Virus record (IMG/VR): IMGVR_UViG_3300045996_000876
Span: 4,869-68,868 of that record
Direction: 5' to 3' (one strand)
DNA from: a virus
Length of the DNA stretch: 64,000 nt
The position numbers and the translations under genes were made by a program. The notes under the pieces are model-generated. The model worked only from the letters and a program-made list of their open reading frames with translations, did no database searches and was not told the DNA's origin. Within the stretch, counting starts at the first letter, position 1, and every line of letters begins with the position of its first letter. Of this stretch, positions 1 through 64,000 are shown piece by piece.

Positions 1-322
1 GGATGTCGCGGAGCAGGCTACGCGGATGGCGGAGCGGGCGCAGCAGGACGCCCAGCTGGATGACGCTCCGGAAGGGAAGCTGCGGGTGGTCGGAACTATC
101 CTGACCATCAAGACCGTAGAGAGCGCGTATGGCGTCACGACGAAGTGCCTCTTGCTGGTCGAATCGCCCGCGAAGTTCAAGCTGTGGGTGACCCTCCCCA
201 CCTCCCTCTCCGGTACGGAGCGCGGCCAGAAGGTCGCCATGAACGTGACGGTGGAACGGTCGAAGGATGACAGCAAGTTCGCTTACGGCTCTCGCCCGAC
301 GAAGGGTGAGGTGATCGCGTGA
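1..322 (+). CDS. hypothetical protein, probably 5'-truncated (possible OB-fold C-terminus)
   Basis: Frame is open from position 2 through the stop at 322; beta-strand-rich C-terminus. Confidence 0.55.
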   Translation, partial: DVAEQATRMAERAQQDAQLDDAPEGKLRVVGTILTIKTVESAYGVTTKCLLLVESPAKFKLWVTLPTSLSGTERGQKVAMNVTVERSKDDSKFAYGSRPTKGEVIA

Positions 323-393
323 GCTGGGAAGAGTTCCGGAGGGTGGCGGTGTTCGCTGCCCTCCTATTTGCGGCAATGTGTTAGGAGATAGAC

Positions 394-1017
394 GTGAACG
401 CCAAAATCGAATGCCAAAGCGTGGAGGAGTTGGACCGCATCCTTGAGATTCTCCGCCCGAAGTTCCCGTGTGGTGGGTGTACCGCCTGCTGTACCGTCGT
501 GGGAGTGGAGGAGCTTGGGAAGCCTTACAACTGTAAGTGCGAGCACGACAACGGGAGCGGCTGCGCCATCTACGGGAAGCACCCCGGGAGTTGTAAGGAG
601 TTCGCGTGCTTCTGGGCCATGGGTATCTTCGGAGATATCCCGGAGCTACGCCCAGACCGCTTAGGAGTCTTGCTGGTACCCGCAGCCGTAGTGGAGACGG
701 AAGGGATGTCACTGGACATCTACCCAACCCGGGAGATAACCCCGCAAGAGCTTGATACCGTTCGGAAGCTCGCCAACTTGGTACTCGCGGAGCTACCGGT
801 ATTTGAGTGTATCCGATTGTACCCGCTAGGAGCGAAGGTTGGCGTGGGCTACCCTCTGCGTGACCCGTACCCTAAAACCTCCGCCACGGGCGGGAACGAG
901 TTTGCCACCATAGATTCTAACCACTTCGTCCGGTACTGGATTGGCGCGTCACCGCTCCCGCCCGCTCCGTACGACCCGCCATACCGCACCGGGCAGAACC
1001 TCGATGTTACCGGATAG
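394..1017 (+). CDS. Cys-cluster protein (YkgJ-like metal-chelating domain)
   Basis: CGGCTACC...C...CAIYGKHPGSCKEFAC pattern; AGGAG RBS before the GTG start. Confidence 0.65.
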   Translation: MNAKIECQSVEELDRILEILRPKFPCGGCTACCTVVGVEELGKPYNCKCEHDNGSGCAIYGKHPGSCKEFACFWAMGIFGDIPELRPDRLGVLLVPAAVVETEGMSLDIYPTREITPQELDTVRKLANLVLAELPVFECIRLYPLGAKVGVGYPLRDPYPKTSATGGNEFATIDSNHFVRYWIGASPLPPAPYDPPYRTGQNLDVTG

Positions 1018-1046
1018 GCCACTGGCATATTCTCTCCACGTGATGG

Positions 1047-1074
1047 TTGCCTTTCTTCCGTTTGACCGTATACT
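1047..1074 (+). promoter_or_regulatory. sigma70-type promoter
   Basis: TTGCCT-16 nt-TATACT upstream of AAGGAG and the ATG at 1137. Confidence 0.55.
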
Positions 1075-1136
1075 TTCTTGAATCCCCGCCCGATGTGGGC
1101 TAATAAAATTCTCTTACCTCTCTAAGGAGTTCTCAA

Positions 1137-1787
1137 ATGTCCAAAGTTGTTTCCGCCGCTCCCGCCGTCAAGACGACTCCGCCCGTGGCGTCGAAAAAGA
1201 CGGTTGCCGGCAATGCGAACGCAGCTGAAGGCGCGGCTCCCGTCGCCACCGCCACCCCGGTCGAAGCGCCCGCTGGCGCGGCTCCCGCCGTTGCCGCTCC
1301 CGCGACGAAGAAGGGTGGACCCGGTATCCTGCGCACCAGCTTCGATATCAACGCCGCTCTCATCCAGCAGCGGGACGCCAACGGCAACCTGGTCGTGGAT
1401 GGCGAAGGCAAGCCGGTTCTCATCTCCGCCGTCAAGGATGGGAAGCTGGTCGGCACCCCGACCAATTACGACTTCAACAAGAACTCCGCCTTGAAGGAGG
1501 AGGATTTCATTGATGAAGCCACCTACCTGGAGTTCAAGGCGGCAGTGGCCGACGTGTGGGCCAAGCGGTACGTCGAATCCGCCCAGCACTACCGCGAGAC
1601 CGCCAAGCGCATCCGGACCGTCGGCAAGCCGGAAGACCGCAAGCGGCTCCAGCGCCTGGAGAAGATGCGGAAGGATTACCAGCAGATGAATGAGGCGCTC
1701 TTCAAGGAGGGTCTCATCTCCAAGGAGGAGTACGAATCCGGGCTGGCCAAGATGGCGGCTGCTCCGACCGAAGCGGCTGCTGCCTAA
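1137..1787 (+). CDS. hypothetical Ala/Pro/Lys-rich protein
   Basis: Strong RBS, own promoter and terminator, low-complexity N-terminus. Confidence 0.8.
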   Translation: MSKVVSAAPAVKTTPPVASKKTVAGNANAAEGAAPVATATPVEAPAGAAPAVAAPATKKGGPGILRTSFDINAALIQQRDANGNLVVDGEGKPVLISAVKDGKLVGTPTNYDFNKNSALKEEDFIDEATYLEFKAAVADVWAKRYVESAQHYRETAKRIRTVGKPEDRKRLQRLEKMRKDYQQMNEALFKEGLISKEEYESGLAKMAAAPTEAAAA

Positions 1788-1818
1788 CCTCCGCTACCCT
1801 TCGCTCTCTCCCAACGCG

Positions 1819-1853
1819 ACACCCCGCCACGGCTCCCGTGGCGGGGTGTTTCT
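1819..1853 (+). terminator. intrinsic terminator
   Basis: ACACCCCGCCACGG/CCGTGGCGGGGTGT stem followed by TTCT. Confidence 0.75.
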
Positions 1854-1928
1854 ACATATCGGACCAACGGCAGAGTTGGTCCGATAACTTCTGCTGGGAT
1901 AATCGCTGATCTTAACAGTTGAGCGGGG

Positions 1929-1957
1929 TTGACGCGGCAGGCGAGTCGCGGTATATT
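1929..1957 (+). promoter_or_regulatory. sigma70-type promoter
   Basis: TTGACG-17 nt-TATATT. Confidence 0.75.
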
Positions 1958-2006
1958 CCGCTTACCTTCTAGTTTATTGACAGTAATTCTACGTGCGGAG
2001 ACTCCG

Positions 2007-2525
2007 ATGGGCCAAAAGCCTATGTCTCCGGCTGATAAGCGGGCTGCCCGCCAACGGCTGGAGGAGCGTAAACAGATCACGATGTCCTGTATCCGGTCGG
2101 AAGAGACGACGATACAGCTGACAGAGAAGCTGGTGAACGCGGCTGACGCGAAGCTGGCGCTGGCTCAGAGGGAGTATGAGGAGACGGTTGCCAAGCTACT
2201 GGCCGCTCCTCAGCGTCTAGCGGACCTCCGGAGGTCTATGGAGGAGATAGGACGGGAGGAGAAGCGGCTGGAGTACGCTTCAACCCTAGAGCGGATGAAG
2301 CAGCTGGAGGGAGAGATAACAGCCCTTCAAGCGGCTCCGAAGGATGGCCAGGCCTTCGTTGACGCTCGCGGAACCTTCCACTGCCCCAACGGCCATAAGC
2401 ACTCACGCGGACCGCTGGATGGCGTGAATCTCTATCGTTGCTTTGGCTGTCCGACCGATAACAAGAGCGGGCCAAAGACCTACCGGGTATCTCCCGAACA
2501 CGATCAGCGAGTAGCGAAGAGATGA
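2007..2525 (+). CDS. coiled-coil protein with C-terminal Zn-ribbon
   Basis: GGAG RBS before ATG 2007 (the track's TTG at 1929 is the -35 box); CPNGH...CFGC. Confidence 0.65.
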   Translation: MGQKPMSPADKRAARQRLEERKQITMSCIRSEETTIQLTEKLVNAADAKLALAQREYEETVAKLLAAPQRLADLRRSMEEIGREEKRLEYASTLERMKQLEGEITALQAAPKDGQAFVDARGTFHCPNGHKHSRGPLDGVNLYRCFGCPTDNKSGPKTYRVSPEHDQRVAKR

Positions 2526-3307
2526 TTGACCAACACCCAAATATCCAAGTTGACCTCGCCACCTTCGTTCACGCGGATGCCTGCGACTTCCTGGTCCAAC
2601 ATACCGCCTACGGCGATACCCCTGCGATCATCTTCGCAGACCCTCCGTTCAACATCGGAGTAGAGTACGCCACCGCTGACGACGACAAGCCGGATGACCA
2701 GTACCTCAAATGGACTGAGACGTGGTTTGGGCTCGCGGCGGGCTGTCTCGCGGCTGACGGCTCCCTCTGGGTGAACATCCCGGACCGTTGGGCGGCGGAG
2801 TTTGTCTTGCTGGGCAAGCGGCTCGGGCTGAAGTTGGAGAACTGGGCTATTTGGCACCACCGCTTCGGCACTTGGCAACCCAAGCGGTTTATCGTCTCCA
2901 AGACGCACGCTCTGTGGTTCAGCAAGGGCAAACCCTTCGTTGACCCGACAGCGGCTCTAGTCCGGAGCGATCGCGCGGCGATCTATTCCGATGCCCGGAC
3001 GGTTGACAACGCGGGCTGGCGTATGGAGCTTGACGTTTGGGGCTTCGATCCTTACTGGGGAAGAGTCCAAGGCAACAACCGGGAGCGCCGCCCGCTCCAT
3101 CCTAACCAACTCCCGGAGCAGTACCTGAAGCGGATCATTTCCGTATGCTCCGAAGAAGGCCACACCGTCCTGGACCCGTTCTGCGGCTCGGGTACGACAG
3201 CGACCGTCGCCAATGCTCTCCGCCGCTACTGCGTTACCTCCGATGTGTCGGAGGTCTATTTGAAATCCGCCGCAGAGCGATGTGCTCTCGGGATGATCGC
3301 GAGATAG
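2522..3307 (+). CDS. beta-class N4-C/N6-A DNA methyltransferase
   Basis: DPPF catalytic motif near the N-terminus; HPNQLP; LDPFCGSGTT SAM-binding motif near the C-terminus. Confidence 0.9.
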   Translation: MIDQHPNIQVDLATFVHADACDFLVQHTAYGDTPAIIFADPPFNIGVEYATADDDKPDDQYLKWTETWFGLAAGCLAADGSLWVNIPDRWAAEFVLLGKRLGLKLENWAIWHHRFGTWQPKRFIVSKTHALWFSKGKPFVDPTAALVRSDRAAIYSDARTVDNAGWRMELDVWGFDPYWGRVQGNNRERRPLHPNQLPEQYLKRIISVCSEEGHTVLDPFCGSGTTATVANALRRYCVTSDVSEVYLKSAAERCALGMIAR

Positions 3308-3315
3308 GAGATACA

Positions 3316-3723
3316 ATGGGTACTCGGACATGTCCTAACCACTTGACCTACGTCCAACTCAAAGCGTTGGAGACGTGGATCACGAACAACTGGGAATCCT
3401 TCGTAAAGGAACACACCAGTCAGCCGGAAGCGGCGGAGCGAGCGACGAAGGCTTGCGGCTTTGAAGTCACCGGGGCCAACATCCAAGGGATGTGCAACAA
3501 CCTTCAGAAGGCTTGGCCGAACGGTCGTGGGAGCGGACAGAAGGCGGAGTTGGTAAGAGAGTTGGCGAAGGAGATAGCCTTGCTTCAGAGCAGCGTGTCC
3601 CAGATTGCTCTCGCGGTGTCCGTGGTTTCCAAAGACCTGGGGATGACGCAGATTGAGCGCGACATGGTTGATCTCGCAGGGAAGTTGAAGCGTCACTCCG
3701 ACGTGATTGCGGGACACCTGTAA
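3316..3723 (+). CDS. hypothetical protein
   Basis: AGGAG RBS before ATG (MGTRTCP); follows the methyltransferase. Confidence 0.6.
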   Translation: MGTRTCPNHLTYVQLKALETWITNNWESFVKEHTSQPEAAERATKACGFEVTGANIQGMCNNLQKAWPNGRGSGQKAELVRELAKEIALLQSSVSQIALAVSVVSKDLGMTQIERDMVDLAGKLKRHSDVIAGHL

Positions 3724-3755
3724 GTTTCCACTACATAATCCAAGGAGATAGATAG

Positions 3756-4607
3756 ATGCTTACGTACCAAGACCTCTGCCGCCCGACCGACTACAAGGGT
3801 CAGCCCGTTCGCTACGCCCAGAAGAAGGAGGATGGGCTACGCTTGCTGGTCTCCATCCTCCCGGGTATCCACGATGAGAAGATCATCAGCGCGGTCACCC
3901 GCGAAGGGAAGACAGACCACGCGGTGAACCTTCTGAAGGTCGATTCGATCTGGACCAAGCTCGCAACGCTTCCCGTCTATACGCAGTTGGACTGCGAGAT
4001 TCACGTGCCCAACGTTCAGGCGACCAACGTCATCACCCACCTTCTCTCCGGCTCGAATTCGCTCAAGCTCTCTCCGTTCGCAATGCCCTTCTTCTATGGG
4101 CAAGACCTGCGCGGCTGGGAGCTTCCCGACGTCATTTCGAAGATGAGAGACTTGGGGCTGGACCCGGTACCGGTGACGCTCCTTACTGGGAAGCTTGAAG
4201 AAGCGCTCTGGCTCCAGCGGGCGAGGGATATGCGGGCGGAAGGCTTCGTGCTCAAGCAGCACCACTACTCCGGCTGGTTCAAGCTCAAGCCGGTTAAGAC
4301 GGCTGACTGCGTTGTGATGGGTTATACCCTTTCCGACTCTACAACCTACTTCGGAGACCTAAAAGCGGTCCAAGTAGGCGTGATTGATACGACCAGCAAG
4401 AAGCTGGTAGAGGTCGCCAGCTTAGGGACTGGCTTCTCTGCGGAGCAGAGACGGGCTTACGGACAGAAGCCTGGCGACCTCTTGGGCAAAGTGTGTGAGG
4501 TTCAATACGATTCGCTTGCTGGGCAAGGCAAGCTCAAGTTCCCGCGTTTCGTCGGGTGGCGGGTGGATAAGCTCGCGGAAGAGTGTACCAGTAAGCAGCT
4601 GGTGTAA
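3756..4607 (+). CDS. lig: minimal ATP-dependent DNA ligase
   Basis: KEDG adenylation motif, LDCE, EGFVLK, FKLK, OB domain ending in KFPRF. Confidence 0.9.
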   Translation: MLTYQDLCRPTDYKGQPVRYAQKKEDGLRLLVSILPGIHDEKIISAVTREGKTDHAVNLLKVDSIWTKLATLPVYTQLDCEIHVPNVQATNVITHLLSGSNSLKLSPFAMPFFYGQDLRGWELPDVISKMRDLGLDPVPVTLLTGKLEEALWLQRARDMRAEGFVLKQHHYSGWFKLKPVKTADCVVMGYTLSDSTTYFGDLKAVQVGVIDTTSKKLVEVASLGTGFSAEQRRAYGQKPGDLLGKVCEVQYDSLAGQGKLKFPRFVGWRVDKLAEECTSKQLV

Positions 4608-4615
4608 TCCGCCTT

Positions 4616-4747
4616 GGGAGCGTAGCTCAATTGGCAGAGCGGTGAACCCCAGTCTCTGGATGAATACCGAAAGGTACCGGAGAGCGAGATGGCCCCACAC
4701 TATCTCGCGGCGCTCATCGGTTGTTGGTTCGACTCCAACCGCTTCCA
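4616..4747 (+). ncRNA. tRNA-like RNA with a 68-nt structured insert replacing the anticodon loop
   Basis: Acceptor stem GGGAGCG/CGCTTCC+A; D arm GCTC-AATTGGCA-GAGC; T arm GTTGG-TTCGACT-CCAAC; anticodon stem GGTGA/TCATC encloses two hairpins. Confidence 0.75.
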
Positions 4748-4749
4748 TT

Positions 4750-4926
4750 AGACCCTCTTAGTTCTGAGCCGATTCTCTTGTGGACTCATAATCCCAACGC
4801 AGAATCCGATGCGACGGCGTGAGCCGTCCGAAGTCAAAGCCGTTGACGCGGTGGCGACTTGTCGAGCGTAGAACAACCCGGTCGTCAAACCGGGGTAACA
4901 GCAGTGAAAATCCGCTAGCTGGGTCT
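4750..4926 (+). ncRNA. candidate multi-hairpin ncRNA immediately 3' of the tRNA-like RNA
   Basis: AGACCC/GGGTCT closing stem; GATTCT/AGAATC arm with a CTCATAA loop; GACGGC-GTGA-GCCGTC; CCCGGT/ACCGGG. Confidence 0.5.
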
Positions 4927-4949
4927 GTTATTACTTTGAGGAGACTCCC

Positions 4950-5309
4950 GTGACTGAGCCAATCTTCGTTCCAACCGCGTACGATCCCGATGCCCCGCCG
5001 CTCATTGATCCCTCTGATCCTAACTATACGATGGTCAACTTCGTATATGTCTGTACGTCGTGTCAGACCGCGTTTGTCAAGGGAACCTACCCGCGAGACA
5101 TTGGCTACTCTTACTTCGCGCGGCTGGTTCGCGGAGAACGGTTCATTGAGCTCCCGGGCGGTGAGGGAGTCGCCCAGCAAGAGCCGCACGCCTGCCCTGA
5201 CCAGATCGGACATAAGGGTCCGGACCTCCTTGGAATCGCGGTTCTGGCCCAACTGAAGTACGCTGATCAACCACTCGTCATACGGAAGGCACCCAATGGG
5301 AACACGTGA
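4950..5309 (+). CDS. hypothetical protein
   Basis: GAGGAG RBS; CTSC motif. Confidence 0.6.
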   Translation: MTEPIFVPTAYDPDAPPLIDPSDPNYTMVNFVYVCTSCQTAFVKGTYPRDIGYSYFARLVRGERFIELPGGEGVAQQEPHACPDQIGHKGPDLLGIAVLAQLKYADQPLVIRKAPNGNT

Positions 5310-6318
5310 AGAGTTTGAGCACGGCTCGTCCGACGTTGAAGACTTCTTCTATTGGATCAACGAGCGTCACTCCATCTACCTGAAGCGGGCTGCTGGGCTC
5401 CCGAAGCCTTGGACCAACGACGAAGTTCTCCGGGACTACAAGTTCACCAATGCCTTCCGCGAGCTTGACCGTGGAACGGTCGCTCTCCGGGCGATGGAGA
5501 AGGATGTCGTGAAGCTGTGGCGGTTCGGCCATCAGCCGTTCGATGCCGCCGCGATCATATTCAATACCTTCTGGTACCGCTTCTTCAACCTGGACATCCA
5601 CGCGTACAGGCTGGGGATGTGCGACTACGAAACGCTCCAGACGTATATCTTCAAGAAGGTAGATGCCGACCAACAGGTGTTTACGGGTGCTCATATCGTC
5701 CGGGGTATCGGCTCCTCTCTCTCCGGAGCGGTAGGGAGCTTCAAGCACTACGATACGCTCCACGACCGTATCAAACGCGGGATGGGCGTGCTGAAGGCTT
5801 TTGACTACCTCGCCTTGGCCCATGAGATATGGTATGACCGTTACGAACTCGCGGCCAAGTTCGCGGAGTGTAAAACTCTCCAGCAAGCCTTCGACATTAT
5901 CCAAGGGTACTTCTTGCTGGGCGACTTCACCAGCTACGAACTCGTGTGCGACCTCCGCTGGACTCTTCTCTCGCACTGTACAGATATCCTGACCTGGGGC
6001 AACGTCGGCAACGGCGCAGTACGCGGGCTGAAGCGGCTCGGGCTGAAGCCAACTTCGGAGTCGATGGTCTATCTGTGGATGGAAGCTCCGGAGTATCTGA
6101 GCCCGGATGTCCGGTCTCATCACATCGCTAGCTACAGTGACGCCTTCGTTCCGACCAACCCAGTTCATATGAAAGACTACCTGCGGGACTGGGTTGGGCT
6201 CACTACGTTCCCGCCGTTTGAAATCCGCGAAATTGAACATTCTCTGTGCGAGTTCGACAAATACATTCGGGCCAAGTCGGGACAGGGCAGACCGCGTTCC
6301 AAGTATGACGGGAGATAG
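5296..6318 (+). CDS. 5-hydroxymethyl-pyrimidine DNA kinase helical-domain protein (aGPT-Pplase1 family)
   Basis: FFYWINERHSIY...PWTNDEVLRDYKFTNAFRELDRGT N-terminus; GNGAVRGL; EIEHSLCEFDKY C-terminus. Confidence 0.85.
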   Translation: MGTREEFEHGSSDVEDFFYWINERHSIYLKRAAGLPKPWTNDEVLRDYKFTNAFRELDRGTVALRAMEKDVVKLWRFGHQPFDAAAIIFNTFWYRFFNLDIHAYRLGMCDYETLQTYIFKKVDADQQVFTGAHIVRGIGSSLSGAVGSFKHYDTLHDRIKRGMGVLKAFDYLALAHEIWYDRYELAAKFAECKTLQQAFDIIQGYFLLGDFTSYELVCDLRWTLLSHCTDILTWGNVGNGAVRGLKRLGLKPTSESMVYLWMEAPEYLSPDVRSHHIASYSDAFVPTNPVHMKDYLRDWVGLTTFPPFEIREIEHSLCEFDKYIRAKSGQGRPRSKYDGR

Positions 6319-6321
6319 ACT

Positions 6322-6558
6322 ATGCCGGTGAGTCCCTACGCTCCTCCGCCCGGTTATATTGACGTGAAGACCTTCGCGAAGCTGGTGAACCGCGACAAGG
6401 ATTTCATCCACAAACTTACGCGAATCAATATGATCCCAACACTGTCGCGTGGTCCGAAGCGGCGATATATCGCTCAGCATTACGTGGCGAAGTTCCCGCA
6501 GATTCTCGAAAGTTACAAGCTTTCTTCCAATGCTCGTTACACAGGAGGTACGCGGTGA
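6322..6558 (+). CDS. small putative DNA-binding protein (excisionase/MerR-like HTH)
   Basis: YIDVKTFAKLVNRD...IP...RRYI pattern. Confidence 0.5.
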   Translation: MPVSPYAPPPGYIDVKTFAKLVNRDKDFIHKLTRINMIPTLSRGPKRRYIAQHYVAKFPQILESYKLSSNARYTGGTR

Positions 6559-7139
6559 TATACGATCTGAGAGGAACAAACGGCTCTGGGAAGTCTACCA
6601 TTGTTTTCGAGATGATGAAGGTGTTCGAATTCGCTGAGCATCCGTACCCGTTCGGGAGCACCGACAAGCCGGATTACTTCTTCAACGAGTGCCGGGCGCT
6701 GAACCTTATCGTCATCGGGAAGTACCGGACGCAGTGCGGCGGCTGCGATGGGATCACGTCGCAGGACCGTATTACCTCCGCGTGCCGGCACTGGGCTCTC
6801 GTGGAGGGTAGGAACGTCATCATTGAGGGCTCAATCGTCGCGAGCGTATTTGACCGCTGGAACAAGCTCGCGATCCAGGCCAACGACGATTACACGTTCT
6901 GCTTCCTGGACACGCCCGTTGAAGTCTGTATCGAGCGGGTGAAGAGTCGGAGAGCGGAAGCGAACAACACCGATGTCTTCGACCCGTATAAGACGCTGGT
7001 GCCCCGCTTCGGACAGATCAACCGTGTCTGGGCGAAGTGCCTGGACGCTAAACGCAAGTGCGCAGTTATCGAACACCAGCGAGCGTATGCCTCCTTCATG
7101 GAGTTGTACAATGCGACGCACCGTAGAGCCGTGGACTGA
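6555..7139 (+). CDS. P-loop nucleotide kinase of base-hypermodification clusters
   Basis: LRGTNGSGKST Walker A; GKY...GGCD; IIEG; CIERVKSRR lid; gene context. Confidence 0.85.
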   Translation: MIYDLRGTNGSGKSTIVFEMMKVFEFAEHPYPFGSTDKPDYFFNECRALNLIVIGKYRTQCGGCDGITSQDRITSACRHWALVEGRNVIIEGSIVASVFDRWNKLAIQANDDYTFCFLDTPVEVCIERVKSRRAEANNTDVFDPYKTLVPRFGQINRVWAKCLDAKRKCAVIEHQRAYASFMELYNATHRRAVD

Positions 7140-7159
7140 CGACCCGATAGAAGGCGGCG

Positions 7160-8173
7160 ATGGCGACCTTGAGGACAACGATGACTTTGAATTTTGAGCT
7201 CACTTCGAACGAACTGATGAACGACTTCTTGGACTACTCCAAGTACAGCATCTGGTCGAAAGACGTTGACCCGGTGTACGACGTTCTCAAGGCCATCCAC
7301 CGCTTGCTGGGCTACGGAGAAGGAGACCGCGACAACCGGGTGAAGCATACGTTCTGGTATCTCTCCTGGTACAACCTGATGTCGGCGCAGGAGGCATGGA
7401 ACTACGTGACGGAGACCGGTGACGAGCTTCCGGATTACAACCTGTGTAAGCTCCCGACCGGGATAGAGCGCCGCGGATTCCGAGACGGCTACCAGATGAT
7501 GAAGCATATGGAGTCGCTCCAAAAGATCGCGGCTGACTGGAACAACGCTCATAACAGGGACGGCCAAGGCTGGTTTGACGACTGGATCGCGGCAGGCTTC
7601 ACGAACAACGCCAAGGTCAACTGGGGTATCGCCTATGAACGGCTCCAGACGGTCTACGGGAACGGACGCTGGGCAGCATATAAGGGCTGCGAACTTCTCC
7701 AGAAGGTCTGCGGGCTAAACTTGGAACCTCCCGATATGGGACACAAGGGAAGCTCCGGACCGCGCAAGGGTCTGGCGATGCTCTTTCGGGATTGTCCCGC
7801 TCACGGCGATCAGAGCGCGCAAGCCATCGAGCTACTTGACCGGATGAGTGACGACTTGCTGGATCATATGCGCAAGTGGTATAGCGACAACCCCGTTGTC
7901 CAAGACCTAGGCGTGGTGGAAACTTGTCTCTGCGACTTCCACTCGATGGCTCACGGCGGGTATTACGTCGGGCACGACATCGACCTGATGCAGGAAGGTG
8001 TCAGCAAGTCAAAAGCTCCGCAGGAGGTGAAAGACCTTCTGTGGAACGCGCGAGCGGTAGCGCTGCCGCACCACTACCTTGGCGAGCTTGGCGGCTGGAA
8101 CGGCGTGGACAAAGATCGCAAGCGAGCTTACCGTGATCAGAACGTGATCATGATTCGCGGAGAACTGGAATGA
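7160..8173 (+). CDS. amino acid:DNA transferase (aGPT-Pplase2 / AADT family)
   Basis: DVDPVY, ERRGFR, GNGRWAAYK, ETCLCDF, YYVGHDI motifs; gene context. Confidence 0.85.
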   Translation: MATLRTTMTLNFELTSNELMNDFLDYSKYSIWSKDVDPVYDVLKAIHRLLGYGEGDRDNRVKHTFWYLSWYNLMSAQEAWNYVTETGDELPDYNLCKLPTGIERRGFRDGYQMMKHMESLQKIAADWNNAHNRDGQGWFDDWIAAGFTNNAKVNWGIAYERLQTVYGNGRWAAYKGCELLQKVCGLNLEPPDMGHKGSSGPRKGLAMLFRDCPAHGDQSAQAIELLDRMSDDLLDHMRKWYSDNPVVQDLGVVETCLCDFHSMAHGGYYVGHDIDLMQEGVSKSKAPQEVKDLLWNARAVALPHHYLGELGGWNGVDKDRKRAYRDQNVIMIRGELE

Positions 8174-8319
8174 AGAAGCTCCTCCGAAAGCTCTTGGACT
8201 TCTTCCTGGGTCCGAAGTGCGAGTGTTGTGGTGCTCGCGATGAGACCGTGGCGTACGCTTCAACCCCGGGCGGGTGCGGCGAATTGTGCGATGACTGTGT
8301 AACTGAACTGATGGAGTGA
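8170..8319 (+). CDS. small Cys-rich protein (49 aa, below the ORF track cutoff)
   Basis: ATG overlaps the upstream stop; CECC...CDDC; fills the gap to the next gene. Confidence 0.5.
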   Translation: MKKLLRKLLDFFLGPKCECCGARDETVAYASTPGGCGELCDDCVTELME

Positions 8320-8322
8320 ATC

Positions 8323-9150
8323 GTGATCAACCATAACACCCCAATCGAAGCCTACGAAGTTCACGGCAGGGAAGTTCTCGTCAAGCGTGACGACCTGTGC
8401 GCAGACCCGCCCGCACCGTCATTGGCGAAGATTCGCGGAGCGTACGCCCATATCAAGGAGCTCAAGCAATCCGTCATCGGGAACCTCGATGCGTCCCACT
8501 CGCGGAACGGCTGGGTTGTCGCTGCGGTCTGTAAGATGCTCGGCAAGCACTGTGTGGGGTACTACCCGCAGAGCGTCAAGGATCGCGGCGTCAAGGATCA
8601 GCAAAAGAAGATTCTGGAACTGGGCGGCTCGATTGTTGCCCTGCCAGCCGGCCGCTCCGCGATCCTGTACGCCACGGCTCGGAAGCACCTGGCCGCGACG
8701 TTTGCCGACAGCTACCTGATGCCCAACGCTCTCAAGCTGAATGAGACCGTCTGGGAGGTAGCGAAGGAGGTAGTTGACTCGCGGGATAGCCTTCCGGAGT
8801 CGGGCAGCATCGTTATCCCTGCGGGAACCGGTACAATTGCGTCAGGAGTGGTGGAAGGCTTGATCCGTCTGGGCAGGGCGGAGTCTTACACCATCTGCGT
8901 TCACCTGGGCTATACGCGGGCACGGGAAGCGGTGGAGAGCTATATCCAGTCGAATCTCTGCCGCCCGATACCGGGCTTGCTGTACGTCGATGAGGGCTGG
9001 GATTACTCCGATGAGGCCAAGGAGACGGCGGTTGCGCCATTCCCTGCGTGTACTTACTATGAACTGAAGGCGTGGGACTGGATGACCCGCCCGGAAGTGC
9101 TACGGACGTTCAAGCCGGGACCGGTGGTGTTCTGGAATAGCGGCAATTAA
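8323..9150 (+). CDS. PLP-dependent enzyme, fold type II (candidate on-DNA decarboxylase)
   Basis: VKRDDL...KIRGA PLP lysine; IPAGTGT phosphate loop; FWNSG; gene context. Confidence 0.85.
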   Translation: MINHNTPIEAYEVHGREVLVKRDDLCADPPAPSLAKIRGAYAHIKELKQSVIGNLDASHSRNGWVVAAVCKMLGKHCVGYYPQSVKDRGVKDQQKKILELGGSIVALPAGRSAILYATARKHLAATFADSYLMPNALKLNETVWEVAKEVVDSRDSLPESGSIVIPAGTGTIASGVVEGLIRLGRAESYTICVHLGYTRAREAVESYIQSNLCRPIPGLLYVDEGWDYSDEAKETAVAPFPACTYYELKAWDWMTRPEVLRTFKPGPVVFWNSGN

Positions 9151-9257
9151 TACTCCGGACTGTGCGGAGCTCATCGGGGCTTTGGTGGACTACCGATCCA
9201 CGACCTATATTGCTCACTCAGTGACCAGCCGGGAGAGTAGCGGCATTTGGAGACTCT

Positions 9258-9443
9258 ATGAGACATTTCCTCCTTCGTATCGCGGTACGCTTCCGGCTCG
9301 TGCGGCTCTCCGACTGGTTGATCAACACGTGCGACCGGGAGGGTGGCGAGTGTTCCAAGTGCGGAGCGACTTGCTGCCCCTATGGCGACCCGCTTCACTT
9401 CCACCACGATGGTTGTCCCTCTTGCTGGCAGGATGAGCTATGA
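9258..9443 (+). CDS. small Cys/His-rich protein
   Basis: GGAG RBS; CSKC..CC...HFHHDGCPSC. Confidence 0.55.
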   Translation: MRHFLLRIAVRFRLVRLSDWLINTCDREGGECSKCGATCCPYGDPLHFHHDGCPSCWQDEL

Positions 9444-9700
9444 AAATCCGTGGATGGAAGTATCGCAAGTCTCACAGCGTAGTTCTCTCCGTGGACAACG
9501 GCTCGTTGATCGGGTTCTGTCTACAGCCTGAGCGGGACTTACATCTATTACACCCGGGTTGGACTCCGGAAAGAATGGACGTCCACGAGCACTTAGAAAA
9601 GATGACTGAGGAGGAGGTAAGCAAAGCGTTAGAAGTCTTACAACGGCTCAACCAAAAGATGGTTCGTGAGCTAATTTCTAGAGGAGACACTGATGGATAA
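9440..9700 (+). CDS. hypothetical protein
   Basis: Overlapping start/stop with both neighbours. Confidence 0.55.
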   Translation: MKIRGWKYRKSHSVVLSVDNGSLIGFCLQPERDLHLLHPGWTPERMDVHEHLEKMTEEEVSKALEVLQRLNQKMVRELISRGDTDG

Positions 9701-11099
9701 ATCCCTCTCAGCAGACGAGCTACTGGAGCTCACCGACCCGTACGCGTACCACATGCGTTCGGAGGCGCACGAGAACAAGATACCCGTCCAGATCGACCCG
9801 GAGACGGGCTGGCGGTATACGTTCCGCGATATCGGGATGACCCGGAACGCGGCGCAGGAGAACACCAAGGAGATGAAAGTCTACTTGGACCCGCTGCCCC
9901 ACGTCGTGCTGGACCAGAACGTACCGCTGCGTGGCTGGTATAAGTCGAAGGTGGAAAAACCGGGAGTGCGGGAACGTCCGTGCTACACGGAAGCGATCCT
10001 GACGCAGCCTTATGGCGGCTTCTGTCATGTGGGCTGCGGCTTCTGCTACATCAACAACGGCGTGCGCGGTTATCGCGGGCAGGGTATCTCTACCGTTGAC
10101 CCGTTCTACGGTCAGAAAGCGCGTCGCCAGATTGAGAAGATGCGGATGGGTGCGGCCGTCTATATGAGCTCCTTCATCGACCCGTTCATGGAGTTGGAAG
10201 AGCACTACCACAACACCCAGAACACCGCCCAGGCAGCCGTGGATCACGGGCTGCCCATCTTCTTCCTGACCCGCAAGATCGTACCGGGCTGGGCGTACGA
10301 TCTGCTCAAGGCTTCTCCGTACTCTTACCAGCAATTCTCGATCAACACCTGTAACCCCGACGATTGGAAGCGGCTCTCTCCACGTGCCGCGACTCTCCCG
10401 GAGATGATTGAGCAGGTACGGGAGATGAAGCGTCACGGCATCTATGTCTCCATCCAGGTCAACCCGATTGTTGCCGGGATAGTCTCCAACGACGACATCG
10501 TGGAGTTGATCCATATGCTCGCCCAGGCGGGAGCGGATCACCTGATCTTTAAGTTTGTGGAGATTGTCTACCCGTCGGTTCCCGGGATGGTTGCCCAGAT
10601 GAAAGCTCGCTTCGGAGACGAGCGTGGGAGCAAGTTCGAAGCTCTCTTCTGTGACAACATCGGCGGCGTCAAGACCATCGCGGAGAGCTACCGCAAGGAT
10701 GCTCTGGACCGCTTCGTCAAGGAGACGAAGAAGGCGGGCGTGACGATGGGTGTCTGCTATGAGTACGAATATGAGCGGGACAGCCAAGGGAATATTCTCA
10801 ACTCCACCGGCAAGACGATGGGTGCGAAGTATCTCACGGCTGATCAGTGCCATGGTCACCGTGTTCCGATGCATTTCCGGGAGTCGCTGGAGACGCAGTT
10901 CACACCGTTCGAAGAATGCCCGCCAAGTGGTTGTCTTACTTGCGGCGACCAACACGGCGGAGATAACAAGGTGCCTTGCGGGAATACTTCTCTTGGGCGA
11001 GCATCCGCTATGCTGCCTGGTGATTACAACGTCCAGTACCAGACCCTCACCATTGGTGGCCGCTCCGCCGCAGTCGGTTCCGTTCCCGCTCCTGAGTGA
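9693..11099 (+). CDS. radical SAM enzyme (candidate isomerase of the hypermodification pathway)
   Basis: PYGGFCHVGCGFCY CX3CX2C motif; extra C-terminal Cys cluster; gene context. Confidence 0.88.
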   Translation: MDKSLSADELLELTDPYAYHMRSEAHENKIPVQIDPETGWRYTFRDIGMTRNAAQENTKEMKVYLDPLPHVVLDQNVPLRGWYKSKVEKPGVRERPCYTEAILTQPYGGFCHVGCGFCYINNGVRGYRGQGISTVDPFYGQKARRQIEKMRMGAAVYMSSFIDPFMELEEHYHNTQNTAQAAVDHGLPIFFLTRKIVPGWAYDLLKASPYSYQQFSINTCNPDDWKRLSPRAATLPEMIEQVREMKRHGIYVSIQVNPIVAGIVSNDDIVELIHMLAQAGADHLIFKFVEIVYPSVPGMVAQMKARFGDERGSKFEALFCDNIGGVKTIAESYRKDALDRFVKETKKAGVTMGVCYEYEYERDSQGNILNSTGKTMGAKYLTADQCHGHRVPMHFRESLETQFTPFEECPPSGCLTCGDQHGGDNKVPCGNTSLGRASAMLPGDYNVQYQTLTIGGRSAAVGSVPAPE

Positions 11100-11406
11100 G
11101 ATCATTATGACGATACGTCCGACACTCGCTGTGAAGATGAAACGCGGGAAAGGTCGCCAGACGCGATATTACGGCAGGGTATACCCGGTGGTCCTGTCGA
11201 GCACAACCTGCCCACCAGTCCCTAAACTCGTGCGCACGCTCTGCTCTTGCTGGACCAAGACTTTTCCTCCTATTCTCCCGGCTCCGAACGATGGCGTGAA
11301 GGCGCGGTGTCGCGGTCCGCCCGGTTCTCCTCCCTTGTCTTGAACTCGTTGGTTAGCGGCGGGCAGCTTGGCTGTAGGTTCAAACCACCCGCCGCGCTTA
11401 ACAACT

Positions 11407-11955
11407 ATGACAAATGAACTCTTTGAACAATACCTCGTCTCCAAGCGAGGGTATGCGTGGGCTATTGCCCGCAACTACTTCGCGGATGAGAGCACCCGCC
11501 AAGATGCCGTCCAAGAGGCGAGTCTTGCGGCGTGGCGGAGTCGCGAGCAGTTCAACGGGAGCGAAGCAGCGTTCAAAGCCTGGTTCGGGCGGATCACCGT
11601 CAATACGTGCCTGCTTATACTCCGCCCGCGCAAGAACGGAGAGCACCGGTGGAGTAGCTTCCCGACCACCATGGGTGGAGCGATCTATGAGCTCACCCAG
11701 CTGATCGAGGACACCACAGACACCCCACTACCCGGCAGGGCCCAGCAAGCTATCAGTTCCCTCCGCCCGGAGGACAGAGACCTCTTGCTGGACGTATACG
11801 GGCTGGAGATACCAAGAGACGTTCTGGCAGAGCGGATGAAGCTGAACCGCTTGGCTCTCCAGACAAGGATTATCAAAGCAGTTCAGCGTTTTAGGAGATT
11901 GTATGGCCAAGACCAAGGACAAGCGATTCCGGATGATCCCGGTAGGGATGATTGA
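11407..11955 (+). CDS. ECF-type sigma-70 factor
   Basis: Region 2 QDAVQEASLAAWR...FKAWFGRITVN; region 4 ISSLRPEDRDLL...LAERMKL. Confidence 0.8.
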   Translation: MTNELFEQYLVSKRGYAWAIARNYFADESTRQDAVQEASLAAWRSREQFNGSEAAFKAWFGRITVNTCLLILRPRKNGEHRWSSFPTTMGGAIYELTQLIEDTTDTPLPGRAQQAISSLRPEDRDLLLDVYGLEIPRDVLAERMKLNRLALQTRIIKAVQRFRRLYGQDQGQAIPDDPGRDD

Positions 11956-12262
11956 CCGCGACTTCATGGCCCTGACCCCGGGAGTCTTCACTCAGACCTT
12001 CAAGCCCGACGTTCAGGAGGGAGATATCGCGGTGTTCGTCTGCGGTGCGGACGAGACCGTGGTGGCCCTGGGCGTCGTCCGGGAGATTGAAGACGGCAAC
12101 GGGAACAAGCGTGGCCTGACCGGCAAAGACGCGGAGCGGTTCAAGGTCCACTTTGACCCCGTGACCCGGATGGAGTTTGGACCGGTTCCGCACCCCGTAC
12201 CCACGCCGGAGCGGGTACCGGAGCGGCGGGTACACCGGGTTGGCTCGCGGCGCAAATCCTAG
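11903..12262 (+). CDS. hypothetical protein
   Basis: AGGAG RBS; host-like codon usage. Confidence 0.6.
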   Translation: MAKTKDKRFRMIPVGMIDRDFMALTPGVFTQTFKPDVQEGDIAVFVCGADETVVALGVVREIEDGNGNKRGLTGKDAERFKVHFDPVTRMEFGPVPHPVPTPERVPERRVHRVGSRRKS

Positions 12263-12349
12263 CACTCTAGGCGTGGCCGGAGGAGCGAAGCTGGCCCGAT
12301 ATCCAGCCGCTCTCCCGCCCGTCGCAGGGAAGGGCAGCGAGGTGAACCG

Positions 12350-12616
12350 ATGATATTGAAGATTCTCGATATATCGCCCGGCTCCGACGTTCGGAGAGCG
12401 ATTGATGCGATATGGGACAACGACGTGGATGTGGTGTACGGGCGTCCGAACCTTTTCATGGTCAACGGGGAGTTATACCGTGACTGGGAAGAGGCAGTAG
12501 GAGGTCGGGTGTTGATCCCGAAGGGCCATAACCACGACGTGCTCTACAAACACGTGGTCGCTACCGTCGGCAAAGAAGGTAGCGAATACAAGACAGTGAA
12601 GGTCACGAAGCTATGA
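12350..12616 (+). CDS. hypothetical protein
   Basis: GAGGT RBS; overlaps the next gene. Confidence 0.55.
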   Translation: MILKILDISPGSDVRRAIDAIWDNDVDVVYGRPNLFMVNGELYRDWEEAVGGRVLIPKGHNHDVLYKHVVATVGKEGSEYKTVKVTKL

Positions 12617-13071
12617 GCATCTATAAGACAATGTACATCGCCGCGAGCTTTCCCAAGAAGGCGGAGATGAGGGTACTGCGCAACCAGATCCATGCGCATA
12701 CTCCCGTCCAGGTCAAAGCAAATTGGCTCGATGGAGCCCACGACGGCTACGGCAACAAGCCGGAGTATGCGGTGGACGATGCGAACCAAGTGCTAGCGGC
12801 GGATATCGTCCTGATCTGTACGGGTGATACGATGACGCGCGGAGGTCGTCATACGGAGTTGGGCATCGCGATTGCCTACAACATGATGATCCACGCGATG
12901 AACGCAGACCCGGAGGTTGGCGACAAGCTCCCGAAGAAGCTGATTATTCTGTACAACCCCGCTGCGGCTAGTCGGGATGGGTGTAACGAGCAGGTGTTCC
13001 ACTCCCACCCGGAGGTCGGTCTGCGGGTCAACAGCAAAGACGCGTTGATGTCGTTTCTCTCCTCGTGCTAA
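12613..13071 (+). CDS. nucleoside 2-deoxyribosyltransferase / nucleotide N-hydrolase family protein
   Basis: YIAASF...D...ADIV...GGRHTELGIA (catalytic Glu pattern). Confidence 0.7.
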   Translation: MSIYKTMYIAASFPKKAEMRVLRNQIHAHTPVQVKANWLDGAHDGYGNKPEYAVDDANQVLAADIVLICTGDTMTRGGRHTELGIAIAYNMMIHAMNADPEVGDKLPKKLIILYNPAAASRDGCNEQVFHSHPEVGLRVNSKDALMSFLSSC

Positions 13072-13081
13072 CGGAGTAGGC

Positions 13082-13342
13082 GTGATCATCTACGATTACC
13101 CGGAAGCGTATGAAGTCGAAGCAGTCTTAGTCACTCCAACGGGCGGGGAGCTTCGGTATGCTGTCTCTCCGTATGGAGAGCGGTTAGTGGTTCTCTGGTG
13201 CGAGGTATTTACCTATGAAGTCAGTCAGTATTATTACGGGCAACGAATCGAAGCTGCTTGGGAATGCTCCACTGCTTACGATACGGGACTTCCCGGGCTA
13301 TGTTATCGTGTCGTACGGCGACCTAGGCAACCTGGGGTGTAA
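13082..13342 (+). CDS. hypothetical protein
   Basis: GGAG RBS; fits the operon. Confidence 0.45.
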   Translation: MIIYDYPEAYEVEAVLVTPTGGELRYAVSPYGERLVVLWCEVFTYEVSQYYYGQRIEAAWECSTAYDTGLPGLCYRVVRRPRQPGV

Positions 13343-13692
13343 CTGCGTATGGCGTACGCGGATGGACTTACCTCCGGAAGAGATTGAGGCACGGGCTAGT
13401 GCGGATCACGAGAACCGCGTTGAAGCTTCCGCATCTGACTTCCGTAGCTGCCCACGCTGCTTCGGACGCGGTACCCTAACTGGCTCGCTCCGCAAGTGTA
13501 CCCTCTGCGATGGCCGTGGACGCGTATGACACTCCACGTCTACCGTATTGGCTCGGGCGAGGTACTCACCAGCGACGGTTGGCTGGTGGTCCTAACAGGC
13601 CGAGTCTTGCTGGCCAAGCGACCGCACGGAGCGAGTGACTGCGCGCGGTTCTTGGCTGGGCAACAGATCGAAGCTGAGAGAGGGAAGCCCGC

Positions 13693-14031
13693 ATGGGTGT
13701 TAGTCTGTCGGTTCAAACGAAGGTACTGGAAGCGGCCCAAGAGCTAGATGAGCTCGTGCGACGGCTCGGGACTGCCTCCAATGCCCAGCAAGACGTATTG
13801 GCTTGCGATAGTGACTATCAACTGGGCCTGCTCCACGCTCTGCTACGGGAGCAGATGAACAGAGTTGTGAGCCGTCTCCCTGTGTACTCCGTGATTATGA
13901 ACCGTCGGGAGATTCGCCTGTCTCGCGGGATAGACGCGGGCCATGCGGTTGAAATGTTCCTGAAGATCGCGACGTATAAGAACCTGGGTGCGAGACACGT
14001 GATGTGCTGTGAGCACTGGAGAATACAATGA
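13693..14031 (+). CDS. hypothetical protein
   Basis: Overlaps the next gene (ATGA). Confidence 0.45.
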   Translation: MGVSLSVQTKVLEAAQELDELVRRLGTASNAQQDVLACDSDYQLGLLHALLREQMNRVVSRLPVYSVIMNRREIRLSRGIDAGHAVEMFLKIATYKNLGARHVMCCEHWRIQ

Positions 14032-14453
14032 GCCGAAGAGAATCTTACCATGCGGCAGTTTGTGCTTGGCTGTATCAGTACGCGGGCCACCCGCACGCCA
14101 AGCCCGTGCCGACCATGTTTGGGTTAGATACCCGGGAAGCGGAGAACATTGAACTCTACGGTGCTGTCATAAAATCGCTCCCCGACCGTTTACGTCCGAC
14201 ACCGAACGTGTTACGATTCTGGGAGAGCTACCGGGTTGCACAGTGCAAGATAATCCCGACGGCTCCGCTCTCGGATCTGTACCGCACGGCGTTGCTGGGA
14301 GCGAACCTGACGTGCCCCTGCCCCATTACGCTCCGAACAGTAAACAACGAAGATATTATGGCCCTGTCGAAGCGGACCGGGCTCAGTCTCCACGATCTGC
14401 TGGCGGCTCGCTCTGAGTGCCAGGTCTGTATGAGGGTACACAAATGTCGCTGA
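14028..14453 (+). CDS. hypothetical protein
   Basis: GGAG RBS; coupled to both neighbours. Confidence 0.55.
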   Translation: MSRRESYHAAVCAWLYQYAGHPHAKPVPTMFGLDTREAENIELYGAVIKSLPDRLRPTPNVLRFWESYRVAQCKIIPTAPLSDLYRTALLGANLTCPCPITLRTVNNEDIMALSKRTGLSLHDLLAARSECQVCMRVHKCR

Positions 14454-14938
14454 ACGATATCCCGGACATAACGTACCCGGACGCGATTGACGCATTGGGC
14501 CTGAAAGGAAAGGCACTCACCCCGGAGTCGGTCAAGACCGCATACCGGATCAGGGCGCAGGAGACGCACCCCGACAAACCCGGAGGGTCTGCGGAGAAGT
14601 TCCAGCGCGTCAAGGATGCGTATGAGCTCCTGAAAGACGTCAGCCCCACGGGGAGGTTCGGCGACAAGTATTCCGCAGATGTGGACTGGTCGAATATGTT
14701 CGCAGGCTTTGAGGGACTGTTTGGCGGGCGCAAGCCATCGGCATCGTCGCTAACGGAAGTCCAGAAGGCGGAGAACCGTGGCGTGGATATCGCGTTGGAG
14801 TACCTGAGGCGGGTTGCGTCGCCCAGCAATACGGAGCTCATCCGGCTCGTGTCGGAGTATGGGAACGGGAAGGGGTTGAAGACCTCCCAGCTGCTGGAAG
14901 CACTGATTATTGAGATCACTAACCGGAAACACAAATGA
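14444..14938 (+). CDS. J-domain (DnaJ-like) protein
   Basis: ALGL...VKTAYR..AQETHPDKPGGSAEKFQRVKDAYELL with intact HPD. Confidence 0.85.
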   Translation: MSLNDIPDITYPDAIDALGLKGKALTPESVKTAYRIRAQETHPDKPGGSAEKFQRVKDAYELLKDVSPTGRFGDKYSADVDWSNMFAGFEGLFGGRKPSASSLTEVQKAENRGVDIALEYLRRVASPSNTELIRLVSEYGNGKGLKTSQLLEALIIEITNRKHK

Positions 14939-15342
14939 AGAAGCCAGAAGGTATCTTCCAAGAACACTGTATCAACGCGTTCGAACGGTTAGGCGCGAAG
15001 GTGTTCAACGTCCACGGCCACTCAATGCAGGCGAGCGGCTGGCCTGATCTACAAGTGTACCACCCGCGATGGACGGGTCACTTGGAGCTCAAGGTCGATA
15101 AGAACACGTGTAGTACGCTCCAGAAGCTAACGCTGCGAGACCTGCGCCATGTCGGCACCAAGGCTTTCGTACTGAGGCTGGAGCCGGATAAGTCCGTACG
15201 GGCGGAGCTTGAGGACTGTACGCTGTTAGCGACCCTGCCCGCGAGCGTATGGTTGAAAGACGGGATGGAGCGGACGCTGGCGTTGTTTGATCTGATCGAA
15301 GTTGCGAGCGGCGAACTGAGAGACCTGGCGGTGACAAAATGA
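14935..15342 (+). CDS. VRR-NUC-like PD-(D/E)xK nuclease / resolvase
   Basis: E..FQ, GWPDL, LELK, LQ motifs. Confidence 0.75.
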   Translation: MKKPEGIFQEHCINAFERLGAKVFNVHGHSMQASGWPDLQVYHPRWTGHLELKVDKNTCSTLQKLTLRDLRHVGTKAFVLRLEPDKSVRAELEDCTLLATLPASVWLKDGMERTLALFDLIEVASGELRDLAVTK

Positions 15343-15617
15343 TTGACTTGAAGCTAGCTCGGGTAGGCTTCCACGTGTTCTACCAGACGCGTCATGTAAG
15401 CTCTCCGGAGTACGGCGTGATCACGCGGATAGTTGAAGATAAGGCTTGCGCCTTCGTAGACTACCACGACGGCGGACCGCCCAAGCTCACGTATGTGAAA
15501 GACCTTCACTGGCCTCCCTACTATTGTGCGATGAATGGCGGCGTTCCGGCAGGCCAGCCGTACTCCTCTGCGGAGGAGCTTATCGTGGCGGGGTTGAAAG
15601 GTACGGGTGTGAGATGA
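15339..15617 (+). CDS. hypothetical protein
   Basis: Translationally coupled ORF. Confidence 0.5.
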   Translation: MIDLKLARVGFHVFYQTRHVSSPEYGVITRIVEDKACAFVDYHDGGPPKLTYVKDLHWPPYYCAMNGGVPAGQPYSSAEELIVAGLKGTGVR

Positions 15618-16234
15618 ATATGCTATTCGTAGTCACTGGGCTCTCCCGCTCTGGCTCGTCCCTGATGATGCGCTTGCTGGAGGCGGGCGGTATACCCGTG
15701 GTGCGGGATGACCCCGACCTAGTGGATGAGGCGAATCCCCACGGCTACTATGAGTACAAGCCGATCAATGTTCCCAGTAAGACCGCTAACGTGGCGAGGG
15801 AGATACTGCGTGCGCATCGGTTTGCGGCGGTGAAGCTGCTCGCGCCGCGGGTGAATATACTCCCTCCGGGGCTGGGTGAGTACCGGTTCATCTGGATGCG
15901 GCGCAACCCGCATGCGATTATGCTGTCCAAGGAGAAGGCTGTAAAGCTCTGGGCGGAGAAGCGGTACGTTGAGACGGGTGTATGGGACCATATGCCTGTG
16001 AACCGGTCGTACCAAGAGCTAAGTGAGCTGGGGTATAGCTCGCTGGCCCAGGTCATGGACATCCATACCCGCTCCCGGTTCAGCAAGATTGCCCTGGTCA
16101 ACTATGAAGACTTGGTATCGACTCCTCACCGTGTGCTGGCGGACCTGACGGGTACCCTGAGCCTGAACTGGACGCTGGACAGGATCAACTATCTTGCGAA
16201 GCTGGTGGACCCAAGCTTGAATAGGAATGGGTGA
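15614..16234 (+). CDS. sulfotransferase-family protein
   Basis: GLSRSGSSLM 5'-PSB loop; RRNP....S 3'-PB motif; YEDLV..P. Confidence 0.75.
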   Translation: MNMLFVVTGLSRSGSSLMMRLLEAGGIPVVRDDPDLVDEANPHGYYEYKPINVPSKTANVAREILRAHRFAAVKLLAPRVNILPPGLGEYRFIWMRRNPHAIMLSKEKAVKLWAEKRYVETGVWDHMPVNRSYQELSELGYSSLAQVMDIHTRSRFSKIALVNYEDLVSTPHRVLADLTGTLSLNWTLDRINYLAKLVDPSLNRNG

Positions 16235-16524
16235 TGAACGTACTCACAGTCACGATGATCGGGACGCTGGGCCAGACCAAGATATGGCGACGGACGGACT
16301 CTATGGGAGAACGGATGCTGTGTGTCCAGTTCCTTCCGTTGGGAGCTATGGAGTGGTCCAAGGCTCAAGAGGCGAACTGCCGTGAGCTCTCCGGGCGGAT
16401 AGGGGAGGTCATGGGAAAGATTCTGACCCGCTTGGAGGGGGAGAATGTGGGTAGGGCGGTGCCCATCCCGACCCAGCAAGCCTTGCTTAGATTCTTGGCG
16501 ACGTTGGTTGAAGGCGGGTTATAA
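16231..16524 (+). CDS. hypothetical protein
   Basis: Coupled ORF ending at repeat element 1. Confidence 0.5.
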   Translation: MMNVLTVTMIGTLGQTKIWRRTDSMGERMLCVQFLPLGAMEWSKAQEANCRELSGRIGEVMGKILTRLEGENVGRAVPIPTQQALLRFLATLVEGGL

Positions 16525-16752
16525 CTGGGTGGTTAGGTAGGCGATCCCGGAGCTATCACTTGTCGAAAAGGTGCTCTCTCTTTCTTAAAATCTCTCCCTC
16601 GCGTACGTATAGAAACTCTCTCTTTAGCTGATCTTATTTAGATAGATAGATAGATAGATATAGAGAGAATGAGTAGGTTAGTGAGAATATTATAGAGCAC
16701 CTTTTCGTCATGTGATAGCTCCGGGAATGCTTAGTTAAATAGTGGTTATATA
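16516..16752. repeat. palindromic element copy 1: 32-bp inverted arms around an AT-rich (TAGA)5 core
   Basis: Arms 16546-16577 and 16694-16725 (2 mismatches); (TAGA)5 at 16639-16658; homologous to 48831-49068. Confidence 0.92.
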
Positions 16753-16762
16753 GGAGACTCAA

Positions 16763-17440
16763 ATGCGACGCACCAAGGTCGGTCAGAAGTTCGCGGACGC
16801 CAAGGCTGTGCTGGAAGGAGTCCAGGATGCTGAGGCCAAAGCCAAGCGGGAGCGGGAACGGAAGGCAGATTGGGATGACGCCGATGACATGGCGTTGTAC
16901 AAGAACAGCGTGGCGGCAGAAGCTCGGGACCGCTTGCTGAACAAGCTCGTTGGGCGGCTGCGGGTATGCCCCGTATGTAAGGAGGTCCGACCGGAGCGGC
17001 GGTCATGGCTCGTGAACCGATTGGCGACCAAGGCGATCTGCCGGGCGTGCTTTGACTCTATTAAGCGTGCGCCAGCCAGACAGGAAGCCTTGCTGGAGAA
17101 GCTGAGGGCTATTGCTGGTGCTTCACCGGTGGTGAGCCCGCCTATGTTTGAGCTGGTGAGCCGGTTCGTTGTGAAGGGGAGCGTGGTGAGCGATGTAAGA
17201 AGGCGGCTTGGCCTCAACCAGAGCCAGCTGGCGAGGATGATGGGGTGGTCGAATGTCTACCAGAAGTACATCGAAGAAGGGAGGGTGAAGACTGTCTCCA
17301 GGGAGGTCGCTACCAAGATGGGGATAGTTTTCTTTGAGCTTGGCGTGTTGTTCGAACGGTCGAATGGTGGTGATGGAGGGTTGATCGCTTCGATTCTCGC
17401 GGAACGGATTGAGATGCGTCAATCTGAGGTCAAAGAATAA
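16763..17440 (+). CDS. Zn-ribbon plus Xre-type HTH DNA-binding protein
   Basis: CPVC...CRAC; VRRRLGLNQSQLARMMGWS..YIEEG. Confidence 0.75.
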   Translation: MRRTKVGQKFADAKAVLEGVQDAEAKAKRERERKADWDDADDMALYKNSVAAEARDRLLNKLVGRLRVCPVCKEVRPERRSWLVNRLATKAICRACFDSIKRAPARQEALLEKLRAIAGASPVVSPPMFELVSRFVVKGSVVSDVRRRLGLNQSQLARMMGWSNVYQKYIEEGRVKTVSREVATKMGIVFFELGVLFERSNGGDGGLIASILAERIEMRQSEVKE

Positions 17441-17468
17441 CTGGGAAACGATGGGTAGAAAATTCCGC

Positions 17469-17497
17469 TTGACTTGACGGTTGAGTAGAGCTAAGCT
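17469..17497 (+). promoter_or_regulatory. sigma70-type promoter for the packaging/structural operon
   Basis: TTGACT-17 nt-TAAGCT. Confidence 0.65.
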
Positions 17498-17525
17498 TTC
17501 CTGGCGAAGCTGCTACCACGACACT

Positions 17526-17567
17526 AAGCTCCCGCTGCTGAGACTGAGGCAGTTGGGAGCTTTTGTT
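17526..17567 (+). terminator. promoter-proximal intrinsic terminator / attenuator
   Basis: AAGCTCCC..GCTGC/GCAGT..GGGAGCTT followed by TTGTT. Confidence 0.65.
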
Positions 17568-17614
17568 ATGTATGGACTGAACTATAGTTTGAGCTGTACC
17601 TGAGGTCACCAGAT

Positions 17615-18184
17615 GTGCCTGACAAACATGACCCACTGACCGGAAAGTTCACGACGGCTGTTGACCCCACGGATGGTCAGGCAGGGTCCACTCCATTCCT
17701 CGCATCAGCCTTACAAGAGGCGGAGAAGGTGATGGAGGAAACGCAGGAGCTAATTGCCCCAACTCCGCTGTCACCAGTAATCAATACCGCCACTGGGACC
17801 ATCACCGAGCGAGGCAACAACGGTCGGTTCCTTCCCGGCTCCAAGCCATTACCCACAGCAATCCTAGCGTCCAAGAAGGCAGCCAAACACCGAGCAGTCT
17901 TGCTGGCCTCCGTCACGGCGGAGGATGTCCAAGAGGTAACACTGGCGCTGATCCAGAAGGCTAAGTCAGGCCACCTACCCGCCATTGTGGAGTTCTTCAA
18001 CCGGACCGTCGGGAAGCCTTTGGAGGCAGACGTACTGGAACGGCTCTCCCTCCTGGAAGCTACGGTGAGGGCGGCTGCCAATGGACAAGAAGCAGGAGCG
18101 GGAGAGCAAACAACGGGAACTGGAGTGGAAGCGCTACCGTCAGGCGAAGGTCAAGTGGCGGCAAACGGTGAAACACGCGCGTAA
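17615..18184 (+). CDS. probable terminase small subunit
   Basis: RGNNGRFLPG motif; AKSGHLPAI...RTVGKP; position upstream of TerL. Confidence 0.6.
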   Translation: MPDKHDPLTGKFTTAVDPTDGQAGSTPFLASALQEAEKVMEETQELIAPTPLSPVINTATGTITERGNNGRFLPGSKPLPTAILASKKAAKHRAVLLASVTAEDVQEVTLALIQKAKSGHLPAIVEFFNRTVGKPLEADVLERLSLLEATVRAAANGQEAGAGEQTTGTGVEALPSGEGQVAANGETRA

Positions 18185-18217
18185 GTATCGAAAGACCCGA
18201 CGTTCTGTGAGGTTCTG

Positions 18218-18403
18218 ATGACCAAGCTACTCAACAACATAGCGGCTTTCTTCATGGCCATCGCTCAGGCGTTCTATAAGGCGGCTCCAAACAAGGGCGA
18301 GACCTATGGCACTGCGACGTTCAGCGACCTCCTATATATTGGGTTGGTCCTGTTCGCGGCTCTCTACGTCGTTGGCGTCACGGCTCTGGCCATCATCAAG
18401 TAA
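18218..18403 (+). CDS. small membrane protein
   Basis: GAGG RBS; C-terminal hydrophobic helix. Confidence 0.55.
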   Translation: MTKLLNNIAAFFMAIAQAFYKAAPNKGETYGTATFSDLLYIGLVLFAALYVVGVTALAIIK

Positions 18404-18503
18404 CGACCCTTGGCGGTGAAGCGGTTCGACTCCTGCCCCGACTTCTTGTGAGTTGGGTCCATGTAGGTATGGTAACGGGTTCAACTCCCGTAATCGTTAC
18501 TTG
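18397..18503 (+). ncRNA. tRNA-like element with two T-arm-like hairpins
   Basis: CAAGTAACGA/TCGTTACTTG closing stem; GCGG-TTCGACT-CCTGC; CCCGACT-7 nt-AGTTGGG; ACGGG-TTCAACT-CCCGT. Confidence 0.55.
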
Positions 18504-18517
18504 GCTGGTGGCTTGAG

Positions 18518-19999
18518 ATGGGGTACCTGGAGCGTATAGCCCAACTGGAGAAGCTGAACGCCCAAGCGCGTATCCTTGGACCCAATCCAACGACGGACCT
18601 GAGAGCTACGGCTGACCGCTTCCTGCGTCAGTTCCGAGCCATTGTCGGACTCGATAGCCTTGCTGGTCCATACGACCTTCTGTCGAAGCGTTGTAAGGCA
18701 ATGACGCTCCATCCCAAGCAGCGTCTGCTGTGGGAGTGCTTGGCCCGCTTCGTCTGCGTGCCGGCTGGCCGCCGCTCGGGCAAGACAGAGCGAGCGAAGC
18801 GGAGGTTGATCCAGTGCGCTGTGGAGGAGCGGGAGTACGATGACGCGTGGTTCATCGCGTCTGCCCCTACGCTCCAGCAAGCCAAGCGTATCTTCTGGGC
18901 GGACTTACTGCGACTCGCTCCTCCGAAGCTCGTGACCAACATCTCCAAGTCTGGCGAGCCATCCATAACGTTCTACAACGGAGCGGAAGTAACTGTTATG
19001 GGCATGGAAGTACCGGAGCGTGCCGAAGGTCGGCCACTCAACGGTATCGTGCTCGATGAATACGGGAATATGAAGGAGCACGTCTGGACCAACCACGTGC
19101 GTCCCGCGTTGACAGACCGCCAGGGCTGGGCGATGTTCACGGGAGTTCCCGAAGGTCGCAACCATTACTATGAGCTGTGTCAGGACGCGAAGCTAGACAC
19201 GACGGGCCAATGGGCCCTGTTCACTTGGACCACTGAGGAGGTTCTACCGCTCTATCTGGGAGCCGAAGAAGCGGCGGTTGAGTTAGCGTCCGCCCGCGCG
19301 TCGATGGATGACCTGACGTACGCCCAAGAGTACCTGGCCAGCTTCGTTACGTTCGAAGGGCTGGCGTACTATACCTTTGGTGACCATAACGTCCGGGACT
19401 CGCTCCCCTATAGGCCTGAGTCCGACTTGATTGTATGCTTCGACTTCAACGTGGCTCCTGGCGTGGCTGTCTTCTGTCAAGACGGCGGGAACGGTCAGAC
19501 CTACGCCATTGGCGAGGTCCACATACCGCGGAACTCTAACACGCCGCGTGTGTGCCGAAAGATCGAGGAAATGTGGGGCAAACGACACAAAGGTCGTGTG
19601 TTGTGCTATGGGGACGCAACGGGCGGGAGCGGCGGCACCGCGAAGGTAGATGGCTCCGACTGGAGCTTGATCAAGCAGTACCTGAGGCCTGTGTTTGGCG
19701 ACAAGCTCCGGTTCCGAGTGGACCAGAGCAACCCGCTGGAGCGAGTGCGTGTCAACGCGGTCAACAGCCGGTGTAAGTCCGCTGATGGCCAAGTACGCTT
19801 GCTGGTCTCCAAGTCGGGATGTCCCAACCTGATCAAAGACTTTGAAGGCGTGCGGGTCATCGAAGGGTCCGCTGGCGACATCGACAAAGACGCAGACCCA
19901 AAGCTGACCCACTTAACGGACGCCATCGGGTATTACATAGAGAAATGTTTCCCAGTCCAGACCGGGTATATGACGCAACGACAGGAGCAGGTGATCTAA
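18518..19999 (+). CDS. terL: terminase large subunit
   Basis: AGRRSGKT Walker A; IVLDE Walker B; GVPEG; FDFN nuclease motif; HLTDAIGY. Confidence 0.95.
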   Translation: MGYLERIAQLEKLNAQARILGPNPTTDLRATADRFLRQFRAIVGLDSLAGPYDLLSKRCKAMTLHPKQRLLWECLARFVCVPAGRRSGKTERAKRRLIQCAVEEREYDDAWFIASAPTLQQAKRIFWADLLRLAPPKLVTNISKSGEPSITFYNGAEVTVMGMEVPERAEGRPLNGIVLDEYGNMKEHVWTNHVRPALTDRQGWAMFTGVPEGRNHYYELCQDAKLDTTGQWALFTWTTEEVLPLYLGAEEAAVELASARASMDDLTYAQEYLASFVTFEGLAYYTFGDHNVRDSLPYRPESDLIVCFDFNVAPGVAVFCQDGGNGQTYAIGEVHIPRNSNTPRVCRKIEEMWGKRHKGRVLCYGDATGGSGGTAKVDGSDWSLIKQYLRPVFGDKLRFRVDQSNPLERVRVNAVNSRCKSADGQVRLLVSKSGCPNLIKDFEGVRVIEGSAGDIDKDADPKLTHLTDAIGYYIEKCFPVQTGYMTQRQEQVI

Positions 20000-20370
20000 T
20001 GGCCAAGCATCGCGTTAAGCTACACGATGGGGTTACAACCCTCTCCGACCGCGATATCACCTACATGGTGGACAAGGCGCTGAACGCGATTGGCCACGGC
20101 TTCTACGTCGTGATCTACAAGCAGGCTCAACGGCGCGGGCGACATTCATGGTGGATCCTCAATGGCTCGAATAGCAAGACCCTTTCCACCAGCGAGACCT
20201 ACAGCAGCTACCGCAAATGCCTCAAGACTGCGGCTAAAGTCGCTGTGGCTCTCAATTGTAACCTCTACGTTCACGACCTCCGGGCAGAAGCTTGGGAGCG
20301 AGCCGGCAAGCGACGTTGGCGGGCCGGGAAGGGAACGCTGCTCATCAAACATGGTGTCGCAGTTAAGTGA
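19999..20370 (+). CDS. basic protein with a YegP/DUF1508-like motif
   Basis: WWILNGSNSKTLSTSETYSSYRKC resembles the DUF1508 pattern; start overlaps the terL stop. Confidence 0.55.
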   Translation: MAKHRVKLHDGVTTLSDRDITYMVDKALNAIGHGFYVVIYKQAQRRGRHSWWILNGSNSKTLSTSETYSSYRKCLKTAAKVAVALNCNLYVHDLRAEAWERAGKRRWRAGKGTLLIKHGVAVK

Positions 20371-20650
20371 GGCCCAGGCCCACCAACGCTGCGTGACGCC
20401 GCTCGGAAGGCCAAGGGTACGCTGATGGCGCCGTCGTCTTTGCCTGCCGACAGGCTGCCTTGACCGTATCCGGAAGTGGTGAATGTGGAACTTCCCTCCG
20501 GGGTAGATTCGCCAGACCACGAAGTTTGGGTCACCACTTCCTGGCCCTATCAAGGGAGCAGGCAATGCGATCACCTTGGCTTGTTCTCATAGAGGAGCCA
20601 TCAGGGCTGACGCGATCCCTCATCGAGCTAGCCTTGCTGGTCCACCCACG
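20371..20650 (+). ncRNA. candidate large pseudoknotted ncRNA
   Basis: Nested stems GCTCG/CGAGC, GCCAAGG/CCTTGGC, TTGCCTGC/GCAGGCAA, CCTTGA/TCAAGG, GGAAGTGGTGA/TCACCACTTCC, plus a crossing CTGATGGC/GCCATCAG pair. Confidence 0.6.
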
Positions 20651-20678
20651 GCACCCCTTATTCTCTTGGAGACATACA

Positions 20679-20957
20679 ATGGGCGATAACGTCCAAGACC
20701 TCGTGCGCGACGTAATGAACAGCAAGTCTGCTCTGGAAGCGGAGCGGACCTCCATAGCGAAGGCGGAGGCGGATAAGGTCAACACCATCAGCCAGCTCAA
20801 CGCCCAGTTGGAAGCTCGCATCAAGGCGCTGACCGAAGCGAACGCCAAGCAGATGGATGCTCTGATCAAGTCGCTCAAGGAGCGGGAAGCGGCTCTGGAG
20901 ACCCAAGCCAAGCTCCACGCGGAGCGGGTTGCGCAGCTGATGGCGGCTCTGAGCTAA
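20679..20957 (+). CDS. coiled-coil protein
   Basis: GGAG RBS before ATG 20679; heptad pattern. Confidence 0.65.
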   Translation: MGDNVQDLVRDVMNSKSALEAERTSIAKAEADKVNTISQLNAQLEARIKALTEANAKQMDALIKSLKEREAALETQAKLHAERVAQLMAALS

Positions 20958-20999
20958 GCTAAGCTGGAACTGACGGCGGGAACTGACCAAGAGGTAGCG

Positions 21000-21281
21000 A
21001 TGGACGCGAAAGCAGGCAACCAGGATGTGGTCGAATGGACTCGCATCACGCTGTACCTCACCTCTGGTCAGACCATCGAGCCGTTTTATGTTGAGGACGG
21101 AGCCCAGCTGAAGAAGGCTCAGGACGTTCTGGACGACGCAGTTCCCGGTTGTATCTTCGGGTACCGCGCCCGCCCGCTCATCCAGACGGTCCGTATAGTC
21201 GTCAACCCACTCCACCTGACTTGTATTGATGCGGAGCGTTGCCCGCACCTGAAATACTATCCGAGTGAGCCCCAACCATAA
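21000..21281 (+). CDS. hypothetical protein
   Basis: GAGGT RBS. Confidence 0.55.
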   Translation: MDAKAGNQDVVEWTRITLYLTSGQTIEPFYVEDGAQLKKAQDVLDDAVPGCIFGYRARPLIQTVRIVVNPLHLTCIDAERCPHLKYYPSEPQP

Positions 21282-21291
21282 CGGAGACACG

Positions 21292-21558
21292 ATGCACTAC
21301 CGTAACGGACGCGAAGCGAAGAATGGCGACAAGATTGTCCAGCTGGCGATGAATGGCTCAGTGGTCCAAGCGGTTGGTACGCTCATCAACGCCACGCCCG
21401 GGAACGATCACTGTAATGGTGAGATCATCATCACCGGCAATAGCAACTACGGTCCGGCCATTATCGTCGGCGCATGCCTGTGCGACTGCCTTCACGTCGA
21501 TGACCTGGCCGTGATCCTCACGGCGAATGGATTGGGCAAACGTCCGTCCGGGAAGTAA
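21292..21558 (+). CDS. hypothetical phage protein
   Basis: GGAG RBS; MHYRNGREAKNGD start. Confidence 0.65.
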   Translation: MHYRNGREAKNGDKIVQLAMNGSVVQAVGTLINATPGNDHCNGEIIITGNSNYGPAIIVGACLCDCLHVDDLAVILTANGLGKRPSGK

Positions 21559-21561
21559 GCC

Positions 21562-22368
21562 ATGACACCACAGCAGCGAATGAACGGGGAGATACTCGGG
21601 CGGCTCTTTGGTCTCACGCCGTCGGAGGAGACGAAGCAGCTGTGGTTGGACTGGAAAGACGGGAGACCCTGGAACGTTACTGCGTGGTGTGCCGGTATCG
21701 ACCTCACGGGCATCTCATGCGTCGGTCAGAACATGGCCCTGATCGCTCCGCGTACGGTCGTGTGGGCCAACCATACCCAGAACCAAGGTGCTCCCGTCTA
21801 CTTCGCGGGCAAAGACGGCGTGCGACACGAGCGGAGGTTGGTCAAGAACGCGTACATGGGCGTCGATACGTGCGTATCCTTGCTGGACTCTCCGCTGCCC
21901 AAGACCGTCACGCCGTTCCGTCTGCCACCTATGAACTTGGGTTGGGAGCGGTGTTTGCTCTTGGCGACCAATCGCTATAAGTGGGCAGGCTTGGAATGGG
22001 GCGGTGCTTGGCAGCCTTCCGCCCTACAGCTAGCGGGGTTGGGTGTCGAGTTCCCGCCCGATTGGAACCTGTTCCATTGGCGGACGTTCCCTGAGGGTGG
22101 CGACTCCGGAGCGACGATTGGCCCCATCATCGATGGCGAGTTCTTGCTGGGGACGTTCTACTCCACGACAACTGCCGGACCGAACATGGGACGGCTCGCG
22201 AGTCGGGTGAACACCGCGATCATCAACGACCTTGGCGGCGATCCTAAGACAGACACTGCGGAGGTCTGGCAGCCCTATAGCGTGACTGACGTGAACCGCG
22301 ACGGGATGACGGACTCTGTAGACATCAATGTTCTCGCGGCGAATTGGCAGAAGCAAACGAGACGCTGA
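21562..22368 (+). CDS. trypsin-like serine protease with a C-terminal dockerin-like motif
   Basis: ALIAPRTVVWANH (His), DTCV (Asp), GGDSG (Ser); DVNRDGMTDSVDINVLAANW. Confidence 0.7.
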   Translation: MTPQQRMNGEILGRLFGLTPSEETKQLWLDWKDGRPWNVTAWCAGIDLTGISCVGQNMALIAPRTVVWANHTQNQGAPVYFAGKDGVRHERRLVKNAYMGVDTCVSLLDSPLPKTVTPFRLPPMNLGWERCLLLATNRYKWAGLEWGGAWQPSALQLAGLGVEFPPDWNLFHWRTFPEGGDSGATIGPIIDGEFLLGTFYSTTTAGPNMGRLASRVNTAIINDLGGDPKTDTAEVWQPYSVTDVNRDGMTDSVDINVLAANWQKQTRR

Positions 22369-22525
22369 GATGTACGACTATAACAACTCAGATGACGACC
22401 GTACGGTTGGTTGCTTTGCGTTCGCTCTCTTTGCGACTGCGGTGTTCAGCGTCATTGGCGTTCTCCTGTACATCATCTACGGGCTGACCGTTCTGGTGAA
22501 CAACTTCAAGGTGGTGGATCCATGA
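22368..22525 (+). CDS. small membrane protein
   Basis: Hydrophobic stretch; coupled to both neighbours. Confidence 0.5.
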
Positions 22526-23481
22526 ATCGTATCGCACTTGCTATCGCACTGGCGACCGTTACGGCGGGCTGCGGCGGGTCATCCACCAAGGTCCGTGAGC
22601 TCGCTCCGGAAGTCCGGGCACAGACCCAGCTGACCCGCGAGATGGTCAGCCTCATTCGCCAGCAACAGGGTACCATCGAGCGGCTCATGGAGTCTGCGCC
22701 GCGAGCCGATACCCGGGTCAGCGAAGCTATTGTGATCAACTCCGCCATGGAGAAGAAGATCATCCAGGCCCAACAGCATGAGCTCCCTGAGATGAACATC
22801 TCTCCTCCGCTCGCCACCGCGCTCCGGTCCGATCTAGCCGATCAGCGGGTGATCCTCGATAACGCGAAAGAAGCCACCTCCGCGACTGCCTCCGCCGCAA
22901 CCCAGGCCGCTAGCCAAAACGCCGCAGCGGACGCGGTAGGGCAGCAAGCCGTGACAAAGGGTGAGCAGAACGAAGCAGCGGCGGAGAAGTCCGACAAAGC
23001 GGTACAAAAACTCCAGACGGAAAACGCGTCTCTGAAGGCGGAGGTCAAGAACGCCCAGAACAGCGACCTGTGGACGTGGTTCCTGATCTCTGGCGGCGCG
23101 ATTACGTTCGGGCTGTTCCTGGCCTTTGCGACGCCCATCAAGAAGTTCGGCTGGTATCTCGCCTTGCTGGGAGCGGTTGGCTGCTGCGTGACCTACTTCT
23201 TCATCACGGTGCTACAGTACCTCAAGTGGTTGATCATCGCTTCGATCTTTGGCGTGGGCATCTACGGATTCCTGCGGCTGACCGGGGCGCTGAAGGCGAC
23301 TGGCCAAGGCATTGAGGAGTTGAAGCATGACCCCGAAGCTCCGGATTCGCTGCTCCAGAAATATTTTGGCTCACACGGAACGGTCGGACGGTTCCACTGG
23401 CTCACGTCTGAAACGGAAGGTGTTATCAATTGGCTCCGTCGTAAGCTTGGCTCTGAGCCTGTTCGTACTGACAGCGTGTAG
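22522..23481 (+). CDS. lipoprotein with a coiled coil and C-terminal TM helices (spanin-like candidate)
   Basis: MNRIALAIALATVTAGC lipobox; helical middle region; about three hydrophobic segments near the C-terminus. Confidence 0.65.
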   Translation: MNRIALAIALATVTAGCGGSSTKVRELAPEVRAQTQLTREMVSLIRQQQGTIERLMESAPRADTRVSEAIVINSAMEKKIIQAQQHELPEMNISPPLATALRSDLADQRVILDNAKEATSATASAATQAASQNAAADAVGQQAVTKGEQNEAAAEKSDKAVQKLQTENASLKAEVKNAQNSDLWTWFLISGGAITFGLFLAFATPIKKFGWYLALLGAVGCCVTYFFITVLQYLKWLIIASIFGVGIYGFLRLTGALKATGQGIEELKHDPEAPDSLLQKYFGSHGTVGRFHWLTSETEGVINWLRRKLGSEPVRTDSV

Positions 23482-23579
23482 CGAGCTTGGGCTGGGCGGA
23501 AGTCCGATCATCTTCTTAGGGCGGGTAGCGGAAGGCAGCTTGTTTCCGGCTCCTCCCCGTCCCACCCAGGGCGATCCAG

Positions 23580-23831
23580 ATGATGAAATGTCGCGGCTCT
23601 CCGACATCGAAGAGTTCTACCAAATCCGCAGGCGGTACGAAGGCCAAGAGAGGTAAGCGTGGCCGTCCACCTGCGTGCTCAGAAGAGTACCTTGAAGCGT
23701 TGTTAAGCTTTCGCGAGTTCTGTCAATCCAAGGGGTGGAAGTGGAAGGGGAGTCTGATACAAGCTATCAAAGCCTTTATGAAGGCACATCAACGTTCAAC
23801 ACCCTCTGTGAAGGAACCAGACGATGTCTAG
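23580..23831 (+). CDS. small basic protein (AT-hook-like KRGRP)
   Basis: KRGKRGRPP; coupled to the next gene. Confidence 0.4.
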   Translation: MMKCRGSPTSKSSTKSAGGTKAKRGKRGRPPACSEEYLEALLSFREFCQSKGWKWKGSLIQAIKAFMKAHQRSTPSVKEPDDV

Positions 23832-24225
23832 CTCTTTGGGACAGCTCAACCTCGATGCGAGCGGGGTAACTGCCTTGGTCGGCGCTACAATGACAGCGAC
23901 CGTCACTGCAATGGTCCTGTTCTTGAAGTTCCTGTGGCCCAAGCTTAGTGGAAAGCTCAAGGCCAATGGCGAATCGAGCGAGTCAAACATCATCCCCGGA
24001 GACCAGATCATAGAAGCCTTCAAGGAGTTCCGGACGAAGCACCACCAGCTTCGGAACCGGGTTCAACGGCTCAACATGCGTATGGAATTAGCCGCCCAAG
24101 AACAACTCCACCAGAAAGCTCGCCAGGATGAGCAGGACCGGACGCTCAAAGAGCTATCCGAGACAATGACAGACGTACGGGACCGCGTGATCAAACTTTG
24201 TGCCGCCAACGGCGTGAAAGACTAG
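23824..24225 (+). CDS. single-TM coiled-coil protein (holin-like candidate)
   Basis: N-terminal TM segment followed by a coiled coil; immediately before the portal. Confidence 0.5.
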   Translation: MSSSLGQLNLDASGVTALVGATMTATVTAMVLFLKFLWPKLSGKLKANGESSESNIIPGDQIIEAFKEFRTKHHQLRNRVQRLNMRMELAAQEQLHQKARQDEQDRTLKELSETMTDVRDRVIKLCAANGVKD

Positions 24226-24227
24226 TT

Positions 24228-25796
24228 ATGCCTCACCCGCAACAACAGATGACTCTCTTCCATGGCGACCAGAACGAGTCGGATGTGAGCACTCCATCCC
24301 ACGCCTACACGTGTATGGCGGAGGAGTGGTGCCTCATCGATGACCTCTGCGGCGGGACAAAGGCTATGCGCGAAGCTCGCGAGACCTGGTTGCCGAAGGA
24401 GGAGAAGGAAACAGAGGTAGGGTACCGGGCGCGTCTCCAGCGGTCATTCCTCTTCCCTGCGCTCAGCGATACAATTGACAAGCTTGCTGGGAAGCCGTTC
24501 AGCCAGCCCGTTCAGTTGGAAGGCAATGAGAAGCTCCCGGAAGCTCTCCAAGGCATCAAGGATGACGTGGACCGGGCGGGAACTAGCCTGACTCTCTTCG
24601 CGCGGGAACTGTTCAAGGCGGGTATCCAGTATGGGCTAACCCACGTCCTGATTGACTTCCCGAACATACCCAACGCGGAGAAGGCGACACTTGCGCAGGA
24701 GCGGGAGCTAGGGGCACGCCCGTACTTCACCCACGTCAAGCCTACTAACGTGATTGGCTGGAGAACCGAACGGTTGCCCAATGGGAAGATCAAGCTGGTC
24801 CAGGTGCGCATCTATGAGACGCAAACGGAACCGGACGGGGAGTGGGGCGAGGTAGTCAACGAGTACATTCGCGTCTATGGCGTGGATATGTGGGAGCTTT
24901 GGAAGAAGGGACCGAAGCAGGAGAAGTTTGTAAAGGTTGACGAGGGTATTCACACGTTTGGTGAGGTACCGCTCAAGACGTATTACGTCAATAAGACCGG
25001 GTTCATGACCGCCAAACCTCCGCTGTGGGACCTCGCTGAGCTGAACCTCTGCCACTGGCAGTCAAGCAGCGACCAGCGGAACATCCTCCGCTTCGCGCGT
25101 ATCGGCATCCTGTTCGCCAAAGGCTTCTCCGACGAAGACTTGGACAAGGGTCTGTACATCGGACCTAACCAGCTGGTCTGCTCCAGCGAGCCCAACGCGG
25201 ACCTCCGCTATGTTGAGCACTCCGGCGGCGCGATCGGAGCGGGCAACGATGACCTGACCAAGCTCGAATCACAGATGGAGATTCTCGGGTTACAGCCGAT
25301 GATCGAGCGGTCGGCAGCGTCCACGGCTACCGGGAAGATGATTGACGAAGGTCGCACCACAACGGATATCAAGACGTGGATCAGGGACTTGGAAGACATC
25401 CTCATCGACTGCTACCAAACCGCCGCGAAGTGGCTTGGTCAGGAGCTTGAGGAGGAGACGCTCAAGGTCAATCTGACCGATACCTTTGACCTGATGATGC
25501 GCGGCGACGAAGACATGGACCGCTTGCTGGCGATGTCCAATGCTAATAAGCTCTCCGACAAGACCCTCCTTATGGAAGCGAAGCGGCGTGGGCTTCTCCA
25601 GGATCAGCTTGACGTTGAGGAGGAGCTTGCCGCGATTGAAGCGCAGGGCCCAAGCCTAGCCGATATGACGGGATTCGCGAAGCTCGGTGGGACTCCGGGC
25701 CAGCCCGGGAAAACGGATGAAAACCCGGGTGGTACGGATGACAAGAAGCAGATGGGGAAAGACGGCGGTAAACCGCCCTTCCCACCTAAAGGATAA
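24228..25796 (+). CDS. portal protein (DUF4055-like)
   Basis: GGTKAMR..WLPK...Y..RL; YGLTHVLIDFP; PPLWDLAELN..HWQSSSD. Confidence 0.9.
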   Translation: MPHPQQQMTLFHGDQNESDVSTPSHAYTCMAEEWCLIDDLCGGTKAMREARETWLPKEEKETEVGYRARLQRSFLFPALSDTIDKLAGKPFSQPVQLEGNEKLPEALQGIKDDVDRAGTSLTLFARELFKAGIQYGLTHVLIDFPNIPNAEKATLAQERELGARPYFTHVKPTNVIGWRTERLPNGKIKLVQVRIYETQTEPDGEWGEVVNEYIRVYGVDMWELWKKGPKQEKFVKVDEGIHTFGEVPLKTYYVNKTGFMTAKPPLWDLAELNLCHWQSSSDQRNILRFARIGILFAKGFSDEDLDKGLYIGPNQLVCSSEPNADLRYVEHSGGAIGAGNDDLTKLESQMEILGLQPMIERSAASTATGKMIDEGRTTTDIKTWIRDLEDILIDCYQTAAKWLGQELEEETLKVNLTDTFDLMMRGDEDMDRLLAMSNANKLSDKTLLMEAKRRGLLQDQLDVEEELAAIEAQGPSLADMTGFAKLGGTPGQPGKTDENPGGTDDKKQMGKDGGKPPFPPKG

Positions 25797-25799
25797 GCG

Positions 25800-26882
25800 A
25801 TGCCAGTTGACCCCCGCCTGTCCGTCGTCACGAAGGGAACGGTGAACAACCGGCTCGCGGCTCGCGCGATTCGCCACGCTACCGCTCTTGAAGGGTACAA
25901 AAACGCCGAAGTCCGGAAGATCATCAGCCTATTGAATGATGGGGTAATCCCCGACCTTTTGAGTGAGTATCAGAAAAGATTATTAAAGATAACTCAGCGG
26001 GGATTCGATACTTCTGCTAGCACTACAAAACGTCTCCGCGATATGATCAAGGCTACGGACGGAATGACCCGTGGCCTCATCTCACAGGTCGGAGATGAGC
26101 TTGCTGGGGACTTGTCGAAGCTCGCTCTTGCCGAGTCTGATTGGCAACTCGCGGCTCTCACGGATGTTGTTCCAGTCAAGATCGACTTCCTGACTCCAAG
26201 CCCAGACCTTCTCCGGTCCATCGTGGAAGAGCGACCGTTTGACGGCCACTTGATGAAAGATTGGTTTGATAAGCTTGCGACAGATACTCAACACAAAGTG
26301 GTCCAGCAAGTTCAGATCGGGCTTGTACGCGGTGATACGGTTCCTCAGTTGGTTAATCGTATCGCTGGGACTAAAGAAGAAGCAGGGGTGATGGACATAA
26401 CCCGCAGGAACGCGGAGGCAATTGTCCGGACGGCGGCAACCCATACGACCGTTCAAGCTCGTGAGATCACGTACGAAGAGAACGATGATTCCATCAAGGG
26501 TATCCAGATCGTTGCGACGCTGGACGCACGCACCACTGAAATCTGTATGGGCCAGGACGGGAAGATATATCCTGTTGGAGAAGGTCCCAGACCTCCCTTC
26601 CACTACAACTGCCGGTCCACGACTGTACCGGTTTTGAAGTCGTGGAAGGAGCTTGGTATCAACCTCAAAGAAGCTCCGGACGGAACGCGGGCGTCAATGG
26701 ATGGGCAAGTACCGGAGAAGGTCACGTATGGCGACTGGCTCAAGGATCAGTCGGAAGCAATCCAGAACGAAGCGTTGGGACCGGCTCGTGCCGAGTTGTT
26801 CCGCAACGGTGAAGTAACAATTGACCAGTTTGTCAACGACAAGGGAAAGCTCCTGACGTTGGACGAGCTACGAAAGAAATGA
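25800..26882 (+). CDS. head morphogenesis protein (SPP1 gp7 / Mu F family)
   Basis: ATLDARTTEIC...PPFHYNCRS. Confidence 0.9.
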   Translation: MPVDPRLSVVTKGTVNNRLAARAIRHATALEGYKNAEVRKIISLLNDGVIPDLLSEYQKRLLKITQRGFDTSASTTKRLRDMIKATDGMTRGLISQVGDELAGDLSKLALAESDWQLAALTDVVPVKIDFLTPSPDLLRSIVEERPFDGHLMKDWFDKLATDTQHKVVQQVQIGLVRGDTVPQLVNRIAGTKEEAGVMDITRRNAEAIVRTAATHTTVQAREITYEENDDSIKGIQIVATLDARTTEICMGQDGKIYPVGEGPRPPFHYNCRSTTVPVLKSWKELGINLKEAPDGTRASMDGQVPEKVTYGDWLKDQSEAIQNEALGPARAELFRNGEVTIDQFVNDKGKLLTLDELRKK

Positions 26883-26889
26883 GGCCAGT

Positions 26890-27492
26890 ATGAATCCCGC
26901 GAATACAACTTCCATCTTCGGAGCTATGAGCGCGGCCACCAACAAAGTCCTGGTGGGCTCGCCAAGCGCCGTCAACGTGGGTGACTACTGCATGGCGGAC
27001 CAGGAGTGTCTCCTGATCACCGCCAAGTCCGGTCGTGAGCTTACGTTCAGTCGTGCGCAGCTGGGAACCTCCGCTGCCGCTCACGAGGATGGGACCACCC
27101 TCCGGGCGTTGACCGTGGAGGACATTCTCCCTGCGGTGGTGTCCGCTTCGGAAGGGAGTAGCGGGCGGATTAGCTCCGTTGGAACCCAGACCATCTCGGC
27201 TGCCGGCTCCTCCGTGATTGACTCCTCTTTGTATGACACCTTCGATATCACCGCCAATGGCGACTTCACGCTGGACGCACCGACCAATGGTGAAGACGGC
27301 TACAAGGTTCTGGTCCGCGTTCTCAACAATACGGGAAGCGCCGTCACGATCACGGCGGGAGCAGACCTGTCGTTTGGCGATGATCCCACGGCTCTCGCGG
27401 ATGTTGCGGCGGGAGCGACGGACCTGATTGGCCTGGTGTATCGCGAGTCGGATGAAACCTGGCTCGTGGTTGGACAAGTGACCGGATTCTAA
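26890..27492 (+). CDS. probable virion structural protein
   Basis: Beta-rich sequence; RAQLGTSAAAH motif; position in the head module. Confidence 0.6.
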   Translation: MNPANTTSIFGAMSAATNKVLVGSPSAVNVGDYCMADQECLLITAKSGRELTFSRAQLGTSAAAHEDGTTLRALTVEDILPAVVSASEGSSGRISSVGTQTISAAGSSVIDSSLYDTFDITANGDFTLDAPTNGEDGYKVLVRVLNNTGSAVTITAGADLSFGDDPTALADVAAGATDLIGLVYRESDETWLVVGQVTGF

Positions 27493-27542
27493 AGCTACTC
27501 GTTGTTCGGGTAGCAGGCAACCTATTTGGAAGGATACTCGTT

Positions 27543-28367
27543 ATGGCTCTCAAGGCAATCATCGACTCCATCGATGGTCTCTCGGAAGATGTCAAGAAGG
27601 AATACAAGCCTGGAGAAGGCAAGCTCCAAGGCAAATTCGTTCTGGACGTGGCGGAGGTCGATGGCTTCGCACTCGACAACGTAGGCACCCTCAAGACCAC
27701 GCTCCAGAAGGAGCGGGAGACGGTGGCCACGCTGAAGAAGTCCGTGAAAGCCTTTGATGGCCTTGACGCAGCCCAAGCTCGGGAGGCGCTGGAGAAGCTG
27801 GAGGAGATCAAGAACTTCAACCCGGATCAGAAGATCACGGAAGGCATCCGCCAGCGGGAAGAGCAGCTGTCGAAGAAGTGGAAGAAGGAGGTGGATGACC
27901 GCGAAGAAGCGATCAAGGCCACCACCAAGCAGCTGGAAGAAGTCCTGATTGACAACGCGGCGGTCAAGGCGCTCAGCGAGGCCAAAGGCTCCGCGAAGCT
28001 CTTGCTGCCCCACGTCAAGACGCGTACGCGGTTGCGCAAGACCGATGCCGGTCAGTATGTCGTGGAGGTGGTGGACGAGAACGGCACTGCCCGTATCTCT
28101 CCGAAGGCAGGAAGCCAGGACCCAATGACCATCTCTGAGCTCATCTCGGAGATGCGTGGAAGTGATGACTACGCATCGGCGTTCGCTGCGTCCGGTGCGA
28201 ATGGCTCGGGTGCTCCGCCAGCTGGCGGAGCTACGGGCGGAAACAGCAGCCCGGTACGTAGCGCGGGCGGGAAGGCGACCAAGACCATTGCTATCTCGGA
28301 CAAGGATGCTATTGCGGCGAACATCGATGGAATCGCCGACGGCTCCGTGGTGGTGTCCGGTATCTAA
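27543..28367 (+). CDS. capsid scaffolding protein
   Basis: Acidic coiled coil with Gly-rich C-terminus (GSGA); directly upstream of the major capsid gene. Confidence 0.75.
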   Translation: MALKAIIDSIDGLSEDVKKEYKPGEGKLQGKFVLDVAEVDGFALDNVGTLKTTLQKERETVATLKKSVKAFDGLDAAQAREALEKLEEIKNFNPDQKITEGIRQREEQLSKKWKKEVDDREEAIKATTKQLEEVLIDNAAVKALSEAKGSAKLLLPHVKTRTRLRKTDAGQYVVEVVDENGTARISPKAGSQDPMTISELISEMRGSDDYASAFAASGANGSGAPPAGGATGGNSSPVRSAGGKATKTIAISDKDAIAANIDGIADGSVVVSGI

Positions 28368-28372
28368 CCTGC

Positions 28373-28483
28373 GAGCGTGATGCTCAACGGATAGTTCTCC
28401 GGGCGCAGGTCTGAAGAGGGATTCTGAAGACTTGTACCTTGTCCCAGTGGTCTAGAGCGGGATGCTCCGCGAGCGTGATGCTC
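28373..28483 (+). promoter_or_regulatory. three GAGC-G(T/G)GAT-GCTC mini-hairpins in the capsid leader
   Basis: Copies at 28373-28385, 28455-28467 and 28471-28483. Confidence 0.55.
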
Positions 28484-28529
28484 GTGAAATCGTGTTTGAC
28501 AAAGTTTGTCTCGAACAAAGGAATGCCGT

Positions 28530-29699
28530 ATGGCAAACGATCTCAGTAACATCATGCCGAAGATTCTGGCCCGTGGCCTGAAGGTTCTCCGGCAGCGCTG
28601 CTCGATGCCCCGCCTGGTCAACTCCGACTACTCCAACGACGCCAAGGAGAAGGGTGACACGATTGACGTGCCAATCTCCGTGGCCTCCTCCGTGGAAGAC
28701 GTGGCGCCGGCAAACGTGCCGCCCGCAGGCGAAGACACCACGCCCACCAAGATCCAGATTGCGCTGGACCGGTGGAAGCAGTGCAAGCCGTTCCACCTGT
28801 CCGACAAGGACATGGCGAACATCGACAAGAATGCCCACTTCCTCCCGGGCGCGATCGAAGAAGGCGTCAAGGCACTGGCCAACTACGTCAACCAGGACTT
28901 GCTGAACTGCTACCTGGGCGTGTACGGGTACGTCGGAACCGCGGGCACCACGCCGTTCGGCTCGGGCGTTGGCGTCCAGTCGGCCACGAACATCCGCAAG
29001 GTTCTCTCCCAGCAGCTCACCCCTGCGGACAACCGCCGTGCCGTGATCGACCACGTGGCGGACGCGGCCATGCTCAGCCTGGCGGAGTTCAGCGACGTTG
29101 AGAAGGTTGGCGACCCCAACATCAAGCTCAACGGCGAAATCGGCCGCAAGTACGGCATCGACTGGTATGCCGATGACCATGTCCCGCGTCACACGGCGGG
29201 AACGATCACCACTGGGCTCATCGCCAAGGCGGCGACGGCTCAGGCCGTGGGCGATACCTCGATTGTCTGCACCACTGCGGCATCGACCGGTGCGTGCGCC
29301 CTTCTGGAAGGTGACATCGTTGAGTTCGCGGGCGATAGCCAGACGTATGTCCTCACCGCTGCCGCCACCCAGGCGTCTGCCGCCACGGACGTTACGCTGA
29401 ACATCTCGCCCGGGAAGCTCGTTGCCCTGACGGGTAGCGAAGAAGTCACGGTCAAGGCTTCTCACCGCGTGAACCTGGCCTTCCACCGCGAAGCAATCGC
29501 GTTTGCCACCCGCCCGCTGGTGGACAACGAGAACCTTGGCGACCTGGGCCAGAAGGTTCTTAGCTTCCCTGATCCCATCTCCGGTCTGACCCTGCGTCTG
29601 ACCGTGATGCGCCAGTGGATGCGCGTTGCGTGGGTGTTCGATATCCTCTGGGGCCGCAAGCTGGTGCGTCCGGAGTTTGCCGCACGCCTTGCTGGGTAA
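28530..29699 (+). CDS. major capsid protein (P22 coat-like, with insertion domain)
   Basis: LVNSDY...GDTIDVP; NLAFHREAIAFATRPL; FDILWG..LVRPEFA. Confidence 0.9.
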   Translation: MANDLSNIMPKILARGLKVLRQRCSMPRLVNSDYSNDAKEKGDTIDVPISVASSVEDVAPANVPPAGEDTTPTKIQIALDRWKQCKPFHLSDKDMANIDKNAHFLPGAIEEGVKALANYVNQDLLNCYLGVYGYVGTAGTTPFGSGVGVQSATNIRKVLSQQLTPADNRRAVIDHVADAAMLSLAEFSDVEKVGDPNIKLNGEIGRKYGIDWYADDHVPRHTAGTITTGLIAKAATAQAVGDTSIVCTTAASTGACALLEGDIVEFAGDSQTYVLTAAATQASAATDVTLNISPGKLVALTGSEEVTVKASHRVNLAFHREAIAFATRPLVDNENLGDLGQKVLSFPDPISGLTLRLTVMRQWMRVAWVFDILWGRKLVRPEFAARLAG

Positions 29700-29807
29700 G
29701 CCCAGTCAGTCTTTTCAACGTTCACGTCATGGCCCGCTATCGAAGCAATTCGGTAGCGGGCCTGCCGCGTTGTTACTCTTCACTACCTCTTATCAGGAGC
29801 GTTTGTC

Positions 29808-30077
29808 ATGCCAATCGTCCCTTCTCAGATTCAGCCCCAGCCGGTTCAAACCGTGGAAGTCGTTGGACCAGCTGGTCGCATCAAGATCAACGATACCGAC
29901 CTGGCGGATTACAAGTCCAAGGGCTATGTGCTCTCGACCGACAAGAAGGCACTCGCCATCCAGGCGGAAGAGGCGGCGCGGGCTGCGGACGCTGCGGCAA
30001 AGGCGGCTGAGGCTGCGCGGGCGGCTGCGGAAGCGGCCAGCGCTGAAGCCGAAGGCGAGACTGTCAGCGACGAGTAA
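29808..30077 (+). CDS. hypothetical head-region protein
   Basis: AGGAG RBS; Ala-rich helix. Confidence 0.6.
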   Translation: MPIVPSQIQPQPVQTVEVVGPAGRIKINDTDLADYKSKGYVLSTDKKALAIQAEEAARAADAAAKAAEAARAAAEAASAEAEGETVSDE

Positions 30078-30097
30078 GTGATCCTGGGTAAGAGTTT

Positions 30098-30135
30098 GCG
30101 GCGGGCGGAGGTTGTATACCGCCCGCCGCTACTTT
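30098..30135 (+). terminator. intrinsic terminator
   Basis: GCGGCGGGCGG/CCGCCCGCCGC followed by TACTTT. Confidence 0.65.
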
Positions 30136-30148
30136 GGTATGGTGAGCT

Positions 30149-30658
30149 ATGATCGTTGAAACCGGTGAAGGGTTAGCTGACGCTGACTCCCTCTGCTCCG
30201 TAGCCTTTGCGGACGCGTACCACGTTGCTCAAGGCAACATAGCGTGGGCAGCCGCGATCAACGCTACCAAAGAAGCGGCACTGATCAAGGCAACTCTCTA
30301 CTTGGAGACGATGTACAGCGGTCGATGGATTGAGCGACGGGTTCACGAGCTTCAGGCACTGGCGTGGCCGCGATGCTACGTCGTGGATGTGGATGGGTTC
30401 GCTCTCGGCTCCGACGTTGTGCCGAAGCAGGTGAAGCAGGCAGTCGCGGAGGTTGCCTTGCGGGTGGTCAATGGCGATACGCTCCTGCCCGACGTAGCGA
30501 CGGCTGATGCGAACGTAGTGAGTGAGTCCGTTAGCGTTGGTCCGATCTCAACCAGCACGACGTACAGCGGGAAGAAGGCGACCAAGAAGCGCTACGAAGT
30601 CGTTGAGAGCTTGCTGAGAACCTGGCTGTCTCCGCGACACCAAATCTGGAGAGCTTGA
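30149..30658 (+). CDS. head-tail adaptor (DnaT-like annotated family)
   Basis: IVETGEGLADADS..SVA.ADAYH; QALAWPR; VGPIST. Confidence 0.8.
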   Translation: MIVETGEGLADADSLCSVAFADAYHVAQGNIAWAAAINATKEAALIKATLYLETMYSGRWIERRVHELQALAWPRCYVVDVDGFALGSDVVPKQVKQAVAEVALRVVNGDTLLPDVATADANVVSESVSVGPISTSTTYSGKKATKKRYEVVESLLRTWLSPRHQIWRA

Positions 30659-31023
30659 TGCCCACGGAACTCGACATCAAGTTGATCCCGAAGGTACTGG
30701 AGATCATTCAGCGGTTTGGCTTCTCCGTAACGTTGATCACTCCCGCCCAGAGCTATAGCGTAGCGACCGGAGCGACGACAACGACCACGACCAGCCAGAC
30801 AGCGTATATCACTCCGCCTGAACCGTATGAACGCAAGTACGTGGATGGAACTTCGATCCTCGCAGCGGACCTCCGGACGTACATGGCCGCGAGCGGGCTG
30901 TCGGGAGAGCCCAAGCCCAATGCGAAGATAACGATCAGCGGGCGGAGCTATACGATCATCCCGCCCGTAAAGCCTATCATGACGGGCGAGCAGATTGCCC
31001 TCTATGAGCTTCAACTCCGATGA
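30655..31023 (+). CDS. head closure / stopper protein
   Basis: Size and position; YELQLR C-terminus. Confidence 0.7.
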   Translation: MMPTELDIKLIPKVLEIIQRFGFSVTLITPAQSYSVATGATTTTTTSQTAYITPPEPYERKYVDGTSILAADLRTYMAASGLSGEPKPNAKITISGRSYTIIPPVKPIMTGEQIALYELQLR

Positions 31024-31505
31024 CCCAGTTTAGCCTTCCCAACTTCGATCCCAAGCAGAAGGCTAACACGCTCGCGGAGTTCAACAAGGCGCTGAAGGAG
31101 ACGGCTGAGAAGCTTCTCCCTCAGCAAGTGAAGCTCCTCCAACAAAAGATCGCGTTGGAGTTGCTTCGTCGTATCGTTATGAAGACTCCGGTGGATACCG
31201 GGCGGGCCAGAGGTAACTGGCAGCTGACCTTGAAAGAGCGGGCGGAGGGGGAAGTTGGGGAAGATATACTGGACGCCACGGCAGCGGGAACCGGAGAGCA
31301 GGCTCAGGACGCCAACGCGGTCCGTGCGGCGGGTACGGTGATCGAAGGAGCGGCCAAGGTTCTACGCGGGCTGAAGCCGTTCTCTATCTGTTACATCACG
31401 AACAACGTGCCGTACATCGTCTACCTGGAAGAAGGCTCAAGCAAGCAGGCACCTCAGGGCATGGTCGCTCTCTCGCTCCACGAAATGTTGAGTATGTTTC
31501 AATGA
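31020..31505 (+). CDS. HK97 gp10-like tail completion protein
   Basis: TPVDTGRARGNW; NNVPYI..LEEGSSKQAP.GM. Confidence 0.85.
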   Translation: MTQFSLPNFDPKQKANTLAEFNKALKETAEKLLPQQVKLLQQKIALELLRRIVMKTPVDTGRARGNWQLTLKERAEGEVGEDILDATAAGTGEQAQDANAVRAAGTVIEGAAKVLRGLKPFSICYITNNVPYIVYLEEGSSKQAPQGMVALSLHEMLSMFQ

Positions 31506-31909
31506 CGTTTGAACAGACCAAAGCTGCGATTCGAGACCGCTTCAAGACGTTGGTCGCAGACGTCCAGAGCTTGACCACCACGTACGACAACGCGCCGTTC
31601 ACGGAACCGGAGACGGGCAAGTGGGCACGGCTCACGATCCTCTCTGGGCAGTCAACTCAGATCACGGTGGGGGCACCGGGCAATAACCTCTCGCGGTACC
31701 CGGGCTTAGTCGTCATCCAGATGTTTGACTTGGCCCAGCAAGGCGATAAGAACTTGCTGGCTCTCGCGGATGCGATCAACGCCGCATTCAGCGACAAGGT
31801 TCTGTCGGGGATAACGTACCGCAGAGCAAGCCTTCAAGAGGTTGGCACGCGTGGAAAGTGGTACCAGGTCAACGTGAACATTCCGTTTCTCTCCGATAGC
31901 TACGGATGA
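31502..31909 (+). CDS. tail terminator protein
   Basis: YDNAPF.EP..WARLTI; WYQVNVNIPF; position. Confidence 0.75.
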   Translation: MTFEQTKAAIRDRFKTLVADVQSLTTTYDNAPFTEPETGKWARLTILSGQSTQITVGAPGNNLSRYPGLVVIQMFDLAQQGDKNLLALADAINAAFSDKVLSGITYRRASLQEVGTRGKWYQVNVNIPFLSDSYG

Positions 31910-31922
31910 TTAGGAGTCGGGT

Positions 31923-34900
31923 ATGCCTACGGCACCCATAGCTCGATGGAACATCGAGCCATATCAGACGTTTGCGGGGCAGTTCAGAGTGCCTATTAAG
32001 GCATACCACCCCAGCGGTATTGTGAGCGCATCTTATGTGGTGACTAGCAACGCGGGCACTGCGGCTCCGGTAGTTATCACCGATAAGGCTTTCAATACGC
32101 ATTCCGGTAACAGTGGGGCCTATGGCGTTCCTTCTCCTGGTGAGTGGGAACTGTTTCTCTCCCTCAACGCTGCCGATTATGACGACGAAGATTTATCTAT
32201 CGTCGCCACCGTCACTAACGGTGACGCTGAGACTACCGTGCTTGAAGCTCTGATCGTGTCCGTCAATGATGGCGGTACCCTTCCCACGTATGAAAAGTTT
32301 GTCGCCACGACGGGAAGTGATAGCAACGATGGAAGCTCGGGAACGCCCTATCTGACGACGATGAAGGGCATTCGAGGAATCGCTGCCGCTGCTGCAGCCG
32401 GCGCGGATGGCGGGCAAGTGTCCGCCTATCCAGGCTCCTACCAGCTTGGAACTTATGCTTTTCCGGTGGTGGAGACTACGAATCGGTGGGTGACCATAGC
32501 GCCGGCAACGGGCTATGACGCCACTGATGTAACGATTAGCGGTTCCGCGGACACCAACGGACTCTTCACCAAACTCCTCCGGTTACAAGATGTGACGATC
32601 ACCGGACGAGTAGACACCGTTGGTGAAAGTGTCGCGGTTCCCGTCCAGCATCTTTCCTTATCTGGATGTGTTATTGATCGGGGCGGGCGTGATCTTGTAA
32701 GTGCTCCCACCTTCAACTTCTCAGGGTTCAATGGGCAGGTTCACGCAAAGAATACTACCCTACAGAACTCCTTCAATGGATTCACCTCCACCATCAACAT
32801 CGGGGTGTTCCTCAACGTCAAAGTTCTTACCATCACTCAGATTGGCCATGAGGGATTCAGCAACTCCCTTCTTCTGAATTGCCTGGTGGATGGAATCTCC
32901 GTTGCTCCCTATCTGGTCAACAATCCGGGCGAGGTAGGCGACCCGCCGCACCCTGACGTAGCTAAAATCAACTCAGGATCCAACACCATCATCGAGCGGC
33001 TGGTAGCCGCTAATTGTACCGCCCAAGGTATCTTTATTGGGGCGAATCAAATCGTCTCCAACCTCGCCATCGTGGATACCGATTGCGCCACCTCAGGTTT
33101 CAGCCGCTCGGGATTCTCTGCGGCCGGAACTCTCACGAATGCCTACATTAAAGGGTGTAAACTAGGCTCGTGGAACTACGATGGACTGACCGCTATTGAC
33201 GTGGTGTTCGAAGATACCCTTGTCGCAGGGGTCGAACCTTCTGACGCGGTCTCTGGCGTCTCTTACGTCCAGAATGCTCCCGTCATCGACTACGCGTACA
33301 TCCCCTCCGACGGCGAAAGCATTGTCTGTAAGCTGTCCAAGTTTGGATGCACGCCTACCAGCGGGGCAAGCGCAGGCGGATTTACTCTTGCTGGAACCTC
33401 CCGCACCGTCACAGCGTGGGCGATTAGCGGACAGTGGCTCACCTTGACTCTATCCGGGGCTGTCGGAGCGGGCGACACCGTCACTCTAGATTACGACGGC
33501 ACGGCAGCTATTGAGGACGTAGGGGAGCGGGCACTAGCTTCTATTTCCGATAACTCGATAACAAATCTGAGTGGAGTCGTGCCTATGATTACTGGCGACA
33601 TGCTCAACGTTCTGGCCGATGATCTAATCGGCACAGGGCTCAACACTAGCGATCCGGTCGGAACATGCGGAGACGGAACGTCATCGGGCGCGAATCGTCC
33701 GACCTGGACTCCCGCTTCTTACAACGGTCACGCCGGGCTTACGATGACCGCGTCACAGTTCTTAGCACTCGCCAGCGCCGCTTATTCGACGTGGAACGGT
33801 GCGGTGTTACAGAATGGGCTCACGGTCTACATCGCCATCAAGCCTACCGTCGCGACGGAAGGGCAAGTGTTTGGCGGCGCGGGTACAGGCGAATATTCGC
33901 TCCGTATGAATCGAAACACGTTCGCGGAACTTGAGGGAAGTTGCCGCATCGACGTTTCCAAGGGCGGGGACGAGATTCACGCAGCAACCGGAGATATGGG
34001 GTACAACGCGAACGATATGACGTATCTCGCTATGCGAGTGAACGCCAATCCGATAGATTGGGGGACGGTTCTCTCCGTAGACTTCTGGGTGATTGTCGGA
34101 ACGGGCGCAGTATCCGCGAAGTTCAGCGTGGCGGGCGGTTCCGGGGTTTCGCCCTTTGGCGCAATCTCCACTGCCTTCAACCTGGGCGGAGCACTCGCGG
34201 GTATTTACTATCAGCTTGCTGCCGACAACGACAGTACTGCCGACGATGCTGGCGTGGTCGCCAAGCTGGAAGGGATGCAAGACTATTTCGAAACGGAATT
34301 GGTTGCCGATCTTGTCGAAGGGTCTCTGGCCGTCTCCCGCAAGAGCTTGCGGCACGTAGCTTTCACCGTTACGGGAGGCGCGGGCGGAACGGGAGCAATC
34401 ACTGACCAACTTCAACGCTCCCCGACTGGTGCGGGTACCTGGACCAACAAGTCTAACCCGGACCGCACGGTGGTTGCTGGAACCACTTACGATTATCGCC
34501 TTGCTTCCACTGATGAGGAGCCGGCAACGGTCTACTCTTCCACCGTGACCGTAGCGGTTCCCTCCCTCACGGCGGGATATACGATCACGCCCGGGGCAGA
34601 CGGCGCGGGGCTGATCCGCCCGGAGACTCCCTCTGTGGATCTGATGACGGATATGCAACCCATCGCACGGGTTGATCGCCGCCATTACGATCTGTACAAG
34701 GAGTCTTTTGATCTGGGCGTTGTCGCGTTTAGCGGAGCAGCAGCAGCGATAGACGGTATTGATACGGTCTATGCTTATCTGAATGGAAACATCTATGAGG
34801 TCAACACCCGTTCGCTCCGGTCCAAGACCTCTCCGGATGGACGCTCGTTTCTCTGGGATGCTTTCAAGTATGTCGTCGATGTAGCTAACTTTTCCGCTCG

Positions 34901-36329
34901 CGGGAGCTATACGGTTTACTTTGAAGTGCTTGCGACGGACGCAGCAAAGAAGCCTCAGGTCATCTCATATACGTTCTACGCAGACCCTGAGGATGAAATC
35001 CCCGCCACCTTTGGGTACTTCGTAGCGGGCAGCATCTACGATCACACGACCTGCTCAATCAATAAGCACCCGAATGAAGTAGGATATCAGCCTGCCGCTA
35101 CTCCGTTCCAAGTGCTCCGCGCTGTCGCTGCTTACAACGAAAGTCTTCTCATCGGCTGGGATCACGCAGGGTATGGTATCGCCTACGCGGAAGAGTCCAA
35201 CGATATCGAGATTGGCGGAGTCACCTATGTTGACGAAGCTCTCGTGGAGGAGACCTGGTTCAGGATTATGGCCGGGCACGATGACGCGGGAAATCCACTC
35301 ACGAAGTCTGATTGCCGCGTAACCGGGTTTGAAAGCGCCGATGGAATGGGACGTCCACTCATCTCCTATGAGAAACTTACCTTTGACGATAGCGGTGGCG
35401 GTACCACGATCCACGGCTTCATCTACCACGCCGATCAATGGGGCGGCTCCATCGGATTCCGCGACATTCGGCTCATTGGTCCGGGAAGTAACTCGGAACT
35501 GGTGGTTGCGTTCAATTGGTACCTGGAAGGGTTCACGGAGGTCTACGCGGAGCATCTTGAGTTTGAGGAGTCCGTTCACGGATTCTGGCATACCACGTTT
35601 GACTTCGATGTACGTCACACTCACACGGCGGGCGTACCCTTCAAGCCCAGCGGCTTGAGCATGTTCCCCTACGTGAATGGAAACGACAACTTCGACTTCG
35701 TAATTCCGGAGCTTGGCGAGCCGGTCCACTCGGATGTCTTGCTGTTCCCTCACACGGGAAGCTCTTCCAACATCATCGTCTACGGGTTGAACGTTCCTTC
35801 GTTCAAGTCTCAGGGACTGTCGTTCAAGGTTAGTGATCCGACGACCATGGTGACGAACGGCGTGGCCTTGGTTAACTCGCATCTCAAGCGGAGCGATGTT
35901 GCGAGTGTTTATGTGAGCCACGTTATTGAAGCGAACCTCCGGCACTTCTACGTATTGAACACGGATATCCCAGATCAATCCTTTGTCTGGGAGCAAGCTA
36001 GCGGCGGGACGATCAACGGGCTGTACATCCATAACAGCCTGTTTTACGCTATCAACAGCGATGAAACCTATACGATGCCGCCTGCGGACAGCTACTCCTC
36101 CGGTAATCACTACATTGACATCGTGGCGGAATCGGGCGTTGCGATTACGCTGGGGATGGCGACCAACGGCGATCCTAGTTTGAATGCGGCAGGTCGCGCC
36201 ACTCGCTCCACCCCTCAGGCGGAAACTTTCCTGACTGTGGATGTGCTAGGGCGTACGCGGCGTGAGGAGTCTCCTGTCGGAGCGTTTGAATACCGGTCCG
36301 GTTCCTTTATCAACACGATGTTCATGTAA
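31923..36329 (+). CDS. large beta-helix / carbohydrate-binding virion protein with two homologous modules
   Basis: FVATTGSDSNDGS motif; beta-helix-like repeats; internal duplication; C-terminal DVLGRTR...VGAFEY. Confidence 0.7.
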   Translation: MPTAPIARWNIEPYQTFAGQFRVPIKAYHPSGIVSASYVVTSNAGTAAPVVITDKAFNTHSGNSGAYGVPSPGEWELFLSLNAADYDDEDLSIVATVTNGDAETTVLEALIVSVNDGGTLPTYEKFVATTGSDSNDGSSGTPYLTTMKGIRGIAAAAAAGADGGQVSAYPGSYQLGTYAFPVVETTNRWVTIAPATGYDATDVTISGSADTNGLFTKLLRLQDVTITGRVDTVGESVAVPVQHLSLSGCVIDRGGRDLVSAPTFNFSGFNGQVHAKNTTLQNSFNGFTSTINIGVFLNVKVLTITQIGHEGFSNSLLLNCLVDGISVAPYLVNNPGEVGDPPHPDVAKINSGSNTIIERLVAANCTAQGIFIGANQIVSNLAIVDTDCATSGFSRSGFSAAGTLTNAYIKGCKLGSWNYDGLTAIDVVFEDTLVAGVEPSDAVSGVSYVQNAPVIDYAYIPSDGESIVCKLSKFGCTPTSGASAGGFTLAGTSRTVTAWAISGQWLTLTLSGAVGAGDTVTLDYDGTAAIEDVGERALASISDNSITNLSGVVPMITGDMLNVLADDLIGTGLNTSDPVGTCGDGTSSGANRPTWTPASYNGHAGLTMTASQFLALASAAYSTWNGAVLQNGLTVYIAIKPTVATEGQVFGGAGTGEYSLRMNRNTFAELEGSCRIDVSKGGDEIHAATGDMGYNANDMTYLAMRVNANPIDWGTVLSVDFWVIVGTGAVSAKFSVAGGSGVSPFGAISTAFNLGGALAGIYYQLAADNDSTADDAGVVAKLEGMQDYFETELVADLVEGSLAVSRKSLRHVAFTVTGGAGGTGAITDQLQRSPTGAGTWTNKSNPDRTVVAGTTYDYRLASTDEEPATVYSSTVTVAVPSLTAGYTITPGADGAGLIRPETPSVDLMTDMQPIARVDRRHYDLYKESFDLGVVAFSGAAAAIDGIDTVYAYLNGNIYEVNTRSLRSKTSPDGRSFLWDAFKYVVDVANFSARGSYTVYFEVLATDAAKKPQVISYTFYADPEDEIPATFGYFVAGSIYDHTTCSINKHPNEVGYQPAATPFQVLRAVAAYNESLLIGWDHAGYGIAYAEESNDIEIGGVTYVDEALVEETWFRIMAGHDDAGNPLTKSDCRVTGFESADGMGRPLISYEKLTFDDSGGGTTIHGFIYHADQWGGSIGFRDIRLIGPGSNSELVVAFNWYLEGFTEVYAEHLEFEESVHGFWHTTFDFDVRHTHTAGVPFKPSGLSMFPYVNGNDNFDFVIPELGEPVHSDVLLFPHTGSSSNIIVYGLNVPSFKSQGLSFKVSDPTTMVTNGVALVNSHLKRSDVASVYVSHVIEANLRHFYVLNTDIPDQSFVWEQASGGTINGLYIHNSLFYAINSDETYTMPPADSYSSGNHYIDIVAESGVAITLGMATNGDPSLNAAGRATRSTPQAETFLTVDVLGRTRREESPVGAFEYRSGSFINTMFM

Positions 36330-36359
36330 GCAACCACCAACCCTTCTTTGGAGAACCAT

Positions 36360-37508
36360 ATGAGTGACACCAATCGAGTACGGGTGGCGTACGTGGAGGA
36401 GACGAGTTATGGCGTCACTCCGGGTACTCCCACGTTACAAATTCTGCGACTGACGAAGGAATCGTTGAAGCAGGATACCTCCACGGTCACCTCGCAGGAG
36501 ATTCGTTCCGACCGTCAAACGTCGGACGTCATCCGCGTGGACGTTGGAGCGAGCGGCGACATTGAGGGCGAGTTGTCGTACAACGCCTACAATGACTTCA
36601 TCCGCTACGCGGTCCAGTCGTCTGCGTGGTCCAGCGTGGTCACGGTCTCCGGTATCGCTGCGGCGACGGCTGCGACGGGCGATAACTCGTACAACGGTAC
36701 GGGTATCGGTGTTGGCATTGTCGCCAACCAGTGGATCAAGGTCTCCGGCTACGCCAACTCCGCGAACAACGGCTACTCCAAGGTGGTCTCCCGGACTGAC
36801 GACAAGATCGTTGTCAAGGGCAAGACCCTCGCGGCGGAGACGGGCGCGACGGCTACGGTGGTGATGGGTGCGCAGATCGTGAACGGTACCACGCAGAAGT
36901 CCGTGACCATCGAGCGGCAATATGCCGACCTCACGAACATCCTCGTCAAGTATCTCGGCATGACCATTGGCAGCTGGGACTTGACGATCCAGACCAACCA
37001 GATCATCACCACGAAGTTCTCCTTGCTGGGTAAGAGCGAGACCAGCACGACGGCGGAGATTGGGTCTGTCTATACGGCTGCGACTACGAAGTCCATTATG
37101 CAGTCTGTGGACAACGTTCTGAACGTCATGGACAACTACGCGAACCTGGGCGTGACCAACTTCACGCTCGCGCTTACGAACAATCTCCGTAAGCGGTCGC
37201 AGGTCGCCACGCTGGGTGCGGTGTCGCTGGGCTCCGGTTCCGTGAACATCACCGGTTCGGTGAACATGTACTTCACCACCGCCGCGATGATGGACAAGTA
37301 TCTCAACTTCACGACCTCCGCCATCTCCGCGATCCTGACCGACGATGCCGGCAATACGATCATCGTGGACCTTCCCTCCGTCAAGTACACCACGGGCGAG
37401 CGCATGGCCACGGGTATCAACGGCGACATCATGGCCAACCTTACGTTCGGAGCTAAGATGGACGCGACGGAAGGGATCATGATTCGTGTCGTGAAATTCG
37501 ACGCGTAA
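36360..37508 (+). CDS. major tail tube protein
   Basis: AYVEETSYGVTP...SQEIRSDRQ...GDIEGELSY. Confidence 0.88.
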   Translation: MSDTNRVRVAYVEETSYGVTPGTPTLQILRLTKESLKQDTSTVTSQEIRSDRQTSDVIRVDVGASGDIEGELSYNAYNDFIRYAVQSSAWSSVVTVSGIAAATAATGDNSYNGTGIGVGIVANQWIKVSGYANSANNGYSKVVSRTDDKIVVKGKTLAAETGATATVVMGAQIVNGTTQKSVTIERQYADLTNILVKYLGMTIGSWDLTIQTNQIITTKFSLLGKSETSTTAEIGSVYTAATTKSIMQSVDNVLNVMDNYANLGVTNFTLALTNNLRKRSQVATLGAVSLGSGSVNITGSVNMYFTTAAMMDKYLNFTTSAISAILTDDAGNTIIVDLPSVKYTTGERMATGINGDIMANLTFGAKMDATEGIMIRVVKFDA

Positions 37509-37544
37509 TCCGTTCCCTCCTCCGCTCAGATCGGATAGACTACG

Positions 37545-37581
37545 GCGGGCAGCTTCCCTAGCGGCGGCTGCCCGCTTCTTT
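37545..37581 (+). terminator. intrinsic terminator
   Basis: GCGGGCAGC/GCTGCCCGC followed by TTCTTT. Confidence 0.6.
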
Positions 37582-37660
37582 GGCCTCCGGGCCAGATAAT
37601 TTCGGGGCGCAGCTCCGGGCTGGCTTCCGTTGGCAGCGTTCAGCAATAGGAGTAGAGTTC

Positions 37661-38056
37661 ATGAAGCTTTCGGCGTTCAAAACGAATCCGGACAAGGAGG
37701 AGAAGGGAGTATGGGTAGATGCGGGAGCGGGTTTGCGCCTGCGCATCGCCCGGATGAACAACCCCGCGTTTGACGAGTTTATCCGCAAGGCGGCCAAGCC
37801 ACTGGCGTCTCAGCTGCGGCTCGGGACGCTGGAGGTCAAGACGGCGGAGGAGCTCACAGCGCGGGCGATGTCCAGGCACGTCTTGCTGGGCTGGGAGAAC
37901 CTTCAGAACGATGATGGCTCGGATATTCCGTTCAGCCAGGACAAGGCATATGAGCTCCTGACGACCCACCGGGACTTCTTCCGGATGGTCAGCGACTTCG
38001 CCAACGATGCGTCGCTGTTCCGGGACGCACTGGACGAGCAAGCCGCAAAAAACTAA
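37661..38056 (+). CDS. tail assembly chaperone (gpG-like)
   Basis: AGGAG RBS; EEKGVWV...LLGWENL; ends in a slippery AKN. Confidence 0.8.
   Translation: MKLSAFKTNPDKEEKGVWVDAGAGLRLRIARMNNPAFDEFIRKAAKPLASQLRLGTLEVKTAEELTARAMSRHVLLGWENLQNDDGSDIPFSQDKAYELLTTHRDFFRMVSDFANDASLFRDALDEQAAKN
38047..38053 (+). other. -1 programmed ribosomal frameshift site A AAA AAC
   Basis: X XXY YYZ heptamer before TAA; the -1 frame reads L-T-A-C-L-E-W into ORF 38065-38406. Confidence 0.8.
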
Positions 38057-38406
38057 CTGCCTGCTTGGAATGGGCACTCCAGTGGGGTCAGTTCGAAGAC
38101 TTCTTACTCAGCAAGGCAAAGAAGGGCGAGACGGTGAAAGCTCTGGATGATCGTCCGGAGCTATTCCCCGACCTGGTATGCTACTGGAAAGCCTTCAACG
38201 AGCTACACAAAGCTCGGCCCGTAGCAGCTGCCCCTACTCCCATTCCAATCCCGGATATCCTGGCGTGGCTAACGATCTTTGATATCCGTGGTGCCGAAGC
38301 GCGGCAGGACTATTATCATTTCATTTCAGTGTTAGACTCCGCGTGGCTCAAATGGGCTCGCAAGAAGCTCGCGGATGAGTCGGAACGTCGGGCCAAGAAC
38401 CGTTGA
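38050..38406 (+). CDS. gpGT frameshift extension of the tail chaperone
   Basis: Open -1 frame with no RBS of its own; PELFP...WKAFNELHKARP. Confidence 0.75.
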   Translation, partial: KLTACLEWALQWGQFEDFLLSKAKKGETVKALDDRPELFPDLVCYWKAFNELHKARPVAAAPTPIPIPDILAWLTIFDIRGAEARQDYYHFISVLDSAWLKWARKKLADESERRAKNR

Positions 38407-38413
38407 GGTGGAT

Positions 38414-41400
38414 ATGCCTACTCTCTCCGTAGCAATTGACGCGACTGGAGCCAAGAAGGGTTCAGACGAGTTCACTCAGTCCGTCAACAAGATGGCGGAC
38501 GCGGCTGCGAAGATGACGCAGGCTACCGACCAGACCAACAAGAAGATTGACTCTATTGCTGCTACCGCGACCAACGCCAAGGTCACTCTCGCGAAGCTGT
38601 TCGGTGTACTGACAGCGGCGTTCGCGGTCAAGAACGTGATCGATGTTCTGGACCGGTATGAGCTGGGGCTGTACAAGCTCAGCAAGGTGTCTCGCCTGAA
38701 CGAAGGTGATCTGCGCGCCTTTGGAGACGCGATGGTTGGACTGTCCGCCAAAATCCCGGTAGCGACTGACGAGCTATTCGAGATGGCGATGGCCGCGTCC
38801 AAGCTTGGGGTGGAGGGGAAAGACAACTTAGAGAAGTGGGTCACTGCCGTAGCCAAGCTCTCCTCCGTCTCCGATCTGAAAGGGAAGGAGGGAGCGACGG
38901 CACTGGGTCTGCTTATCCGCGACGGCTCTCAGGCTGACATGGGCAAGACCGTCAACATGGTTCACGCTCTCGGACAAGTCTCACTCGGGACTTATAGCCA
39001 GTTGGTTCAGTTGGCGGACGCGGTTGACGATGCTACGAAGAAGTTTGACCTGGCCACGAGCGAGTCGCTGGGGTTTGCCGCCGCGATGATCAACCTAGGT
39101 GTTGAGGGCGGAAGCGCCGCGATTGCGGTGTCCAAGTCGCTCAATGCCTTGGAGGAGGCAGTGCGACTTAACGAAGATGGGATGGCGGTTCTCCAAGTCA
39201 TCACGGGCAAGACCCGGGAGGAGTTCGGCGCACTGCTCAAGGAGAATCCGGCAGAAGCCTTCTTGCTGTTCGCAGACGCACTCAAGGAGGTCATGGCGGC
39301 GGGTGGCGATACAACGAAGGTTCTGGACGCACTCAAGATCGACAGTGAGCGGACCTCCAAGATACTTCTCCCGCTCGCGGGCGGAGTGGATGAGCTTCGC
39401 AAGAGTTTGGATCTGGCCCGCCGCTCCCAGAGCGACTTTGCCCGGCTCAACCGGGACAGCAACGAGTCCATCCGGACTTTCGGTCAGCTCATGACCCAGA
39501 TCAAGAACGATGTCAACGCGGTTATCGTCTCCGCGTTCGGAAGGATGGGCACGACCTTCAAGGACATCCGCGATATCACGAAGCAGACCGTGGAAGTACT
39601 GTTCGGACTCCCGGTCACCTTCAACCAGAACACACTCACCGCGACGGTCCTGGCGCGAGCTTTACAAGCCTTGCTGGCCGCCTTTGGTGCGTTTCTCGCG
39701 ATGGAAGTTACTACCAAGGTGTACGCACTCGGAACCGCGTTTGTTACCGCGTCCAAGGGCGTGTACTCGATGGTTGCGGCTTCGCTCGCTCTCAACTCCG
39801 CGTTGATGCCGGTCCTGGCGATCATCGCGGCAGTCGGGGTTGCTCTGGCCGCGTTTGAGTTCGGGCGGTACCTCCACGATGAATACCGCATGGTTCAGAT
39901 CGTAGGCTTGAACACCGTCTACGCACTCACAGAAGCTTGGGTTGACTTTAAGTACGCGGTCAACGACGCAATCGCCACCGTCAAGGATATGTGGCGTCAG
40001 CTTACGTCGGGAAGTCCGCTGTGGTCTGGATCGCTGGGCAATCATCTCGCGGCGGAGCAGGACAAGCTCAGCATGGGCGGAATCTCCGGCATGGAGAACA
40101 AAGCATTCTTCGATCTTTCCCGGACGCTGGGCCGTGTACCTTCTGAGGATGAGTGGAAGAAGGCTCAAGAGTCCCTTCACCAGACGGAAGAGTACATCAA
40201 GGCGCGAACGGAGTACGACAAGAAGCTCCGCGATCTTGGTCAGCCGGTAGCGGGCCAGAGCGTTGAAGATCAGTACCGGGCCAACCTGGCTATCCGTAAC
40301 GGAGAGCGGGAGGAGTTGCGCAAGCAGCTCAACCAAGGTCTCCGGGATATTGAAAACGACTTCCAAGGCAAGGATCGCAAGGGCAACTCCTTCACCGACT
40401 TCGTTGGGAAGGATATCCACCAGCTCATCAACTGGCTATCGGGGGTCAAGACCGAAGCGGACAACGCAGCCAACTCCGTGGACAAGGTGTTCAATCCGGA
40501 CGGCACACCGAAGCTCCCGGCAAACATCGCCAGCGCCTTGGACGGGCTCAAGGTTCTAACGGAAGAAGCGAAGTCAGCGAAGGAGCAGCTGGAAGCGATG
40601 ATCAGCGGCGCGGAGCTAGATGCCAACGCCGCACCCGGTACGCCTGCCGTAGTGAGGCAGCTGGCTTCCGACCTGGCTAAAGTCCGCGAGCTTGCTACGA
40701 AGGCGGGAGATGACGTAGCGGCTGCGGTTGACCGCTACTCCTCCGCGTTTACGAAAGCGGCGAATAATCGCGGTATCGAGCAGCTGACGGAGATGTCCAA
40801 GAAGCTCGCGGAGGAGCGGCAGGCAGTAGCCATGACCTCCGCTGAGCGTACCGTCTACCTCAATGGACTAGAGGCGGAGCGTATCGCCAAGGAGTCGCTG
40901 ATGGCGACTTCCGATAGCTACGTCCAGCAAGTCCGGAACGAAGCGTTGGCCCTGTCCCAAGCCCAGGGCAAGGATCAAATTGATGAGATGTTCCGGGCAC
41001 TTCAAGACGAGCGGCGGGTTGTTATGGAGATCACCGATGAGCAGGAGGTTCTTGCTGGGGCGATCCAGATTCAGAACATCGCCCGGGAGAGCGGCATCCA
41101 GAACATCGACCGCGAGACAGCCGCGTACCGCAAGCAGCGGGAAGAGATTCAGCAGATGCGGCGGATGCAATCGCTGGCGAACGATATCGGTACTGCGTTT
41201 GGAGACGCGTTCACCGATATGATCGTGGGAGCGAAGTCCGCTAGCGAGGCGATCAAGGGGTTGGCCATCCAGATCGAGCGTATGGTCATCCAGCAAATGG
41301 TCGCTACTCCGATTGCGAACATGATTAGCGGAGGTCTGGGCGGACTCTTTGGAAGCTTCTTCCCGACGGCACCCGTGCCTCACGCTCTGGGCGGCATCGT

Positions 41401-41650
41401 CTCCGGTCCGACTCTCTTCCAGATGTCGGGTGGTGAGACGGGACTCATGGGCGAGGCAGGGCCAGAGGCGATCATGCCGCTGACTCGCGGACCGGACGGG
41501 AAGCTTGGTGTGGAAGCATCGGGCGGAACGAACGTGACCGTGAACCAGTACATCACGACTCCGGACGTTGGCGGCTTCAAACGGTCTCAGTCGCAGCTGG
41601 CGGCAGACGCGCGGCGGCTCGTGAGCGGTCAATTCTCTCAGCGAGGGTAA
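38414..41650 (+). CDS. tape measure protein
   Basis: Long helical protein with a TP901-like core; C-terminal ALGGIV.GPTLF...MGEAGPEAIMPLTRGPDGKLGV. Confidence 0.92.
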   Translation: MPTLSVAIDATGAKKGSDEFTQSVNKMADAAAKMTQATDQTNKKIDSIAATATNAKVTLAKLFGVLTAAFAVKNVIDVLDRYELGLYKLSKVSRLNEGDLRAFGDAMVGLSAKIPVATDELFEMAMAASKLGVEGKDNLEKWVTAVAKLSSVSDLKGKEGATALGLLIRDGSQADMGKTVNMVHALGQVSLGTYSQLVQLADAVDDATKKFDLATSESLGFAAAMINLGVEGGSAAIAVSKSLNALEEAVRLNEDGMAVLQVITGKTREEFGALLKENPAEAFLLFADALKEVMAAGGDTTKVLDALKIDSERTSKILLPLAGGVDELRKSLDLARRSQSDFARLNRDSNESIRTFGQLMTQIKNDVNAVIVSAFGRMGTTFKDIRDITKQTVEVLFGLPVTFNQNTLTATVLARALQALLAAFGAFLAMEVTTKVYALGTAFVTASKGVYSMVAASLALNSALMPVLAIIAAVGVALAAFEFGRYLHDEYRMVQIVGLNTVYALTEAWVDFKYAVNDAIATVKDMWRQLTSGSPLWSGSLGNHLAAEQDKLSMGGISGMENKAFFDLSRTLGRVPSEDEWKKAQESLHQTEEYIKARTEYDKKLRDLGQPVAGQSVEDQYRANLAIRNGEREELRKQLNQGLRDIENDFQGKDRKGNSFTDFVGKDIHQLINWLSGVKTEADNAANSVDKVFNPDGTPKLPANIASALDGLKVLTEEAKSAKEQLEAMISGAELDANAAPGTPAVVRQLASDLAKVRELATKAGDDVAAAVDRYSSAFTKAANNRGIEQLTEMSKKLAEERQAVAMTSAERTVYLNGLEAERIAKESLMATSDSYVQQVRNEALALSQAQGKDQIDEMFRALQDERRVVMEITDEQEVLAGAIQIQNIARESGIQNIDRETAAYRKQREEIQQMRRMQSLANDIGTAFGDAFTDMIVGAKSASEAIKGLAIQIERMVIQQMVATPIANMISGGLGGLFGSFFPTAPVPHALGGIVSGPTLFQMSGGETGLMGEAGPEAIMPLTRGPDGKLGVEASGGTNVTVNQYITTPDVGGFKRSQSQLAADARRLVSGQFSQRG

Positions 41651-41653
41651 TCA

Positions 41654-42607
41654 ATGGGCTTCGATGAAGTTCAGTTTCCGGTTGATATCAGCTATGGAAG
41701 CAAGGGCGGACCTGGCTTCCGTACGGACATCATCATCAGCGACTCCGGGATGGAGGAGCGTATTGCGCGTTGGTCGAATGCCCGCCGCAAGTACAACGTC
41801 GCCTACGGCATCAAGTCTCCGGAGCAGGTTCAGTCCGTCATGGACTTCTATCTCGCACGTATGGGAGCAGCCAACGGCTTCCGTTACAAAGACTTCACCG
41901 ACTTCACGACAGCAAGCGATCACCGCTCTGCGCACGCGAACGATGATGTCTTGCTGGGAACCGGGAACGGGACAACGACCACGTTCCAACTGAAGAAGCT
42001 GTACACCAGCGGAGCGATCACGCGGACACGTAACATAACGAAGCCTGTCACCGGGACTACGTTGGTTGCGCTGGACGGCGTGAACCAGACGAGCGGGTGG
42101 TCAGTCGATACGTCCACGGGTATCGTCACCTTCAGCGTTGCGCCTACTCTGGGCGTAGCAGTCACGGCGGGTTGTCAGTTTGACGTACCGGTTCGCTTCG
42201 GTCAGGAGGTCGATGACGCGCTCTGGTTGACCATCGATGCCTTCTCTATCCGCTCCATACCGGATATCCCGTTGGTTGAGATCGTAGACTCACTGACGGT
42301 ATATGACCAACACTTCTACGGCGGAGCGTATGAGAAGGCGATCAGTGCCGATCACCAGATGACCCTCGCGGACGGGCGGGTTCAAGTCTTCAATCCGGGC
42401 GCTACGACCGGGCTATCTGTGAAGCTTCCCGACCCAACCAACATCGCTCCGGGCGGACCTATCTTCTTCATCCTGAACGAAGGGGCAGCGACCTTCGCGT
42501 TGAAGCAGTTTGACGGGACGCTGGTTGCGAATATCCCGTCCACCGGCGTGCTCCTAGTGTTTCTGTCCACGACCAACAACGTCAATAAAGTCTGGTATGG
42601 AATATGA
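41654..42607 (+). CDS. distal tail protein (DUF2460, GTA-like) with C-terminal extension
   Basis: FDEVQFPVDISYGSKGGP.FRTDI; FDVPVRF. Confidence 0.88.
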   Translation: MGFDEVQFPVDISYGSKGGPGFRTDIIISDSGMEERIARWSNARRKYNVAYGIKSPEQVQSVMDFYLARMGAANGFRYKDFTDFTTASDHRSAHANDDVLLGTGNGTTTTFQLKKLYTSGAITRTRNITKPVTGTTLVALDGVNQTSGWSVDTSTGIVTFSVAPTLGVAVTAGCQFDVPVRFGQEVDDALWLTIDAFSIRSIPDIPLVEIVDSLTVYDQHFYGGAYEKAISADHQMTLADGRVQVFNPGATTGLSVKLPDPTNIAPGGPIFFILNEGAATFALKQFDGTLVANIPSTGVLLVFLSTTNNVNKVWYGI

Positions 42608-44088
42608 TCAGTGAAGTCCTACACTACGGGAGAGCAGCCGCGCTTTCGCACGTAGGTGGAGTGGTCGGGTTGACCTCCGCCTTGCTGCGGGAATACCGGG
42701 TGATCAACCTTCCGAGCGGTACAACCAGCGTTCGGCTCCCGCCCGCAGGGGAGTTGCCGTTGGGCGGACCCATCGCGGTGTTGGTCAACCCTACCGGCTC
42801 CGCTATCCCGATTGTCTCCGTGAACGATACGGGCACCACGCTCGCGACGTTGACCGCGAACTCCCTGGCTATCGTTCTGCTCTCCGCGTATGACAGCGGG
42901 ATTCCGCAGGGCGGCAACTGGCGGTTCATGATCAAGGTAGCGGGCGTGAGCACGTTCACGCGAGCTTCCCGGGACGCAGTGACGTCGGAAGATGACCCCG
43001 AAGTTCCGACGATCACGTGCCAACGAGCGAAGTACAAGCTGACCAACTGCGCCGACGAAGATGAAGTAATCTTTACGGATAGCAACCTCACTCAGTTCGC
43101 AGGACTCATCGTCAAGCTCTATCCGACGGACCTGGACTGGGCGGATAAATGCTGGGAGGTTGAGCTGTGGGACGACATCTCCGATACGGAGCCAGTTCCC
43201 GTCTTTGTCTCCAAGACCAACGACATCGTGGACGTGTTCGACAACTGCTCCCACTGCCTAGCGGTGGACCCCAACAAGACTATCTCCTTTGAGATTGAAG
43301 ACTTGGCGACCAACGCGTTGATCACGCCGGTTGCCTACGGCTCGGTGGCTTCGTACCCGGGACCACTCACGGTTGCTGCCGGGTATGACGGTGACTTGAC
43401 GGGCTTGGATGAAGCGGTTGCCATCTACGGACCGGTGTTGTTCCGCTCGTTCAAGACAGGCGGAGCGTTGGACATCTACTCTACGCTGTTCCAAGTCTTT
43501 GCGACGGCTGCCGGTACTCTCTCTATCACCGGCTCGCATATCATGGGCTATACCAAGGTGTTCTTCCCGATCAAGAACGGGTTGATTGTTCCGTGGAATG
43601 AGACGGACAAATACGTCCAAGGGGTAGAACGGCATCTGACCGTCGCACGCGGTGATCTTATTGATATCGGCTTGCTGGTCGATCCGGCAGCCACCGGGAC
43701 TTACACGGACGCTACCCACTCCAGCGCAGGCACTACCGTATCGAGGTTGGAGCACGGGACTACCGCCAACGCAGCGGCCAAGGCGCGGGCGGGGCAGATA
43801 CTCAGTGCGGCTCTCAGCAAGACTCTCGTGAGCGGGAAGTTTGTACCGCACACGGTCCAGGTGTTCGCAGACCCGGGCGTGCCGTGGCGGTTCTCGAATA
43901 TCCCGACTTGGATGAGCATCACTCCACGCTCCGGTACGGGACCGGCTGTCGTAATCGTAGACGCCACTGCGGCTCCGACTCCCGCTGCGGAGACGTATAT
44001 CATGAAGTTCACCTGGACCGCTACAGTGATAGCGGAGCGGCGGCAGATCACAAAAGACTTCGTGTTCATCAACTCGTTTGGGTGCTGA
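42604..44088 (+). CDS. tail-associated protein
   Basis: Position in the tail tip; N-terminus resembles the C-terminal extension of the preceding gene. Confidence 0.65.
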   Translation: MISEVLHYGRAAALSHVGGVVGLTSALLREYRVINLPSGTTSVRLPPAGELPLGGPIAVLVNPTGSAIPIVSVNDTGTTLATLTANSLAIVLLSAYDSGIPQGGNWRFMIKVAGVSTFTRASRDAVTSEDDPEVPTITCQRAKYKLTNCADEDEVIFTDSNLTQFAGLIVKLYPTDLDWADKCWEVELWDDISDTEPVPVFVSKTNDIVDVFDNCSHCLAVDPNKTISFEIEDLATNALITPVAYGSVASYPGPLTVAAGYDGDLTGLDEAVAIYGPVLFRSFKTGGALDIYSTLFQVFATAAGTLSITGSHIMGYTKVFFPIKNGLIVPWNETDKYVQGVERHLTVARGDLIDIGLLVDPAATGTYTDATHSSAGTTVSRLEHGTTANAAAKARAGQILSAALSKTLVSGKFVPHTVQVFADPGVPWRFSNIPTWMSITPRSGTGPAVVIVDATAAPTPAAETYIMKFTWTATVIAERRQITKDFVFINSFGC

Positions 44089-44089
44089 T

Positions 44090-44959
44090 ATGACGCTACC
44101 CGTCAAACAATCGCTGATGTCGCTCCTGGACAGCTCAACGCGGTACCTCGCAACGCTCTGGAAGCTCGCGAGAACGGACGGCGTGACGCAGTACTTCACG
44201 GACCACGACGCAGCGTTGATCTTTGAAGGCCAGACGTACCTTCCCGCCTGCGGCTTCAACGCGTCAGCCCGTCAAAAGACGGGCGGGCTCAATCCGCAGA
44301 ACCTCGATATGGTAGGCTATATCGACAACGATGAGCTGGACCACGATGACCTCCGGGCTGGCCGGTTCCGCGAAGCGGAGGTGACGGAGTACGTGGTTGA
44401 CTTCCGCTACCCGTTCGCGGGCGCGATCATCACCAACACGTACTGGGTCACCGACGTAGCTTTCAGCGATGGCGTCTGGACTGCCTCTCTTGCTGGACTC
44501 TCGCGATGGCTCCAGCACGCGGTTGGAAAGGTCTACACGCGGAACTGCCGGCACATCTTCGGCGACTCGATGTGTAAGCTGAACACCGCTACGTTTACCA
44601 CGACTGGAACGGTGTCGCTTACCAACGCGTCAAGTCCACGCGCCGTCTTTGAGTCGGACTCTCCGGGCGTGATCAGCCTTGGTGCGAACTACTTCGCCAA
44701 CGGAAGTATCCACTGGCTCTCCGGATTGAACAACGGACTTCGGATGGAAGTGAAGGCATCGACCAACTGGGGCGAGTTCACGACGCAGCTGCCGCTTCCC
44801 TATGACGTGACGGTCGGAGACGTGTTCACCGTATACGCGGGCTGCGACAAGACGATGAACCAGTGTATAAACAAGTTCGATAACATGGTCAACTTCGGCG
44901 GCTTCCCGTTTGTACCCGGCACCGACCGTATGATCCAGTACCCGGATGCGAAGGTGTAA
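44090..44959 (+). CDS. baseplate hub protein (DUF2163/BR0599)
   Basis: RTDG...FTDHD; C...GD..C; GCDKT...C..KFDN..NFGGFP. Confidence 0.9.
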   Translation: MTLPVKQSLMSLLDSSTRYLATLWKLARTDGVTQYFTDHDAALIFEGQTYLPACGFNASARQKTGGLNPQNLDMVGYIDNDELDHDDLRAGRFREAEVTEYVVDFRYPFAGAIITNTYWVTDVAFSDGVWTASLAGLSRWLQHAVGKVYTRNCRHIFGDSMCKLNTATFTTTGTVSLTNASSPRAVFESDSPGVISLGANYFANGSIHWLSGLNNGLRMEVKASTNWGEFTTQLPLPYDVTVGDVFTVYAGCDKTMNQCINKFDNMVNFGGFPFVPGTDRMIQYPDAKV

Positions 44960-44960
44960 C

Positions 44961-45464
44961 GTGCCTACACGCCTAGACGTTATCGTGAAAGCTCGGGAGT
45001 ACCTGGGCACTCCCTATCACCACATCGGTCGGAAGAAGGGAATTGGCGTTGACTGTATTGGTCTCATCTCCGGAGTCGCCCAGGAACTCGGGATGACGTA
45101 CCACGACCTGAAGGTGTACTCTCAACGTCCGGACGGCGTGACGCTCCTCCGCGAATTCGATAAGTGTTTGACCCGCGTTCCGACGCACCAGCCCGGAGAT
45201 GTCTTGGTCTTCCGGTTCCGAAAGTTCGCGACTCACGCGGGTATCGTCACAGACTACGGGCTGATTCATACGTACGCAACGGTGGGTAAAGTCGTTGAGC
45301 ACGTCCTGGATGCGACCTGGGAACGTCGGATTGTTCAGGCTTATCGGTTCCCGGGTATCCAAGGCGACTGGGTGCCTTCTCCCGTCCCCAACTTTCGAAT
45401 CCCCGATGACTTTGAAGTCGAACAAGAACGCCGCAGACTCCAGCAAGGCGGCTGCTGTAACTGA
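44961..45464 (+). CDS. NlpC/P60 tail-associated cell-wall peptidase
   Basis: AREYLGTPYHH.G...GVDCIGL; PGDVL.F; HAGI. Confidence 0.9.
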   Translation: MPTRLDVIVKAREYLGTPYHHIGRKKGIGVDCIGLISGVAQELGMTYHDLKVYSQRPDGVTLLREFDKCLTRVPTHQPGDVLVFRFRKFATHAGIVTDYGLIHTYATVGKVVEHVLDATWERRIVQAYRFPGIQGDWVPSPVPNFRIPDDFEVEQERRRLQQGGCCN

Positions 45465-45473
45465 GGAAACGCT

Positions 45474-47840
45474 ATGGCAATGTTAGCACTAGGGCTGGTG
45501 GGCGGAATGATTGGCGGAGCTATCGGTGGCGGCTCCGCACTCGCCATCGCTGGACTCTCCCTCACGGGCGCTTCGGTAGGCTTCGCGGTAGGCGCTACCG
45601 TCGGCAGCGTGCTGGACTCTGCGTATGTCTTCCCGGCCATCTTCGGAGGGCAAAAGGGATTCGCCGGACCTCGCATTGACGACCTTCAGCTACAAGTCGC
45701 GAGCGAGGGCAGCCCGGTCAACTACTGCCTTGGACCGGAGAACCGGGTAGCGGGTACGATCATCTGGATGACGGACCTGATTGAGACAAAGAAGAAACAG
45801 AGCGGCGGAGGAGGTGGAGGCGGCGGCAAAGGTGGAGGCGGAGGCGGCGGCAGCGTTACCACGTACACCTACGCAGTCCACGTCGCTGTGGGCGTCTGCG
45901 AAGGGCCAATCACGGAGATAGACAAAATCTGGGCGGATGGAAAGCTCATCTATGACGTCCATACGCTATCGGTCTCCACCCACGTTGATCGAGTCACCGC
46001 ATACAAAGGCTTCGTAGGCACGGGGCAGATGCCCGACCCGCTGATTGAAGCATTCGAGGGAGCGGGCAACGTTCCGGCGTGGCGTGGGATCGCCTACGTC
46101 ATGTTTGAGAATCTCCAGTTGGCGGACTTCGGCAACCGCATCCCGCAATTCACGTTCCTGGTCCGGGCTCAGCCTGCGCTAGGCGTGCGGGACGCCATCG
46201 CTAGCTTGCTGGTACGAAGTGGCCTGACCTCCGACCAGTACGACACGACGCAGGTGACGGGGTGCCTTCGCGGTTACAGCTGGTCAGGCCCGCAGTCGGG
46301 TCAGGCGGTAGTGACGCCGATTATGAATGCCTTCGCGGTTCGCTGTCAGGAGGTCAATGGACAACTAGTCTTCTTCAATCGCGGCGATGAAGACGAAGTG
46401 GCGGTGGACTCCGATGACTTGGGCGCTCGCGAGTACAACGAAGGTAGCAAGCCTGCGTTCCATATCACCGACGGAAGCGGCTTGACTATTCCCGCTCAAG
46501 TCCAAGTCAACTTCTTGGACCCGGATAACGACCACCAGCGCGGCTCCGTCAACGAACGTCGCATCAACGTCCCCACGGAGTCGATCAACCAGATTGACGT
46601 TCCCTTCGTTCTGACGCAACGCCAGGCCAAGGAGATAGCGAAGCGGCAGCTGTATATGCCGTGGGATGAACGTCGCACCGTTACTCTTTCCCTCCCGCCC
46701 AAGTACCTCTACTTGGCGGAGCAAGACATCCTCACGCTCTCCTATAAGGGTCACAACTACAAGGTCCGTATCTTGGAGTTGGAGCGTGGAGCGAACTTCC
46801 TGCTCAACATCAAGGGAGTTATCCAAGAGGGAGATACGACCACGGCGGAAGGCGAGCAGGATGATCGGACGGTTGTGAGCGAGGTTCTGTATGAACCGCC
46901 GTCTCTGGTCGTCTACCCGCTGGACCTCCCGCCGCTCCGCACTGATGACTCCGACTCCGCTGGATTCTACTTGGCGGTGACGACTCCCAACTCCACCGAG
47001 CGGTTCCGCGGCGCGATCCTGTTCTCATCGGACGAGTCCGAAGGGAACTTCATCCAGACCGGGCTAGTGCCCGACGTAGCGACGGCAGGAACAACCGATA
47101 CAGTCTTGGGCGTTGCGTCCGTAGGCGTGTGGGACCTTATCAACACCGTGGACGTGACGCTCACCACCGGCTCGTTATCCAGCAAGACTCCTTCTGAAGT
47201 TCTTGCTGGGGGCAACATCGCGTATATCAATGGTGAGATACTAGGCTTCCAAGAGGCGGAGCTAATCGGCACCAACCAGTACCGTTTGAGCAAGCTTCTT
47301 CGCGGGCTGCGTGATACTGAAGACTTCATCTCACTCCATACGCTCAACGACCCGTTTGTCCTCTTGGACGAGTCGGGGTTGACGTTCCACCGGCTGAACC
47401 AGTCGGCCATCGAGACGTACCGGACGCTGCGCATTGTCCCCGTAGGATCGGTGGTGGAGGATACCCCAACGACTTCCGTGTACATCCGGGCGGCAACGCT
47501 CCGTCCGTTCGCTCCTGCGATGCTACGGATGAACAAGGATTACGGAACAGGAACAATCGAGCTTACCTGGTCGCACCGTACGCGCGATCTGGCTCGCGTT
47601 CTCTCGCTCAACGTCCCCAACGCGGACCAAGAGGTCTATACCGTGGCGATCCTCAAGGACAACCGCGTGAAGCGGACCGTAACGGTGACGGGCGCTCAGA
47701 GCTATGATTGGACATCCTCTGATCGTACTTCGGACGGCGTGACCGTGGACGTTGGACTGACGTTCAAGGTGACTCAGATATCGGCGACGGTTGGACCGGG
47801 TAGAACTGCGGTCAGCCGTGAATTTGACTTCGATCTATAA
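45474..47840 (+). CDS. central tail / tip attachment protein (GTA megatron-like)
   Basis: GPRIDDL...SEG; IWADGK; PAWRGIAY..FENLQLADFGNRIP; LLRGLRDTE. Confidence 0.88.
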   Translation: MAMLALGLVGGMIGGAIGGGSALAIAGLSLTGASVGFAVGATVGSVLDSAYVFPAIFGGQKGFAGPRIDDLQLQVASEGSPVNYCLGPENRVAGTIIWMTDLIETKKKQSGGGGGGGGKGGGGGGGSVTTYTYAVHVAVGVCEGPITEIDKIWADGKLIYDVHTLSVSTHVDRVTAYKGFVGTGQMPDPLIEAFEGAGNVPAWRGIAYVMFENLQLADFGNRIPQFTFLVRAQPALGVRDAIASLLVRSGLTSDQYDTTQVTGCLRGYSWSGPQSGQAVVTPIMNAFAVRCQEVNGQLVFFNRGDEDEVAVDSDDLGAREYNEGSKPAFHITDGSGLTIPAQVQVNFLDPDNDHQRGSVNERRINVPTESINQIDVPFVLTQRQAKEIAKRQLYMPWDERRTVTLSLPPKYLYLAEQDILTLSYKGHNYKVRILELERGANFLLNIKGVIQEGDTTTAEGEQDDRTVVSEVLYEPPSLVVYPLDLPPLRTDDSDSAGFYLAVTTPNSTERFRGAILFSSDESEGNFIQTGLVPDVATAGTTDTVLGVASVGVWDLINTVDVTLTTGSLSSKTPSEVLAGGNIAYINGEILGFQEAELIGTNQYRLSKLLRGLRDTEDFISLHTLNDPFVLLDESGLTFHRLNQSAIETYRTLRIVPVGSVVEDTPTTSVYIRAATLRPFAPAMLRMNKDYGTGTIELTWSHRTRDLARVLSLNVPNADQEVYTVAILKDNRVKRTVTVTGAQSYDWTSSDRTSDGVTVDVGLTFKVTQISATVGPGRTAVSREFDFDL

Positions 47841-47852
47841 CAAGAGGGAACT

Positions 47853-48362
47853 ATGACCACAACCGCGAAGATTGGAATTGAGATGCTCGCTGAAGGGCAG
47901 TCGGGCGCGGAGATAACCGTCAACGAAGGCTTGGTGCTTCTGGACGCCATGGTCCAGTGTACGGTTCTGGAGGTTGATCTCAACGCTCCGCCCGGTTCTC
48001 CGACGAATGGTGACGTGTACTTCCTGTACGGCGGTTCCGCGTCTGGCGCCTGGTCGGGCCACGACAACGAGTTTGCCGTGTACTTCGATGGATGGCGGTT
48101 CATCGCTCCCGGAGAAGGCTGGTTGCTGTTCAACGAAGAAGATGGGAAGCTGTACAAGTGGACCGCAGGCGACGGTCTCACGGCTCTCTCGAAAGACGTT
48201 GACGCGAACCTGACCGACAGCACGACCGGGACTCCCGGAGGTACGATCAGCAACGTTGGCGGCTCCTTCAACCAGACGACGTTGAACAACAACCTTGCGT
48301 CCATTGTCGCTTCCATCAACAACTTGAAGAGTAAGCTACGTGATGCCGGAATCATCAACTAA
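47853..48362 (+). CDS. DUF2793-like tail fibre-associated protein
   Basis: Q...EITVNEGL..LD; PPGSPTNGD.Y; GAWSGHD; W.F.APGEGW. Confidence 0.85.
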   Translation: MTTTAKIGIEMLAEGQSGAEITVNEGLVLLDAMVQCTVLEVDLNAPPGSPTNGDVYFLYGGSASGAWSGHDNEFAVYFDGWRFIAPGEGWLLFNEEDGKLYKWTAGDGLTALSKDVDANLTDSTTGTPGGTISNVGGSFNQTTLNNNLASIVASINNLKSKLRDAGIIN

Positions 48363-48843
48363 AATCGTGTTCACGGCGGAGCAGATCGCCATGAGAGTGA
48401 GGGAGCTAGCGGACCGGATGAAGGGAGAGCGGCCCATAGCGCTCGTCCCCATTCTGACCGGGGCAATCACCTTCACGGCGGACCTGCTCCGCCATCTCCC
48501 AGCAAGCACGGTAGTATCGCCGATGCTTATGGACCCTTACCACCGTGGGATGGTCCTGGCGGAACCGGACCTGTTGTTGCTACTGAACCGGGACGTATGG
48601 GTGGTGGATAACTCCATGGCCAGCGGGGTGACCCTGTATGGAGCGGTCAAGGCTATCCGACGGCACCGTACAATCGTGGACCTGAAGACCGTGGTGTTGT
48701 ACCGCTTGCTGGAGGGTCACCCCATGCCGATAGAACCGACCTTGTGCGGCTTCTTCCACCGCCCCACCGGGCGTCTCATCGGGTACGGTCAAGACCAGCA
48801 AGGAACTGGCCGTGGTCTGAGGGATATCGTGGGTTATAACTAG
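48340..48843 (+). CDS. HPRT-like phosphoribosyltransferase with a divergent PRPP loop
   Basis: EQIAMRVRELA, ILTGAITFTADLLR, VVDNSMASGVTL, IGYGQD...RGLRDI. Confidence 0.75.
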   Translation: MMPESSTKIVFTAEQIAMRVRELADRMKGERPIALVPILTGAITFTADLLRHLPASTVVSPMLMDPYHRGMVLAEPDLLLLLNRDVWVVDNSMASGVTLYGAVKAIRRHRTIVDLKTVVLYRLLEGHPMPIEPTLCGFFHRPTGRLIGYGQDQQGTGRGLRDIVGYN

Positions 48844-49068
48844 GCGATTAACTAGGCAATCCCGGAGCTATCAAAGTGCGTAAACCTGCTCTCTATTATT
48901 CTCTCGCTCTGTATACCGTATCATCTATATTACTCTTTATTTCATCTTATTTAGATAGATAGATAGATAGATATAGTAAGGGAGAGAGTAGGTAATTGAG
49001 AATATTATAGAGCACCTTTACGACAAGTGATAGCTCCGGGTTCGCCTACTAAACTATGTGGTTATATA
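48831..49068. repeat. palindromic element copy 2
   Basis: CCCGGAGCTATCA (48861) to TGATAGCTCCGGG (49040); (TAGA)5 at 48952-48971; same orientation and same 180-bp span as copy 1. Confidence 0.92.
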
Positions 49069-49173
49069 GACGGCTAGGCCCACCCAGACCCATTCAGAGT
49101 CTGAAGCTTTGCTGATCCGGACGGGTGGTGGGAAAATATCAGGTCAGGATGACTTTGCCACCATATGATATGG

Positions 49174-49202
49174 TTGACTAGAGTTTTGTACGGTCGTACG
49201 CT
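49174..49202 (+). promoter_or_regulatory. sigma70-type promoter for the replication operon
   Basis: TTGACT-17 nt-TACGCT. Confidence 0.65.
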
Positions 49203-49238
49203 ACTCCCTTCGACCAATTGACACTAGGACAGTAGCTG

Positions 49239-51338
49239 ATGACAGTCGCTCAGACCGACATACCCGCCCATGCCACGCGCGTCTTGGAACCGCTCTCCAC
49301 CGCTACCGGTACCCTGATGGAGATGTGGGAGCCATTTCCGAATGAGTGGCTGTACGTCTCCTTAGATAAGGAGGCAAAGAACTTCGTGGTCCACGCCCGG
49401 ACCTTAAAGAGGTTCCACGGTAGCTTCGCTTGGAATCAGAGCGAGCAGAACCTAGTCAAGGTCAACGGCGTTGACTACGTAGAGGAGGCGGCTGGACCCA
49501 GCTTCAAGCTGGCTCAGACCTACTTCAAGAAGTTCCCGGAGAAGAAGGAACTTGACTTTGGTAAATGGCTCCTGTACGGGACCGACTTCAACGCGCTCGT
49601 CCTGACCCACACGTGGCCGAAGGCTAAGCTGGTGGTGTCTGATGAGGCGAATTTCCTCCTGTCCTACCTCACCAACCGGTTCTTGTCGCAGACCCGTTGT
49701 GCGGTCCGCTCCGCTGAATACCATATCAACAAGAAGCTTCCGGAGGTACCCGCAGGCTTCCCAGTCCACCCGGAGTTCCCGCCGCTTCACCATCACTGGA
49801 CGCCCATCGTCAACTCGCTCTTCAATAAGAGCTATGGCCTGTTCATGGAGCAGGGCACCGGAAAGACCTCGACAGTCATCGCCCGTATCTGTTATGAAGC
49901 CTTGCTGAAACGACAGGGCCTGACGCCAGGTCTCCCGGGTATGCCCCGGACGATGTACCGCGTACTGATCATCTGTCCCAACCAGGTCCGCTTCAACTGG
50001 GAACAGGAATTCTTACAGTTTGCTACGGTAGCGGGAAAGACTTCGGTGTTGCGTGGTGATGAGGTCTCCCGTACCCGGAAGCTAAACGAAGGGATCAGAG
50101 ACGAGGATGATTGCTACTTCGGAGCGGTGATGCTAGGTCACGACAGCGTAGGGAATACGCTGGAAGCGATCCGCCGCGTACCTTGGGACCTTGTAGTCTG
50201 GGATGAGAGCCATTACGTAAAGAACCACCGCACAGAACGGTTCTCAGCCAACCGGGAGTTCTTATCGGTTGGGCACGTCCGTCAACGCATGGTCCTGAGC
50301 GGTACGCCCATCGCCAATACCCTGATGGACCTCTGGACCCAGCTAGAGCTACTGGGCGAGGGTCTGAGCGGCTTTGCTACCTTCAAACACTTCCGCGCCT
50401 TCCACGGCTCGTTTGTACGTCAACGGGACGGAACCGGTACCGCGATTGAGAAGCTCATCGGGCTGAAGAATATCCCGCTCATACAGGAGCGGCTGTCCCG
50501 CCTTACCTTCATGATTACGAAGGAGCAGGCGGGAATGAACCTCCCGGAGAAGATATACGATACCATCGAAGTGGAGATGACTCCGCAGCAGGCTACCTGG
50601 TACAAACAAGTTAAGAATCAGCTGGCGATTGAGCTGGAAGATATCCTGAACGGGGATGCTCCGAAGCGGATGACCGCTGATCACGTCCTGACCAAGCTCC
50701 TCCGGCTCGCTCATATCACGTCGGGGTTTGTAACCTGGGATGCTATCATCGACACCGACGGCGTGGTTGTCTCTCCGAAGCGGGAGGAGACGATACCCGG
50801 ACCCAACCCGAAGATTGATGAGCTGGTCGCCTGTATCAAAGCGGACTTTGAAGATGACCCGCTCGGAAAGAAGATTGTCTGGGCCAGTTGGAAGCACGAC
50901 CTGCGGGAGATTGCCGCCCGCTTCCGTGAAGAGGGATTCAACTTCGTGGAGTACCACGGGAGCGTACCGGACGCGCAGCGACCCGCCGTCATCGCCAAGT
51001 ATAACCTAGACCCGAAGTGTAACATCATCCTGGGCAACCCTCAGACTCTCGGAACCGGTACGAACTTGCTGGGATACGACCCAGCCAACCCGGACTCGCT
51101 TCCGACCTATACCGATCACGAGTTCTTTTTCAGTCAGGGCTGGCAGCCCGTTCTGCGCGGTCAGGCGGAGGATCGTGCCCACCGTAAGGGTACACGGACA
51201 ATCCTCCGGATTACTGACTTTGTCGTACCCGGTACCGTTGATGTAGAGATTCGCGCCCGAGTTCGGGGCAAGCTCGATGACGCTTCTATGATCCAAGATG
51301 TACGCGACATCCTCCGGAACGTCTTGGAAAACCTCTAA
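49239..51338 (+). CDS. SNF2-family helicase/ATPase
   Basis: MEQGTGKT, WDESH, LSGTP, GTGTNL, QAEDRAHRKG. Confidence 0.92.
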   Translation: MTVAQTDIPAHATRVLEPLSTATGTLMEMWEPFPNEWLYVSLDKEAKNFVVHARTLKRFHGSFAWNQSEQNLVKVNGVDYVEEAAGPSFKLAQTYFKKFPEKKELDFGKWLLYGTDFNALVLTHTWPKAKLVVSDEANFLLSYLTNRFLSQTRCAVRSAEYHINKKLPEVPAGFPVHPEFPPLHHHWTPIVNSLFNKSYGLFMEQGTGKTSTVIARICYEALLKRQGLTPGLPGMPRTMYRVLIICPNQVRFNWEQEFLQFATVAGKTSVLRGDEVSRTRKLNEGIRDEDDCYFGAVMLGHDSVGNTLEAIRRVPWDLVVWDESHYVKNHRTERFSANREFLSVGHVRQRMVLSGTPIANTLMDLWTQLELLGEGLSGFATFKHFRAFHGSFVRQRDGTGTAIEKLIGLKNIPLIQERLSRLTFMITKEQAGMNLPEKIYDTIEVEMTPQQATWYKQVKNQLAIELEDILNGDAPKRMTADHVLTKLLRLAHITSGFVTWDAIIDTDGVVVSPKREETIPGPNPKIDELVACIKADFEDDPLGKKIVWASWKHDLREIAARFREEGFNFVEYHGSVPDAQRPAVIAKYNLDPKCNIILGNPQTLGTGTNLLGYDPANPDSLPTYTDHEFFFSQGWQPVLRGQAEDRAHRKGTRTILRITDFVVPGTVDVEIRARVRGKLDDASMIQDVRDILRNVLENL

Positions 51339-51361
51339 CAACTAACGCAGGCAGGCTAACT

Positions 51362-51721
51362 GTGAACAGAGTTATCGTTCCAATACGTCCGTACAAGGCG
51401 GAGATACTGGATGAGATTGACAAGGCGGCTCGCTTTGGAAAGCTGACCTACCTAAGCAACCAGCTACCCATCTCCAAGCCTCAGGAGGTCGCTTGGTACC
51501 TCAACCAGAAGCTCCAACAACTCCGGTATACCCCGGAGACTGACGCGATCCTATTGGTAGGCAACGTCGTCATCTCCAGTATCTTCTTCGCGTTGGTGAC
51601 TAAGATAAATCCGAGCGTGCGAATGGTTCTGTATGACGCTCGCGATGCGGTCCGCGATTACCAGCTGATAACATTCTCTCTTGAACAGGAGTTGATAGGC
51701 CATGGCGACTCGAATACTTAA
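51362..51721 (+). CDS. hypothetical protein
   Basis: Fits the operon. Confidence 0.6.
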   Translation: MNRVIVPIRPYKAEILDEIDKAARFGKLTYLSNQLPISKPQEVAWYLNQKLQQLRYTPETDAILLVGNVVISSIFFALVTKINPSVRMVLYDARDAVRDYQLITFSLEQELIGHGDSNT

Positions 51722-52286
51722 CAAGCCCCATCCCGACGTTGTGACACTTCACGAGATGCTGAACAAGCTCCGCGATCTTCATATGGAGATGAACCAGAAG
51801 CTTATGGAGGTCCACGAAGCCATCCCCAAGAACCGCTACGCAGCGGACCAAGACCTGGTTGACCTGGGCTTCATCTCCCGGGCGTCGAAAGACTTGCTGG
51901 AAGACTGGCGCAAAGTCGCTCACAAGGCGGAGGAGCGGGCGGGATTTCAGTTGGGGTGGCGGGTGACTCAAGCTTCTCTCCAGAATCCCGAAGTGGACAC
52001 GACCGTCCACGGCACCCTCGCCTACGCCAACACCGACATTGAGTATATCCCGCAGCTGCCCGATAGGTCCAGCAAGGAGTATATCGACCTGATGGTGGAT
52101 CTGGGCGTGCCCCGTGAGATCGCGGAGCGTGAGGGCAAGTTCATCAAGCTGGACTTCAAGAGGATCCAGACCTACCTCTGCGGCTTGGCGGAGGATGGAA
52201 AGCCTATTCCGCCCTGGGTCAAGGCGATGTCCCCAAACTACACGTCTACATTTGTCAAGAAGCGTACGTCATCCAAGGTGGAATGA
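51702..52286 (+). CDS. hypothetical protein
   Basis: AGGAG RBS; fits the operon. Confidence 0.65.
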   Translation: MATRILNKPHPDVVTLHEMLNKLRDLHMEMNQKLMEVHEAIPKNRYAADQDLVDLGFISRASKDLLEDWRKVAHKAEERAGFQLGWRVTQASLQNPEVDTTVHGTLAYANTDIEYIPQLPDRSSKEYIDLMVDLGVPREIAEREGKFIKLDFKRIQTYLCGLAEDGKPIPPWVKAMSPNYTSTFVKKRTSSKVE

Positions 52287-52320
52287 ATTCGCTTCTGACC
52301 TAACTCATTTGGAGAGCCAT

Positions 52321-53319
52321 ATGGCTAAGGTGAATCCCCCAAAAGGCGTGACGACTGCTCCCGCTCCCGTAGCGGAAGCCACGCCGCCCGTTTCCTCTCC
52401 GGAAGTCGCTCCGGAAGCGGCTCCGCCCGTTCCCGCTACCCCGGAAGCTGCCGCCGCGCAAAGCCTGGTGGTCGCGGCGCAATCGGCGGAGTCTCAGGTG
52501 TCCGGAGGTCTGGCCGCGCTCGCGGAAGCTGCGGACGCGGACAACTCGATGGAGGGAATGCGGCAGTTCATGATCGTCCCTCGCCTGAAGATCGTTCAGG
52601 GCCAGTCGGACGGCGAACTCAAGAAGCAGTTCGGAGAAGGCGCGGTCATCATCAACCCCGGTGCGGCTCTTGTCGCGGAGAAGGAGGCACCATTCCACTT
52701 CGTGCCCCTGTTCTACTTCAGCGAGTACGCGTTGTGGTCGGACCGTCGCGACAAGGAGTCCAAGGCGATCATTGAGCGTTCGTTCGATGCCAACAGCATC
52801 ATCGCCAAGAACGCGGCGGACAAGGCCAAGCGGGAAGTCCTGTACCCCGGGCATGAGAAGAAGCCTGACAAGGAGAAGTGGTACAAGCGGTATGTCCACC
52901 ACTTCTGCTTCCCGGGTATCATCTACGGCGACAATGGGCTTGCTGGCACCCCGGTCGTTCTCTCCTTCGAACGCGGCGAATGGACCAACGGGCGTCAGTT
53001 CGTTTCCTCGATCCAAATGAAGAAGTTCCAGCTGCCCAACGGTACCCGCAAGACCCTCCCGCTGTGGGCGCAGGTCTGGCAACTCCAATCGGCTCCCCGC
53101 CTGGGTGAGCTCGGAAATTGGTGGGGATATGAACCCCGCTTCGTCGGGCGGATTGCGGACGCGGAGGTCAACCCGTTCCGTGCGCAGCACCTGGAGTTCG
53201 CGCGGCTCCACGAAGAGAAGCTGCTTCAGGTCGATCACGGGAACGAAGGTCAGGGCGGCACTGGCGGGGAGACGGAAGCGGAGGTTGCGGCTCGCGTTGA
53301 GCAAGCCGGAGAGATGTAA
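52321..53319 (+). CDS. probable ssDNA-binding / recombination protein
   Basis: GGAG RBS before ATG 52321; PRLKIVQ motif; acidic tail; position in the replication module. Confidence 0.55.
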   Translation: MAKVNPPKGVTTAPAPVAEATPPVSSPEVAPEAAPPVPATPEAAAAQSLVVAAQSAESQVSGGLAALAEAADADNSMEGMRQFMIVPRLKIVQGQSDGELKKQFGEGAVIINPGAALVAEKEAPFHFVPLFYFSEYALWSDRRDKESKAIIERSFDANSIIAKNAADKAKREVLYPGHEKKPDKEKWYKRYVHHFCFPGIIYGDNGLAGTPVVLSFERGEWTNGRQFVSSIQMKKFQLPNGTRKTLPLWAQVWQLQSAPRLGELGNWWGYEPRFVGRIADAEVNPFRAQHLEFARLHEEKLLQVDHGNEGQGGTGGETEAEVAARVEQAGEM

Positions 53320-53349
53320 CCGCTCCCTCAGCATCTAGGTCGGCACAAG

Positions 53350-53389
53350 ACTGCCGCCGCTACCACGCGTAGCGGCGGCAGTTCTTTTC
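53350..53389 (+). terminator. intrinsic terminator
   Basis: ACTGCCGCCGCTAC/GTAGCGGCGGCAGT followed by TCTTTTC. Confidence 0.85.
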
Positions 53390-53393
53390 AGGG

Positions 53394-56288
53394 ATGATGA
53401 TGAATAAAAAGCCTAACCAATCTTCGCTTCCGATTGAGAACATCAGCGCTTTAGCGGAGCTAGAGCGGCTTGGCGTCACGGTGGAAATGCGGGCCAACAA
53501 CGAAGTCCAGATGATCTGCCCCGTCCACGAAGATACCAACCCTAGTTTGATGCTCGATACGCAGAAGAATCTTTTCAAGTGCCAGTCGTGTAAAGCTCGC
53601 GGCGATATCGTTTCGCTGCTCGCCCACTTCGCAAAAGTTGACCGGGCGGTCATGCTACAGGACTTGGGCACCCGATACGATCTTGGACTTCACAATACGT
53701 TAGACCCGCGAGTTGCGGAGCGGTTCCATGAGGGTATCTGGTCTGCCGGTCCGCTGCTTCAAGCGTTGTACAGTCGCGGTGTGACGGATTCGATGATACG
53801 CAAGGCGCGGCTCGGATTCCATAACGGTCGTATCATGATTCCGGTTTATGACGAGCAACGCCGCATCGTCAATATCCGCCGGTATCTTCCGGGCGCTCCC
53901 GGTCCGCAGAAGATGTACAACACAAAAGGGTACGGGACTCCTCCGAACATCTACCAGATCGAACAGCTGGTCAACTTCAAGAAGAGTTGGATGTGCGGCG
54001 GAGAGATGAAGGCGCTAGTCGCGGGAACCTTGCTGACTCCGAACGATGTCGGTGCGTGGGCTGTCTGCGCAGGTGAAGGTTCCTGGGAAGCTTCGTTTGG
54101 GAAGCACGTCAAGGGAAAGACTATCTACATCTGCTTCGATATCGACCACGCGGGGATGAACGCGAGTCGGAGCGTGGCGAAGCAGCTGGCCCATATCGCG
54201 GAAGCAGTCTACATCGTCCGACTTCCGCTGGACCGGGAGAAGTTCCCGAAGGGAGACATCAACGATTACGTAGCGTCAACCGGCGCTACCGCTCAAGACC
54301 TCCTCCGCTTGATGGAAGAAGCGGAGCTATACGTACCGGAGAAGTTCGCGGAGGAGGAGGAGCCCAAAGACGCCCAGCTGATAAAGCTCGCTGAGGCTTC
54401 CCGTTCAAACTATATCGGCAAGCGGATTGCGGTTGACGCGATGGTTCAGGCGATGGACACCACGCCGTATCTCCTCCCGCAAAACGTAGATGTTCAGTGT
54501 ACCCGCGATCAACCCAATTGCGAATGGTGTCCTGTAAAGGCGAGTGACCCCGATGAGAAAACAGGCTTGGTTCACTGTACCGTTCGCGGTACTGCTATTG
54601 GTATCCTCGACATTGTCCAGTCGCCCAAGGGTAAGCAACGCGAAGCTCTCCGCGAAGCTCTCAACATCCCGAAGTGTAACGCGTGCGAGTTCTTTGTGCG
54701 TTCTCATACGAACGCCTATGACATCCGCCTTATGCCACAGCTGGAGACGACGGGCAGCAACTCCGACTACGTGGTCCAGCCTGCTTTCCTGATCGGCGAT
54801 TACAAGATTGAGACCAACACGCCGTACGTCTTCAAGGGAAGGGTCCACCCACACCCCAAGAACCAGCAAGCGATCTTGCTGTTCAACGAGATTGGGGAGT
54901 CACGGAACTCACTGGACGCGTTCGCACCGACTCCGGAGCAGTTGGAAGAGATGGATGTATTCAAGTCCACGGAGTATACGGTAGAGAGCATCACGGAGAA
55001 GCTGGACGCGATCTACACCGACATGGAAGCGAACGTCACGCGAATCTATAAGCGCCGCGAGCTTCACTTGGTTCTGGACCTGATGTACCATTCGATCTTA
55101 TACCTCACCTTTGACGAGCGGAAGGAACGCGGCTGGGTCAACGTCGTAATCGTAGGCGACTCGTCTCAGGGTAAGTCGGAAGCTTCACAGGCGATGATGA
55201 AGCACTACCGGCTTGGCGAGCGAATCGACTGTAAGAATGCGACAGTAGCGGGCGTGCTAGGTGGCTGCGAGCAGATCGGAAATCACTGGTTCATCTCGTG
55301 GGGAACTATCCCCATCCACGATAGGCGGGCGGTTCTCCTTGAGGAGGTCAAGGGAGCGCCGCTGGAGGTCATCAGTAAGCTTACGGATATGCGGTCATCG
55401 GGCATCGCGGAGATTCAGAAGATTGAGAAGCGACGTGCCCACGCCCGTACCCGGCTCGCGTTCATCTCCAACGCTCGCGGTACGAAGTCCGTTGATGACC
55501 GGAACTTCGGTTGCGAGGTGATTGAGGAGCTAGCGGGAAGCAAGGAGGATGTCCGCCGCTTTGATGTAGGTATCCTACTCTCCTCCTCTCAGGTCGATCC
55601 TTCCACCATTAACCAGTTGATCAAAGACCGTCCAAGATGCCACCACATCTACACTAGCGACCTGTGCAACCGGCTCGTGCTATGGGCGTGGACCCGGACC
55701 GCTGATCAGGTTATCTTCGATCCAGAGGCGATCCAGGCGTGTCTTACGGAAGCGAACCGGCTCGCGGGAAAGTTCTCTGAGGAGCTTCCGCTGATCGACA
55801 AGGGTACCACCAAGTTCAAGCTTGCCCGCCTTGCGGCAGGACTTGCTGGGCGTCTGTTCAGTACGGTCGATGGAGACCGGACGAAGCTGCGGGTGACCGC
55901 CGCTCATGTCCACTTCATCGCTCAGACGATAGACGGCTGGTACAGCGACAAGGTGTTCGGCTATCTCGCGTACTCTCAGGCGCAGGAGTACAAGACCAAG
56001 ATAAAAGACCCGCATACGATCAGAGCCCAGATCATGAACACTCGCTTCCCGTCCGACCTAGTGGATGGGCTTCTGAATCGAAACGAAATTCAGCTAGGCG
56101 ACTTCCAGGACTGGTGTCAGCTGGATCGCGACGGCGCTCAATCGCTCCTCTCCTTCCTGGTTCGCAAACACGCGTTGAACCGGGAGAAAAGATATTACGT
56201 CAAGTCCGGTCAGTTCATCGAGTTCCTGAAGAAGCTTCAAACGGAAGATATCCGCGAGTCACAACCCTTACCTGGTTCGGAGTTCTAA
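53394..56288 (+). CDS. primase (CHC2 Zn finger + Toprim) fused to an MCM-like AAA+ helicase
   Basis: CPVH..CQSC; CGGE, FDID, GDINDY; second Cys cluster; VGDSSQGKS, LLEE, FISN, RRFD. Confidence 0.85.
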   Translation: MMMNKKPNQSSLPIENISALAELERLGVTVEMRANNEVQMICPVHEDTNPSLMLDTQKNLFKCQSCKARGDIVSLLAHFAKVDRAVMLQDLGTRYDLGLHNTLDPRVAERFHEGIWSAGPLLQALYSRGVTDSMIRKARLGFHNGRIMIPVYDEQRRIVNIRRYLPGAPGPQKMYNTKGYGTPPNIYQIEQLVNFKKSWMCGGEMKALVAGTLLTPNDVGAWAVCAGEGSWEASFGKHVKGKTIYICFDIDHAGMNASRSVAKQLAHIAEAVYIVRLPLDREKFPKGDINDYVASTGATAQDLLRLMEEAELYVPEKFAEEEEPKDAQLIKLAEASRSNYIGKRIAVDAMVQAMDTTPYLLPQNVDVQCTRDQPNCEWCPVKASDPDEKTGLVHCTVRGTAIGILDIVQSPKGKQREALREALNIPKCNACEFFVRSHTNAYDIRLMPQLETTGSNSDYVVQPAFLIGDYKIETNTPYVFKGRVHPHPKNQQAILLFNEIGESRNSLDAFAPTPEQLEEMDVFKSTEYTVESITEKLDAIYTDMEANVTRIYKRRELHLVLDLMYHSILYLTFDERKERGWVNVVIVGDSSQGKSEASQAMMKHYRLGERIDCKNATVAGVLGGCEQIGNHWFISWGTIPIHDRRAVLLEEVKGAPLEVISKLTDMRSSGIAEIQKIEKRRAHARTRLAFISNARGTKSVDDRNFGCEVIEELAGSKEDVRRFDVGILLSSSQVDPSTINQLIKDRPRCHHIYTSDLCNRLVLWAWTRTADQVIFDPEAIQACLTEANRLAGKFSEELPLIDKGTTKFKLARLAAGLAGRLFSTVDGDRTKLRVTAAHVHFIAQTIDGWYSDKVFGYLAYSQAQEYKTKIKDPHTIRAQIMNTRFPSDLVDGLLNRNEIQLGDFQDWCQLDRDGAQSLLSFLVRKHALNREKRYYVKSGQFIEFLKKLQTEDIRESQPLPGSEF

Positions 56289-56290
56289 CC

Positions 56291-57043
56291 ATGTTCAATC
56301 TCTCAAAAGCCTTACGGGATTTCCATACCAAGAATAGCTTCCCCATCGACACCCGCTTGAAGGATCAGCGAGACGAAGCAGCAAACCGCGAGCTAGCGGA
56401 GTTGGGTGAGCGGCTCTGTGGGGAGTCGGAACGTATCAAACAGCCCGCGCTCCTGCTACAAGCGAAGGGAGATGAGCGGCTTTACCGGGCGCACCTCATG
56501 ATAGAGGAGCTTGGGGAGACGCTCATTGAGCTCGCAAGACAGAACTACGTCGGGGTTGCCGACGGGCTTGGCGACCTCCAGTACGTCGTGGAGGGAACCG
56601 CGTCAGTGTTCGGGATTCCGATGCCGGAGGTTCTGGAAGAGATTCACCGGTCGAACATGTCCAAGAAGAAGCGTGACCCGATTACCAATCCACGGATGAG
56701 AGATAAAGGTCCAAACTACTCTCCGCCCGATATTGTCGGAGCAATTGTTCGCGGGAAGCAGCGAATGAATTGGGAAGCGACAATGGCTGCGAATGAAGAG
56801 CTATCCGTGGAGCTACAGCGGAGCTTTGAGCGGACCGTGGACGGGGAGTTCACAGTCCATCCCGATAAGTGGCCGCTCGTAAGTCCGTTCAAAGATGACT
56901 ACGCAGCTGATGGGCTCCCGCCTGATTTAAGAAATGGGTTGACGGCGGATGGACACGGCTTCACCAACAACGACGGAGAACAGGTATGCGTCTGCGGCGG
57001 ACGCGGCTGTGTCTGTTGTAACACTAACGGAGACCCTAAATGA
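56291..57043 (+). CDS. all-alpha (MazG/PRA-PH-like) NTP pyrophosphatase
   Basis: LMIEELGE...ADGLGDLQYV...EIHRSNMSK...KGPNYSPPD. Confidence 0.85.
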   Translation: MFNLSKALRDFHTKNSFPIDTRLKDQRDEAANRELAELGERLCGESERIKQPALLLQAKGDERLYRAHLMIEELGETLIELARQNYVGVADGLGDLQYVVEGTASVFGIPMPEVLEEIHRSNMSKKKRDPITNPRMRDKGPNYSPPDIVGAIVRGKQRMNWEATMAANEELSVELQRSFERTVDGEFTVHPDKWPLVSPFKDDYAADGLPPDLRNGLTADGHGFTNNDGEQVCVCGGRGCVCCNTNGDPK

Positions 57044-58074
57044 TCCCTGTCTTTGAATCGGTCGATGAGCTCTGGCTCCACGCCGCTAACACCGTCATCG
57101 CCTACGGAGAAAACACCGGCTCCCGCGATGGAGAAAGCCGTGAGGTGCTCGGCTACTGCGGACGGCTCCTTGACCCGCGTTGTAACTTCCTGTTCAACCC
57201 GGTCCGCAAGATGTCGCCCAGCTACGCAGCCGTTGAGACGATGTGGTATCTCTCCGGAACGGACGACACGACGTTACTCCAGCAATACGCTCCGCAGTAC
57301 AAGCGGTTCACGGAGGATGGTATCCACGCCTTTGGAGCGTACGGATACCGCTGGGCGGCTGACCTACCGTTCCGGGTTGCGTTCGCAATGGCCTTCGCTC
57401 CGGACTTAGTGAACCTGGACCGTCCATGGCCCAGCGGGAAGTCTATCGGACCGCGAAGCCAGCTGGAAGTCTTGATGCTCCTCCTAAAGGAGAAGCCTGA
57501 GACCCGCCAAGCGGTACTTGCTCAGTGGAACGGTGGAGACCTGGTTTGCGCCGTGGAAGGGAACAAGCGAGACCTGCCCTGTACGCTGAACCTGAGCTTC
57601 ATCGTTCGCGGCGGAAAGCTCAATATGATCGCGACGATGCGCAGTAACGATCTGTGGCTCGGAACGCCCAACGACGTTTTCTGCTTCACGATGATACAGC
57701 AGGTCGTGGCGAATAACCTTGGGCTGGAGCTAGGCTGGTACCAACACAACGTTACGTCGCTCCACTACTATCTCCGCAATGAGGAGAAGCTCAAGCAGGC
57801 GGCATCCGTCGGTGCGTTCGGTATCGAGCAGCTACTGACGACCTGTAACGGCTCGCGGCTGAACGACTTCCTGGAGGATATGCTCACCCAGGAGCGTCAC
57901 AACCGTAATCACGAGATTGCCGGACCAGAGTGCTTTGGTATCCAAGACAATACTCTTCCGGGCTTGCTGATTCTCATGGCCGCTACCCGGTGGGCAAAGA
58001 ATCGTGAAGACCTCCTGAAGCGTTTTGATTCGAAGGTTCTGCGGAAGTTCATTGAGGAGTTCCACCCGTGTTGA
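57040..58074 (+). CDS. thymidylate-synthase-family dNMP (hydroxy)methylase with the dCMP-type Asp
   Basis: GAYGYR, TRQAV, DLPCT catalytic Cys, MRSNDLWLGTPND, SLHYY. Confidence 0.88.
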   Translation: MIPVFESVDELWLHAANTVIAYGENTGSRDGESREVLGYCGRLLDPRCNFLFNPVRKMSPSYAAVETMWYLSGTDDTTLLQQYAPQYKRFTEDGIHAFGAYGYRWAADLPFRVAFAMAFAPDLVNLDRPWPSGKSIGPRSQLEVLMLLLKEKPETRQAVLAQWNGGDLVCAVEGNKRDLPCTLNLSFIVRGGKLNMIATMRSNDLWLGTPNDVFCFTMIQQVVANNLGLELGWYQHNVTSLHYYLRNEEKLKQAASVGAFGIEQLLTTCNGSRLNDFLEDMLTQERHNRNHEIAGPECFGIQDNTLPGLLILMAATRWAKNREDLLKRFDSKVLRKFIEEFHPC

Positions 58075-58646
58075 TCATCGAAGGTTCCGACAATCTTGGG
58101 AAGACAACGGCGTGTAAGCGGCTGGTTGAGATCGTAGCGCATGAGCGATGTTTCGCTCCCGCCCGCTATGTCCATATGTCCCGCCCAAACTCCTCCTTCA
58201 ACTTCTTCACGCACTACCGCGACATGATCAGCCGGTACGCGGTTCAGGACCGCTTCCACCTTGGCGCTCTCGTCTGGCACGATAACGTCATGTCTAAGAC
58301 GCGGCTCCGCCTGATCGAGTCCTGGTTGGCTGAGGTGGGCTCCGTCGTCATCGTATTGATTGCGAGCGATGAGAAGTGGTACGAAGATCACCTGGAGAAG
58401 CAGCCCAAGGAGGAGATGTTCAGCCGTGGGCGTATCCGGGCGGGCAACCGGGAGTTCGCTGAGCTAATCGCAACGGACTACGCGCGTGCGGACTTCGTTC
58501 ACGACGTATCCAAAGACGGATTCTTGACGGACCGCCATCTCAATACGTATTTGGATGAGTGGTACGGTCGTTTATTCCAAGTTGAAAGGGCGGAAAAGTA
58601 TGATCCACTTATTGGCGTGCCGAACACTCGCGGCGGCAATGGTTGA
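58068..58646 (+). CDS. deoxynucleoside monophosphate kinase
   Basis: IIEGSDNLGKTT; QDRFH. Confidence 0.82.
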   Translation: MLIIEGSDNLGKTTACKRLVEIVAHERCFAPARYVHMSRPNSSFNFFTHYRDMISRYAVQDRFHLGALVWHDNVMSKTRLRLIESWLAEVGSVVIVLIASDEKWYEDHLEKQPKEEMFSRGRIRAGNREFAELIATDYARADFVHDVSKDGFLTDRHLNTYLDEWYGRLFQVERAEKYDPLIGVPNTRGGNG

Positions 58647-59103
58647 TGAGATTGACCAGTGCGAGGTCTGGGCCAAGGAGCGACAGACGTGCCTGCGTAA
58701 GGCAGTTGGTGCCTCCATCGTCAGCCCGAACCTTGATGGCTCGTTTACGCGGATGATCCGGACCCACAACGGACCTTCCGCGAACGGACACCAATGCTCG
58801 AACATCGTAGGTGGGTGCGGCTGCTCCCACTCCGAACCGCGAGCGATCTTTGAGATGATGAGAGGCGGCTGGCTCGCTCGCGGCCACGTTCGGAAGCTGA
58901 TCCTGCTCTGTACCTACTCTCCCTGTACGAACTGCGCGAACATCATCAACGACTCCGCCATAATCAACGGAGTCGTCTACCGACACCTCACCCAGCACGA
59001 TACTCTCGGTGTAGACTTGCTGGTCAACAACGGGCTTGACGTCGTCACCACGGACGAGCTCATGAACGGAAGCAAAGATGATCTTATTGGACAATGGCGT
59101 TAG
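58600..59103 (+). CDS. dCMP deaminase-family protein
   Basis: TCLRKAVGA, HNGP, HSE, SPCTNC zinc motifs; start could alternatively be 58639. Confidence 0.85.
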   Translation: MIHLLACRTLAAAMVDEIDQCEVWAKERQTCLRKAVGASIVSPNLDGSFTRMIRTHNGPSANGHQCSNIVGGCGCSHSEPRAIFEMMRGGWLARGHVRKLILLCTYSPCTNCANIINDSAIINGVVYRHLTQHDTLGVDLLVNNGLDVVTTDELMNGSKDDLIGQWR

Positions 59104-61117
59104 GATGGTTGAGACGGTCGAGGAGCTTCCGCAGCTTCTGTTCGCTGCGGAACTTTTCCTTGACGTCGAAACGCAACGCGTATACGACGGGTTGTACCCG
59201 TGGAAGGGAGACCGCATCTGCGGCGTGGGCGTGACGATCAACGATGACCCGCAGACGTGGTACATCCCGGTACGCCATACCGTCGGGGAGCGGTATAACA
59301 TCCCCATCGAAGCTTTCCAGAAGTGGCTCAAGGATACGGTCTGGACCGCGCAGGCCTGGATCAACCATAACCTTCCGATTGACGCGGTATTCTGTCACTT
59401 TGACGGAGCGACCTGGGACAAGTTCACTGGCCGCGCGATAGACACGCTGACGCTCTCCAAGGTCCACGACTCCGACCGCTTCGGGCACGGCTTGAAACAG
59501 CTTTGCCGCGAGTGGCTTGGGATGGAGATGTCGGAGGAGCGGGAGATCAAAGCCTATCTGGACGGGATAAAGTCCAAGTCTTACGCGGACGTTCCACCCG
59601 ATAAGCTCGGTGCGTACGCGGGTATGGACGTCATCGCCAACCGGAAGCTGTACCGATTCCTCCAAGCGAACCGTCCACCGCGCGATCGGACCGACAAGCC
59701 GGGCATCCCCGATATCTGGGAGACGGAGATTGGGCTTCAAGCCGGTCTCATAGACATCGAGATACGCGGACTCCAGGCTAACCGCAATGAGCTTCGCTTA
59801 GAGCAGCGGACGAGTCTGTCCAAAACTATTCAGTGGTGCGATGACGTGGCCCGCGTCACTGGGCGGGAGTTCACGAACAGCAACCAGTGTAAGTACGATA
59901 TGCTCATCAACCGGCTCCAGCTACCGGTTCTCGCGACGAAGTGGGAGAAGGATGAGTACACCGGGAGGAGATACGATACTGGGCGGCCAACCTTCGATAA
60001 GAAGGCAATGGCGTTGTACGAAGTTCACCCACACGTTACGTCCAGCAAGAAAGCTACCTTCATCGTCAAGAACCTCCGCGCACTCGCTACGGAGGGTCAG
60101 TACCAAGGGCTGTTTCTCATCCCGTTCCAGGAGCTCATGGATGACGATCAGATCATCCACCCGACGTACAACCCGGTAGTCCGCACCGGGCGGATGTCCT
60201 GTAAGCGCCCGAACTCGCAGCAGCAGAATAAGCGATCCAAGAAGCTCATCCACCCGCGTAAAGGCTACGGGTTCATCTCGTGCGATTACAGCCAGATCGA
60301 ATATCGGCTCATTGCCCATTACACCAATGACCCGGATACAATCCGCGCGTACAACGAGAATCCGGATATTGATTACCACCAGTGGGTAGCGGACCTGATC
60401 GGCGTCACTCGCAAGGCGGGCAAGACACTCAACTTCGGTATGGCGTACGGAGCGGGCAAGAAGAAGGTCGAAAGCGAACTGGCCGCGAATCCCGACATCA
60501 TCGCTCACGTATCGGAGATGATCACCGACCAGGTCAAGGCGGGCGGAGTCTCCGAAGCGGACCGGGATGAGCTCTTCCACCAGATGTGTAAGGCGCACGC
60601 TGCGAAGGTCTATCAGGCGTACCACGAGAAAATGCCCGGCATCCGACGTACCGCGAAGGAGGCGGATATCATCTGCCGCCGTCGTGGATACATCTTCAAC
60701 GCGTACGGGCGGAGACGCCACTTGCCTCAGACCCATGCCCATAAGGCTTTCAACTCGCTCGTCCAGGGCTGTGCGATGGACTTGATCAAGGAGCGGATGC
60801 TCTACCTGATGCCCCGGTATAACGCGTGGATGCGGGAGCGGGACATCCATATCGTCGCGAATGTCCACGATGAGGTTCTGTTCGAGGTACCGGAAGCGCT
60901 CTTGCTGGACCGGACCGTTCACGACTACCTGATCCAAGCCTTGGAGACGCCCACCATCAAGTTCCGGGTACCAATCCGGGTAGGTCTGGGCGTGTCGAAG
61001 AAGCACTGGGCGGAAGCGGCGGGTGATGACGCGATTCTCTCGGATGGCCGAGTTATCGACCGTTCGAAGGCGGAATTGCCGGAAGGGGCAGAGGTCGTGG
61101 CGGGAAAGCTTCGCTAA
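59078..61117 (+). CDS. polA: family A DNA polymerase with 3'-5' exonuclease
   Basis: LDVET; TGRMS; CDYSQIEYR; RKAGKTLNFGMAYG; NVHDE. Confidence 0.95.
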   Translation: MILLDNGVRMVETVEELPQLLFAAELFLDVETQRVYDGLYPWKGDRICGVGVTINDDPQTWYIPVRHTVGERYNIPIEAFQKWLKDTVWTAQAWINHNLPIDAVFCHFDGATWDKFTGRAIDTLTLSKVHDSDRFGHGLKQLCREWLGMEMSEEREIKAYLDGIKSKSYADVPPDKLGAYAGMDVIANRKLYRFLQANRPPRDRTDKPGIPDIWETEIGLQAGLIDIEIRGLQANRNELRLEQRTSLSKTIQWCDDVARVTGREFTNSNQCKYDMLINRLQLPVLATKWEKDEYTGRRYDTGRPTFDKKAMALYEVHPHVTSSKKATFIVKNLRALATEGQYQGLFLIPFQELMDDDQIIHPTYNPVVRTGRMSCKRPNSQQQNKRSKKLIHPRKGYGFISCDYSQIEYRLIAHYTNDPDTIRAYNENPDIDYHQWVADLIGVTRKAGKTLNFGMAYGAGKKKVESELAANPDIIAHVSEMITDQVKAGGVSEADRDELFHQMCKAHAAKVYQAYHEKMPGIRRTAKEADIICRRRGYIFNAYGRRRHLPQTHAHKAFNSLVQGCAMDLIKERMLYLMPRYNAWMRERDIHIVANVHDEVLFEVPEALLLDRTVHDYLIQALETPTIKFRVPIRVGLGVSKKHWAEAAGDDAILSDGRVIDRSKAELPEGAEVVAGKLR

Positions 61118-61409
61118 CCTGGCCCGGATACCCCAGTTTGTCACGCCTGGTGGGGTAGGCGTGGCGTTTAGAAATTAAATGGCCCGCTAGCCAGCCGAAA
61201 CTGCGGCGGCACCGCGATTATTCGCGGAAACGGCTTTACTTTCCCGCCGCGAGCCGGTAGCCTACCCTCCCGCTTTCCCGCTCCGACACCTCAGGACAGT
61301 AAGACAGTAGAATTATCGCCACGTGACCCGCGAAGGTCACCACCACCAATCAGTAACCTACCCTCTGGCCCAGACTTACAAGTGGGTGGAAAATACTTCC
61401 ACCAACCAC

Positions 61410-61438
61410 TTGCCCAGAGGCCAATGTGGTGGTATACT
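61410..61438 (+). promoter_or_regulatory. sigma70-type promoter with GGCCAATGTGG in the spacer
   Basis: TTGCCC-17 nt-TATACT. Confidence 0.7.
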
Positions 61439-61482
61439 CCTCTCAGTGGTCGGGTGTCCGACCGGTAGTCAAGGAGATAGAA

Positions 61483-62790
61483 ATGGCGAAGATGATTGCT
61501 CACGAAAAAGGTCGCACCACCAAGCTTACCGTCAACCAGCTGCTGGAGAGCATCTTCAAGCTCAACGAGAATCCCAGCCGCTCCGATAAGTTCACCGACA
61601 CCAAGATCGTAGGCTACATTCAGAACGAGTTCGACAGCCCCACCGCTGTGGACGTAGCGGAGGTCAGCCACCGCCGTCGTCAGTACAACTACGGGATGGG
61701 CTTCTGGAAAAATCGCGGCGCAGCCTACCGGAACGAAGAAGACAGGCACCTCAGCGACCGTCCGTTCAGCTACGCGTACGACACCAACGGCTCGCGTCTC
61801 CCGGAGACGGCACCCCGCGCTCCCCGTTCCGCTCCCTCCGCCCAGAGCCAGATGGACTCCGATACCCTCCGCCAGCTGGTTCAGCAACAGGTGGCCGATG
61901 AGCTCGCGGAGCGGGAACTGGTCGAGCGCGACCAGGTGACCGCGCTCGTGGCCAAGGAGCTTGCGAAGGAGCGGCCATCTATCACGATCAATGTTCCCGA
62001 ACGGAAGCACGTGGTCAAGATCGCAGGGAACCGCTGCCATAAGGCTTTCCAGAAGGTTCTCACCAAGGTCCAAGCGGGCGTGCCCGTCTTGCTGGTCGGG
62101 CCAGCGGGTAGCGGCAAGACGTTTTTGGCCGCCCAGGTGGCGGAAGCACTTGGCCTTCCCTTCACCTTCAACTCGATGTCCGAAGGCACCAAAGAATCCG
62201 ACCTCCTTGGCCGTACGCTCCCCGACGAAAAAGGCAACTGGTCGTATCAGCCCGCTCCCTTCGTTTCGACCTACACCAAGGGTGGCGTCCACCTGCTCGA
62301 TGAGATTGACGCGGCTGACCCGAACTTGCTGGTCCAGATCAACGCCGCAATCGCCAACGGCAAGCTCTCTATTCCCTTCCGGAACGACCCCACCCCGCTC
62401 CCGCGTCACAAAGACTCGGTGATCCTCGCAGCCGCCAACACGTTCGGTACCGGAGCCAACCGCCAGTACGTCGGGCGGAATCAGCTGGACGCAGCAACCC
62501 TCAACCGGTTCACGATGGGCACCGTTGAGATCAACTACGACACCGACCTCGAATCCGAGATAGTCAAGGCAGTACTGGGCGGAGAGATCACCCCGGATGG
62601 TGAGTCGCTCCTCCGCTGGGCTTGGACCACTCGCGACCGTATCAATGCCGCTAGCCTGCGTCGTTTGATGTCCTCCCGTAACATCGAGGATGGGGCCAAG
62701 CTCCTCCGGGTAGGCGAATCCCTCGCTGAGATCAAGGCTACTTACTTCTCCGGCTGGACCCAGGACGAAAAAGCGAAGGTGGCCGCTTGA
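61483..62790 (+). CDS. MoxR/CbbQ-like AAA+ ATPase
   Basis: GPAGSGKT, LLDEIDAA, AAANTFGTGANRQYVGRNQLDAATLNRF. Confidence 0.9.
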   Translation: MAKMIAHEKGRTTKLTVNQLLESIFKLNENPSRSDKFTDTKIVGYIQNEFDSPTAVDVAEVSHRRRQYNYGMGFWKNRGAAYRNEEDRHLSDRPFSYAYDTNGSRLPETAPRAPRSAPSAQSQMDSDTLRQLVQQQVADELAERELVERDQVTALVAKELAKERPSITINVPERKHVVKIAGNRCHKAFQKVLTKVQAGVPVLLVGPAGSGKTFLAAQVAEALGLPFTFNSMSEGTKESDLLGRTLPDEKGNWSYQPAPFVSTYTKGGVHLLDEIDAADPNLLVQINAAIANGKLSIPFRNDPTPLPRHKDSVILAAANTFGTGANRQYVGRNQLDAATLNRFTMGTVEINYDTDLESEIVKAVLGGEITPDGESLLRWAWTTRDRINAASLRRLMSSRNIEDGAKLLRVGESLAEIKATYFSGWTQDEKAKVAA

Positions 62791-62815
62791 CTCGCGGCCA
62801 ATGTGGAGGTAGAGT
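62787..62815 (+). promoter_or_regulatory. sigma70-type promoter with GGCCAATGTGG in the spacer
   Basis: TTGACT-17 nt-TAGAGT; the -35 box overlaps the upstream stop codon. Confidence 0.7.
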
Positions 62816-62842
62816 ACGGGGTAGTTAGTCAAGGAGATAGAC

Positions 62843-63718
62843 GTGAAGAAGACACTGACCAAAGAAGCTGATGGGGTATCGCGGGTGGAGTTCTCTGGCG
62901 TGGCGGAGCTTATGGCCTACGCCAACGATGGGGAGCGGAACCTGAACGTGGCGGAGAACATCGAACCGCTCCGCCACTGGCGGGAGTACGAAGGAGACCG
63001 GTGGGTCAACTACGCCACCCGGAAGAAGCTCACGGAGTGGATGACCTCCGCTCCTTCCCACCTGTTGGAGCGGGTAGAACGGTTCAAGGAGCGCATCCAA
63101 GATAAGGTCGCTCTCCCGACGAAGCAACGGCGCAAGCGGATTCGCCGTCAGGAGACCGGAGACGAGCTTGACCCGGTAGCCTGGGTCCAGCGTGACCCGA
63201 ACGGCTGGGACGACACCAAGAAGATTAGCGTGCCCCGGAACAGCATCAAGATCGGATTCAACTACAGCACCCCAGGTTCGATGCCGGCAGAAGCCTTGCT
63301 GGTCCGTGGCGCCATCGTCGCGGCTCTGGCTGACCTCCTCTCCCAGCAAGGGAATAACGTGGAGGTGGTAGGATTCGACACCGGGTATGGACTGGGTGAC
63401 TGTGCCTCCTTCGTAATGACGACAGTAATCAAACCGATGGAAGCGCCGCTTGATCTCTCCTCCCTCTGCGTAGCGGCTGCTGAGATCGGATTCTACCGCG
63501 TGGTAGTGGTACCCGCCTCAATCGTTTTCGCTTCGGCCAAGTGCCACTCCGGTCCGTGCGCATGCGGTCCGCTCCCGTCAGCGGAGAAGAAGTCAATGGA
63601 TATCGTAGTCGAATGGAGACAGACCAGCGAGGATGCCGCTGTTGAGTACGTGCTCGAACAGCTGGCCCGCTTTGGAACCCACCATAACACGGAGGTAGAG
63701 TCGGATGAACTTTTCTGA
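62843..63718 (+). CDS. VWA-like partner of the MoxR ATPase
   Basis: GDELD; degenerate MIDAS-like NYSTPGS; RGA..AL.D.L; adjacent to the AAA+ gene. Confidence 0.6.
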   Translation: MKKTLTKEADGVSRVEFSGVAELMAYANDGERNLNVAENIEPLRHWREYEGDRWVNYATRKKLTEWMTSAPSHLLERVERFKERIQDKVALPTKQRRKRIRRQETGDELDPVAWVQRDPNGWDDTKKISVPRNSIKIGFNYSTPGSMPAEALLVRGAIVAALADLLSQQGNNVEVVGFDTGYGLGDCASFVMTTVIKPMEAPLDLSSLCVAAAEIGFYRVVVVPASIVFASAKCHSGPCACGPLPSAEKKSMDIVVEWRQTSEDAAVEYVLEQLARFGTHHNTEVESDELF

Positions 63719-64000
63719 GCAACCGTTTTGGAAGTGGCGGGAGGATAGGAGTCAGACGGCAACCACGGAGGAGCGAGACACCCAGAAGGTCAGAGCGTAC
63801 CGGGCGGAGGAGTTCCAGCGGGAAGTTCCCGCCGTTACCCAACTGGCCGACATCGCGGAGGTCCAGGCCTACATCAACCAGTTGATCGTCACCTCCTTCT
63901 TCCAGTTCCGCTTCCCGCACGTCAAGACTATCGCAGCCACCCGTACACCTGACACCGAGTCCGCCAAGGGAGGGTTTGTACCGGGCGGAGCTTGCTGGGT
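63705..64000 (+). CDS. hypothetical protein, 3'-truncated
   Basis: GGAGG upstream; frame open to the window end (MNFSEQPFW...RDTQKVRAYRAE). Confidence 0.55.
   Translation, partial: MNFSEQPFWKWREDRSQTATTEERDTQKVRAYRAEEFQREVPAVTQLADIAEVQAYINQLIVTSFFQFRFPHVKTIAATRTPDTESAKGGFVPGGACW

Follow-up and report, generated by a model that had tools for sequence, protein, structure and literature searches.

A dispersed octamer in a soil phage genome

The window analysed here, a stretch of 64,000 nt, belongs to a soil phage genome of 68,868 bp. The phage encodes a 964-aa primase-helicase (53394..56288, + strand) with a CHC2 zinc ribbon, a Toprim domain and a C-terminal helicase-like part. A thymidine hypermodification cluster (5296..11099), likewise on the + strand, contains genes for a 5-hmdU DNA kinase helical domain (5296-6318), a kinase domain (6555-7139), an amino acid:DNA transferase (7160-8173), a PLP enzyme (8323-9150) and a radical SAM enzyme (9693-11099). 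A MazG-like gene (56291-57043) and a thymidylate-synthase-like gene (57040-58074) suit the same pathway. Judged by this gene content, the phage DNA probably carries modified thymidines. Further + strand genes encode an N6/N4 DNA methyltransferase (2522-3307) and an ATP-dependent DNA ligase (3756-4607), each a candidate for marking or nicking, an HNH-type endonuclease-like protein that is a candidate nickase (14935..15342; phrog_93, E=3.4e-8), and the large terminase (18518..19999), which served to find relatives. Compared with Pfam and PHROGs, the phage proteins included no recognisable recombinase, exonuclease, SSB or RecBCD inhibitor.

Throughout this genome CTTGCTGG is the commonest octamer, with 49 copies on the + strand and 20 on the - strand, a density of about one per kb along the whole genome with both strands counted; most copies lie within genes. 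The word contains three T, a detail relevant to the thymidine modification context. An exact search of the window gave 47 + copies (151..63998), which we then analysed by shuffling, reading frame and spacing. They start at 151, 669, 2806, 3842, 4515, 5913, 7303, 7855, 9421, 11246, 11784, 13606, 15673, 17089, 17899, 18659, 19798, 20633, 21879, 22143, 23163, 24483, 25523, 26100, 29688, 31753, 33387, 37022, 37882, 39670, 41051, 41950, 43671, 44489, 46205, 47202, 48705, 51065, 51893, 52939, 55842, 59016, 60901, 62088, 62325, 63295 and 63991. The - copies, which read CCAGCAAG on the + strand, number 18 in the window (4393..63350), with exact matches starting at 4393, 5174, 5880, 11742, 13785, 16473, 18874, 26303, 31735, 40924, 45440, 47179, 48499, 48795, 52069, 54863, 60042 and 63343. 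All 47 + starts listed in a preliminary description of this DNA are exact matches, and its count of at least 17 reverse complements agrees with our 18. The copy at 63991 is also exact, but it duplicates a copy upstream of the window, because the terminal 227 bp of the record match its opening 227 bp at all but one position. The right end of the record lies 2 nt past a motif copy.

Dinucleotide-preserving shuffles of the window (n=100) contained a mean of 1.98 copies and a maximum of 5, and none of the 100 reached the observed 65. The word is sharp: its flanks are not conserved, and its one-mismatch neighbours occur near expectation except at position 8. A sharp 8-mer of this kind resembles sites that a protein reads one base at a time.

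Selection in both orientations and even spacing

The octamer had been proposed to be a selected cis signal and not a codon effect. Our results support this, for dicodon effects as well: enrichment persists in all three codon-aware nulls (n=300 each), which include the codon-preserving shuffle suggested at the outset. Shuffling synonymous codons within genes left 7.9 +/- 1.4 + copies (max 14) and 3.9 +/- 1.6 - copies (max 9), against the observed 49 and 20; a shuffle preserving protein, codon usage and dinucleotides left 17.1 (max 25) and 9.6 (max 15); and codon permutation left 7.6 and 2.5. A position-filling test agrees with these nulls. Across the whole genome, the motif occupies 42 of the 70 protein-compatible coding positions in the + orientation (60%) and 19 of 45 in the - orientation (42%), whereas 40 permuted control words with the same letters fill 43 of 1688 (2.5%). 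Because both orientations so far exceed the controls, both are selected, and we conclude that positive selection acts on CTTGCTGG as a DNA-level signal in either orientation. The excess of + over - copies largely reflects coding opportunity, and the earlier lagging-strand argument, which was built on this asymmetry, is not supported as stated.

Codon, dicodon or amino-acid usage, or repeated protein motifs, could in principle yield the octamer as a functionless by-product. Leu-Leu encoded as TTG-CTG does account for 31 of the 49 + copies, and related 7-mers are frequent in some bacterial genomes for compositional reasons. Nevertheless, none of the three nulls approaches the observed counts, control words of the same composition fill few of their positions, the spacing is non-random, the flanks are unconserved, and several frames are used, with six of the 49 + copies intergenic by the gene calls made in this analysis. 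The shuffles and the position-filling test had already refuted this explanation, to which we assign a negligible probability. All three frames are used, as had been claimed, but very unequally: besides the 31 TTG-CTG copies there are 11 CTT-GCT-GG (Leu-Ala-Gly) and one TGC-TGG (Cys-Trp). The - copies read mostly as CAG-CAA (Gln-Gln, 13 copies) or AGC-AAG (Ser-Lys, 5 copies).

Spacing of the + copies is under-dispersed relative to Poisson, a comparison that the preliminary description had proposed. The coefficient of variation (CV) is 0.56, against 0.97 +/- 0.13 in simulation, with 0 of 20,000 simulations as low (P<5e-5), and only 2 gaps are shorter than 500 bp where 14.4 are expected. Distance and CV tests were also applied to the 14 + strand variants CTTGCTG(A/C/T) (8976..57970), which start at 8976, 9370, 16933, 28001, 28898, 30610, 34215, 35738, 39262, 42681, 49901, 54029, 54875 and 57963; eight of them had been reported before as lying in the larger gaps. 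These CTTGCTGH variants lie on average 827 bp from the nearest exact copy, compared with 472 bp for random positions (P=0.0008). With the variants included the CV falls to 0.48, whereas including random points instead gives 0.68 (P=0.0002). The weaker variants thus preferentially occupy gaps between exact copies. In this phage CTTGCTG is followed by G with a share of 0.78.

Copies on opposite strands tend to lie close together. Six of the 20 - copies are within 60 bp of a + copy, where 1.7 are expected (P=0.005), and 14 of the 20 are within 215 bp; six opposite-strand pairs are 14-48 bp apart. The window holds a tight inverted pair, CCAGCAAG-N25-CTTGCTGG, in the 5-hmdU DNA kinase helical-domain gene (5880..5920), and others with spacers of N34 in the sigma-factor gene (11742..11791), N10 in the gene upstream of the tape-measure gene (31735..31760) and N15 in the tail host-specificity gene (47179..47209). 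A pair with a variant arm, CCAGCAAG-N4-CTTGCTGT, lies in the primase-helicase gene (54863..54882), and one pair has the reverse arrangement, CTTGCTGG-N40-CCAGCAAG (63295..63350).

Related phages and sampled bacterial genomes

CTTGCTGG is private to this genome and is not common to its relatives. A related phage, G411, behaves in the same way but with another octamer, AACGGTTG, and the L011 family has its own word, AACTTGAA; no dispersed over-represented octamer was found in the relatives MW202657, MW202621, G414, G415 and M6. Relatives closer than G411 show no such octamer, among them MW202657, whose primase-helicase, at 46% identity, is the nearest homologue in a named record, whereas the G411 primase is only 29% identical to that of this phage. 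G411 fills 35%, 35%, 35% and 12% of compatible positions. Its majority orientation stays the same in gene blocks that are transcribed in opposite directions, and the copies on its top strand are spaced evenly (CV 0.54, P=0.0009), but its position-8 variants do not fill gaps. It encodes an exonuclease, a Sak4-like annealing protein and a RuvC-like resolvase. Both phages encode a family A polymerase, a primase-helicase and an ATP-dependent ligase, and tblastn gave no gene common to the two yet missing from MW202657.

A search of sparse samples for a host genome or unrelated phage enriched for CTTGCTGG found none. None of 406 bacterial genomes exceeded about 0.24 copies per kb; the top density among 401 evenly sampled Pseudomonadota genomes was about one per 4.2 kb; and five genomes with GTA-like tail genes held 93-184 copies in 3.7-5.5 Mb, below a reversed control word. 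In the approximately 65 highest-count genomes the share of CTTGCTG followed by G was 0.26-0.46, against 0.78 in the phage, and in 100-kb samples of four high-count genomes CTTGCTGG was not among the top octamers. The preliminary description had suggested looking for the same skewed motif in candidate host chromosomes. The sampled genomes included no specifically enriched one, and 400 kb of one genome, G276, showed no strand skew of the word (21 vs 22). A limited scan of viral contigs gave no unrelated phage enriched for the word.

Candidate readers of the octamer

The preliminary description had proposed the primase-helicase at 53394..56288 as reader of the motif. The octamer, or its 7-mer core, would then be a preferred or obligatory site of this DnaG/T7-type enzyme, with the even spacing setting Okazaki fragments of about 1-1.4 kb and other-strand copies serving opposite forks; we consider this distinctly unlikely. 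Even spacing with few short gaps is expected of priming sites and resembles Okazaki fragment lengths, and the weaker variants fill the long gaps. Positions 5-7 of the motif are CTG, the E. coli DnaG triplet. A primase-helicase and a family A polymerase occur in both phages, and the orientation and even spacing in G411 point to a polarity tied to replication or packaging and not to transcription. The regular spacing stands, but the comparisons with MW202657 and G411 weaken the claim: the nearest primase homologue belongs to a genome without such a word, and G411, with a more divergent primase, has a private octamer, so a long-site requirement would have arisen twice. Moreover, both orientations are similarly filled in each phage, priming does not explain the clustering of - copies beside + copies, and the G411 variants leave gaps unfilled. 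Characterised primase sites, as described in the literature consulted, are 3-5 nt long (T7 5'-(G/T)2GTC-3', plant primase 5'-(G/C)GGA-3', Aquifex trinucleotides) and too frequent by chance to need enrichment; none among those covered by a non-exhaustive search is as long as eight, whereas here eight positions are fixed and both strands selected.

A site for a phage accessory enzyme or DNA-binding protein of private, fast-evolving specificity is a possibility, though an unlikely one. The reader might be a site-specific nickase of the kind known from T5, tf and phiKMV-type phages, a self-marking enzyme or a structural, organising protein, with sites spaced so that each genome stretch carries one. 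Nick-associated motifs have been described before: phage tf is reported to have 14 copies of TACTRTGMC, all nicked (PMC3517423), and Rembedalsseter 13 copies of WACTRTGAC at various positions inside coding sequences, a word enriched in 61 related phages (9.0 vs 0.7 expected; PMC11780129). Like the octamer, the motifs of tf, Rembedalsseter, T5 and phiKMV-like phages are described as short exact words, enriched tenfold or more and scattered through coding sequences, in genomes that encode a ligase. The ligase of both phages, the HNH-type endonuclease and the methyltransferase fit such a reader; different words or none in relatives fit a variable accessory specificity; and recognition of double-stranded DNA accords with the almost equal selection of the two orientations. 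The motif copy 2 nt from the right end of the record also fits, as a single post hoc coincidence. However, nick motifs in these accounts lie on one strand, are unevenly placed at 13-14 per genome and are common to a whole phage family (PMC3517423, PMC11780129), whereas here, where nicks are hypothetical, 69 evenly spaced copies occupy both strands, 20 of them on the other strand, and the word is not shared with relatives. If all sites were nicked, the six close opposite-strand pairs would become fragile staggered breaks. No binding protein can be named, the tblastn comparison offered no candidate, and selection strong enough for 60% of the possible positions to be filled sits poorly with nicks that are reported to be dispensable in T5. 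An uptake- or packaging-type word, whether a competent host's DNA-uptake sequence or one favouring phage over host DNA in packaging or sorting, is highly improbable.

The uptake sequences of Haemophilus and Neisseria (USS of Pasteurellaceae, DUS of Neisseriaceae) are exact 9-12-mers that occur about once per kb. They face either way, lie within genes in more than one frame, often form inverted pairs and have been reported to be unusually evenly spaced, and all of these features match the octamer. They are, however, a property of bacterial chromosomes kept by biased uptake, and the sampled bacterial genomes offered no match, although words restricted to single families, as uptake sequences are, could be missed among 406 genomes. 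A lytic-looking phage with modified DNA also has no obvious route to accumulate a host's uptake word, and we know of no multi-site packaging signal of this kind.

The reading that we rank first, with somewhat less than an even chance, is that a host helicase-nuclease reads CTTGCTGG as a Chi-like signal, an alternative already raised in the preliminary description. It has a published phage precedent. Zheng et al. (2025, PMC12315714) report that the host Chi ranks first among the octamers of phages P1 (50 copies, one per 1.9 kb), LLS (23 copies, one per 1.86 kb) and MD8 (32 copies) and that these phages lack recombination modules, and they infer selection rather than codon usage as the cause. 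Like CTTGCTGG, the host Chi of these phages (GCTGGTGG or GCTGGCGC) is an exact asymmetric octamer, found within genes beyond codon usage at about one per 1.3-1.9 kb, in genomes that, as here, have no recognisable recombination module. In P1, too, the two orientations coexist, with 15 and 12 copies in the first 50 kb, and copies that face opposite ways are near neighbours. CTTGCTGG matches E. coli Chi GCTGGTGG in register at 5 of 8 positions and contains GCTGG, common to E. coli and Pseudomonas Chi sequences, a resemblance that weakly favours the reading. The trait is scattered among relatives and its word varies between them, which fits a host-determined signal better than a property of the core replisome.

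Several observations count against a Chi-like signal. Sites in the Chi-rich phages are clustered (CV 1.39 in MD8, 1.27 and 0.99 in P1) and less dense, whereas here the CV is 0.56 and the density one per kb; their host Chi is known, whereas the sampled bacterial genomes gave no specifically enriched one; the viral-contig scan was likewise negative; and the parallel case, G411, breaks the rule by having recombination genes. Modified thymidines might also hinder recognition by a host enzyme. The Chi-like reading is unproven: the selection, its strength, its action on both strands, the regular spacing and the unconserved flanks are shown here, but the reader, a host nuclease, and the benefit are inferred. 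On this reading, a host RecBCD- or AddAB-type helicase-nuclease that processes double-strand ends would track along linear or broken phage DNA until it meets the octamer, where it would stop degrading the DNA and promote recombination instead. With dense copies in either direction every exposed end would be protected, and the recombination so directed would meet the needs of circularisation or concatemer formation.

Abundance, placement and selection of the octamer

An exact search placed all 47 + strand copies of CTTGCTGG precisely where the preliminary description had put them, and found 18 copies of the same word read on the − strand (CCAGCAAG) in the window, for which at least 17 had been claimed. 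Over the whole genome CTTGCTGG is the commonest octamer, with 49 copies on the + strand and 20 on the − strand; the next unrelated octamer has 24 copies. By comparison, 100 dinucleotide-preserving shuffles of the window gave a mean of 1.98 copies and a maximum of 5. When synonymous codons were shuffled within genes (300 shuffles), 7.9 + and 3.9 − copies were obtained, so that even the − copies are enriched fivefold. Permutation of codons (300) gave 7.6 and 2.5, and a shuffle that kept the protein, the codon usage and all dinucleotides (300) gave 17.1 (maximum 25) and 9.6 (maximum 15), all these means counting copies in unshuffled sequence too. The observed 49 and 20 exceed every codon-aware shuffle, which bears out the earlier statement that the motif is not a codon effect; the probability of a codon artefact is negligible.

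We also measured occupancy, that is, the share of coding positions whose encoded peptide would permit the octamer that actually carry it. Over the whole genome, 42 of 70 compatible positions are filled on the + strand and 19 of 45 on the − strand. Forty control words with the same letters together fill 43 of 1688 compatible positions, the best of them reaching 9.5%. The 2.45:1 excess of + copies is largely a product of coding content: with the genes all running one way, Leu-Leu and Leu-Ala-Gly occur more often than Gln-Gln and Ser-Lys. The octamer is strongly selected in both orientations, and the finding is real and stronger than could be known from the first reading of the sequence. Two other words are also strand-biased over the whole window, GCGGCTC (42 copies on the + strand and 1 on the −) and AGCGGGAAG (11 and 0); this bias may reflect codon and peptide usage, the genes being all co-directional.

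The word is a sharp 8-mer. Within the 12 bases on each side, the only trace of conservation is a weak preference for C at the second base downstream (36 of 68 copies). One-mismatch neighbors are about as frequent as expected at every position but the eighth, at which the + strand has A 6 times, C 4 times and T 4 times. Spacing of the + copies is even: the variation in gap length between copies (CV) is 0.56, compared with 0.97 ± 0.13 in simulations, none of 20,000 being as low; only 2 gaps are shorter than 500 bp where 14.4 are expected, and no gap exceeds 3635 bp, whereas the longest gap in the simulations averages 6151 bp. When copies were drawn from the 70 compatible sites only, the CV comparison lost significance (0.79 versus 0.905, P = 0.17), and the deficit of short gaps stayed significant (2 versus 8.5, P = 0.0008). 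The 14 + strand variants with A, C or T at position 8 (CTTGCTGH) lie in the gaps, at a mean of 827 bp from the nearest exact copy compared with 472 bp for random positions (P = 0.0008), and with these variants included the CV falls to 0.48 (P = 0.0002). The − copies, instead of filling gaps, lie beside + copies: 6 of 20 are within 60 bp of one, where 1.7 would be expected (P = 0.005), and 14 of the 20 are no farther than 215 bp from one, usually arranged as CCAGCAAG-N(6-34)-CTTGCTGG. Filling of some 60% of the allowed positions, together with even spacing across 69 kb, implies that something reads the phage DNA and keeps the word under strong, ongoing selection.

The phage and its relatives

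The window spans bases 4869–68868 of a single 68,868-bp record (58% G+C). By our own gene calling, the record has nearly all its genes on the + strand and encodes a tailed phage, with a large terminase, a portal, a P22-type coat protein, a 1468-aa protein of tape-measure size and a GTA-like tail tip (DUF2460, phiJL001 gp84/BR0599, NlpC/P60 and Rcc01698-like proteins). Its replication genes specify an SNF2 helicase, a 964-aa zinc-ribbon/Toprim primase-helicase and a family A polymerase. A full set of genes for thymidine hypermodification is present, namely those for both 5-hmdU DNA kinase domains, the amino acid:DNA transferase, PLP and radical SAM enzymes, thymidylate-synthase-like and MazG-like enzymes, and a dCMP deaminase. 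The phage also has a sigma factor, an N6/N4 methyltransferase, an HNH-type endonuclease and an ATP-dependent ligase. Neither a recombination module nor a RecBCD inhibitor was detected by Pfam or PHROGs, in a proteome where many proteins have no family.

Several other features of the genome were noted. Window positions 63774–64000 repeat genome positions 1–227 (227 bp) with one mismatch, as either a true terminal repeat or an assembly overlap, and the right end of the record falls 2 nt past an octamer copy. A conserved element of about 75 nt occurs five times, at window positions 61427–61500 and at four sites upstream of the window (−3841, −2500, −1179 and −610, which are genome positions 1028, 2369, 3690 and 4259). 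It consists of a −35-like box (CTTGCC, GTTGCC or GTTGAC), an extended −10 (TGGTATACT), the hairpin-capable CTCAGTGGTCGG...CCGACCGG, and then a strong ribosome-binding site (GGAGATAGA) and a start codon; the five elements are probably early promoters for host RNA polymerase with a common 5′ leader. Two A+T-rich intergenic regions, at 16600–16760 and 48900–49240, have in common the string tcttatttAGATAGATAGATAGATAGATATAG, with an (AGAT)n microsatellite inside it. Both border gene modules, ahead of the packaging genes and ahead of the replication genes, making them candidate origins or middle/late-gene regulatory regions. Two soil metagenome runs contain contigs with 62% and 50% of the words sampled from a 9-kb stretch of the phage. 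Where their pieces align within window positions 1–20000, they show no differences from it and no variation; being assembled contigs without read ends, they are uninformative on nicks or termini.

The relatives found in the collections searched are distant. Terminase identity reaches at most 57% in viral_contigs and 60% in metagenome_contigs, and a megablast search of the phage collection returned no match. Thirty-six terminase-related viral loci carry 0 or 1 copy of CTTGCTGG each, both strands together. The two nearest named records, MW202657 and MW202621, have neither CTTGCTGG enrichment nor any dispersed over-represented octamer, and MW202657 has its replication and tail modules in common with our phage, including a primase that is 46% identical. 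MW202657 (locus L037) does have a bias of its own, with 42 copies of CTCGCAG and 34 of its complement in 50 kb where about 30 are expected, mostly on the sense strand, and nine copies of this type clustered at 16.2–17.8 kb; this is a weaker bias of a different kind. Phage M6, with the same set of hypermodification genes, lacks any such octamer, so we rejected thymidine hypermodification as a sufficient cause.

One complete relative, G411 (59.7 kb; terminase 51% identical), behaves like our phage with a different word, AACGGTTG. This octamer is present in 24 top-strand and 12 bottom-strand copies against 2.8 expected, and 6.5 and 1.6 after synonymous shuffling. The top-strand copies are evenly spaced (CV 0.54, P = 0.0009), with no pair closer than 500 bp. 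Occupancy is 8 of 23 and 9 of 26 in one gene block and 11 of 31 and 3 of 25 in the other; the top strand holds the majority in both of these opposed blocks, implying that the signal is independent of transcription. Position-8 variants of the G411 octamer do not fill gaps, so this feature is not general. GC skew in G411 also shows a strand asymmetry unrelated to transcription, the top strand being C-rich, and does not discriminate between models. Among its genes are those for 7-deazaguanine synthesis, a ligase, a primase-helicase (29% identical), an exonuclease, and Sak4-like and RuvC-like proteins. The enzymes encoded at about 7.1–22.3 kb (loci L365–L367) are QueC-, QueD- and QueE-like, together with a GTP cyclohydrolase, and G411 DNA probably carries 7-deazaguanine; by these genes, both phages with a private octamer would have non-canonical bases.

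A partial third case is the L011/L010/L398 family (65% G+C), in which AACTTGAA occurs 9 times on one strand and not at all on the other in the 15.3-kb L011; a single copy of the shorter core, CTTGAAA, is present on the opposite strand. Over-represented words in the related loci L009, L019, L022, L031, L036, G414 and G415 proved to be local promoter-like sequences, iterons or tandem protein repeats and were set aside. In L001–L004 and L006 (5.4–12 kb; 43–46% G+C; terminase 55–57% identical), GCTGG and its complement CCAGC are wholly absent where a rough base-composition estimate gives about 5 per strand, which suggests that this sub-lineage avoids a restriction site or some other word under counter-selection. 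Private words appear in some phages of the terminase lineage at about one per 1–1.7 kb, evenly placed and in up to 60% of allowed positions.

Bacterial genomes and possible other carriers

The tail host-specificity protein found no relatives in genome_contigs. An alignment of DUF2460 proteins led to 80 loci, mostly alphaproteobacterial and GTA-like; five genomes with GTA-like tail genes had 93–184 copies of CTTGCTGG each, fewer than of a reversed control word, and are not enriched. We then counted the 8-mer and its 7-mer core in 401 evenly drawn Pseudomonadota genomes, the densest of which have about one CTTGCTGG per 4.2–5.2 kb. A Chi site should be commoner in the host chromosome than its composition predicts and skewed to the leading strand; the high counts seen in these genomes are compositional. 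In 100-kb samples from four of the densest genomes the word does not rank with the top octamers, and 400 kb of G276 show no strand skew (21 versus 22). CTTGCTG is followed by G in 35–42% of cases in the top five genomes and 26–46% in the approximately 65 genomes with the highest counts, compared with 78% in the phage. One of the 401 genomes, G393, is unpublished, and the conclusion of the host search is independent of it. No genome with the high density that a DNA uptake sequence has in a naturally competent host was found among the 406 sampled (401 plus 5), a sparse sample that covers one phylum and well under 1% of species and leaves room for a host elsewhere.

The inverted pair CCAGCAAG-N5-35-CTTGCTGG had at least 120 matches in viral_contigs. 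Among the matches listed, the one promising family was that of fragment G005, which has 6 octamer copies in 7.3 kb. The family was rejected as a second carrier: it has 212 copies in 771 kb, and its complete members show no enrichment, with 12 and 9 copies where an order-3 Markov expectation gives 5.9 and 5.8. A literature search with the whole word returned records on a promoter-motif method in yeast and plants, a Salmonella genome comparison and human cells, whose retrieved portions describe no phage signal. As far as our literature searches show, a private, evenly spaced and highly filled octamer, replicated with a different word in a relative, is undescribed.

Possible readers of the octamer

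Whatever reads the octamer must, on these data, be served by copies in either orientation, profit little from a second copy close by, and put up with a change at position 8; it must also differ, or be missing, from one related phage to the next. We rejected sigma-54 or sigma-70 promoters, terminators and RNA-level signals because the flanks are unconserved, the copies are intragenic in several frames, the − strand is enriched too, and the orientation of the G411 octamer is independent of the direction of transcription. The reading to which we tentatively give the most weight is that the octamer is a Chi-like signal, on meeting which a host end-processing enzyme of the RecBCD or AddAB type would change its nuclease activity. 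It covers most of the demands on the reader, fits the lack of recognizable recombination genes in the phage, and has a published precedent. [quoted passage not shown] Like those Chi sites, CTTGCTGG is the top octamer and exceeds what codon usage predicts; the Chi of Pseudomonas is GCTGGCGC (Pavankumar et al., 2018, PMC5959072). In the first 50 kb of P1, opposite orientations of Chi lie near each other. The even spacing speaks against a Chi-like role, however: Chi sites are clustered in P1 (CV 1.27 and 0.99 in the first 50 kb) and in MD8 (1.39), whereas the copies in our phage are even (CV 0.56) and are neither gathered at a nuclease-entry end nor clustered. The exonuclease, Sak4-like and RuvC-like genes of G411 also weigh against it, as does our finding no host in the sampled genomes.

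It is possible, if somewhat doubtful, that CTTGCTGG, AACGGTTG and AACTTGAA are private address words read by phage-encoded machinery whose specificity shifts between relatives; a replisome would then prime or load only at the word, or a self/non-self system would spare DNA that bears it. Rather more doubtful is a site for an accessory enzyme or binding protein that the phage encodes and whose specificity is private to it. Such a protein would fit the scattered distribution of the trait and the differing words among relatives, but no gene can be named as the reader and published nick motifs, of the T5, tf and phiKMV types, act differently. Those motifs are exact 9-mers present 13–14 times per genome on one strand only (tf, PMC3517423; Rembedalsseter, PMC11780129), unevenly placed and common to a phage family (PMC3517423; PMC11780129), whereas CTTGCTGG is divided 49 to 20 between the strands, at 0–1 copy in the 36 related loci and unenriched in MW202657 and MW202621. 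Recognition by the phage primase, the mechanism originally proposed, is a possibility that gives the best explanation of the spacing, but one that we consider unlikely and not the best supported. Selection acts on both strands, and homologous primases would be expected to have comparable sites, yet the closest one, 46% identical, belongs to MW202657, a genome without the dispersed octamer. Recognition sites of the DnaG and T7 type have a core of 3–5 nt with a central pyrimidine on the lagging-strand template; the octamer has CTG at positions 5–7 and eight fixed positions. An uptake-type or packaging-type word is very unlikely, and the remaining weight is left to readers other than those named.

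Under either a host or a phage reading, the octamer is a simple handle that can be tested at the bench, and the combination of occupancy of compatible positions with the spacing test can be used on any phage genome to look for further cases. If phage-encoded machinery reads the word, it would be a new genome-wide cis code, of a kind undescribed for phages, with a specificity that varies between relatives. If a host helicase-nuclease reads it, the phage would reveal which Chi sequence is used by a soil host that is uncultured or unstudied, and the Chi-rich class would extend to lytic-looking phages with modified DNA.

Follow-up and report, generated by a model that had tools for sequence, protein, structure and literature searches.

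Two copies of one element at the ends of the virion-gene block

We know of no account of how the MCM-like helicases of phages are brought to DNA and open it. One uncultured soil phage encodes a protein of this type, and its virion-gene block (approximately 32 kb) carries one copy of an intergenic element at each end, which raises the question of whether the pair serves the start of replication or the control of the genes lying between. The window analysed here is a stretch of 64 000 nt (positions 4869 to 68 868 of IMG/VR record IMGVR_UViG_3300045996_000876), and the relevant features are listed in Table 1. Only two copies of the element were found in the entire record. Copy 1 lies between the end of an ORF (16231–16524) and a gene for a Zn-ribbon/HTH protein, and copy 2 lies between the end of the last gene of the virion block (ORF 48340–48843) and the promoter region of a SNF2 helicase gene. 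Both upstream ORFs terminate within the left end of their element.

Table 1. Features of the paired elements and their neighbours (positions are those of the 64 000 nt window)
Feature	Position	Strand	Remarks
Element copy 1	16516–16753	.	approximately 237 bp; record 21384–21621; outer motif, arms and AT-rich centre
Element copy 2	48831–49070	.	approximately 237–240 bp; record 53699–53937; oriented as copy 1
Arm 13-mer CCCGGAGCTATCA, copy 1 left	16546–16558	+	motif search
Arm 13-mer CCCGGAGCTATCA, copy 1 right, inverted	16713–16725	-	motif search
Arm 13-mer CCCGGAGCTATCA, copy 2 left	48861–48873	+	motif search
Arm 13-mer CCCGGAGCTATCA, copy 2 right, inverted	49028–49040	-	motif search
Identical 33-nt core with (TAGA)5, copy 1	16631–16663	.	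alignment; inside least stable 100 bp
Identical 33-nt core with (TAGA)5, copy 2	48944–48976	.	alignment; inside least stable 100 bp
Sigma-70-like site ATCACA-16-TATAAT, inward-facing, copy 1 right arm	16689–16716	-	promoter scan
Zn-ribbon and XRE-type HTH protein, 225 aa	16763–17440	+	homologues follow the boundary-1 element of relatives
SNF2 helicase sigma-70-like promoter TTGCCA-18-TAGAGT	49155–49184	+	promoter scan
SNF2-family helicase	49239–51338	+	first gene of the replication block
DnaG-type primase (Zn-ribbon, Toprim) fused to MCM-like helicase, 964 aa	53394–56288	+	

The original prediction, made from the sequence alone, described a pair of 180 bp inverted-repeat elements, and all of its coordinates held on rechecking. 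The 180 bp is the span of the two 13-mers in each copy, and the 32 315 bp given as the distance between the copies is the start-to-start spacing. Similarity between the copies reaches beyond the 180 bp, from GGGTTATAAC to GGTTATATAG, with 78–82 % identity over the alignment. The suggestion that the copies might lie on opposite sides of a circular genome also proved sound. The ends of the record overlap by 227 bp at 99.6 % identity, and the map is therefore circular, with a length of approximately 68 641 bp on which the copies are 47 % and 53 % of the circle apart. Among the matches listed, 16 Logan contig pieces from two soil runs were identical to the window, and hence the element sequence is found outside this assembly as well; the source sample of the phage may be one of these runs. 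No RNA run containing the phage was listed.

Arms, core and pattern of constraint

When up to one mismatch was allowed, the arm 13-mer had four matches in the window, all at the arms, and none of 100 shuffles reached four. A search of the window at up to three mismatches found nothing outside the arms closer than two mismatches. The shared 33-nt core is the longest identical run in the alignment of the two copies, and the crosswise match of the arms was recovered at 95 % over 41 nt (record 21405–21445 versus 53917–53877 on the minus strand). The terminal inverted repeats are 33 nt at 94 % in copy 1 and 51 nt at 78 % in copy 2. Outside the 13-mers there is a weak TAAC periodicity of 11–12 bp.

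Differences between the copies are clustered, leaving identical runs of 33, 23 and 15 nt. In 20 000 shuffles, P was 0.0017 for the longest of these and 0.0001 for the three together. The number of TAGA repeats is five in both copies and the gap between the arms is 154 nt in both; a change of −2 nt on the left is offset by one of +2 nt on the right, so that the arm spacing is unchanged. Because differences are clustered, the arm spacing is identical and changes in one arm are not compensated in the other, the pattern of constraint points to probable recognition of the arms by a protein rather than to an RNA hairpin. Copy 2 retains the TATAAT of the inward-facing promoter-like site (49004–49009), and the elements of relatives lack this site. 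A coding role was rejected, as the 25-codon minus-strand ORF in copy 1 is lost in copy 2.

Composition and duplex stability

The pyrimidine-rich left and purine-rich right halves that had been noted are evident in the centres, where the purine fraction is 0.26–0.31 on the left and 0.69–0.71 on the right, and the GC content of the centres is 0.28–0.33 compared with 0.58 for the genome. The least stable 100 bp of the 68.6 kb genome is in the centre of copy 2 (48912–49011, z 6.8) and that in the centre of copy 1 ranks second (16604–16703, z 5.8). The two centres hold ranks 1 and 2 genome-wide at window sizes of 50, 100 and 150 bp, with z values of 5.2–6.8 against no more than 3.7 elsewhere, early promoters included. 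In two related genomes described below, the paired elements likewise take ranks 1 and 2 (z 5.3 and 5.05 in G002, 6.0 and 6.0 in G007). Cumulative GC skew climbs steadily without a step at 16.5 or 48.9 kb, but this is weak evidence because all of the genes are on one strand, which masks any signal.

Neighbouring genes and replication proteins

The original prediction proposed the product of the Zn-ribbon/HTH gene after copy 1 as a binding protein, and the gene is indeed a conserved neighbour of the element in relatives. Its product is a candidate for the protein that would bind the arms. Pfam gave only weak HTH_31 and MqsA-like matches, and the nearest folds are those of transcription regulators, e.g. 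DdrO, C-proteins, SinR and the P22 c2 repressor, with no known initiators among them. A tblastn search of GenBank phages at E≤1e-3 found no match. The promoter of the SNF2 helicase gene is distinct from copy 2, lying approximately 115 bp (about 100–200 bp) downstream of it.

The 53394 protein had been called MCM-like, and this was upheld by both feature and structure searches. The best score in an ESM Atlas feature search was 0.98, to a cluster that is 92 % PF00493. With residues 320–964, the Foldseek matches listed in the PDB were all MCM subunits (E 5e-10 to 3e-8), at TM-scores of 0.16–0.37 and with the ATPase core modelled at pLDDT <50. The direct Pfam match of these residues to PF00493 is below the cut-off (E 0.021, 14.4 bits versus 23.3). 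The Orc1/Cdc6 family was absent from the Pfam matches of the 51 ORFs scanned (E≤0.001). The archaeal setting of the original prediction did not survive, as the promoters, Shine–Dalgarno sites and terminators are bacterial in type.

Paired elements in related genomes

The phage under study is referred to as G000, and other G numbers and MW202657.1 denote related genomes. For each, the intergenic region preceding the Zn-ribbon/XRE-HTH gene (boundary 1) was taken, and its best match was sought across the same genome. In six of ten related genomes the best match was the boundary between the tail and replication genes, with scores of 74–405 against shuffled maxima of 36–48. Absence from relatives had been named as an outcome that would count against the elements; instead, each of these six has a pair of its own, located at the two boundaries concerned. 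No pair was detected by this test in the remaining four (G005, G008, G012 and G014), and none was seen in the two genomes whose virion block runs on the other strand (MW202657.1 and, already counted, G014; n=2). In G014, inverted repeats appear by eye to surround a TTGACA-type promoter in the boundary-1 region.

The arm motif differs from phage to phage. In G001 and G002 each genome has exactly four occurrences, and the motif is itself palindromic (TTGTGCACAA and GTAAAGNNNCTTTA, respectively). In G000, G001, G002, G006, G007 and G013 the HTH gene either overlaps the boundary-1 element or starts no more than approximately 30 nt away from it. The copies are in direct orientation in G000, G006, G007 and G013, and inverted or mixed in G001 and G002. 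A scan of 12 elements for sigma-70 promoters revealed no common site. Variation in the orientation of the copies and the lack of a shared sigma-70 promoter both fit a symmetric function at the level of the DNA. The G000 element did not resemble those of G003 and G004 (z≤2), and blastn against all of the loci found nothing. TAACTGG was considered as a common motif but, though present in G000, G003 and G005, it is absent from most other elements. CtrA boxes were also considered; one fits the G003 arms by eye and none fits the arms of G000. The available portion of the CtrA paper (PMC9437464) is silent on such elements.

Possible functions

The two elements are best explained as a matched pair of cis-acting sites that act on double-stranded DNA. 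Since phage-specific pairs recur at both boundaries in related genomes, a role as replication origins or as control sites is the most likely. We tentatively favour a pair of replication origins with an unwinding centre. The anatomy observed, namely inverted sites around an AT-rich and very unstable centre, supports the original prediction, the phage encodes its own replisome, including the MCM-like helicase, and copy 2 is directly upstream of the replication block, whose genes occupy 49239–61117. The invariant 13-mers and the blocks flanking them would form inverted protein sites, clamping an AT-rich, strand-asymmetric centre of approximately 115 bp at which the genome is most easily melted. 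A phage protein, either the neighbouring Zn-ribbon/XRE-HTH protein or the primase–MCM protein itself, might bind the arms; negative supercoiling could then open the (TAGA)5 centre, where the DnaG-primase/MCM-like helicase would be loaded and would prime synthesis. Against this, some relatives showed no pair, though an origin should be needed whatever the orientation of the genes, the conserved neighbour is an XRE-type HTH protein with regulator folds, and both copies are exactly at transcription-unit boundaries. The need for a second origin is also not obvious.

A regulatory role accounts for the data almost as well as a role as origins, though we consider it somewhat less probable. The Zn-ribbon/XRE-HTH protein would bind both arms, possibly looping the bendable centre, and would regulate its own gene and insulate or time the virion block against read-through at both ends. 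Such a role would suit the adjoining or overlapping HTH gene in six phages, the predicted resemblance of its product to dimeric operator-binding regulators, the palindromic arm motifs of G001 and G002, which are operator-like, the TTGACA-type promoter (read by eye) between the inverted repeats of G014, and the location of the elements exactly at module boundaries of co-oriented genomes, with none seen in the two (n=2) that have divergent modules. However, no promoter motif is common to the 12 elements, the SNF2 promoter is a separate downstream site, the duplex is much less stable in the centres than at promoters of the phage, and the G000 13-mer is not palindromic. As to termination, the phage uses ordinary GC-rich hairpin terminators elsewhere (read by eye), and a 237 bp element would therefore be unnecessary. 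We judge it less probable still that the elements are recombination sites through which the approximately 32 kb virion block, or the stretch from one arm to the other, is swapped, inverted or excised. In G007 the region enclosed by the pair has only two weak matches to G000 virion genes, while 14 non-virion genes outside it are conserved, relatives with the virion block on the opposite strand exist (MW202657.1 and G014), and there are crosswise matches, seen in the G000 arms (84 % crosswise versus 78 % direct) and in the outer flanks of G001, where one inner flank matches directly; in G002 the repeat core is on opposite strands in the two copies. Yet at the left edge in G007 the non-homology begins after the HTH gene, away from the element, and recombination between direct repeats would delete half of the genome. 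No recombinase family was found by Pfam (51 ORFs) or PHROGs (37 ORFs) in scans covering the record beyond its first 4.9 kb. No joints are listed in the Logan contigs of the two DNA runs, only cross-mapping of copy 2, with loose contig ends at 16516, 16558 and 16725 that run into copy 2's own flanks; the other loose ends listed are away from the element. An invertible promoter switch was considered too; inverted repeats are present, but the inward TATAAT is in G000 only and no recombinase family was found in the ORFs scanned.

A structured RNA, in which a transcript hairpin would be processed by RNase III or would protect a 3′ end between operons, is very improbable despite predicted folding energies well beyond those of shuffled sequences (copy 1, −97.5 kcal/mol, z −8.8; copy 2, −82.6 kcal/mol, z −6.4). 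If transcription of the HTH gene starts upstream of copy 1, that copy must be transcribed too, and a hairpin would function in either orientation. However, strong palindromy is confined to the outer approximately 60 nt, the similarity of left to right arms is 55–62 % compared with 84 % between the two right arms, and approximately seven changes in the left arm of copy 2 are uncompensated in its right arm. Covariation is seen in only 4 of 65 consensus pairs, the −2/+2 length changes preserve the spacing but shift the hairpin register, and no Rfam family matched. A selfish insertion present twice by chance is hardly credible, although the elements resemble MITEs in their size (180–240 bp), terminal inverted repeats, intergenic location and AT-richness relative to the genome, and both upstream ORFs end inside them. 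They differ from MITEs in lacking target-site duplications (the flanks GGGT... and ...TAG are kept between the copies) and dispersed copies; the exact 26- and 22-nt signatures were absent from viral_contigs and genome_contigs, the mismatches between the copies form a constrained pattern, and six phages have pairs at the same two positions in the gene order. Equally improbable are pac or cos-like sites recognized by terminase. Copy 1 is approximately 0.9 kb upstream of a putative small terminase gene (17615–18184) and 1.8 kb upstream of the large terminase gene (18518–19999), but the HTH gene separates it from them, copy 2 is distant from the packaging genes, and two sites would yield two packaging series.

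If the elements are origins, paired elements of approximately 240 bp, arranged as site, centre and site, are a candidate answer to how an MCM-like helicase is loaded. An extended version of this proposal, which we regard as unlikely, is that in a whole lineage of uncultured bacterial siphophages the MCM-like helicase, fused to a primase, is loaded at two origins that are specific to each phage and lie at the two ends of the virion block, almost opposite one another on the circular map, that the Zn-ribbon/XRE-HTH protein encoded beside one of them is a rapidly co-evolving origin-specificity factor, and that the elements double as recombination seams for exchange of the virion module. Loading of MCM in this bacterial virus would then be ORC-independent. 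Six natural variants, each with its own arm sequence and an adjacent DNA-binding protein, make specificity, melting and loading testable with synthetic DNA and recombinant proteins, and a cultured host is not needed. If they are instead transcriptional boundaries, they would provide an unusual, portable insulation of a 32 kb late operon in a genome with all genes in one direction.

Comparison with known systems

Duplicated origins have precedents. PMC12543377 describes one OriL and two OriS in HSV-1, in which oppositely oriented boxes flank an AT-rich spacer, the length of the spacer is important and the arms can form a hairpin once unwound. On that description, the HSV-1 origins share with the elements inverted boxes flanking an AT-rich centre and the presence of several redundant copies per genome, but they belong to an animal virus, the sites are much smaller and the binder is UL9, an SF2 helicase of known specificity. 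Here, a tetranucleotide repeat lies within a centre of approximately 115 bp, replication relies on a helicase of the MCM-like type and there are only candidate binders. In Bacillus phage SPP1, as far as the relevant part of PMC5737612 goes, the replisome organiser G38P binds oriL and oriR, which are similar and far apart, and the origin has repeated boxes and an adjacent AT-rich unwinding element. So described, SPP1 is alike in being a tailed phage with two discrete, similar regions far apart; it differs in having directly repeated boxes next to the unwinding element, with oriL inside the initiator gene, whereas in the present phage the arms are inverted and lie on either side of the centre, and each copy is in intergenic DNA at an edge of the virion block. 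Nothing homologous to G38P was seen.

Archaeal oriC regions have inverted origin recognition boxes around an unwinding element, beside orc1/cdc6. Inverted sites, an AT-rich centre, an MCM-type helicase and an adjacent gene for a DNA-binding protein are common to both, but the phage has no Orc1/Cdc6 that could be found, its promoters and ribosome-binding sites are of bacterial type, and its MCM-like domain is fused to a DnaG-type primase. The gal and ara operators are two-operator looping systems with dimeric regulators. By analogy, two identical sites 110–210 bp apart, a bendable AT-rich stretch and an HTH regulator encoded nearby may be comparable, but the elements differ in having no shared internal promoter, two full copies at the module edges and extreme duplex instability.

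Additional searches

Element pairs of this kind were not found described in a search of the literature. A blastn search with copy 1 and its flanks found no match in GenBank phages, and the exact patterns for the paired arms (26 nt) and the right arm (22 nt) were not present in viral_contigs or genome_contigs. A 15-mer scan of viral_contigs gave 19 single matches without an inverted partner, which were judged to be due to chance. Searches of viral_contigs for loci with either the helicase or the HTH protein returned nothing, and a scan of metagenome_contigs with a helicase alignment recovered almost only distant relatives among the matches listed. Some Logan contigs encode helicases with 51–58 % identity. 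Rfam 15 gave one chance match to a miRNA precursor (28 bits versus a gathering score of 140). No intrinsic terminator (GC-rich hairpin followed by a T run) was found in 16200–17000 or 48500–49400. A promoter and a terminator that are missing from the list of the consensus scan can be read by eye in the region 17441–17614, where there is a hairpin of −26.5 kcal/mol (z −4.0).

Anatomy of the paired elements

The data show that this phage carries a lineage-conserved pair of duplex-DNA elements, in which putative phage-specific recognition sites surround an extremely meltable centre. The original prediction, made by a model from the sequence alone, had proposed two such elements as candidate origins. 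Both are real and lie exactly where it placed them, and the identical 33-nt core with (TAGA)5, the 180-bp span, the 32,315-bp spacing and the crosswise 41-nt match between the arms were all recovered. However, the similarity is wider than the limits given there, running from GGGTTATAAC to GGTTATATAG. The copies share 82 % mean column identity (191 of 246 columns were identical in another alignment), and no others are present in the whole IMG/VR virus record of 68,868 bp, of which the window is positions 4869–68868. The 13-mer carried by the arms, CCCGGAGCTATCA, is present at four places in the window and has no further match with up to 1 mismatch; four such matches were reached in 0 of 100 shuffles. 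When up to 3 mismatches were allowed, the nearest other site had 2.

In an alignment of the four arms, strong palindromy is confined to the outer ~60 nt, and the right arms are more alike (84 %) than the left arms (64 %) or left and right arms (55–62 %). The differences between copies are clustered, and the identical runs are 33, 23 and 15 nt long (P=0.0017 for the longest and P=0.0001 for the top three). The microsatellite repeat number is equal in the two copies, and the 13-mers are separated by 154 nt in each of them, even though copy 2 is shorter by 2 nt in its left part and longer by 2 nt in its right part. About seven changes in the left arm of copy 2 are uncompensated in its right arm, and of 65 consensus pairs only 4 showed covariation. 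As RNA, each copy folds well (z −8.8 for copy 1 and −6.4 for copy 2). The clustered differences, fixed spacing and uncompensated arm changes indicate that selection targets blocks of sequence and their spacing in the DNA duplex rather than a hairpin of RNA or DNA.

At 50, 100 and 150 bp, nearest-neighbour free energies place the two centres below all other segments of the genome in duplex stability (z 5.2–6.8, compared with at most 3.7 for the next-best segment). No conserved ORF was seen in the elements by eye, no Rfam family matched them and no terminator-like site was found at them. The right arm of copy 1 includes a good promoter-like site on the minus strand, ATCACA-16-TATAAT, of which TATAAT is retained in copy 2. 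No description of paired elements of this kind was found in a literature search of main texts, and a term search of a recent paper in review style about the Mesyanzhinovviridae, which are distantly related (PMC11946847), gave no occurrence of 'palindrom', 'inverted repeat', 'MCM', 'AT-rich' or 'intergenic'.

Features of the phage genome and of two related fragments (positions are in the window unless stated otherwise)
Feature	Position	Details
Copy 1	16516–16753	
Copy 2	48831–49070	
13-mer	16546+, 16713−, 48861+, 49028−	
End overlap	63774–64000	Repeats record 1–227 with one mismatch
Virion block	~17.6–48.8 kb	Large terminase, portal, capsid, tape measure and tail genes, among others
Replication and nucleotide block	From 49.2 kb	SNF2 helicase, 964-aa primase-helicase, thymidylate-synthase-like gene, dCMP deaminase, family A polymerase
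Zn-ribbon/HTH gene	16763–17440	
Primase-helicase gene	53394–56288	
Thymidine-hypermodification cluster	5296–11099	5-hmdU DNA kinase domains, amino acid:DNA transferase, PLP enzyme, radical-SAM enzyme
Thymidylate-synthase-like gene	57040–58074	Belongs with the cluster
dCMP deaminase gene	58555–59103	Belongs with the cluster
Phage sigma factor gene	11368–11955	Sigma70 region 2 domain, E 9e-12
Early-type promoter family	Record 1000–4300 (before the window); 1018–1136; 61387–61465	
Promoter-like site, then hairpin	17441–17614	TTGACT-17-TAAGCT, then strong hairpin with U-rich tail (by eye)
Hairpin	17526–17567	−26.5 kcal/mol, z −4.0
Direct repeat	28368–28505	GCGAGCGTGATGCTC, twice in the gap ahead of the major capsid gene (by eye)
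tRNA match	4616–4747	Rfam, 45.1 bits, model 1–71 over 132 nt
T-arm-like stretches	18404–18517	Two GGTTC(G/A)ACTCC in the gap ahead of the large terminase gene (by eye); no Rfam match at E ≤1
Element in fragment G003	L032 2657–2834	32-nt perfect repeat, 178-bp span
Element in fragment G004	L025 2521–2725	22-nt repeat, 205-bp span

Genome setting

The ends of the record share a 227-bp overlap within a coding region (99.6 % identity, one mismatch), which gives a circular map of ~68,641 bp, though the record is classed as 'linear'. This circle is split 47 %/53 % by the two copies. Among the matches listed, 16 Logan contig pieces from two soil metagenome runs, one of them possibly the source sample, are identical to the window. 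Loose contig ends at 16516, 16558 and 16725 bear flanks of copy 2; this is cross-mapping, and not rearrangement.

The phage is tailed and all of its genes are on the plus strand. Past the circular join, and up to 16.5 kb, are early genes, the thymidine-hypermodification cluster, an ECF-type sigma factor gene and others. From this layout, the virion block is entered at copy 1 and left at copy 2. The relatives of the portal are from phages of Proteobacteria (<41 % identity), and the replication genes have a single relative in GenBank, the uncultured record MW202657.1.

Paired elements in related phages

Ten related IMG/VR genomes found via the helicase were examined (the phage under study, G000, with G001, G002, G005–G008 and G012–G014; G009, G010, G011 and G015 were not in the set). 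The fragments G003 and G004 do not include the intergenic region that follows a conserved endonuclease gene, and were excluded. This region was used as a Smith–Waterman query against the rest of the same genome, and in six of the ten its best partner was at the tail-to-replication boundary, with scores of 245 (G000), 74 (G001), 80 (G002), 155 (G006), 405 (G007) and 97 (G013) against shuffled maxima of 36–48. No convincing pair was found by this test in G005, G008, G012 (67 % complete) or G014. In MW202657.1, a comparison of the ten least stable segments recovered only early-region repeats. The conservation in relatives that the original prediction proposed as a check was found for the paired layout but not for the element sequence, for which the searches gave no match elsewhere.

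No similarity between the elements of different phages was detectable, and identity within a pair ranges from 52 % (G001) to 94 % (G007). The arm motifs are phage-specific: G001 contains exactly four occurrences of TTGTGCACAA and G002 exactly four of GTAAAGNNNCTTTA, and every one is located at an arm (shuffle means 0.03 and 0.005, respectively). The centres contain short tandem repeats in G000, G002, G006 and G007, and lack them in G001 and G013. In G002 and G007, too, no segment of the genome is less stable than the two members of the pair. The distance between copies is 46–49 % of the circle in the three genomes that were judged complete. Pair orientation varies: it is direct in G000, G006, G007 and G013, G001 combines inverted outer flanks with one direct inner flank, and in G002 the repeat core is on opposite strands.

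In a separate test, 35 of 78 helicase loci were hand-picked (at least 3 kb upstream and ~34 % identity or more), and spaced inverted repeats scoring at least 13 were present in 5 of the 35 upstream windows, compared with 1 of 267 control windows. G003 and G004 have inverted-repeat-bounded elements upstream of the SNF2 helicase gene, and by eye each G003 arm holds TTAA-N7-TTAAC, the CtrA-box consensus.

Neighbouring proteins

Homologues of the Zn-ribbon and XRE-type HTH protein were found in G001, G002, G005, G006, G007, G012 and G013. The HTH gene starts within ~30 nt of the adjacent element, or overlaps it, in each of the six genomes with a pair. The protein model (mean pLDDT 76) matches HTH regulators alone, and weakly (E ~0.02–0.2), e.g. 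DdrO, restriction-modification controller proteins, SinR and the P22 c2 repressor.

The N-terminus of the 964-aa replication protein carries a DnaG zinc ribbon and a Toprim domain, and the C-terminal 645 residues are MCM-like, making the protein a DnaG-type primase/MCM-like helicase fusion. The MCM-like part has an ESM Atlas feature score of 0.98 to clusters that are 92 % PF00493, and Pfam MCM is below threshold. All Foldseek PDB matches listed are MCM subunits (E from 5e-10), for a model in which the ATPase core is poorly predicted. Homologues of the fusion are found in six related uncultured phages (47–52 % identity); the nearest cultured relatives of the MCM part are from Microbacterium phages (~28 %).

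Possible functions

We rank paired origin-like elements first, as a tentative choice, because the anatomy of the elements is that of a classical origin, an MCM-type helicase and a primase are encoded by the phage itself, the orientation of the pair is free and a promoter common to the elements is absent, and copy 2 heads the replication block. The absence of an Orc1/Cdc6-type family among the Pfam hits was also counted toward this reading, and duplicated origins are described for SPP1 (PMC5737612) and HSV-1 (PMC12543377). Against it, no step in GC skew is seen at either copy, no pair was detected in four relatives, none was seen in two genomes with the virion block on the other strand, and the neighbouring HTH protein resembles a transcription regulator. 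These points keep operator or insulator elements, a possible though somewhat less favoured role, close to the origin reading.

Recombination seams are improbable but gain some support from G007 (L211–L213). There, the virion module has apparently been replaced, as only 2 weak homologues of the G000 virion genes lie between the twin elements, while 14 non-virion genes outside the pair are conserved (25–50 % identity). However, a recombinase was not found, and the left edge of the non-homology in G007 is beyond the HTH gene. Specific tests contradicted the remaining proposals, leaving an RNA hairpin more doubtful still, and a MITE or a packaging site least likely of all.

Expression signals and other features

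Signals for gene expression are bacterial. Repeated TTGCCT...TGGTATACT promoters and GGAGAT ribosome-binding sites are present in the early region, and an early-type promoter family, TTGCCT/TTGACT...TGGTATACT, is repeated ahead of small genes with a conserved stretch downstream. By eye, terminators consisting of a GC-rich hairpin and a T run are present in several gaps. The span of the tRNA match implies an insertion of ~60 nt, and ARAGORN found no tRNA in the window. The promoter and terminator read by eye just before the small terminase gene were not listed by the consensus scan; their layout recalls that of lambda, where a late promoter and terminator lie behind an upstream regulator gene.

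Follow-up and report, generated by a model that had tools for sequence, protein, structure and literature searches.

The question raised by this locus is which pyrimidine its phage hypermodifies, and from which nucleotide the modified base is first made. Two starting points of thymidine hypermodification have been described, a dUMP hydroxymethylase and the oxidation of thymine in DNA. The window (the whole stretch of 64,000 nucleotides that was analysed, positions 4,869 to 68,868 of IMG/VR record IMGVR_UViG_3300045996_000876) encodes a thymidylate synthase (TS) homolog that looks like a dCMP hydroxymethylase, together with a set of genes like those that modify 5-hydroxymethyluracil (hmU) in Pseudomonas phage M6. 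The first-pass annotation offered two routes, namely (a) that the phage makes 5-hydroxymethylcytosine (hmC) and hypermodifies cytosine itself, or (b) that it hydroxymethylates dCMP and deaminates the product to reach 5hm-dU nucleotides.

The TS-family gene (57040..58074, plus strand) encodes a protein of 344 aa with a dCMP-type signature, and matches Pfam Thymidylat_synt (PF00303) with an E-value of 1e-19. It reads ...TMRSNDLWLGTPNDVF..., and bases 57670–57675 are AAC GAC, which places an Asp codon (GAC) at 57673–57675 just as first described. The RSNDLWLGTPND block aligns without gaps to the RSCDVFLGLPFN block of ThyA, both in HMMER alignments to TS and MilA chains and in a profile alignment, so that Asp212 occupies the position of ThyA Asn177, which T4 gp42 likewise fills with Asp (T4 Asp179) and to which MilA Asp186 corresponds. 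Asp is invariant here in 32/32 aligned close homologs, as is the catalytic Cys181 (ThyA C146) in the aligned family. The argument for C rather than U specificity made earlier from position 177 holds, and is strengthened by agreement with the T4 dCMP hydroxymethylase at positions 143, 147, 167 and 169. Window residues Asp178, Cys181, Thr182, Ser202, Asp204 and Asp212 correspond to ThyA L143, C146, H147, S167, D169 and N177, and the signature that they form, DCTSDD, is identical to that of gp42. The signature of ThyA/td is LCHSDN and that of the RB69 5hodCMP synthase gp48 is ECTSND, while DCNSDN is found in all 12 cultured hmU or 5-HMUDK phages checked (SPO1, SP10, M6, YuA, ViI, PhiW-14, PaMx11, Sonora, LysYB1, Pam3, Montesquieu and Vibrio K469) and Asp177 in 0/12.

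The roles of these positions are described elsewhere (PMC13326640 sections 24 and 28; PMC8670742 section 11; PMC5175136). An acidic residue at ThyA L143, with Asp169 kept, goes with a hydroxymethyl rather than a methyl product (PMC13326640), and the window protein has Asp178 and Asp204 there; Ser at S167 and Arg at R126 are deoxyribose-type residues (PMC5175136), and it has Ser202 and Arg156. Asp177 and Thr147 are the best separators of contigs with modified cytosine from unmodified ones (PMC8670742 section 11), and residue-based predictions have held experimentally for nine D169N enzymes (PMC13326640 section 28) and, according to a preprint (10.1101/2024.12.05.627091), for five of seven Asp177 enzymes. 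The same residues rule out a 5-hydroxy-dCMP synthase of the RB69 gp48 type, which needs Asn at ThyA D169 (PMC13326640 section 28) where the window has Asp204, and also a MilA-like ribo-CMP hydroxymethylase, given Ser202 and Arg156. Nor does the protein resemble the dUMP hydroxymethylases of the SPO1 gp29 or M6 type, as it has Asp and Thr instead of Asn177 and Asn147.

In a quick-search tree of TS homologs the window protein lies in a 97* clade of 13 Asp-type rows, outside a 98* clade of 25 rows that includes all 23 Asn-type rows and the characterised dUMP hydroxymethylases. Clustering with dUMP hydroxymethylases that themselves carry Asp, named by the first-pass annotation as the result that would speak against a dCMP-type enzyme, is therefore not seen, since the enzyme falls outside the dUMP clade and none of the cultured hmU or HMUDK phages has Asp177, and the dCMP-type reading survives. 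T4 gp42, RB69 gp48 and a single metagenomic protein group together, all with long branches, in a clade different from that of the window enzyme, which is 98 aa longer than gp42 and has a MilA-like C-terminal helical part. MilA, the CMP 5-hydroxymethylase of mildiomycin biosynthesis (PDB 5jnh, 5b6d), is the best PDB match both by sequence (3.6e-25, against 3e-13 for TS) and by fold (TMq 0.72–0.78, against about 0.57 for TS); the AF2 model has a pLDDT of 91.5 and all of the Foldseek matches listed are TS-family proteins. MilA shares Asp at 143 and 177 and a C-terminal extension with the window enzyme, but the identity is 24–25% and its Ala176 and Lys133, which favour ribo-CMP, are replaced by Ser202 and Arg156. 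As signature, phylogeny and fold agree, we infer that this gene encodes a 5hm-dCMP synthase, predicted to belong to the functional class of T4 gp42. It is the sole TS-family gene in the complete 68.9-kb genome, where no second TS or dUMP-type hydroxymethylase gene was found.

The surrounding genes, all on the plus strand, form a nucleotide cassette in the order MazG, hydroxymethylase, P-loop protein, deaminase, PolA. The MazG/PRA-PH-like nucleoside-triphosphate pyrophosphohydrolase (56291..57043; Pfam PRA-PH, E 3e-9; PHROG 671, nucleotide pyrophosphohydrolase, E 1.4e-19) lies in an ORF open from 56114 with a likely start at ATG 56291, and its stop overlaps the TS start (ATGA). The P-loop protein (58068..58646) has a GKT motif and is a putative dNMP kinase; it matched no Pfam or PHROG family, its only lead is structural, to a viral thymidylate-kinase-like cluster (TM 0.63, Atlas), and syntenic homologs are present at 21/28 related loci examined. 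Two genes downstream of the hydroxymethylase, with only the P-loop gene between, is a zinc deaminase of the dCMP/cytidine deaminase family (58639..59103; Pfam dCMP_cyt_deam_1, PF00383, E 2.2e-7; PHROG 174, dCMP deaminase), in an ORF open from 58555 with a likely start at ATG 58639 and an 8-nt overlap with the upstream stop; its one weak match in the PDB (best 4p9c, E 2.4e-4) is uninformative on substrate. The final gene encodes a family A DNA polymerase with a 3'-5' exonuclease domain (59078..61117; Pfam DNA_pol_A, E 7e-40, and DNA_pol_A_exo1). Earlier names for the pyrophosphatase and the deaminase are thus borne out by Pfam and PHROG, whereas 'dNMP kinase' is weakly founded. Outside the window, the initial 4.9 kb of the genome contains nothing relevant.

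A deaminase domain in cis with an Asp177 TS homolog, PRA-PH and PolA is the arrangement of a published modified-cytosine cassette. In the preprint (10.1101/2024.12.05.627091, 2024) these four genes lie together in metaviromes with modified cytosine. Of 56 active deaminases, more than 60% preferred 5mdCTP and/or 5hmdCTP, and seven yielded 5hmdU in DNA in vivo. In vivo conversion of 5hmdC to 5hmdU is reported for deaminases whose genes neighbour an Asp177 TS homolog, and Xp12-like phages deaminate 5m-dC nucleotides to dT. The logic of these Xp12-like/mSCD systems is like the one proposed below, in that C5 of dC is modified first and deamination then yields a 5-substituted dU nucleotide, although the TS homologs tested there are methylases and the deamination product is ordinary dTTP. 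Because position 143 of the window enzyme is Asp, the hydroxymethylase type, deamination here would instead give 5hm-dU, which the hypermodification module could use. Hypermodification is not mentioned in the preprint (0 occurrences of the word stem). The initial remark that neither route had been described is only partly right, given the methyl analogue and the in vivo conversion reported in the preprint; the pairing of such a cassette with a 5-HMUDK/aGPT-Pplase module was not found in print.

The hypermodification module (5296..11099, plus strand) contains the kinase, transferase, PLP and radical SAM genes initially recognised as M6-like, an identification confirmed by Pfam matches and by 46% identity of the PLP and radical SAM enzymes to those of YuA, against 25% for PolA. 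The first gene encodes an HMUDK_hel protein (5296..6318; Pfam HMUDK_hel, E 1.2e-40), a homolog of YuA gp14 (30% identity) and Pam3 gp50 by tblastn; some phage records label such homologs aGPT-Pplase clade 1. Next come a P-loop kinase of the 5-hmdU DNA kinase family (6555..7139; Pfam HMUDK_HMUD1, E 2.2e-11; 27% identity to YuA gp13), an aGPT-Pplase2/amino-acid:DNA transferase (7160..8173; Pfam ADDT, E 7.5e-16), a PLP-dependent homolog of the M6 gp52 decarboxylase (8323..9150; Pfam PALP; PHROG 7093, E 2e-76; 46% identity to YuA gp11) and a radical SAM homolog of the M6 gp53/YuA gp12 glycinyl-thymine isomerase (9693..11099; Pfam Radical_SAM; PHROG 9252, E 1.7e-134; 46.6% identity to YuA gp12 over 464 aa).

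The transferase provides further insight into the base on which the module acts. It keeps the metal-binding Glu-Thr pair and the Cys nucleophile (VETCLCDF; E-T-x-x-C motif), residues whose roles in aGPT-Pplase2 are described in PMC11472151 and PMC13458397. PaMx11 Pplase2 uses this Glu and Thr to bind a metal in contact with the O4 carbonyl of the flipped thymine (PMC11472151), and both residues are essential in the 15599 enzyme (PMC13458397); cytosine has an amino group in place of this carbonyl, so the unchanged pair argues against a module retargeted to hmC. The protein has no BLAST match to YuA gp10 at E 1e-5. Its closest isolate homologs, at 35–37% identity and with the motif VETSLCDFHS against VETCLCDFHS in the window, are the aGPT-Pplase2 proteins of actinophages such as Gordonia phage Wooper and Mycobacterium phage Phelemich, in clusters with ParB, a TET/JBP T-dioxygenase and a 5hmU DNA kinase. 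In these phages hmU arises through oxidation of thymine in DNA, and a TS homolog is absent (PF00303 has 0 matches in either Wooper or Phelemich). The nearest isolate transferases work downstream of thymine dioxygenases, which again argues against cytosine; unlike the window module, the 8.5-kb regions around them list no radical SAM or PLP enzyme. The one 5-HMUDK tested on both substrates, a commercial enzyme, phosphorylates hmU DNA and is inactive on hmC DNA (PMC6457204), while no passage on base-recognition residues for 5-HMUDK was found in PMC13458397. On these grounds the module looks uracil-directed. Aligned to PDB 25qc, with an E-value of only 0.087, the transferase has Asp at the position of YuA Lys248 and keeps Tyr257; these two residues are glycine-binding, Lys248 by way of the glycine carboxylate (PMC13458397), and the amine donor, and hence the final base, may therefore differ from those of M6.

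The reading that we favour, though with modest confidence, is route (b), from dCMP through 5hm-dCMP to 5hm-dU nucleotides and hypermodified hmU in DNA. The MazG-like enzyme would supply dCMP, the TS homolog would hydroxymethylate it to 5hm-dCMP, as signature, phylogeny and fold suggest, and the P-loop protein together with host kinases would phosphorylate the product. The deaminase would then convert a 5hm-dC nucleotide (mono- or triphosphate) to the 5hm-dU nucleotide, a step proposed because of the association data below and the published deaminases of the same cassette type, and PolA would incorporate 5hm-dU. In DNA, hmU would be phosphorylated by the 5-HMUDK-family kinase, the metal-dependent aGPT-Pplase2 would swap the phosphate for an amine donor, and tailoring of the adduct by the radical SAM and PLP enzymes would give a 5-NedU-like base. 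Should the deaminase work at the triphosphate level, 5hm-dCTP would have to be present in the pool and hmC would probably replace some or all of C too, so hmC may enter the phage DNA as well. A genome in which neither pyrimidine is canonical, hmC standing in for C and an hmU-derived adduct for part of T, is conceivable but doubtful.

The deamination step is suggested by the distribution of deaminases among uncultured viruses. In IMG/VR records bearing HMUDK_hel, a PF00383 gene is present in 18/21 with Asp177 but in 2/44 with Asn177 (Fisher p 4e-11, a value that overstates independence because the records are phylogenetically clustered), and restriction to records of 90% completeness or more gives 9/9 and 2/15 respectively; PF14437 added no deaminase in the 22 Asn-type records tested. 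The sole Asp177 variant inside the Asn-type clade (G036) has a deaminase beside its TS gene, while its Asn177 neighbour (G038) has none. Among Asp-type phages without HMUDK_hel a deaminase is found in 9/15 at E ≤0.01, in 7/15 above the Pfam cut-off and in 4/6 complete records, so that the coupling may belong to the cassette rather than to the hypermodification module, and may by analogy follow T4 logic, in which a dCMP deaminase feeds dTMP synthesis. The exceptions with HMUDK_hel include G020 (terminal repeats, 43.7 kb), in which an Asp-type TS and an HMUDK_hel match occur without a deaminase, and G041 (79% complete), which likewise lacks one. Related loci were found with alignment queries, as single TS or HMUDK_hel protein queries gave no relatives. 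In a search for a cultured phage with the same pairing, none of the four Asp-type records tested (VPE25, Manatee Spring MW202657, Agathobaculum AB434P2 and GodonK) combines an Asp-type TS with HMUDK_hel, and no such isolate was found among these and the 12 cultured hmU or HMUDK phages.

In a quick-search tree of HMUDK_hel proteins, 16/22 Asp-type rows fall in one clade. The window protein belongs to a 99* clade in which 16/17 rows are paired with an Asp-type TS. The Asp-type pairing label needs five changes by parsimony on this tree, with at least two forced by starred branches, and HMUDK_hel proteins from several separate branches have an Asp-type TS as partner. No retargeting of the module is needed for such pairings if the base stays uracil. 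Under route (a), in which 5hmC in DNA would be the substrate of a retargeted kinase, transferase, radical SAM and PLP set and would yield an amino-acid-derived cytosine such as 5-(2-aminoethyl)cytosine, a base known from no DNA, four or five enzymes would have been retargeted on each of two to five branches. We consider this unlikely, even though the TS signature and phylogeny indicate a dCMP substrate, the complete genome encodes neither a second TS nor a hydroxymethylase of the dUMP type, and the cassette is enriched in metavirome contigs with modified cytosines (10.1101/2024.12.05.627091). The 99* clade is compatible with co-adapted specificity, G020 manages without a deaminase, and the kinase and HMUDK_hel protein have diverged much further from their YuA counterparts than have the PLP and radical SAM enzymes. 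However, the deaminase would on this route only balance dUMP/dTTP supply, as in T4, and its presence in 9/9 near-complete Asp177 genomes with HMUDK_hel is then not called for. The evidence favours route (b) over route (a), and the first-pass interpretation as a whole is partly supported.

In a conventional pathway, of the kind proposed for SPO1, YuA and SH-Ab 15599 (PMC8989533 introduction; PMC13458397 section 42), the enzyme would hydroxymethylate dUMP despite Asp212 and the deaminase would provide that dUMP from dCMP. The genes seen here, for an NTP pyrophosphatase, a TS homolog, a kinase, a deaminase, PolA and the HMUDK module, are those of the accepted dUMP route (PMC8989533, PMC13458397), and a metavirome survey named TS homologs beside such clusters dUMP hydroxymethylases (PMC8989533 section 21). 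This reading is improbable in view of the association of Asp177 and Thr147 with modified cytosine, the experimental record of residue-based predictions, the Asn177 and Asn147 of every cultured hmU phage checked, and the rarity of deaminases in Asn-type HMUDK phages, by which dUMP supply fails to explain the deaminase in Asp-type phages.

Among the closest known systems are those of M6/YuA and T4. With the 5-(2-aminoethyl)uracil (5-NedU) pathway of M6/YuA (PMC8989533) the window shares the P-loop 5-HMUDK, HMUDK_hel, aGPT-Pplase2, PLP and radical SAM proteins and a PolA gene near the TS homolog. The differences are that the Asn177/Asn147 dUMP hydroxymethylase that supplies hmU in M6/YuA, 28% identical to the window enzyme and in another clade, is absent and there is only the Asp-type TS, that the transferase has Asp for Lys248, and that the remaining genome is distant, as in PolA. 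With the T4 hmC kit (dCTPase gp56, dCMP hydroxymethylase gp42, dNMP kinase gp1 and dCMP deaminase cd) the likeness is one of analogous predicted activities, here in adjacent genes; unlike T4, the window phage lacks its own TS for dTMP synthesis, shows no glycosyltransferase match among the 72 ORFs scanned, and has the hmU-type hypermodification module instead.

If true, route (b) would be a third entry into thymidine hypermodification, with dCMP hydroxymethylated and then deaminated, and would be new. The hydroxymethylase-linked phage deaminases that prefer 5mC/5hmC would gain a biological role in making 5hm-dU nucleotides, and hmC and hypermodified thymine are predicted to occur together in some phages, which would bear on restriction evasion, sequencing and enzyme tools. 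The label dUMP hydroxymethylase should not be the default name for TS homologs beside 5-HMUDK clusters. The pairing of an Asp177 TS with HMUDK_hel occurs in at least 21 related uncultured viral genomes, and the joint occurrence of residue 177 and a deaminase provides a simple and experimentally testable predictor.

The window (57.8% G+C) covers bases 4869-68868 of a 68,868-bp IMG/VR record with a completeness rating of 100%, and nearly all of its long ORFs lie on the + strand. Pfam and PHROG searches recover the whole kinase, transferase, PLP and radical SAM set reported in the first-pass annotation and add an HMUDK_hel protein. The genes encode an M6 gp55-like HMUDK_hel protein (5296-6315), a P-loop kinase of the 5-hmdU-DNA-kinase family (6555-7136; counterpart M6 gp54), an ADDT / aGPT-Pplase transferase (7160-8170, or 7160-8173 with the stop; gp51), a PLP enzyme (8323-9147; gp52) and a radical SAM enzyme (9693-11096; gp53), the functions of the M6 proteins being those in sections 15 and 16, including Table 1, of PMC8989533. 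The thymidylate synthase (TS) homolog (57040-58074, 344 aa; Thymidylat_synt, E 1e-19) indeed reads TMRSNDLWLGTPNDVF, with GAC at 57673-57675 specifying Asp212 at the position of ThyA Asn177. It sits among tightly packed genes whose stops and starts overlap, namely a MazG/PRA-PH-like gene (likely 56291-57043), a P-loop ORF (58068-58646), a dCMP-deaminase-family gene (likely 58639-59103) and PolA (59078-61117), and this order is kept in many related loci. The pyrophosphatase and deaminase previously assigned to the flanks stand as MazG/PRA-PH-like and dCMP-deaminase-family genes. The 'dNMP kinase' label is guessed from where the gene lies, as the P-loop ORF (GKT motif) matches no family in Pfam or PHROG and has a structural resemblance to thymidylate-kinase-like proteins as its sole lead.

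Sections 24 and 28 of PMC13326640 associate an acidic residue at L143 with a hydroxymethyl product and N177D with dCMP specificity, and the same article gives D169N as the mark of a 5-hydroxy-dCMP synthase; in section 11 of PMC8670742, the strongest discrimination between metavirome contigs with modified cytosine and unmodified ones comes from positions 177 and 147. The passages of PMC5175136 on MilA equate its Asp186 in position with T4 Asp179 and the TS Asn, and describe ribo substrates as favoured by Ala176 and Lys133 and deoxy substrates by Ser and Arg. In a profile alignment of 171 TS-family ORFs from all fetched loci (ORF rows rather than unique genes, because some contigs are present in two loci), residues 143, 146, 147, 167, 169 and 177 read DCTSDD in 100 rows, among them the window, T4 gp42, Enterococcus phage VPE25 and Manatee Spring phage MW202657. 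DCNSDN is found in 64 rows, including all 12 cultured hmU/5-HMUDK phages checked (SPO1, SP10, M6, YuA, ViI, PhiW-14, PaMx11, Sonora, LysYB1, Pam3, Montesquieu and Vibrio K469). The other signatures are LCHSDN (three rows; ThyA and td) and, with one row each, ECTSND (RB69 gp48), DCTSDN (record G038) and DCNSDD (record G036), and one truncated ORF gives an incomplete signature. Asp212, Cys181 and Asp204 are invariant across 32 aligned close homologs and Asp178 nearly so. By every sequence criterion that could be applied the window enzyme is predicted to be of the cytosine type, and we file it as a protein that would work like dCMP hydroxymethylase, although gp42 is not a close relative.

The Asp-type family, with 513 representative clusters at E <=1e-30, is large. 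When 53 TS rows were placed in a quick maximum-likelihood tree, one clade (support 98) united all 23 Asn-type enzymes and the two odd rows, G036 and G038, and the window fell in a clade (support 97) of 13 Asp-type rows, with T4 gp42 elsewhere on long branches. The cytosine-specific MilA is the best solved relative by sequence (3.6e-25 versus 3e-13 for the best TS) and the best fold match to an AF2 model of the window protein with pLDDT 91.5 (TMq 0.72-0.78 across its full length versus ~0.57 for TS), and it shares a C-terminal helical extension of roughly 90 aa with the Asp-type family. YuA gp17, the M6-type enzyme, is only 28% identical to the window protein. Throughout the Asp-type family one Arg is invariant and the residue after it is almost always Gln (TRQ); ThyA, T4 gp42 and YuA read Arg-Arg there.

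The 30 IMG/VR records in which the nearest Asp-type TS homologs occur include 15 with HMUDK_hel, and among these 15 are the four nearest complete genomes. In the reverse approach we took 80 HMUDK_hel loci and typed the TS gene of each record; the resulting HMUDK_hel tree (77 rows, quick search) has 22 rows with an Asp-type TS, 45 with an Asn-type, two odd and eight in which no TS was found. The window protein lies in a clade (support 99) of 17 rows, 16 with an Asp-type TS, nested among Asn-type rows, and other Asp-type pairings occupy separate branches (G023/G025/G026/G027, L165 and L174). By parsimony the Asp label changes five times, at least two of these changes being forced by supported branches. 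At least 21 genomes of uncultured viruses show the pairing, every cultured phage checked lacks it, and a literature search for dCMP hydroxymethylase or hmC with 5-HMUDK/aGPT-Pplase found no paper describing it. A 34-kb fragment, 19% complete (G048; loci L165, L210 and L220), has a deaminase and an HMUDK_hel gene together with two TS-family enzymes, a canonical ThyA and a T4-gp42-like one of the Asp type, all within ~7 kb.

Among HMUDK_hel records, the deaminase is the clearest correlate of an Asp177 TS. Searching whole records, we find PF00383 in 18 of 21 Asp177 and 2 of 44 Asn177 records, and in 9/9 and 2/15 respectively of those >=90% complete (Fisher p 4e-11 and 4e-5, values that overstate independence because the records are related). 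The first figure combines 13/15 from the first set, 4/5 new records and G036, and counts G046 at 24 bits, just below the Pfam cut-off of 25; the second combines 2/43, both YuA-like, with G038, and leaves out eight Asn-type loci. Searching 22 Asn-type records with PF14437 as well added no deaminase. G036 (locus L213) is the single Asp177 variant inside the Asn-type TS clade and has a deaminase directly beside its TS, and its Asn177 neighbour G038 (locus L215) lacks one; the pair resembles an experiment of nature on a single residue. Counted by lineage, 4 of ~5 separate Asp-type pairings include the deaminase, and exceptions among the paired records are G041 (79% complete) and G020, a record with terminal repeats. 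A deaminase is, however, also frequent in Asp-type phages without HMUDK_hel, which have one in 9/15 cases at E <=0.01, 7/15 over the cut-off, and in 4/6 complete records.

There is precedent for this cassette in a 2024 preprint (10.1101/2024.12.05.627091), where 104 of 149 dCMP-deaminase genes on modified-cytosine metavirome contigs lie <=3 kb from a TS homolog, versus 17/277 on unmodified contigs, and where PRA-PH and DNA_pol_A with its exonuclease are further top co-localised domains; this is the domain set of the window operon. The preprint also reports that, of 56 deaminases with activity, >60% favour 5mdCTP and/or 5hmdCTP and that seven candidates co-expressed with T4 gp42 and gp1 gave 5hmdU in DNA. 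The role proposed there is to let Xp12-like phages turn 5m-dC nucleotides into dTTP, and hypermodification goes unmentioned.

From the observed signature, phylogeny, fold, synteny and co-occurrence statistics we infer the catalytic steps of a pathway towards which we lean slightly. In this pathway dCMP would be converted to 5hm-dCMP, a 5hm-dC nucleotide would be deaminated to the 5hm-dU nucleotide, and hmU in DNA would then be hypermodified by the kinase, transferase and tailoring enzymes; were deamination to occur at the triphosphate level, hmC might also be incorporated in DNA. If true, this would be a third way to supply hmU to a known hypermodification module.

Hypermodification of cytosine itself is a less probable reading, and several lines of evidence point, short of proof, to uracil as the target of the module. 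The window transferase retains E-T-x-x-C (VETCLCDF), as do its nearest Asp-type relative and the YuA-like and actinophage transferases; the Glu and Thr of PaMx11 Pplase2 coordinate a metal, O4 of the flipped thymine is a further ligand of that metal, and the enzyme's Cys attacks C6 (PMC11472151), and the metal and corresponding Glu and Thr are essential in 15599 Pplase2 (PMC13458397). Among isolates, the transferase has its nearest homologs (35-37% identity) in phages where we found no TS homolog; there they adjoin ParB, a TET/JBP thymine dioxygenase and a 5hmU kinase. The PLP and radical SAM enzymes are the best-conserved proteins common with YuA (46% identity versus 25% for PolA). Finally, hmC DNA was not a substrate of a commercial 5-HMUDK in the assay described in PMC6457204. 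A caveat is the divergence of the kinase and HMUDK_hel from their YuA counterparts (27% and 30% identity). G020 (loci L022 and L129) may be a case in which the module truly acts on hmC, or it may depend on a host deaminase; its 43.7-kb record has a MazG/Asp-type TS/P-loop/PolA cassette and a divergent HMUDK_hel match, with no deaminase. An ordinary dUMP route despite the Asp would agree with section 21 of PMC8989533, which names TS homologs adjoining such clusters dUMP hydroxymethylases; we consider it improbable, and the clustering with Asp-bearing dUMP hydroxymethylases that the first-pass annotation had regarded as contrary to its proposal does not occur in the 53-row TS tree. Some other explanation takes the small share of probability that remains.

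In a weak alignment (E 0.087), the window transferase has Asp where Lys248 of YuA Pplase2 binds the glycine carboxylate, and Tyr257 and Asp262 are kept; the Asp is shared by the transferases of Gordonia phage Wooper and Mycobacterium phage Phelemich (VETSLCDFHS/N). Because of this Asp, the amine donor may differ from glycine and the final base from 5-NedU.

Elsewhere in the window, an ORF at 12613-13068 has a weak, sub-cut-off match (E 0.0015) to nucleoside 2-deoxyribosyltransferase, a superfamily that includes nucleotide N-hydrolases such as MilB, and might act on the nucleotide pool. A Sulfotransfer_3 match (15446-16231, E 7.5e-9) and a phosphoribosyltransferase-domain ORF at the end of the tail block (48340-48840, E 1e-6) are without PHROG family. 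The tail genes (41654-48359) match DUF2460, phiJL001 Gp84, BR0599, Rcc01698_C and DUF2793, a set that is typical of Alphaproteobacteria phages and gene-transfer agents and hints at an alphaproteobacterial host. There is also an N6/N4 DNA methylase (2522-3304), a sigma-70 region-2 protein immediately after the radical SAM gene (11368-11952), and a CobS-like AAA_5 ATPase followed by a DUF7192 protein (61426-63715).
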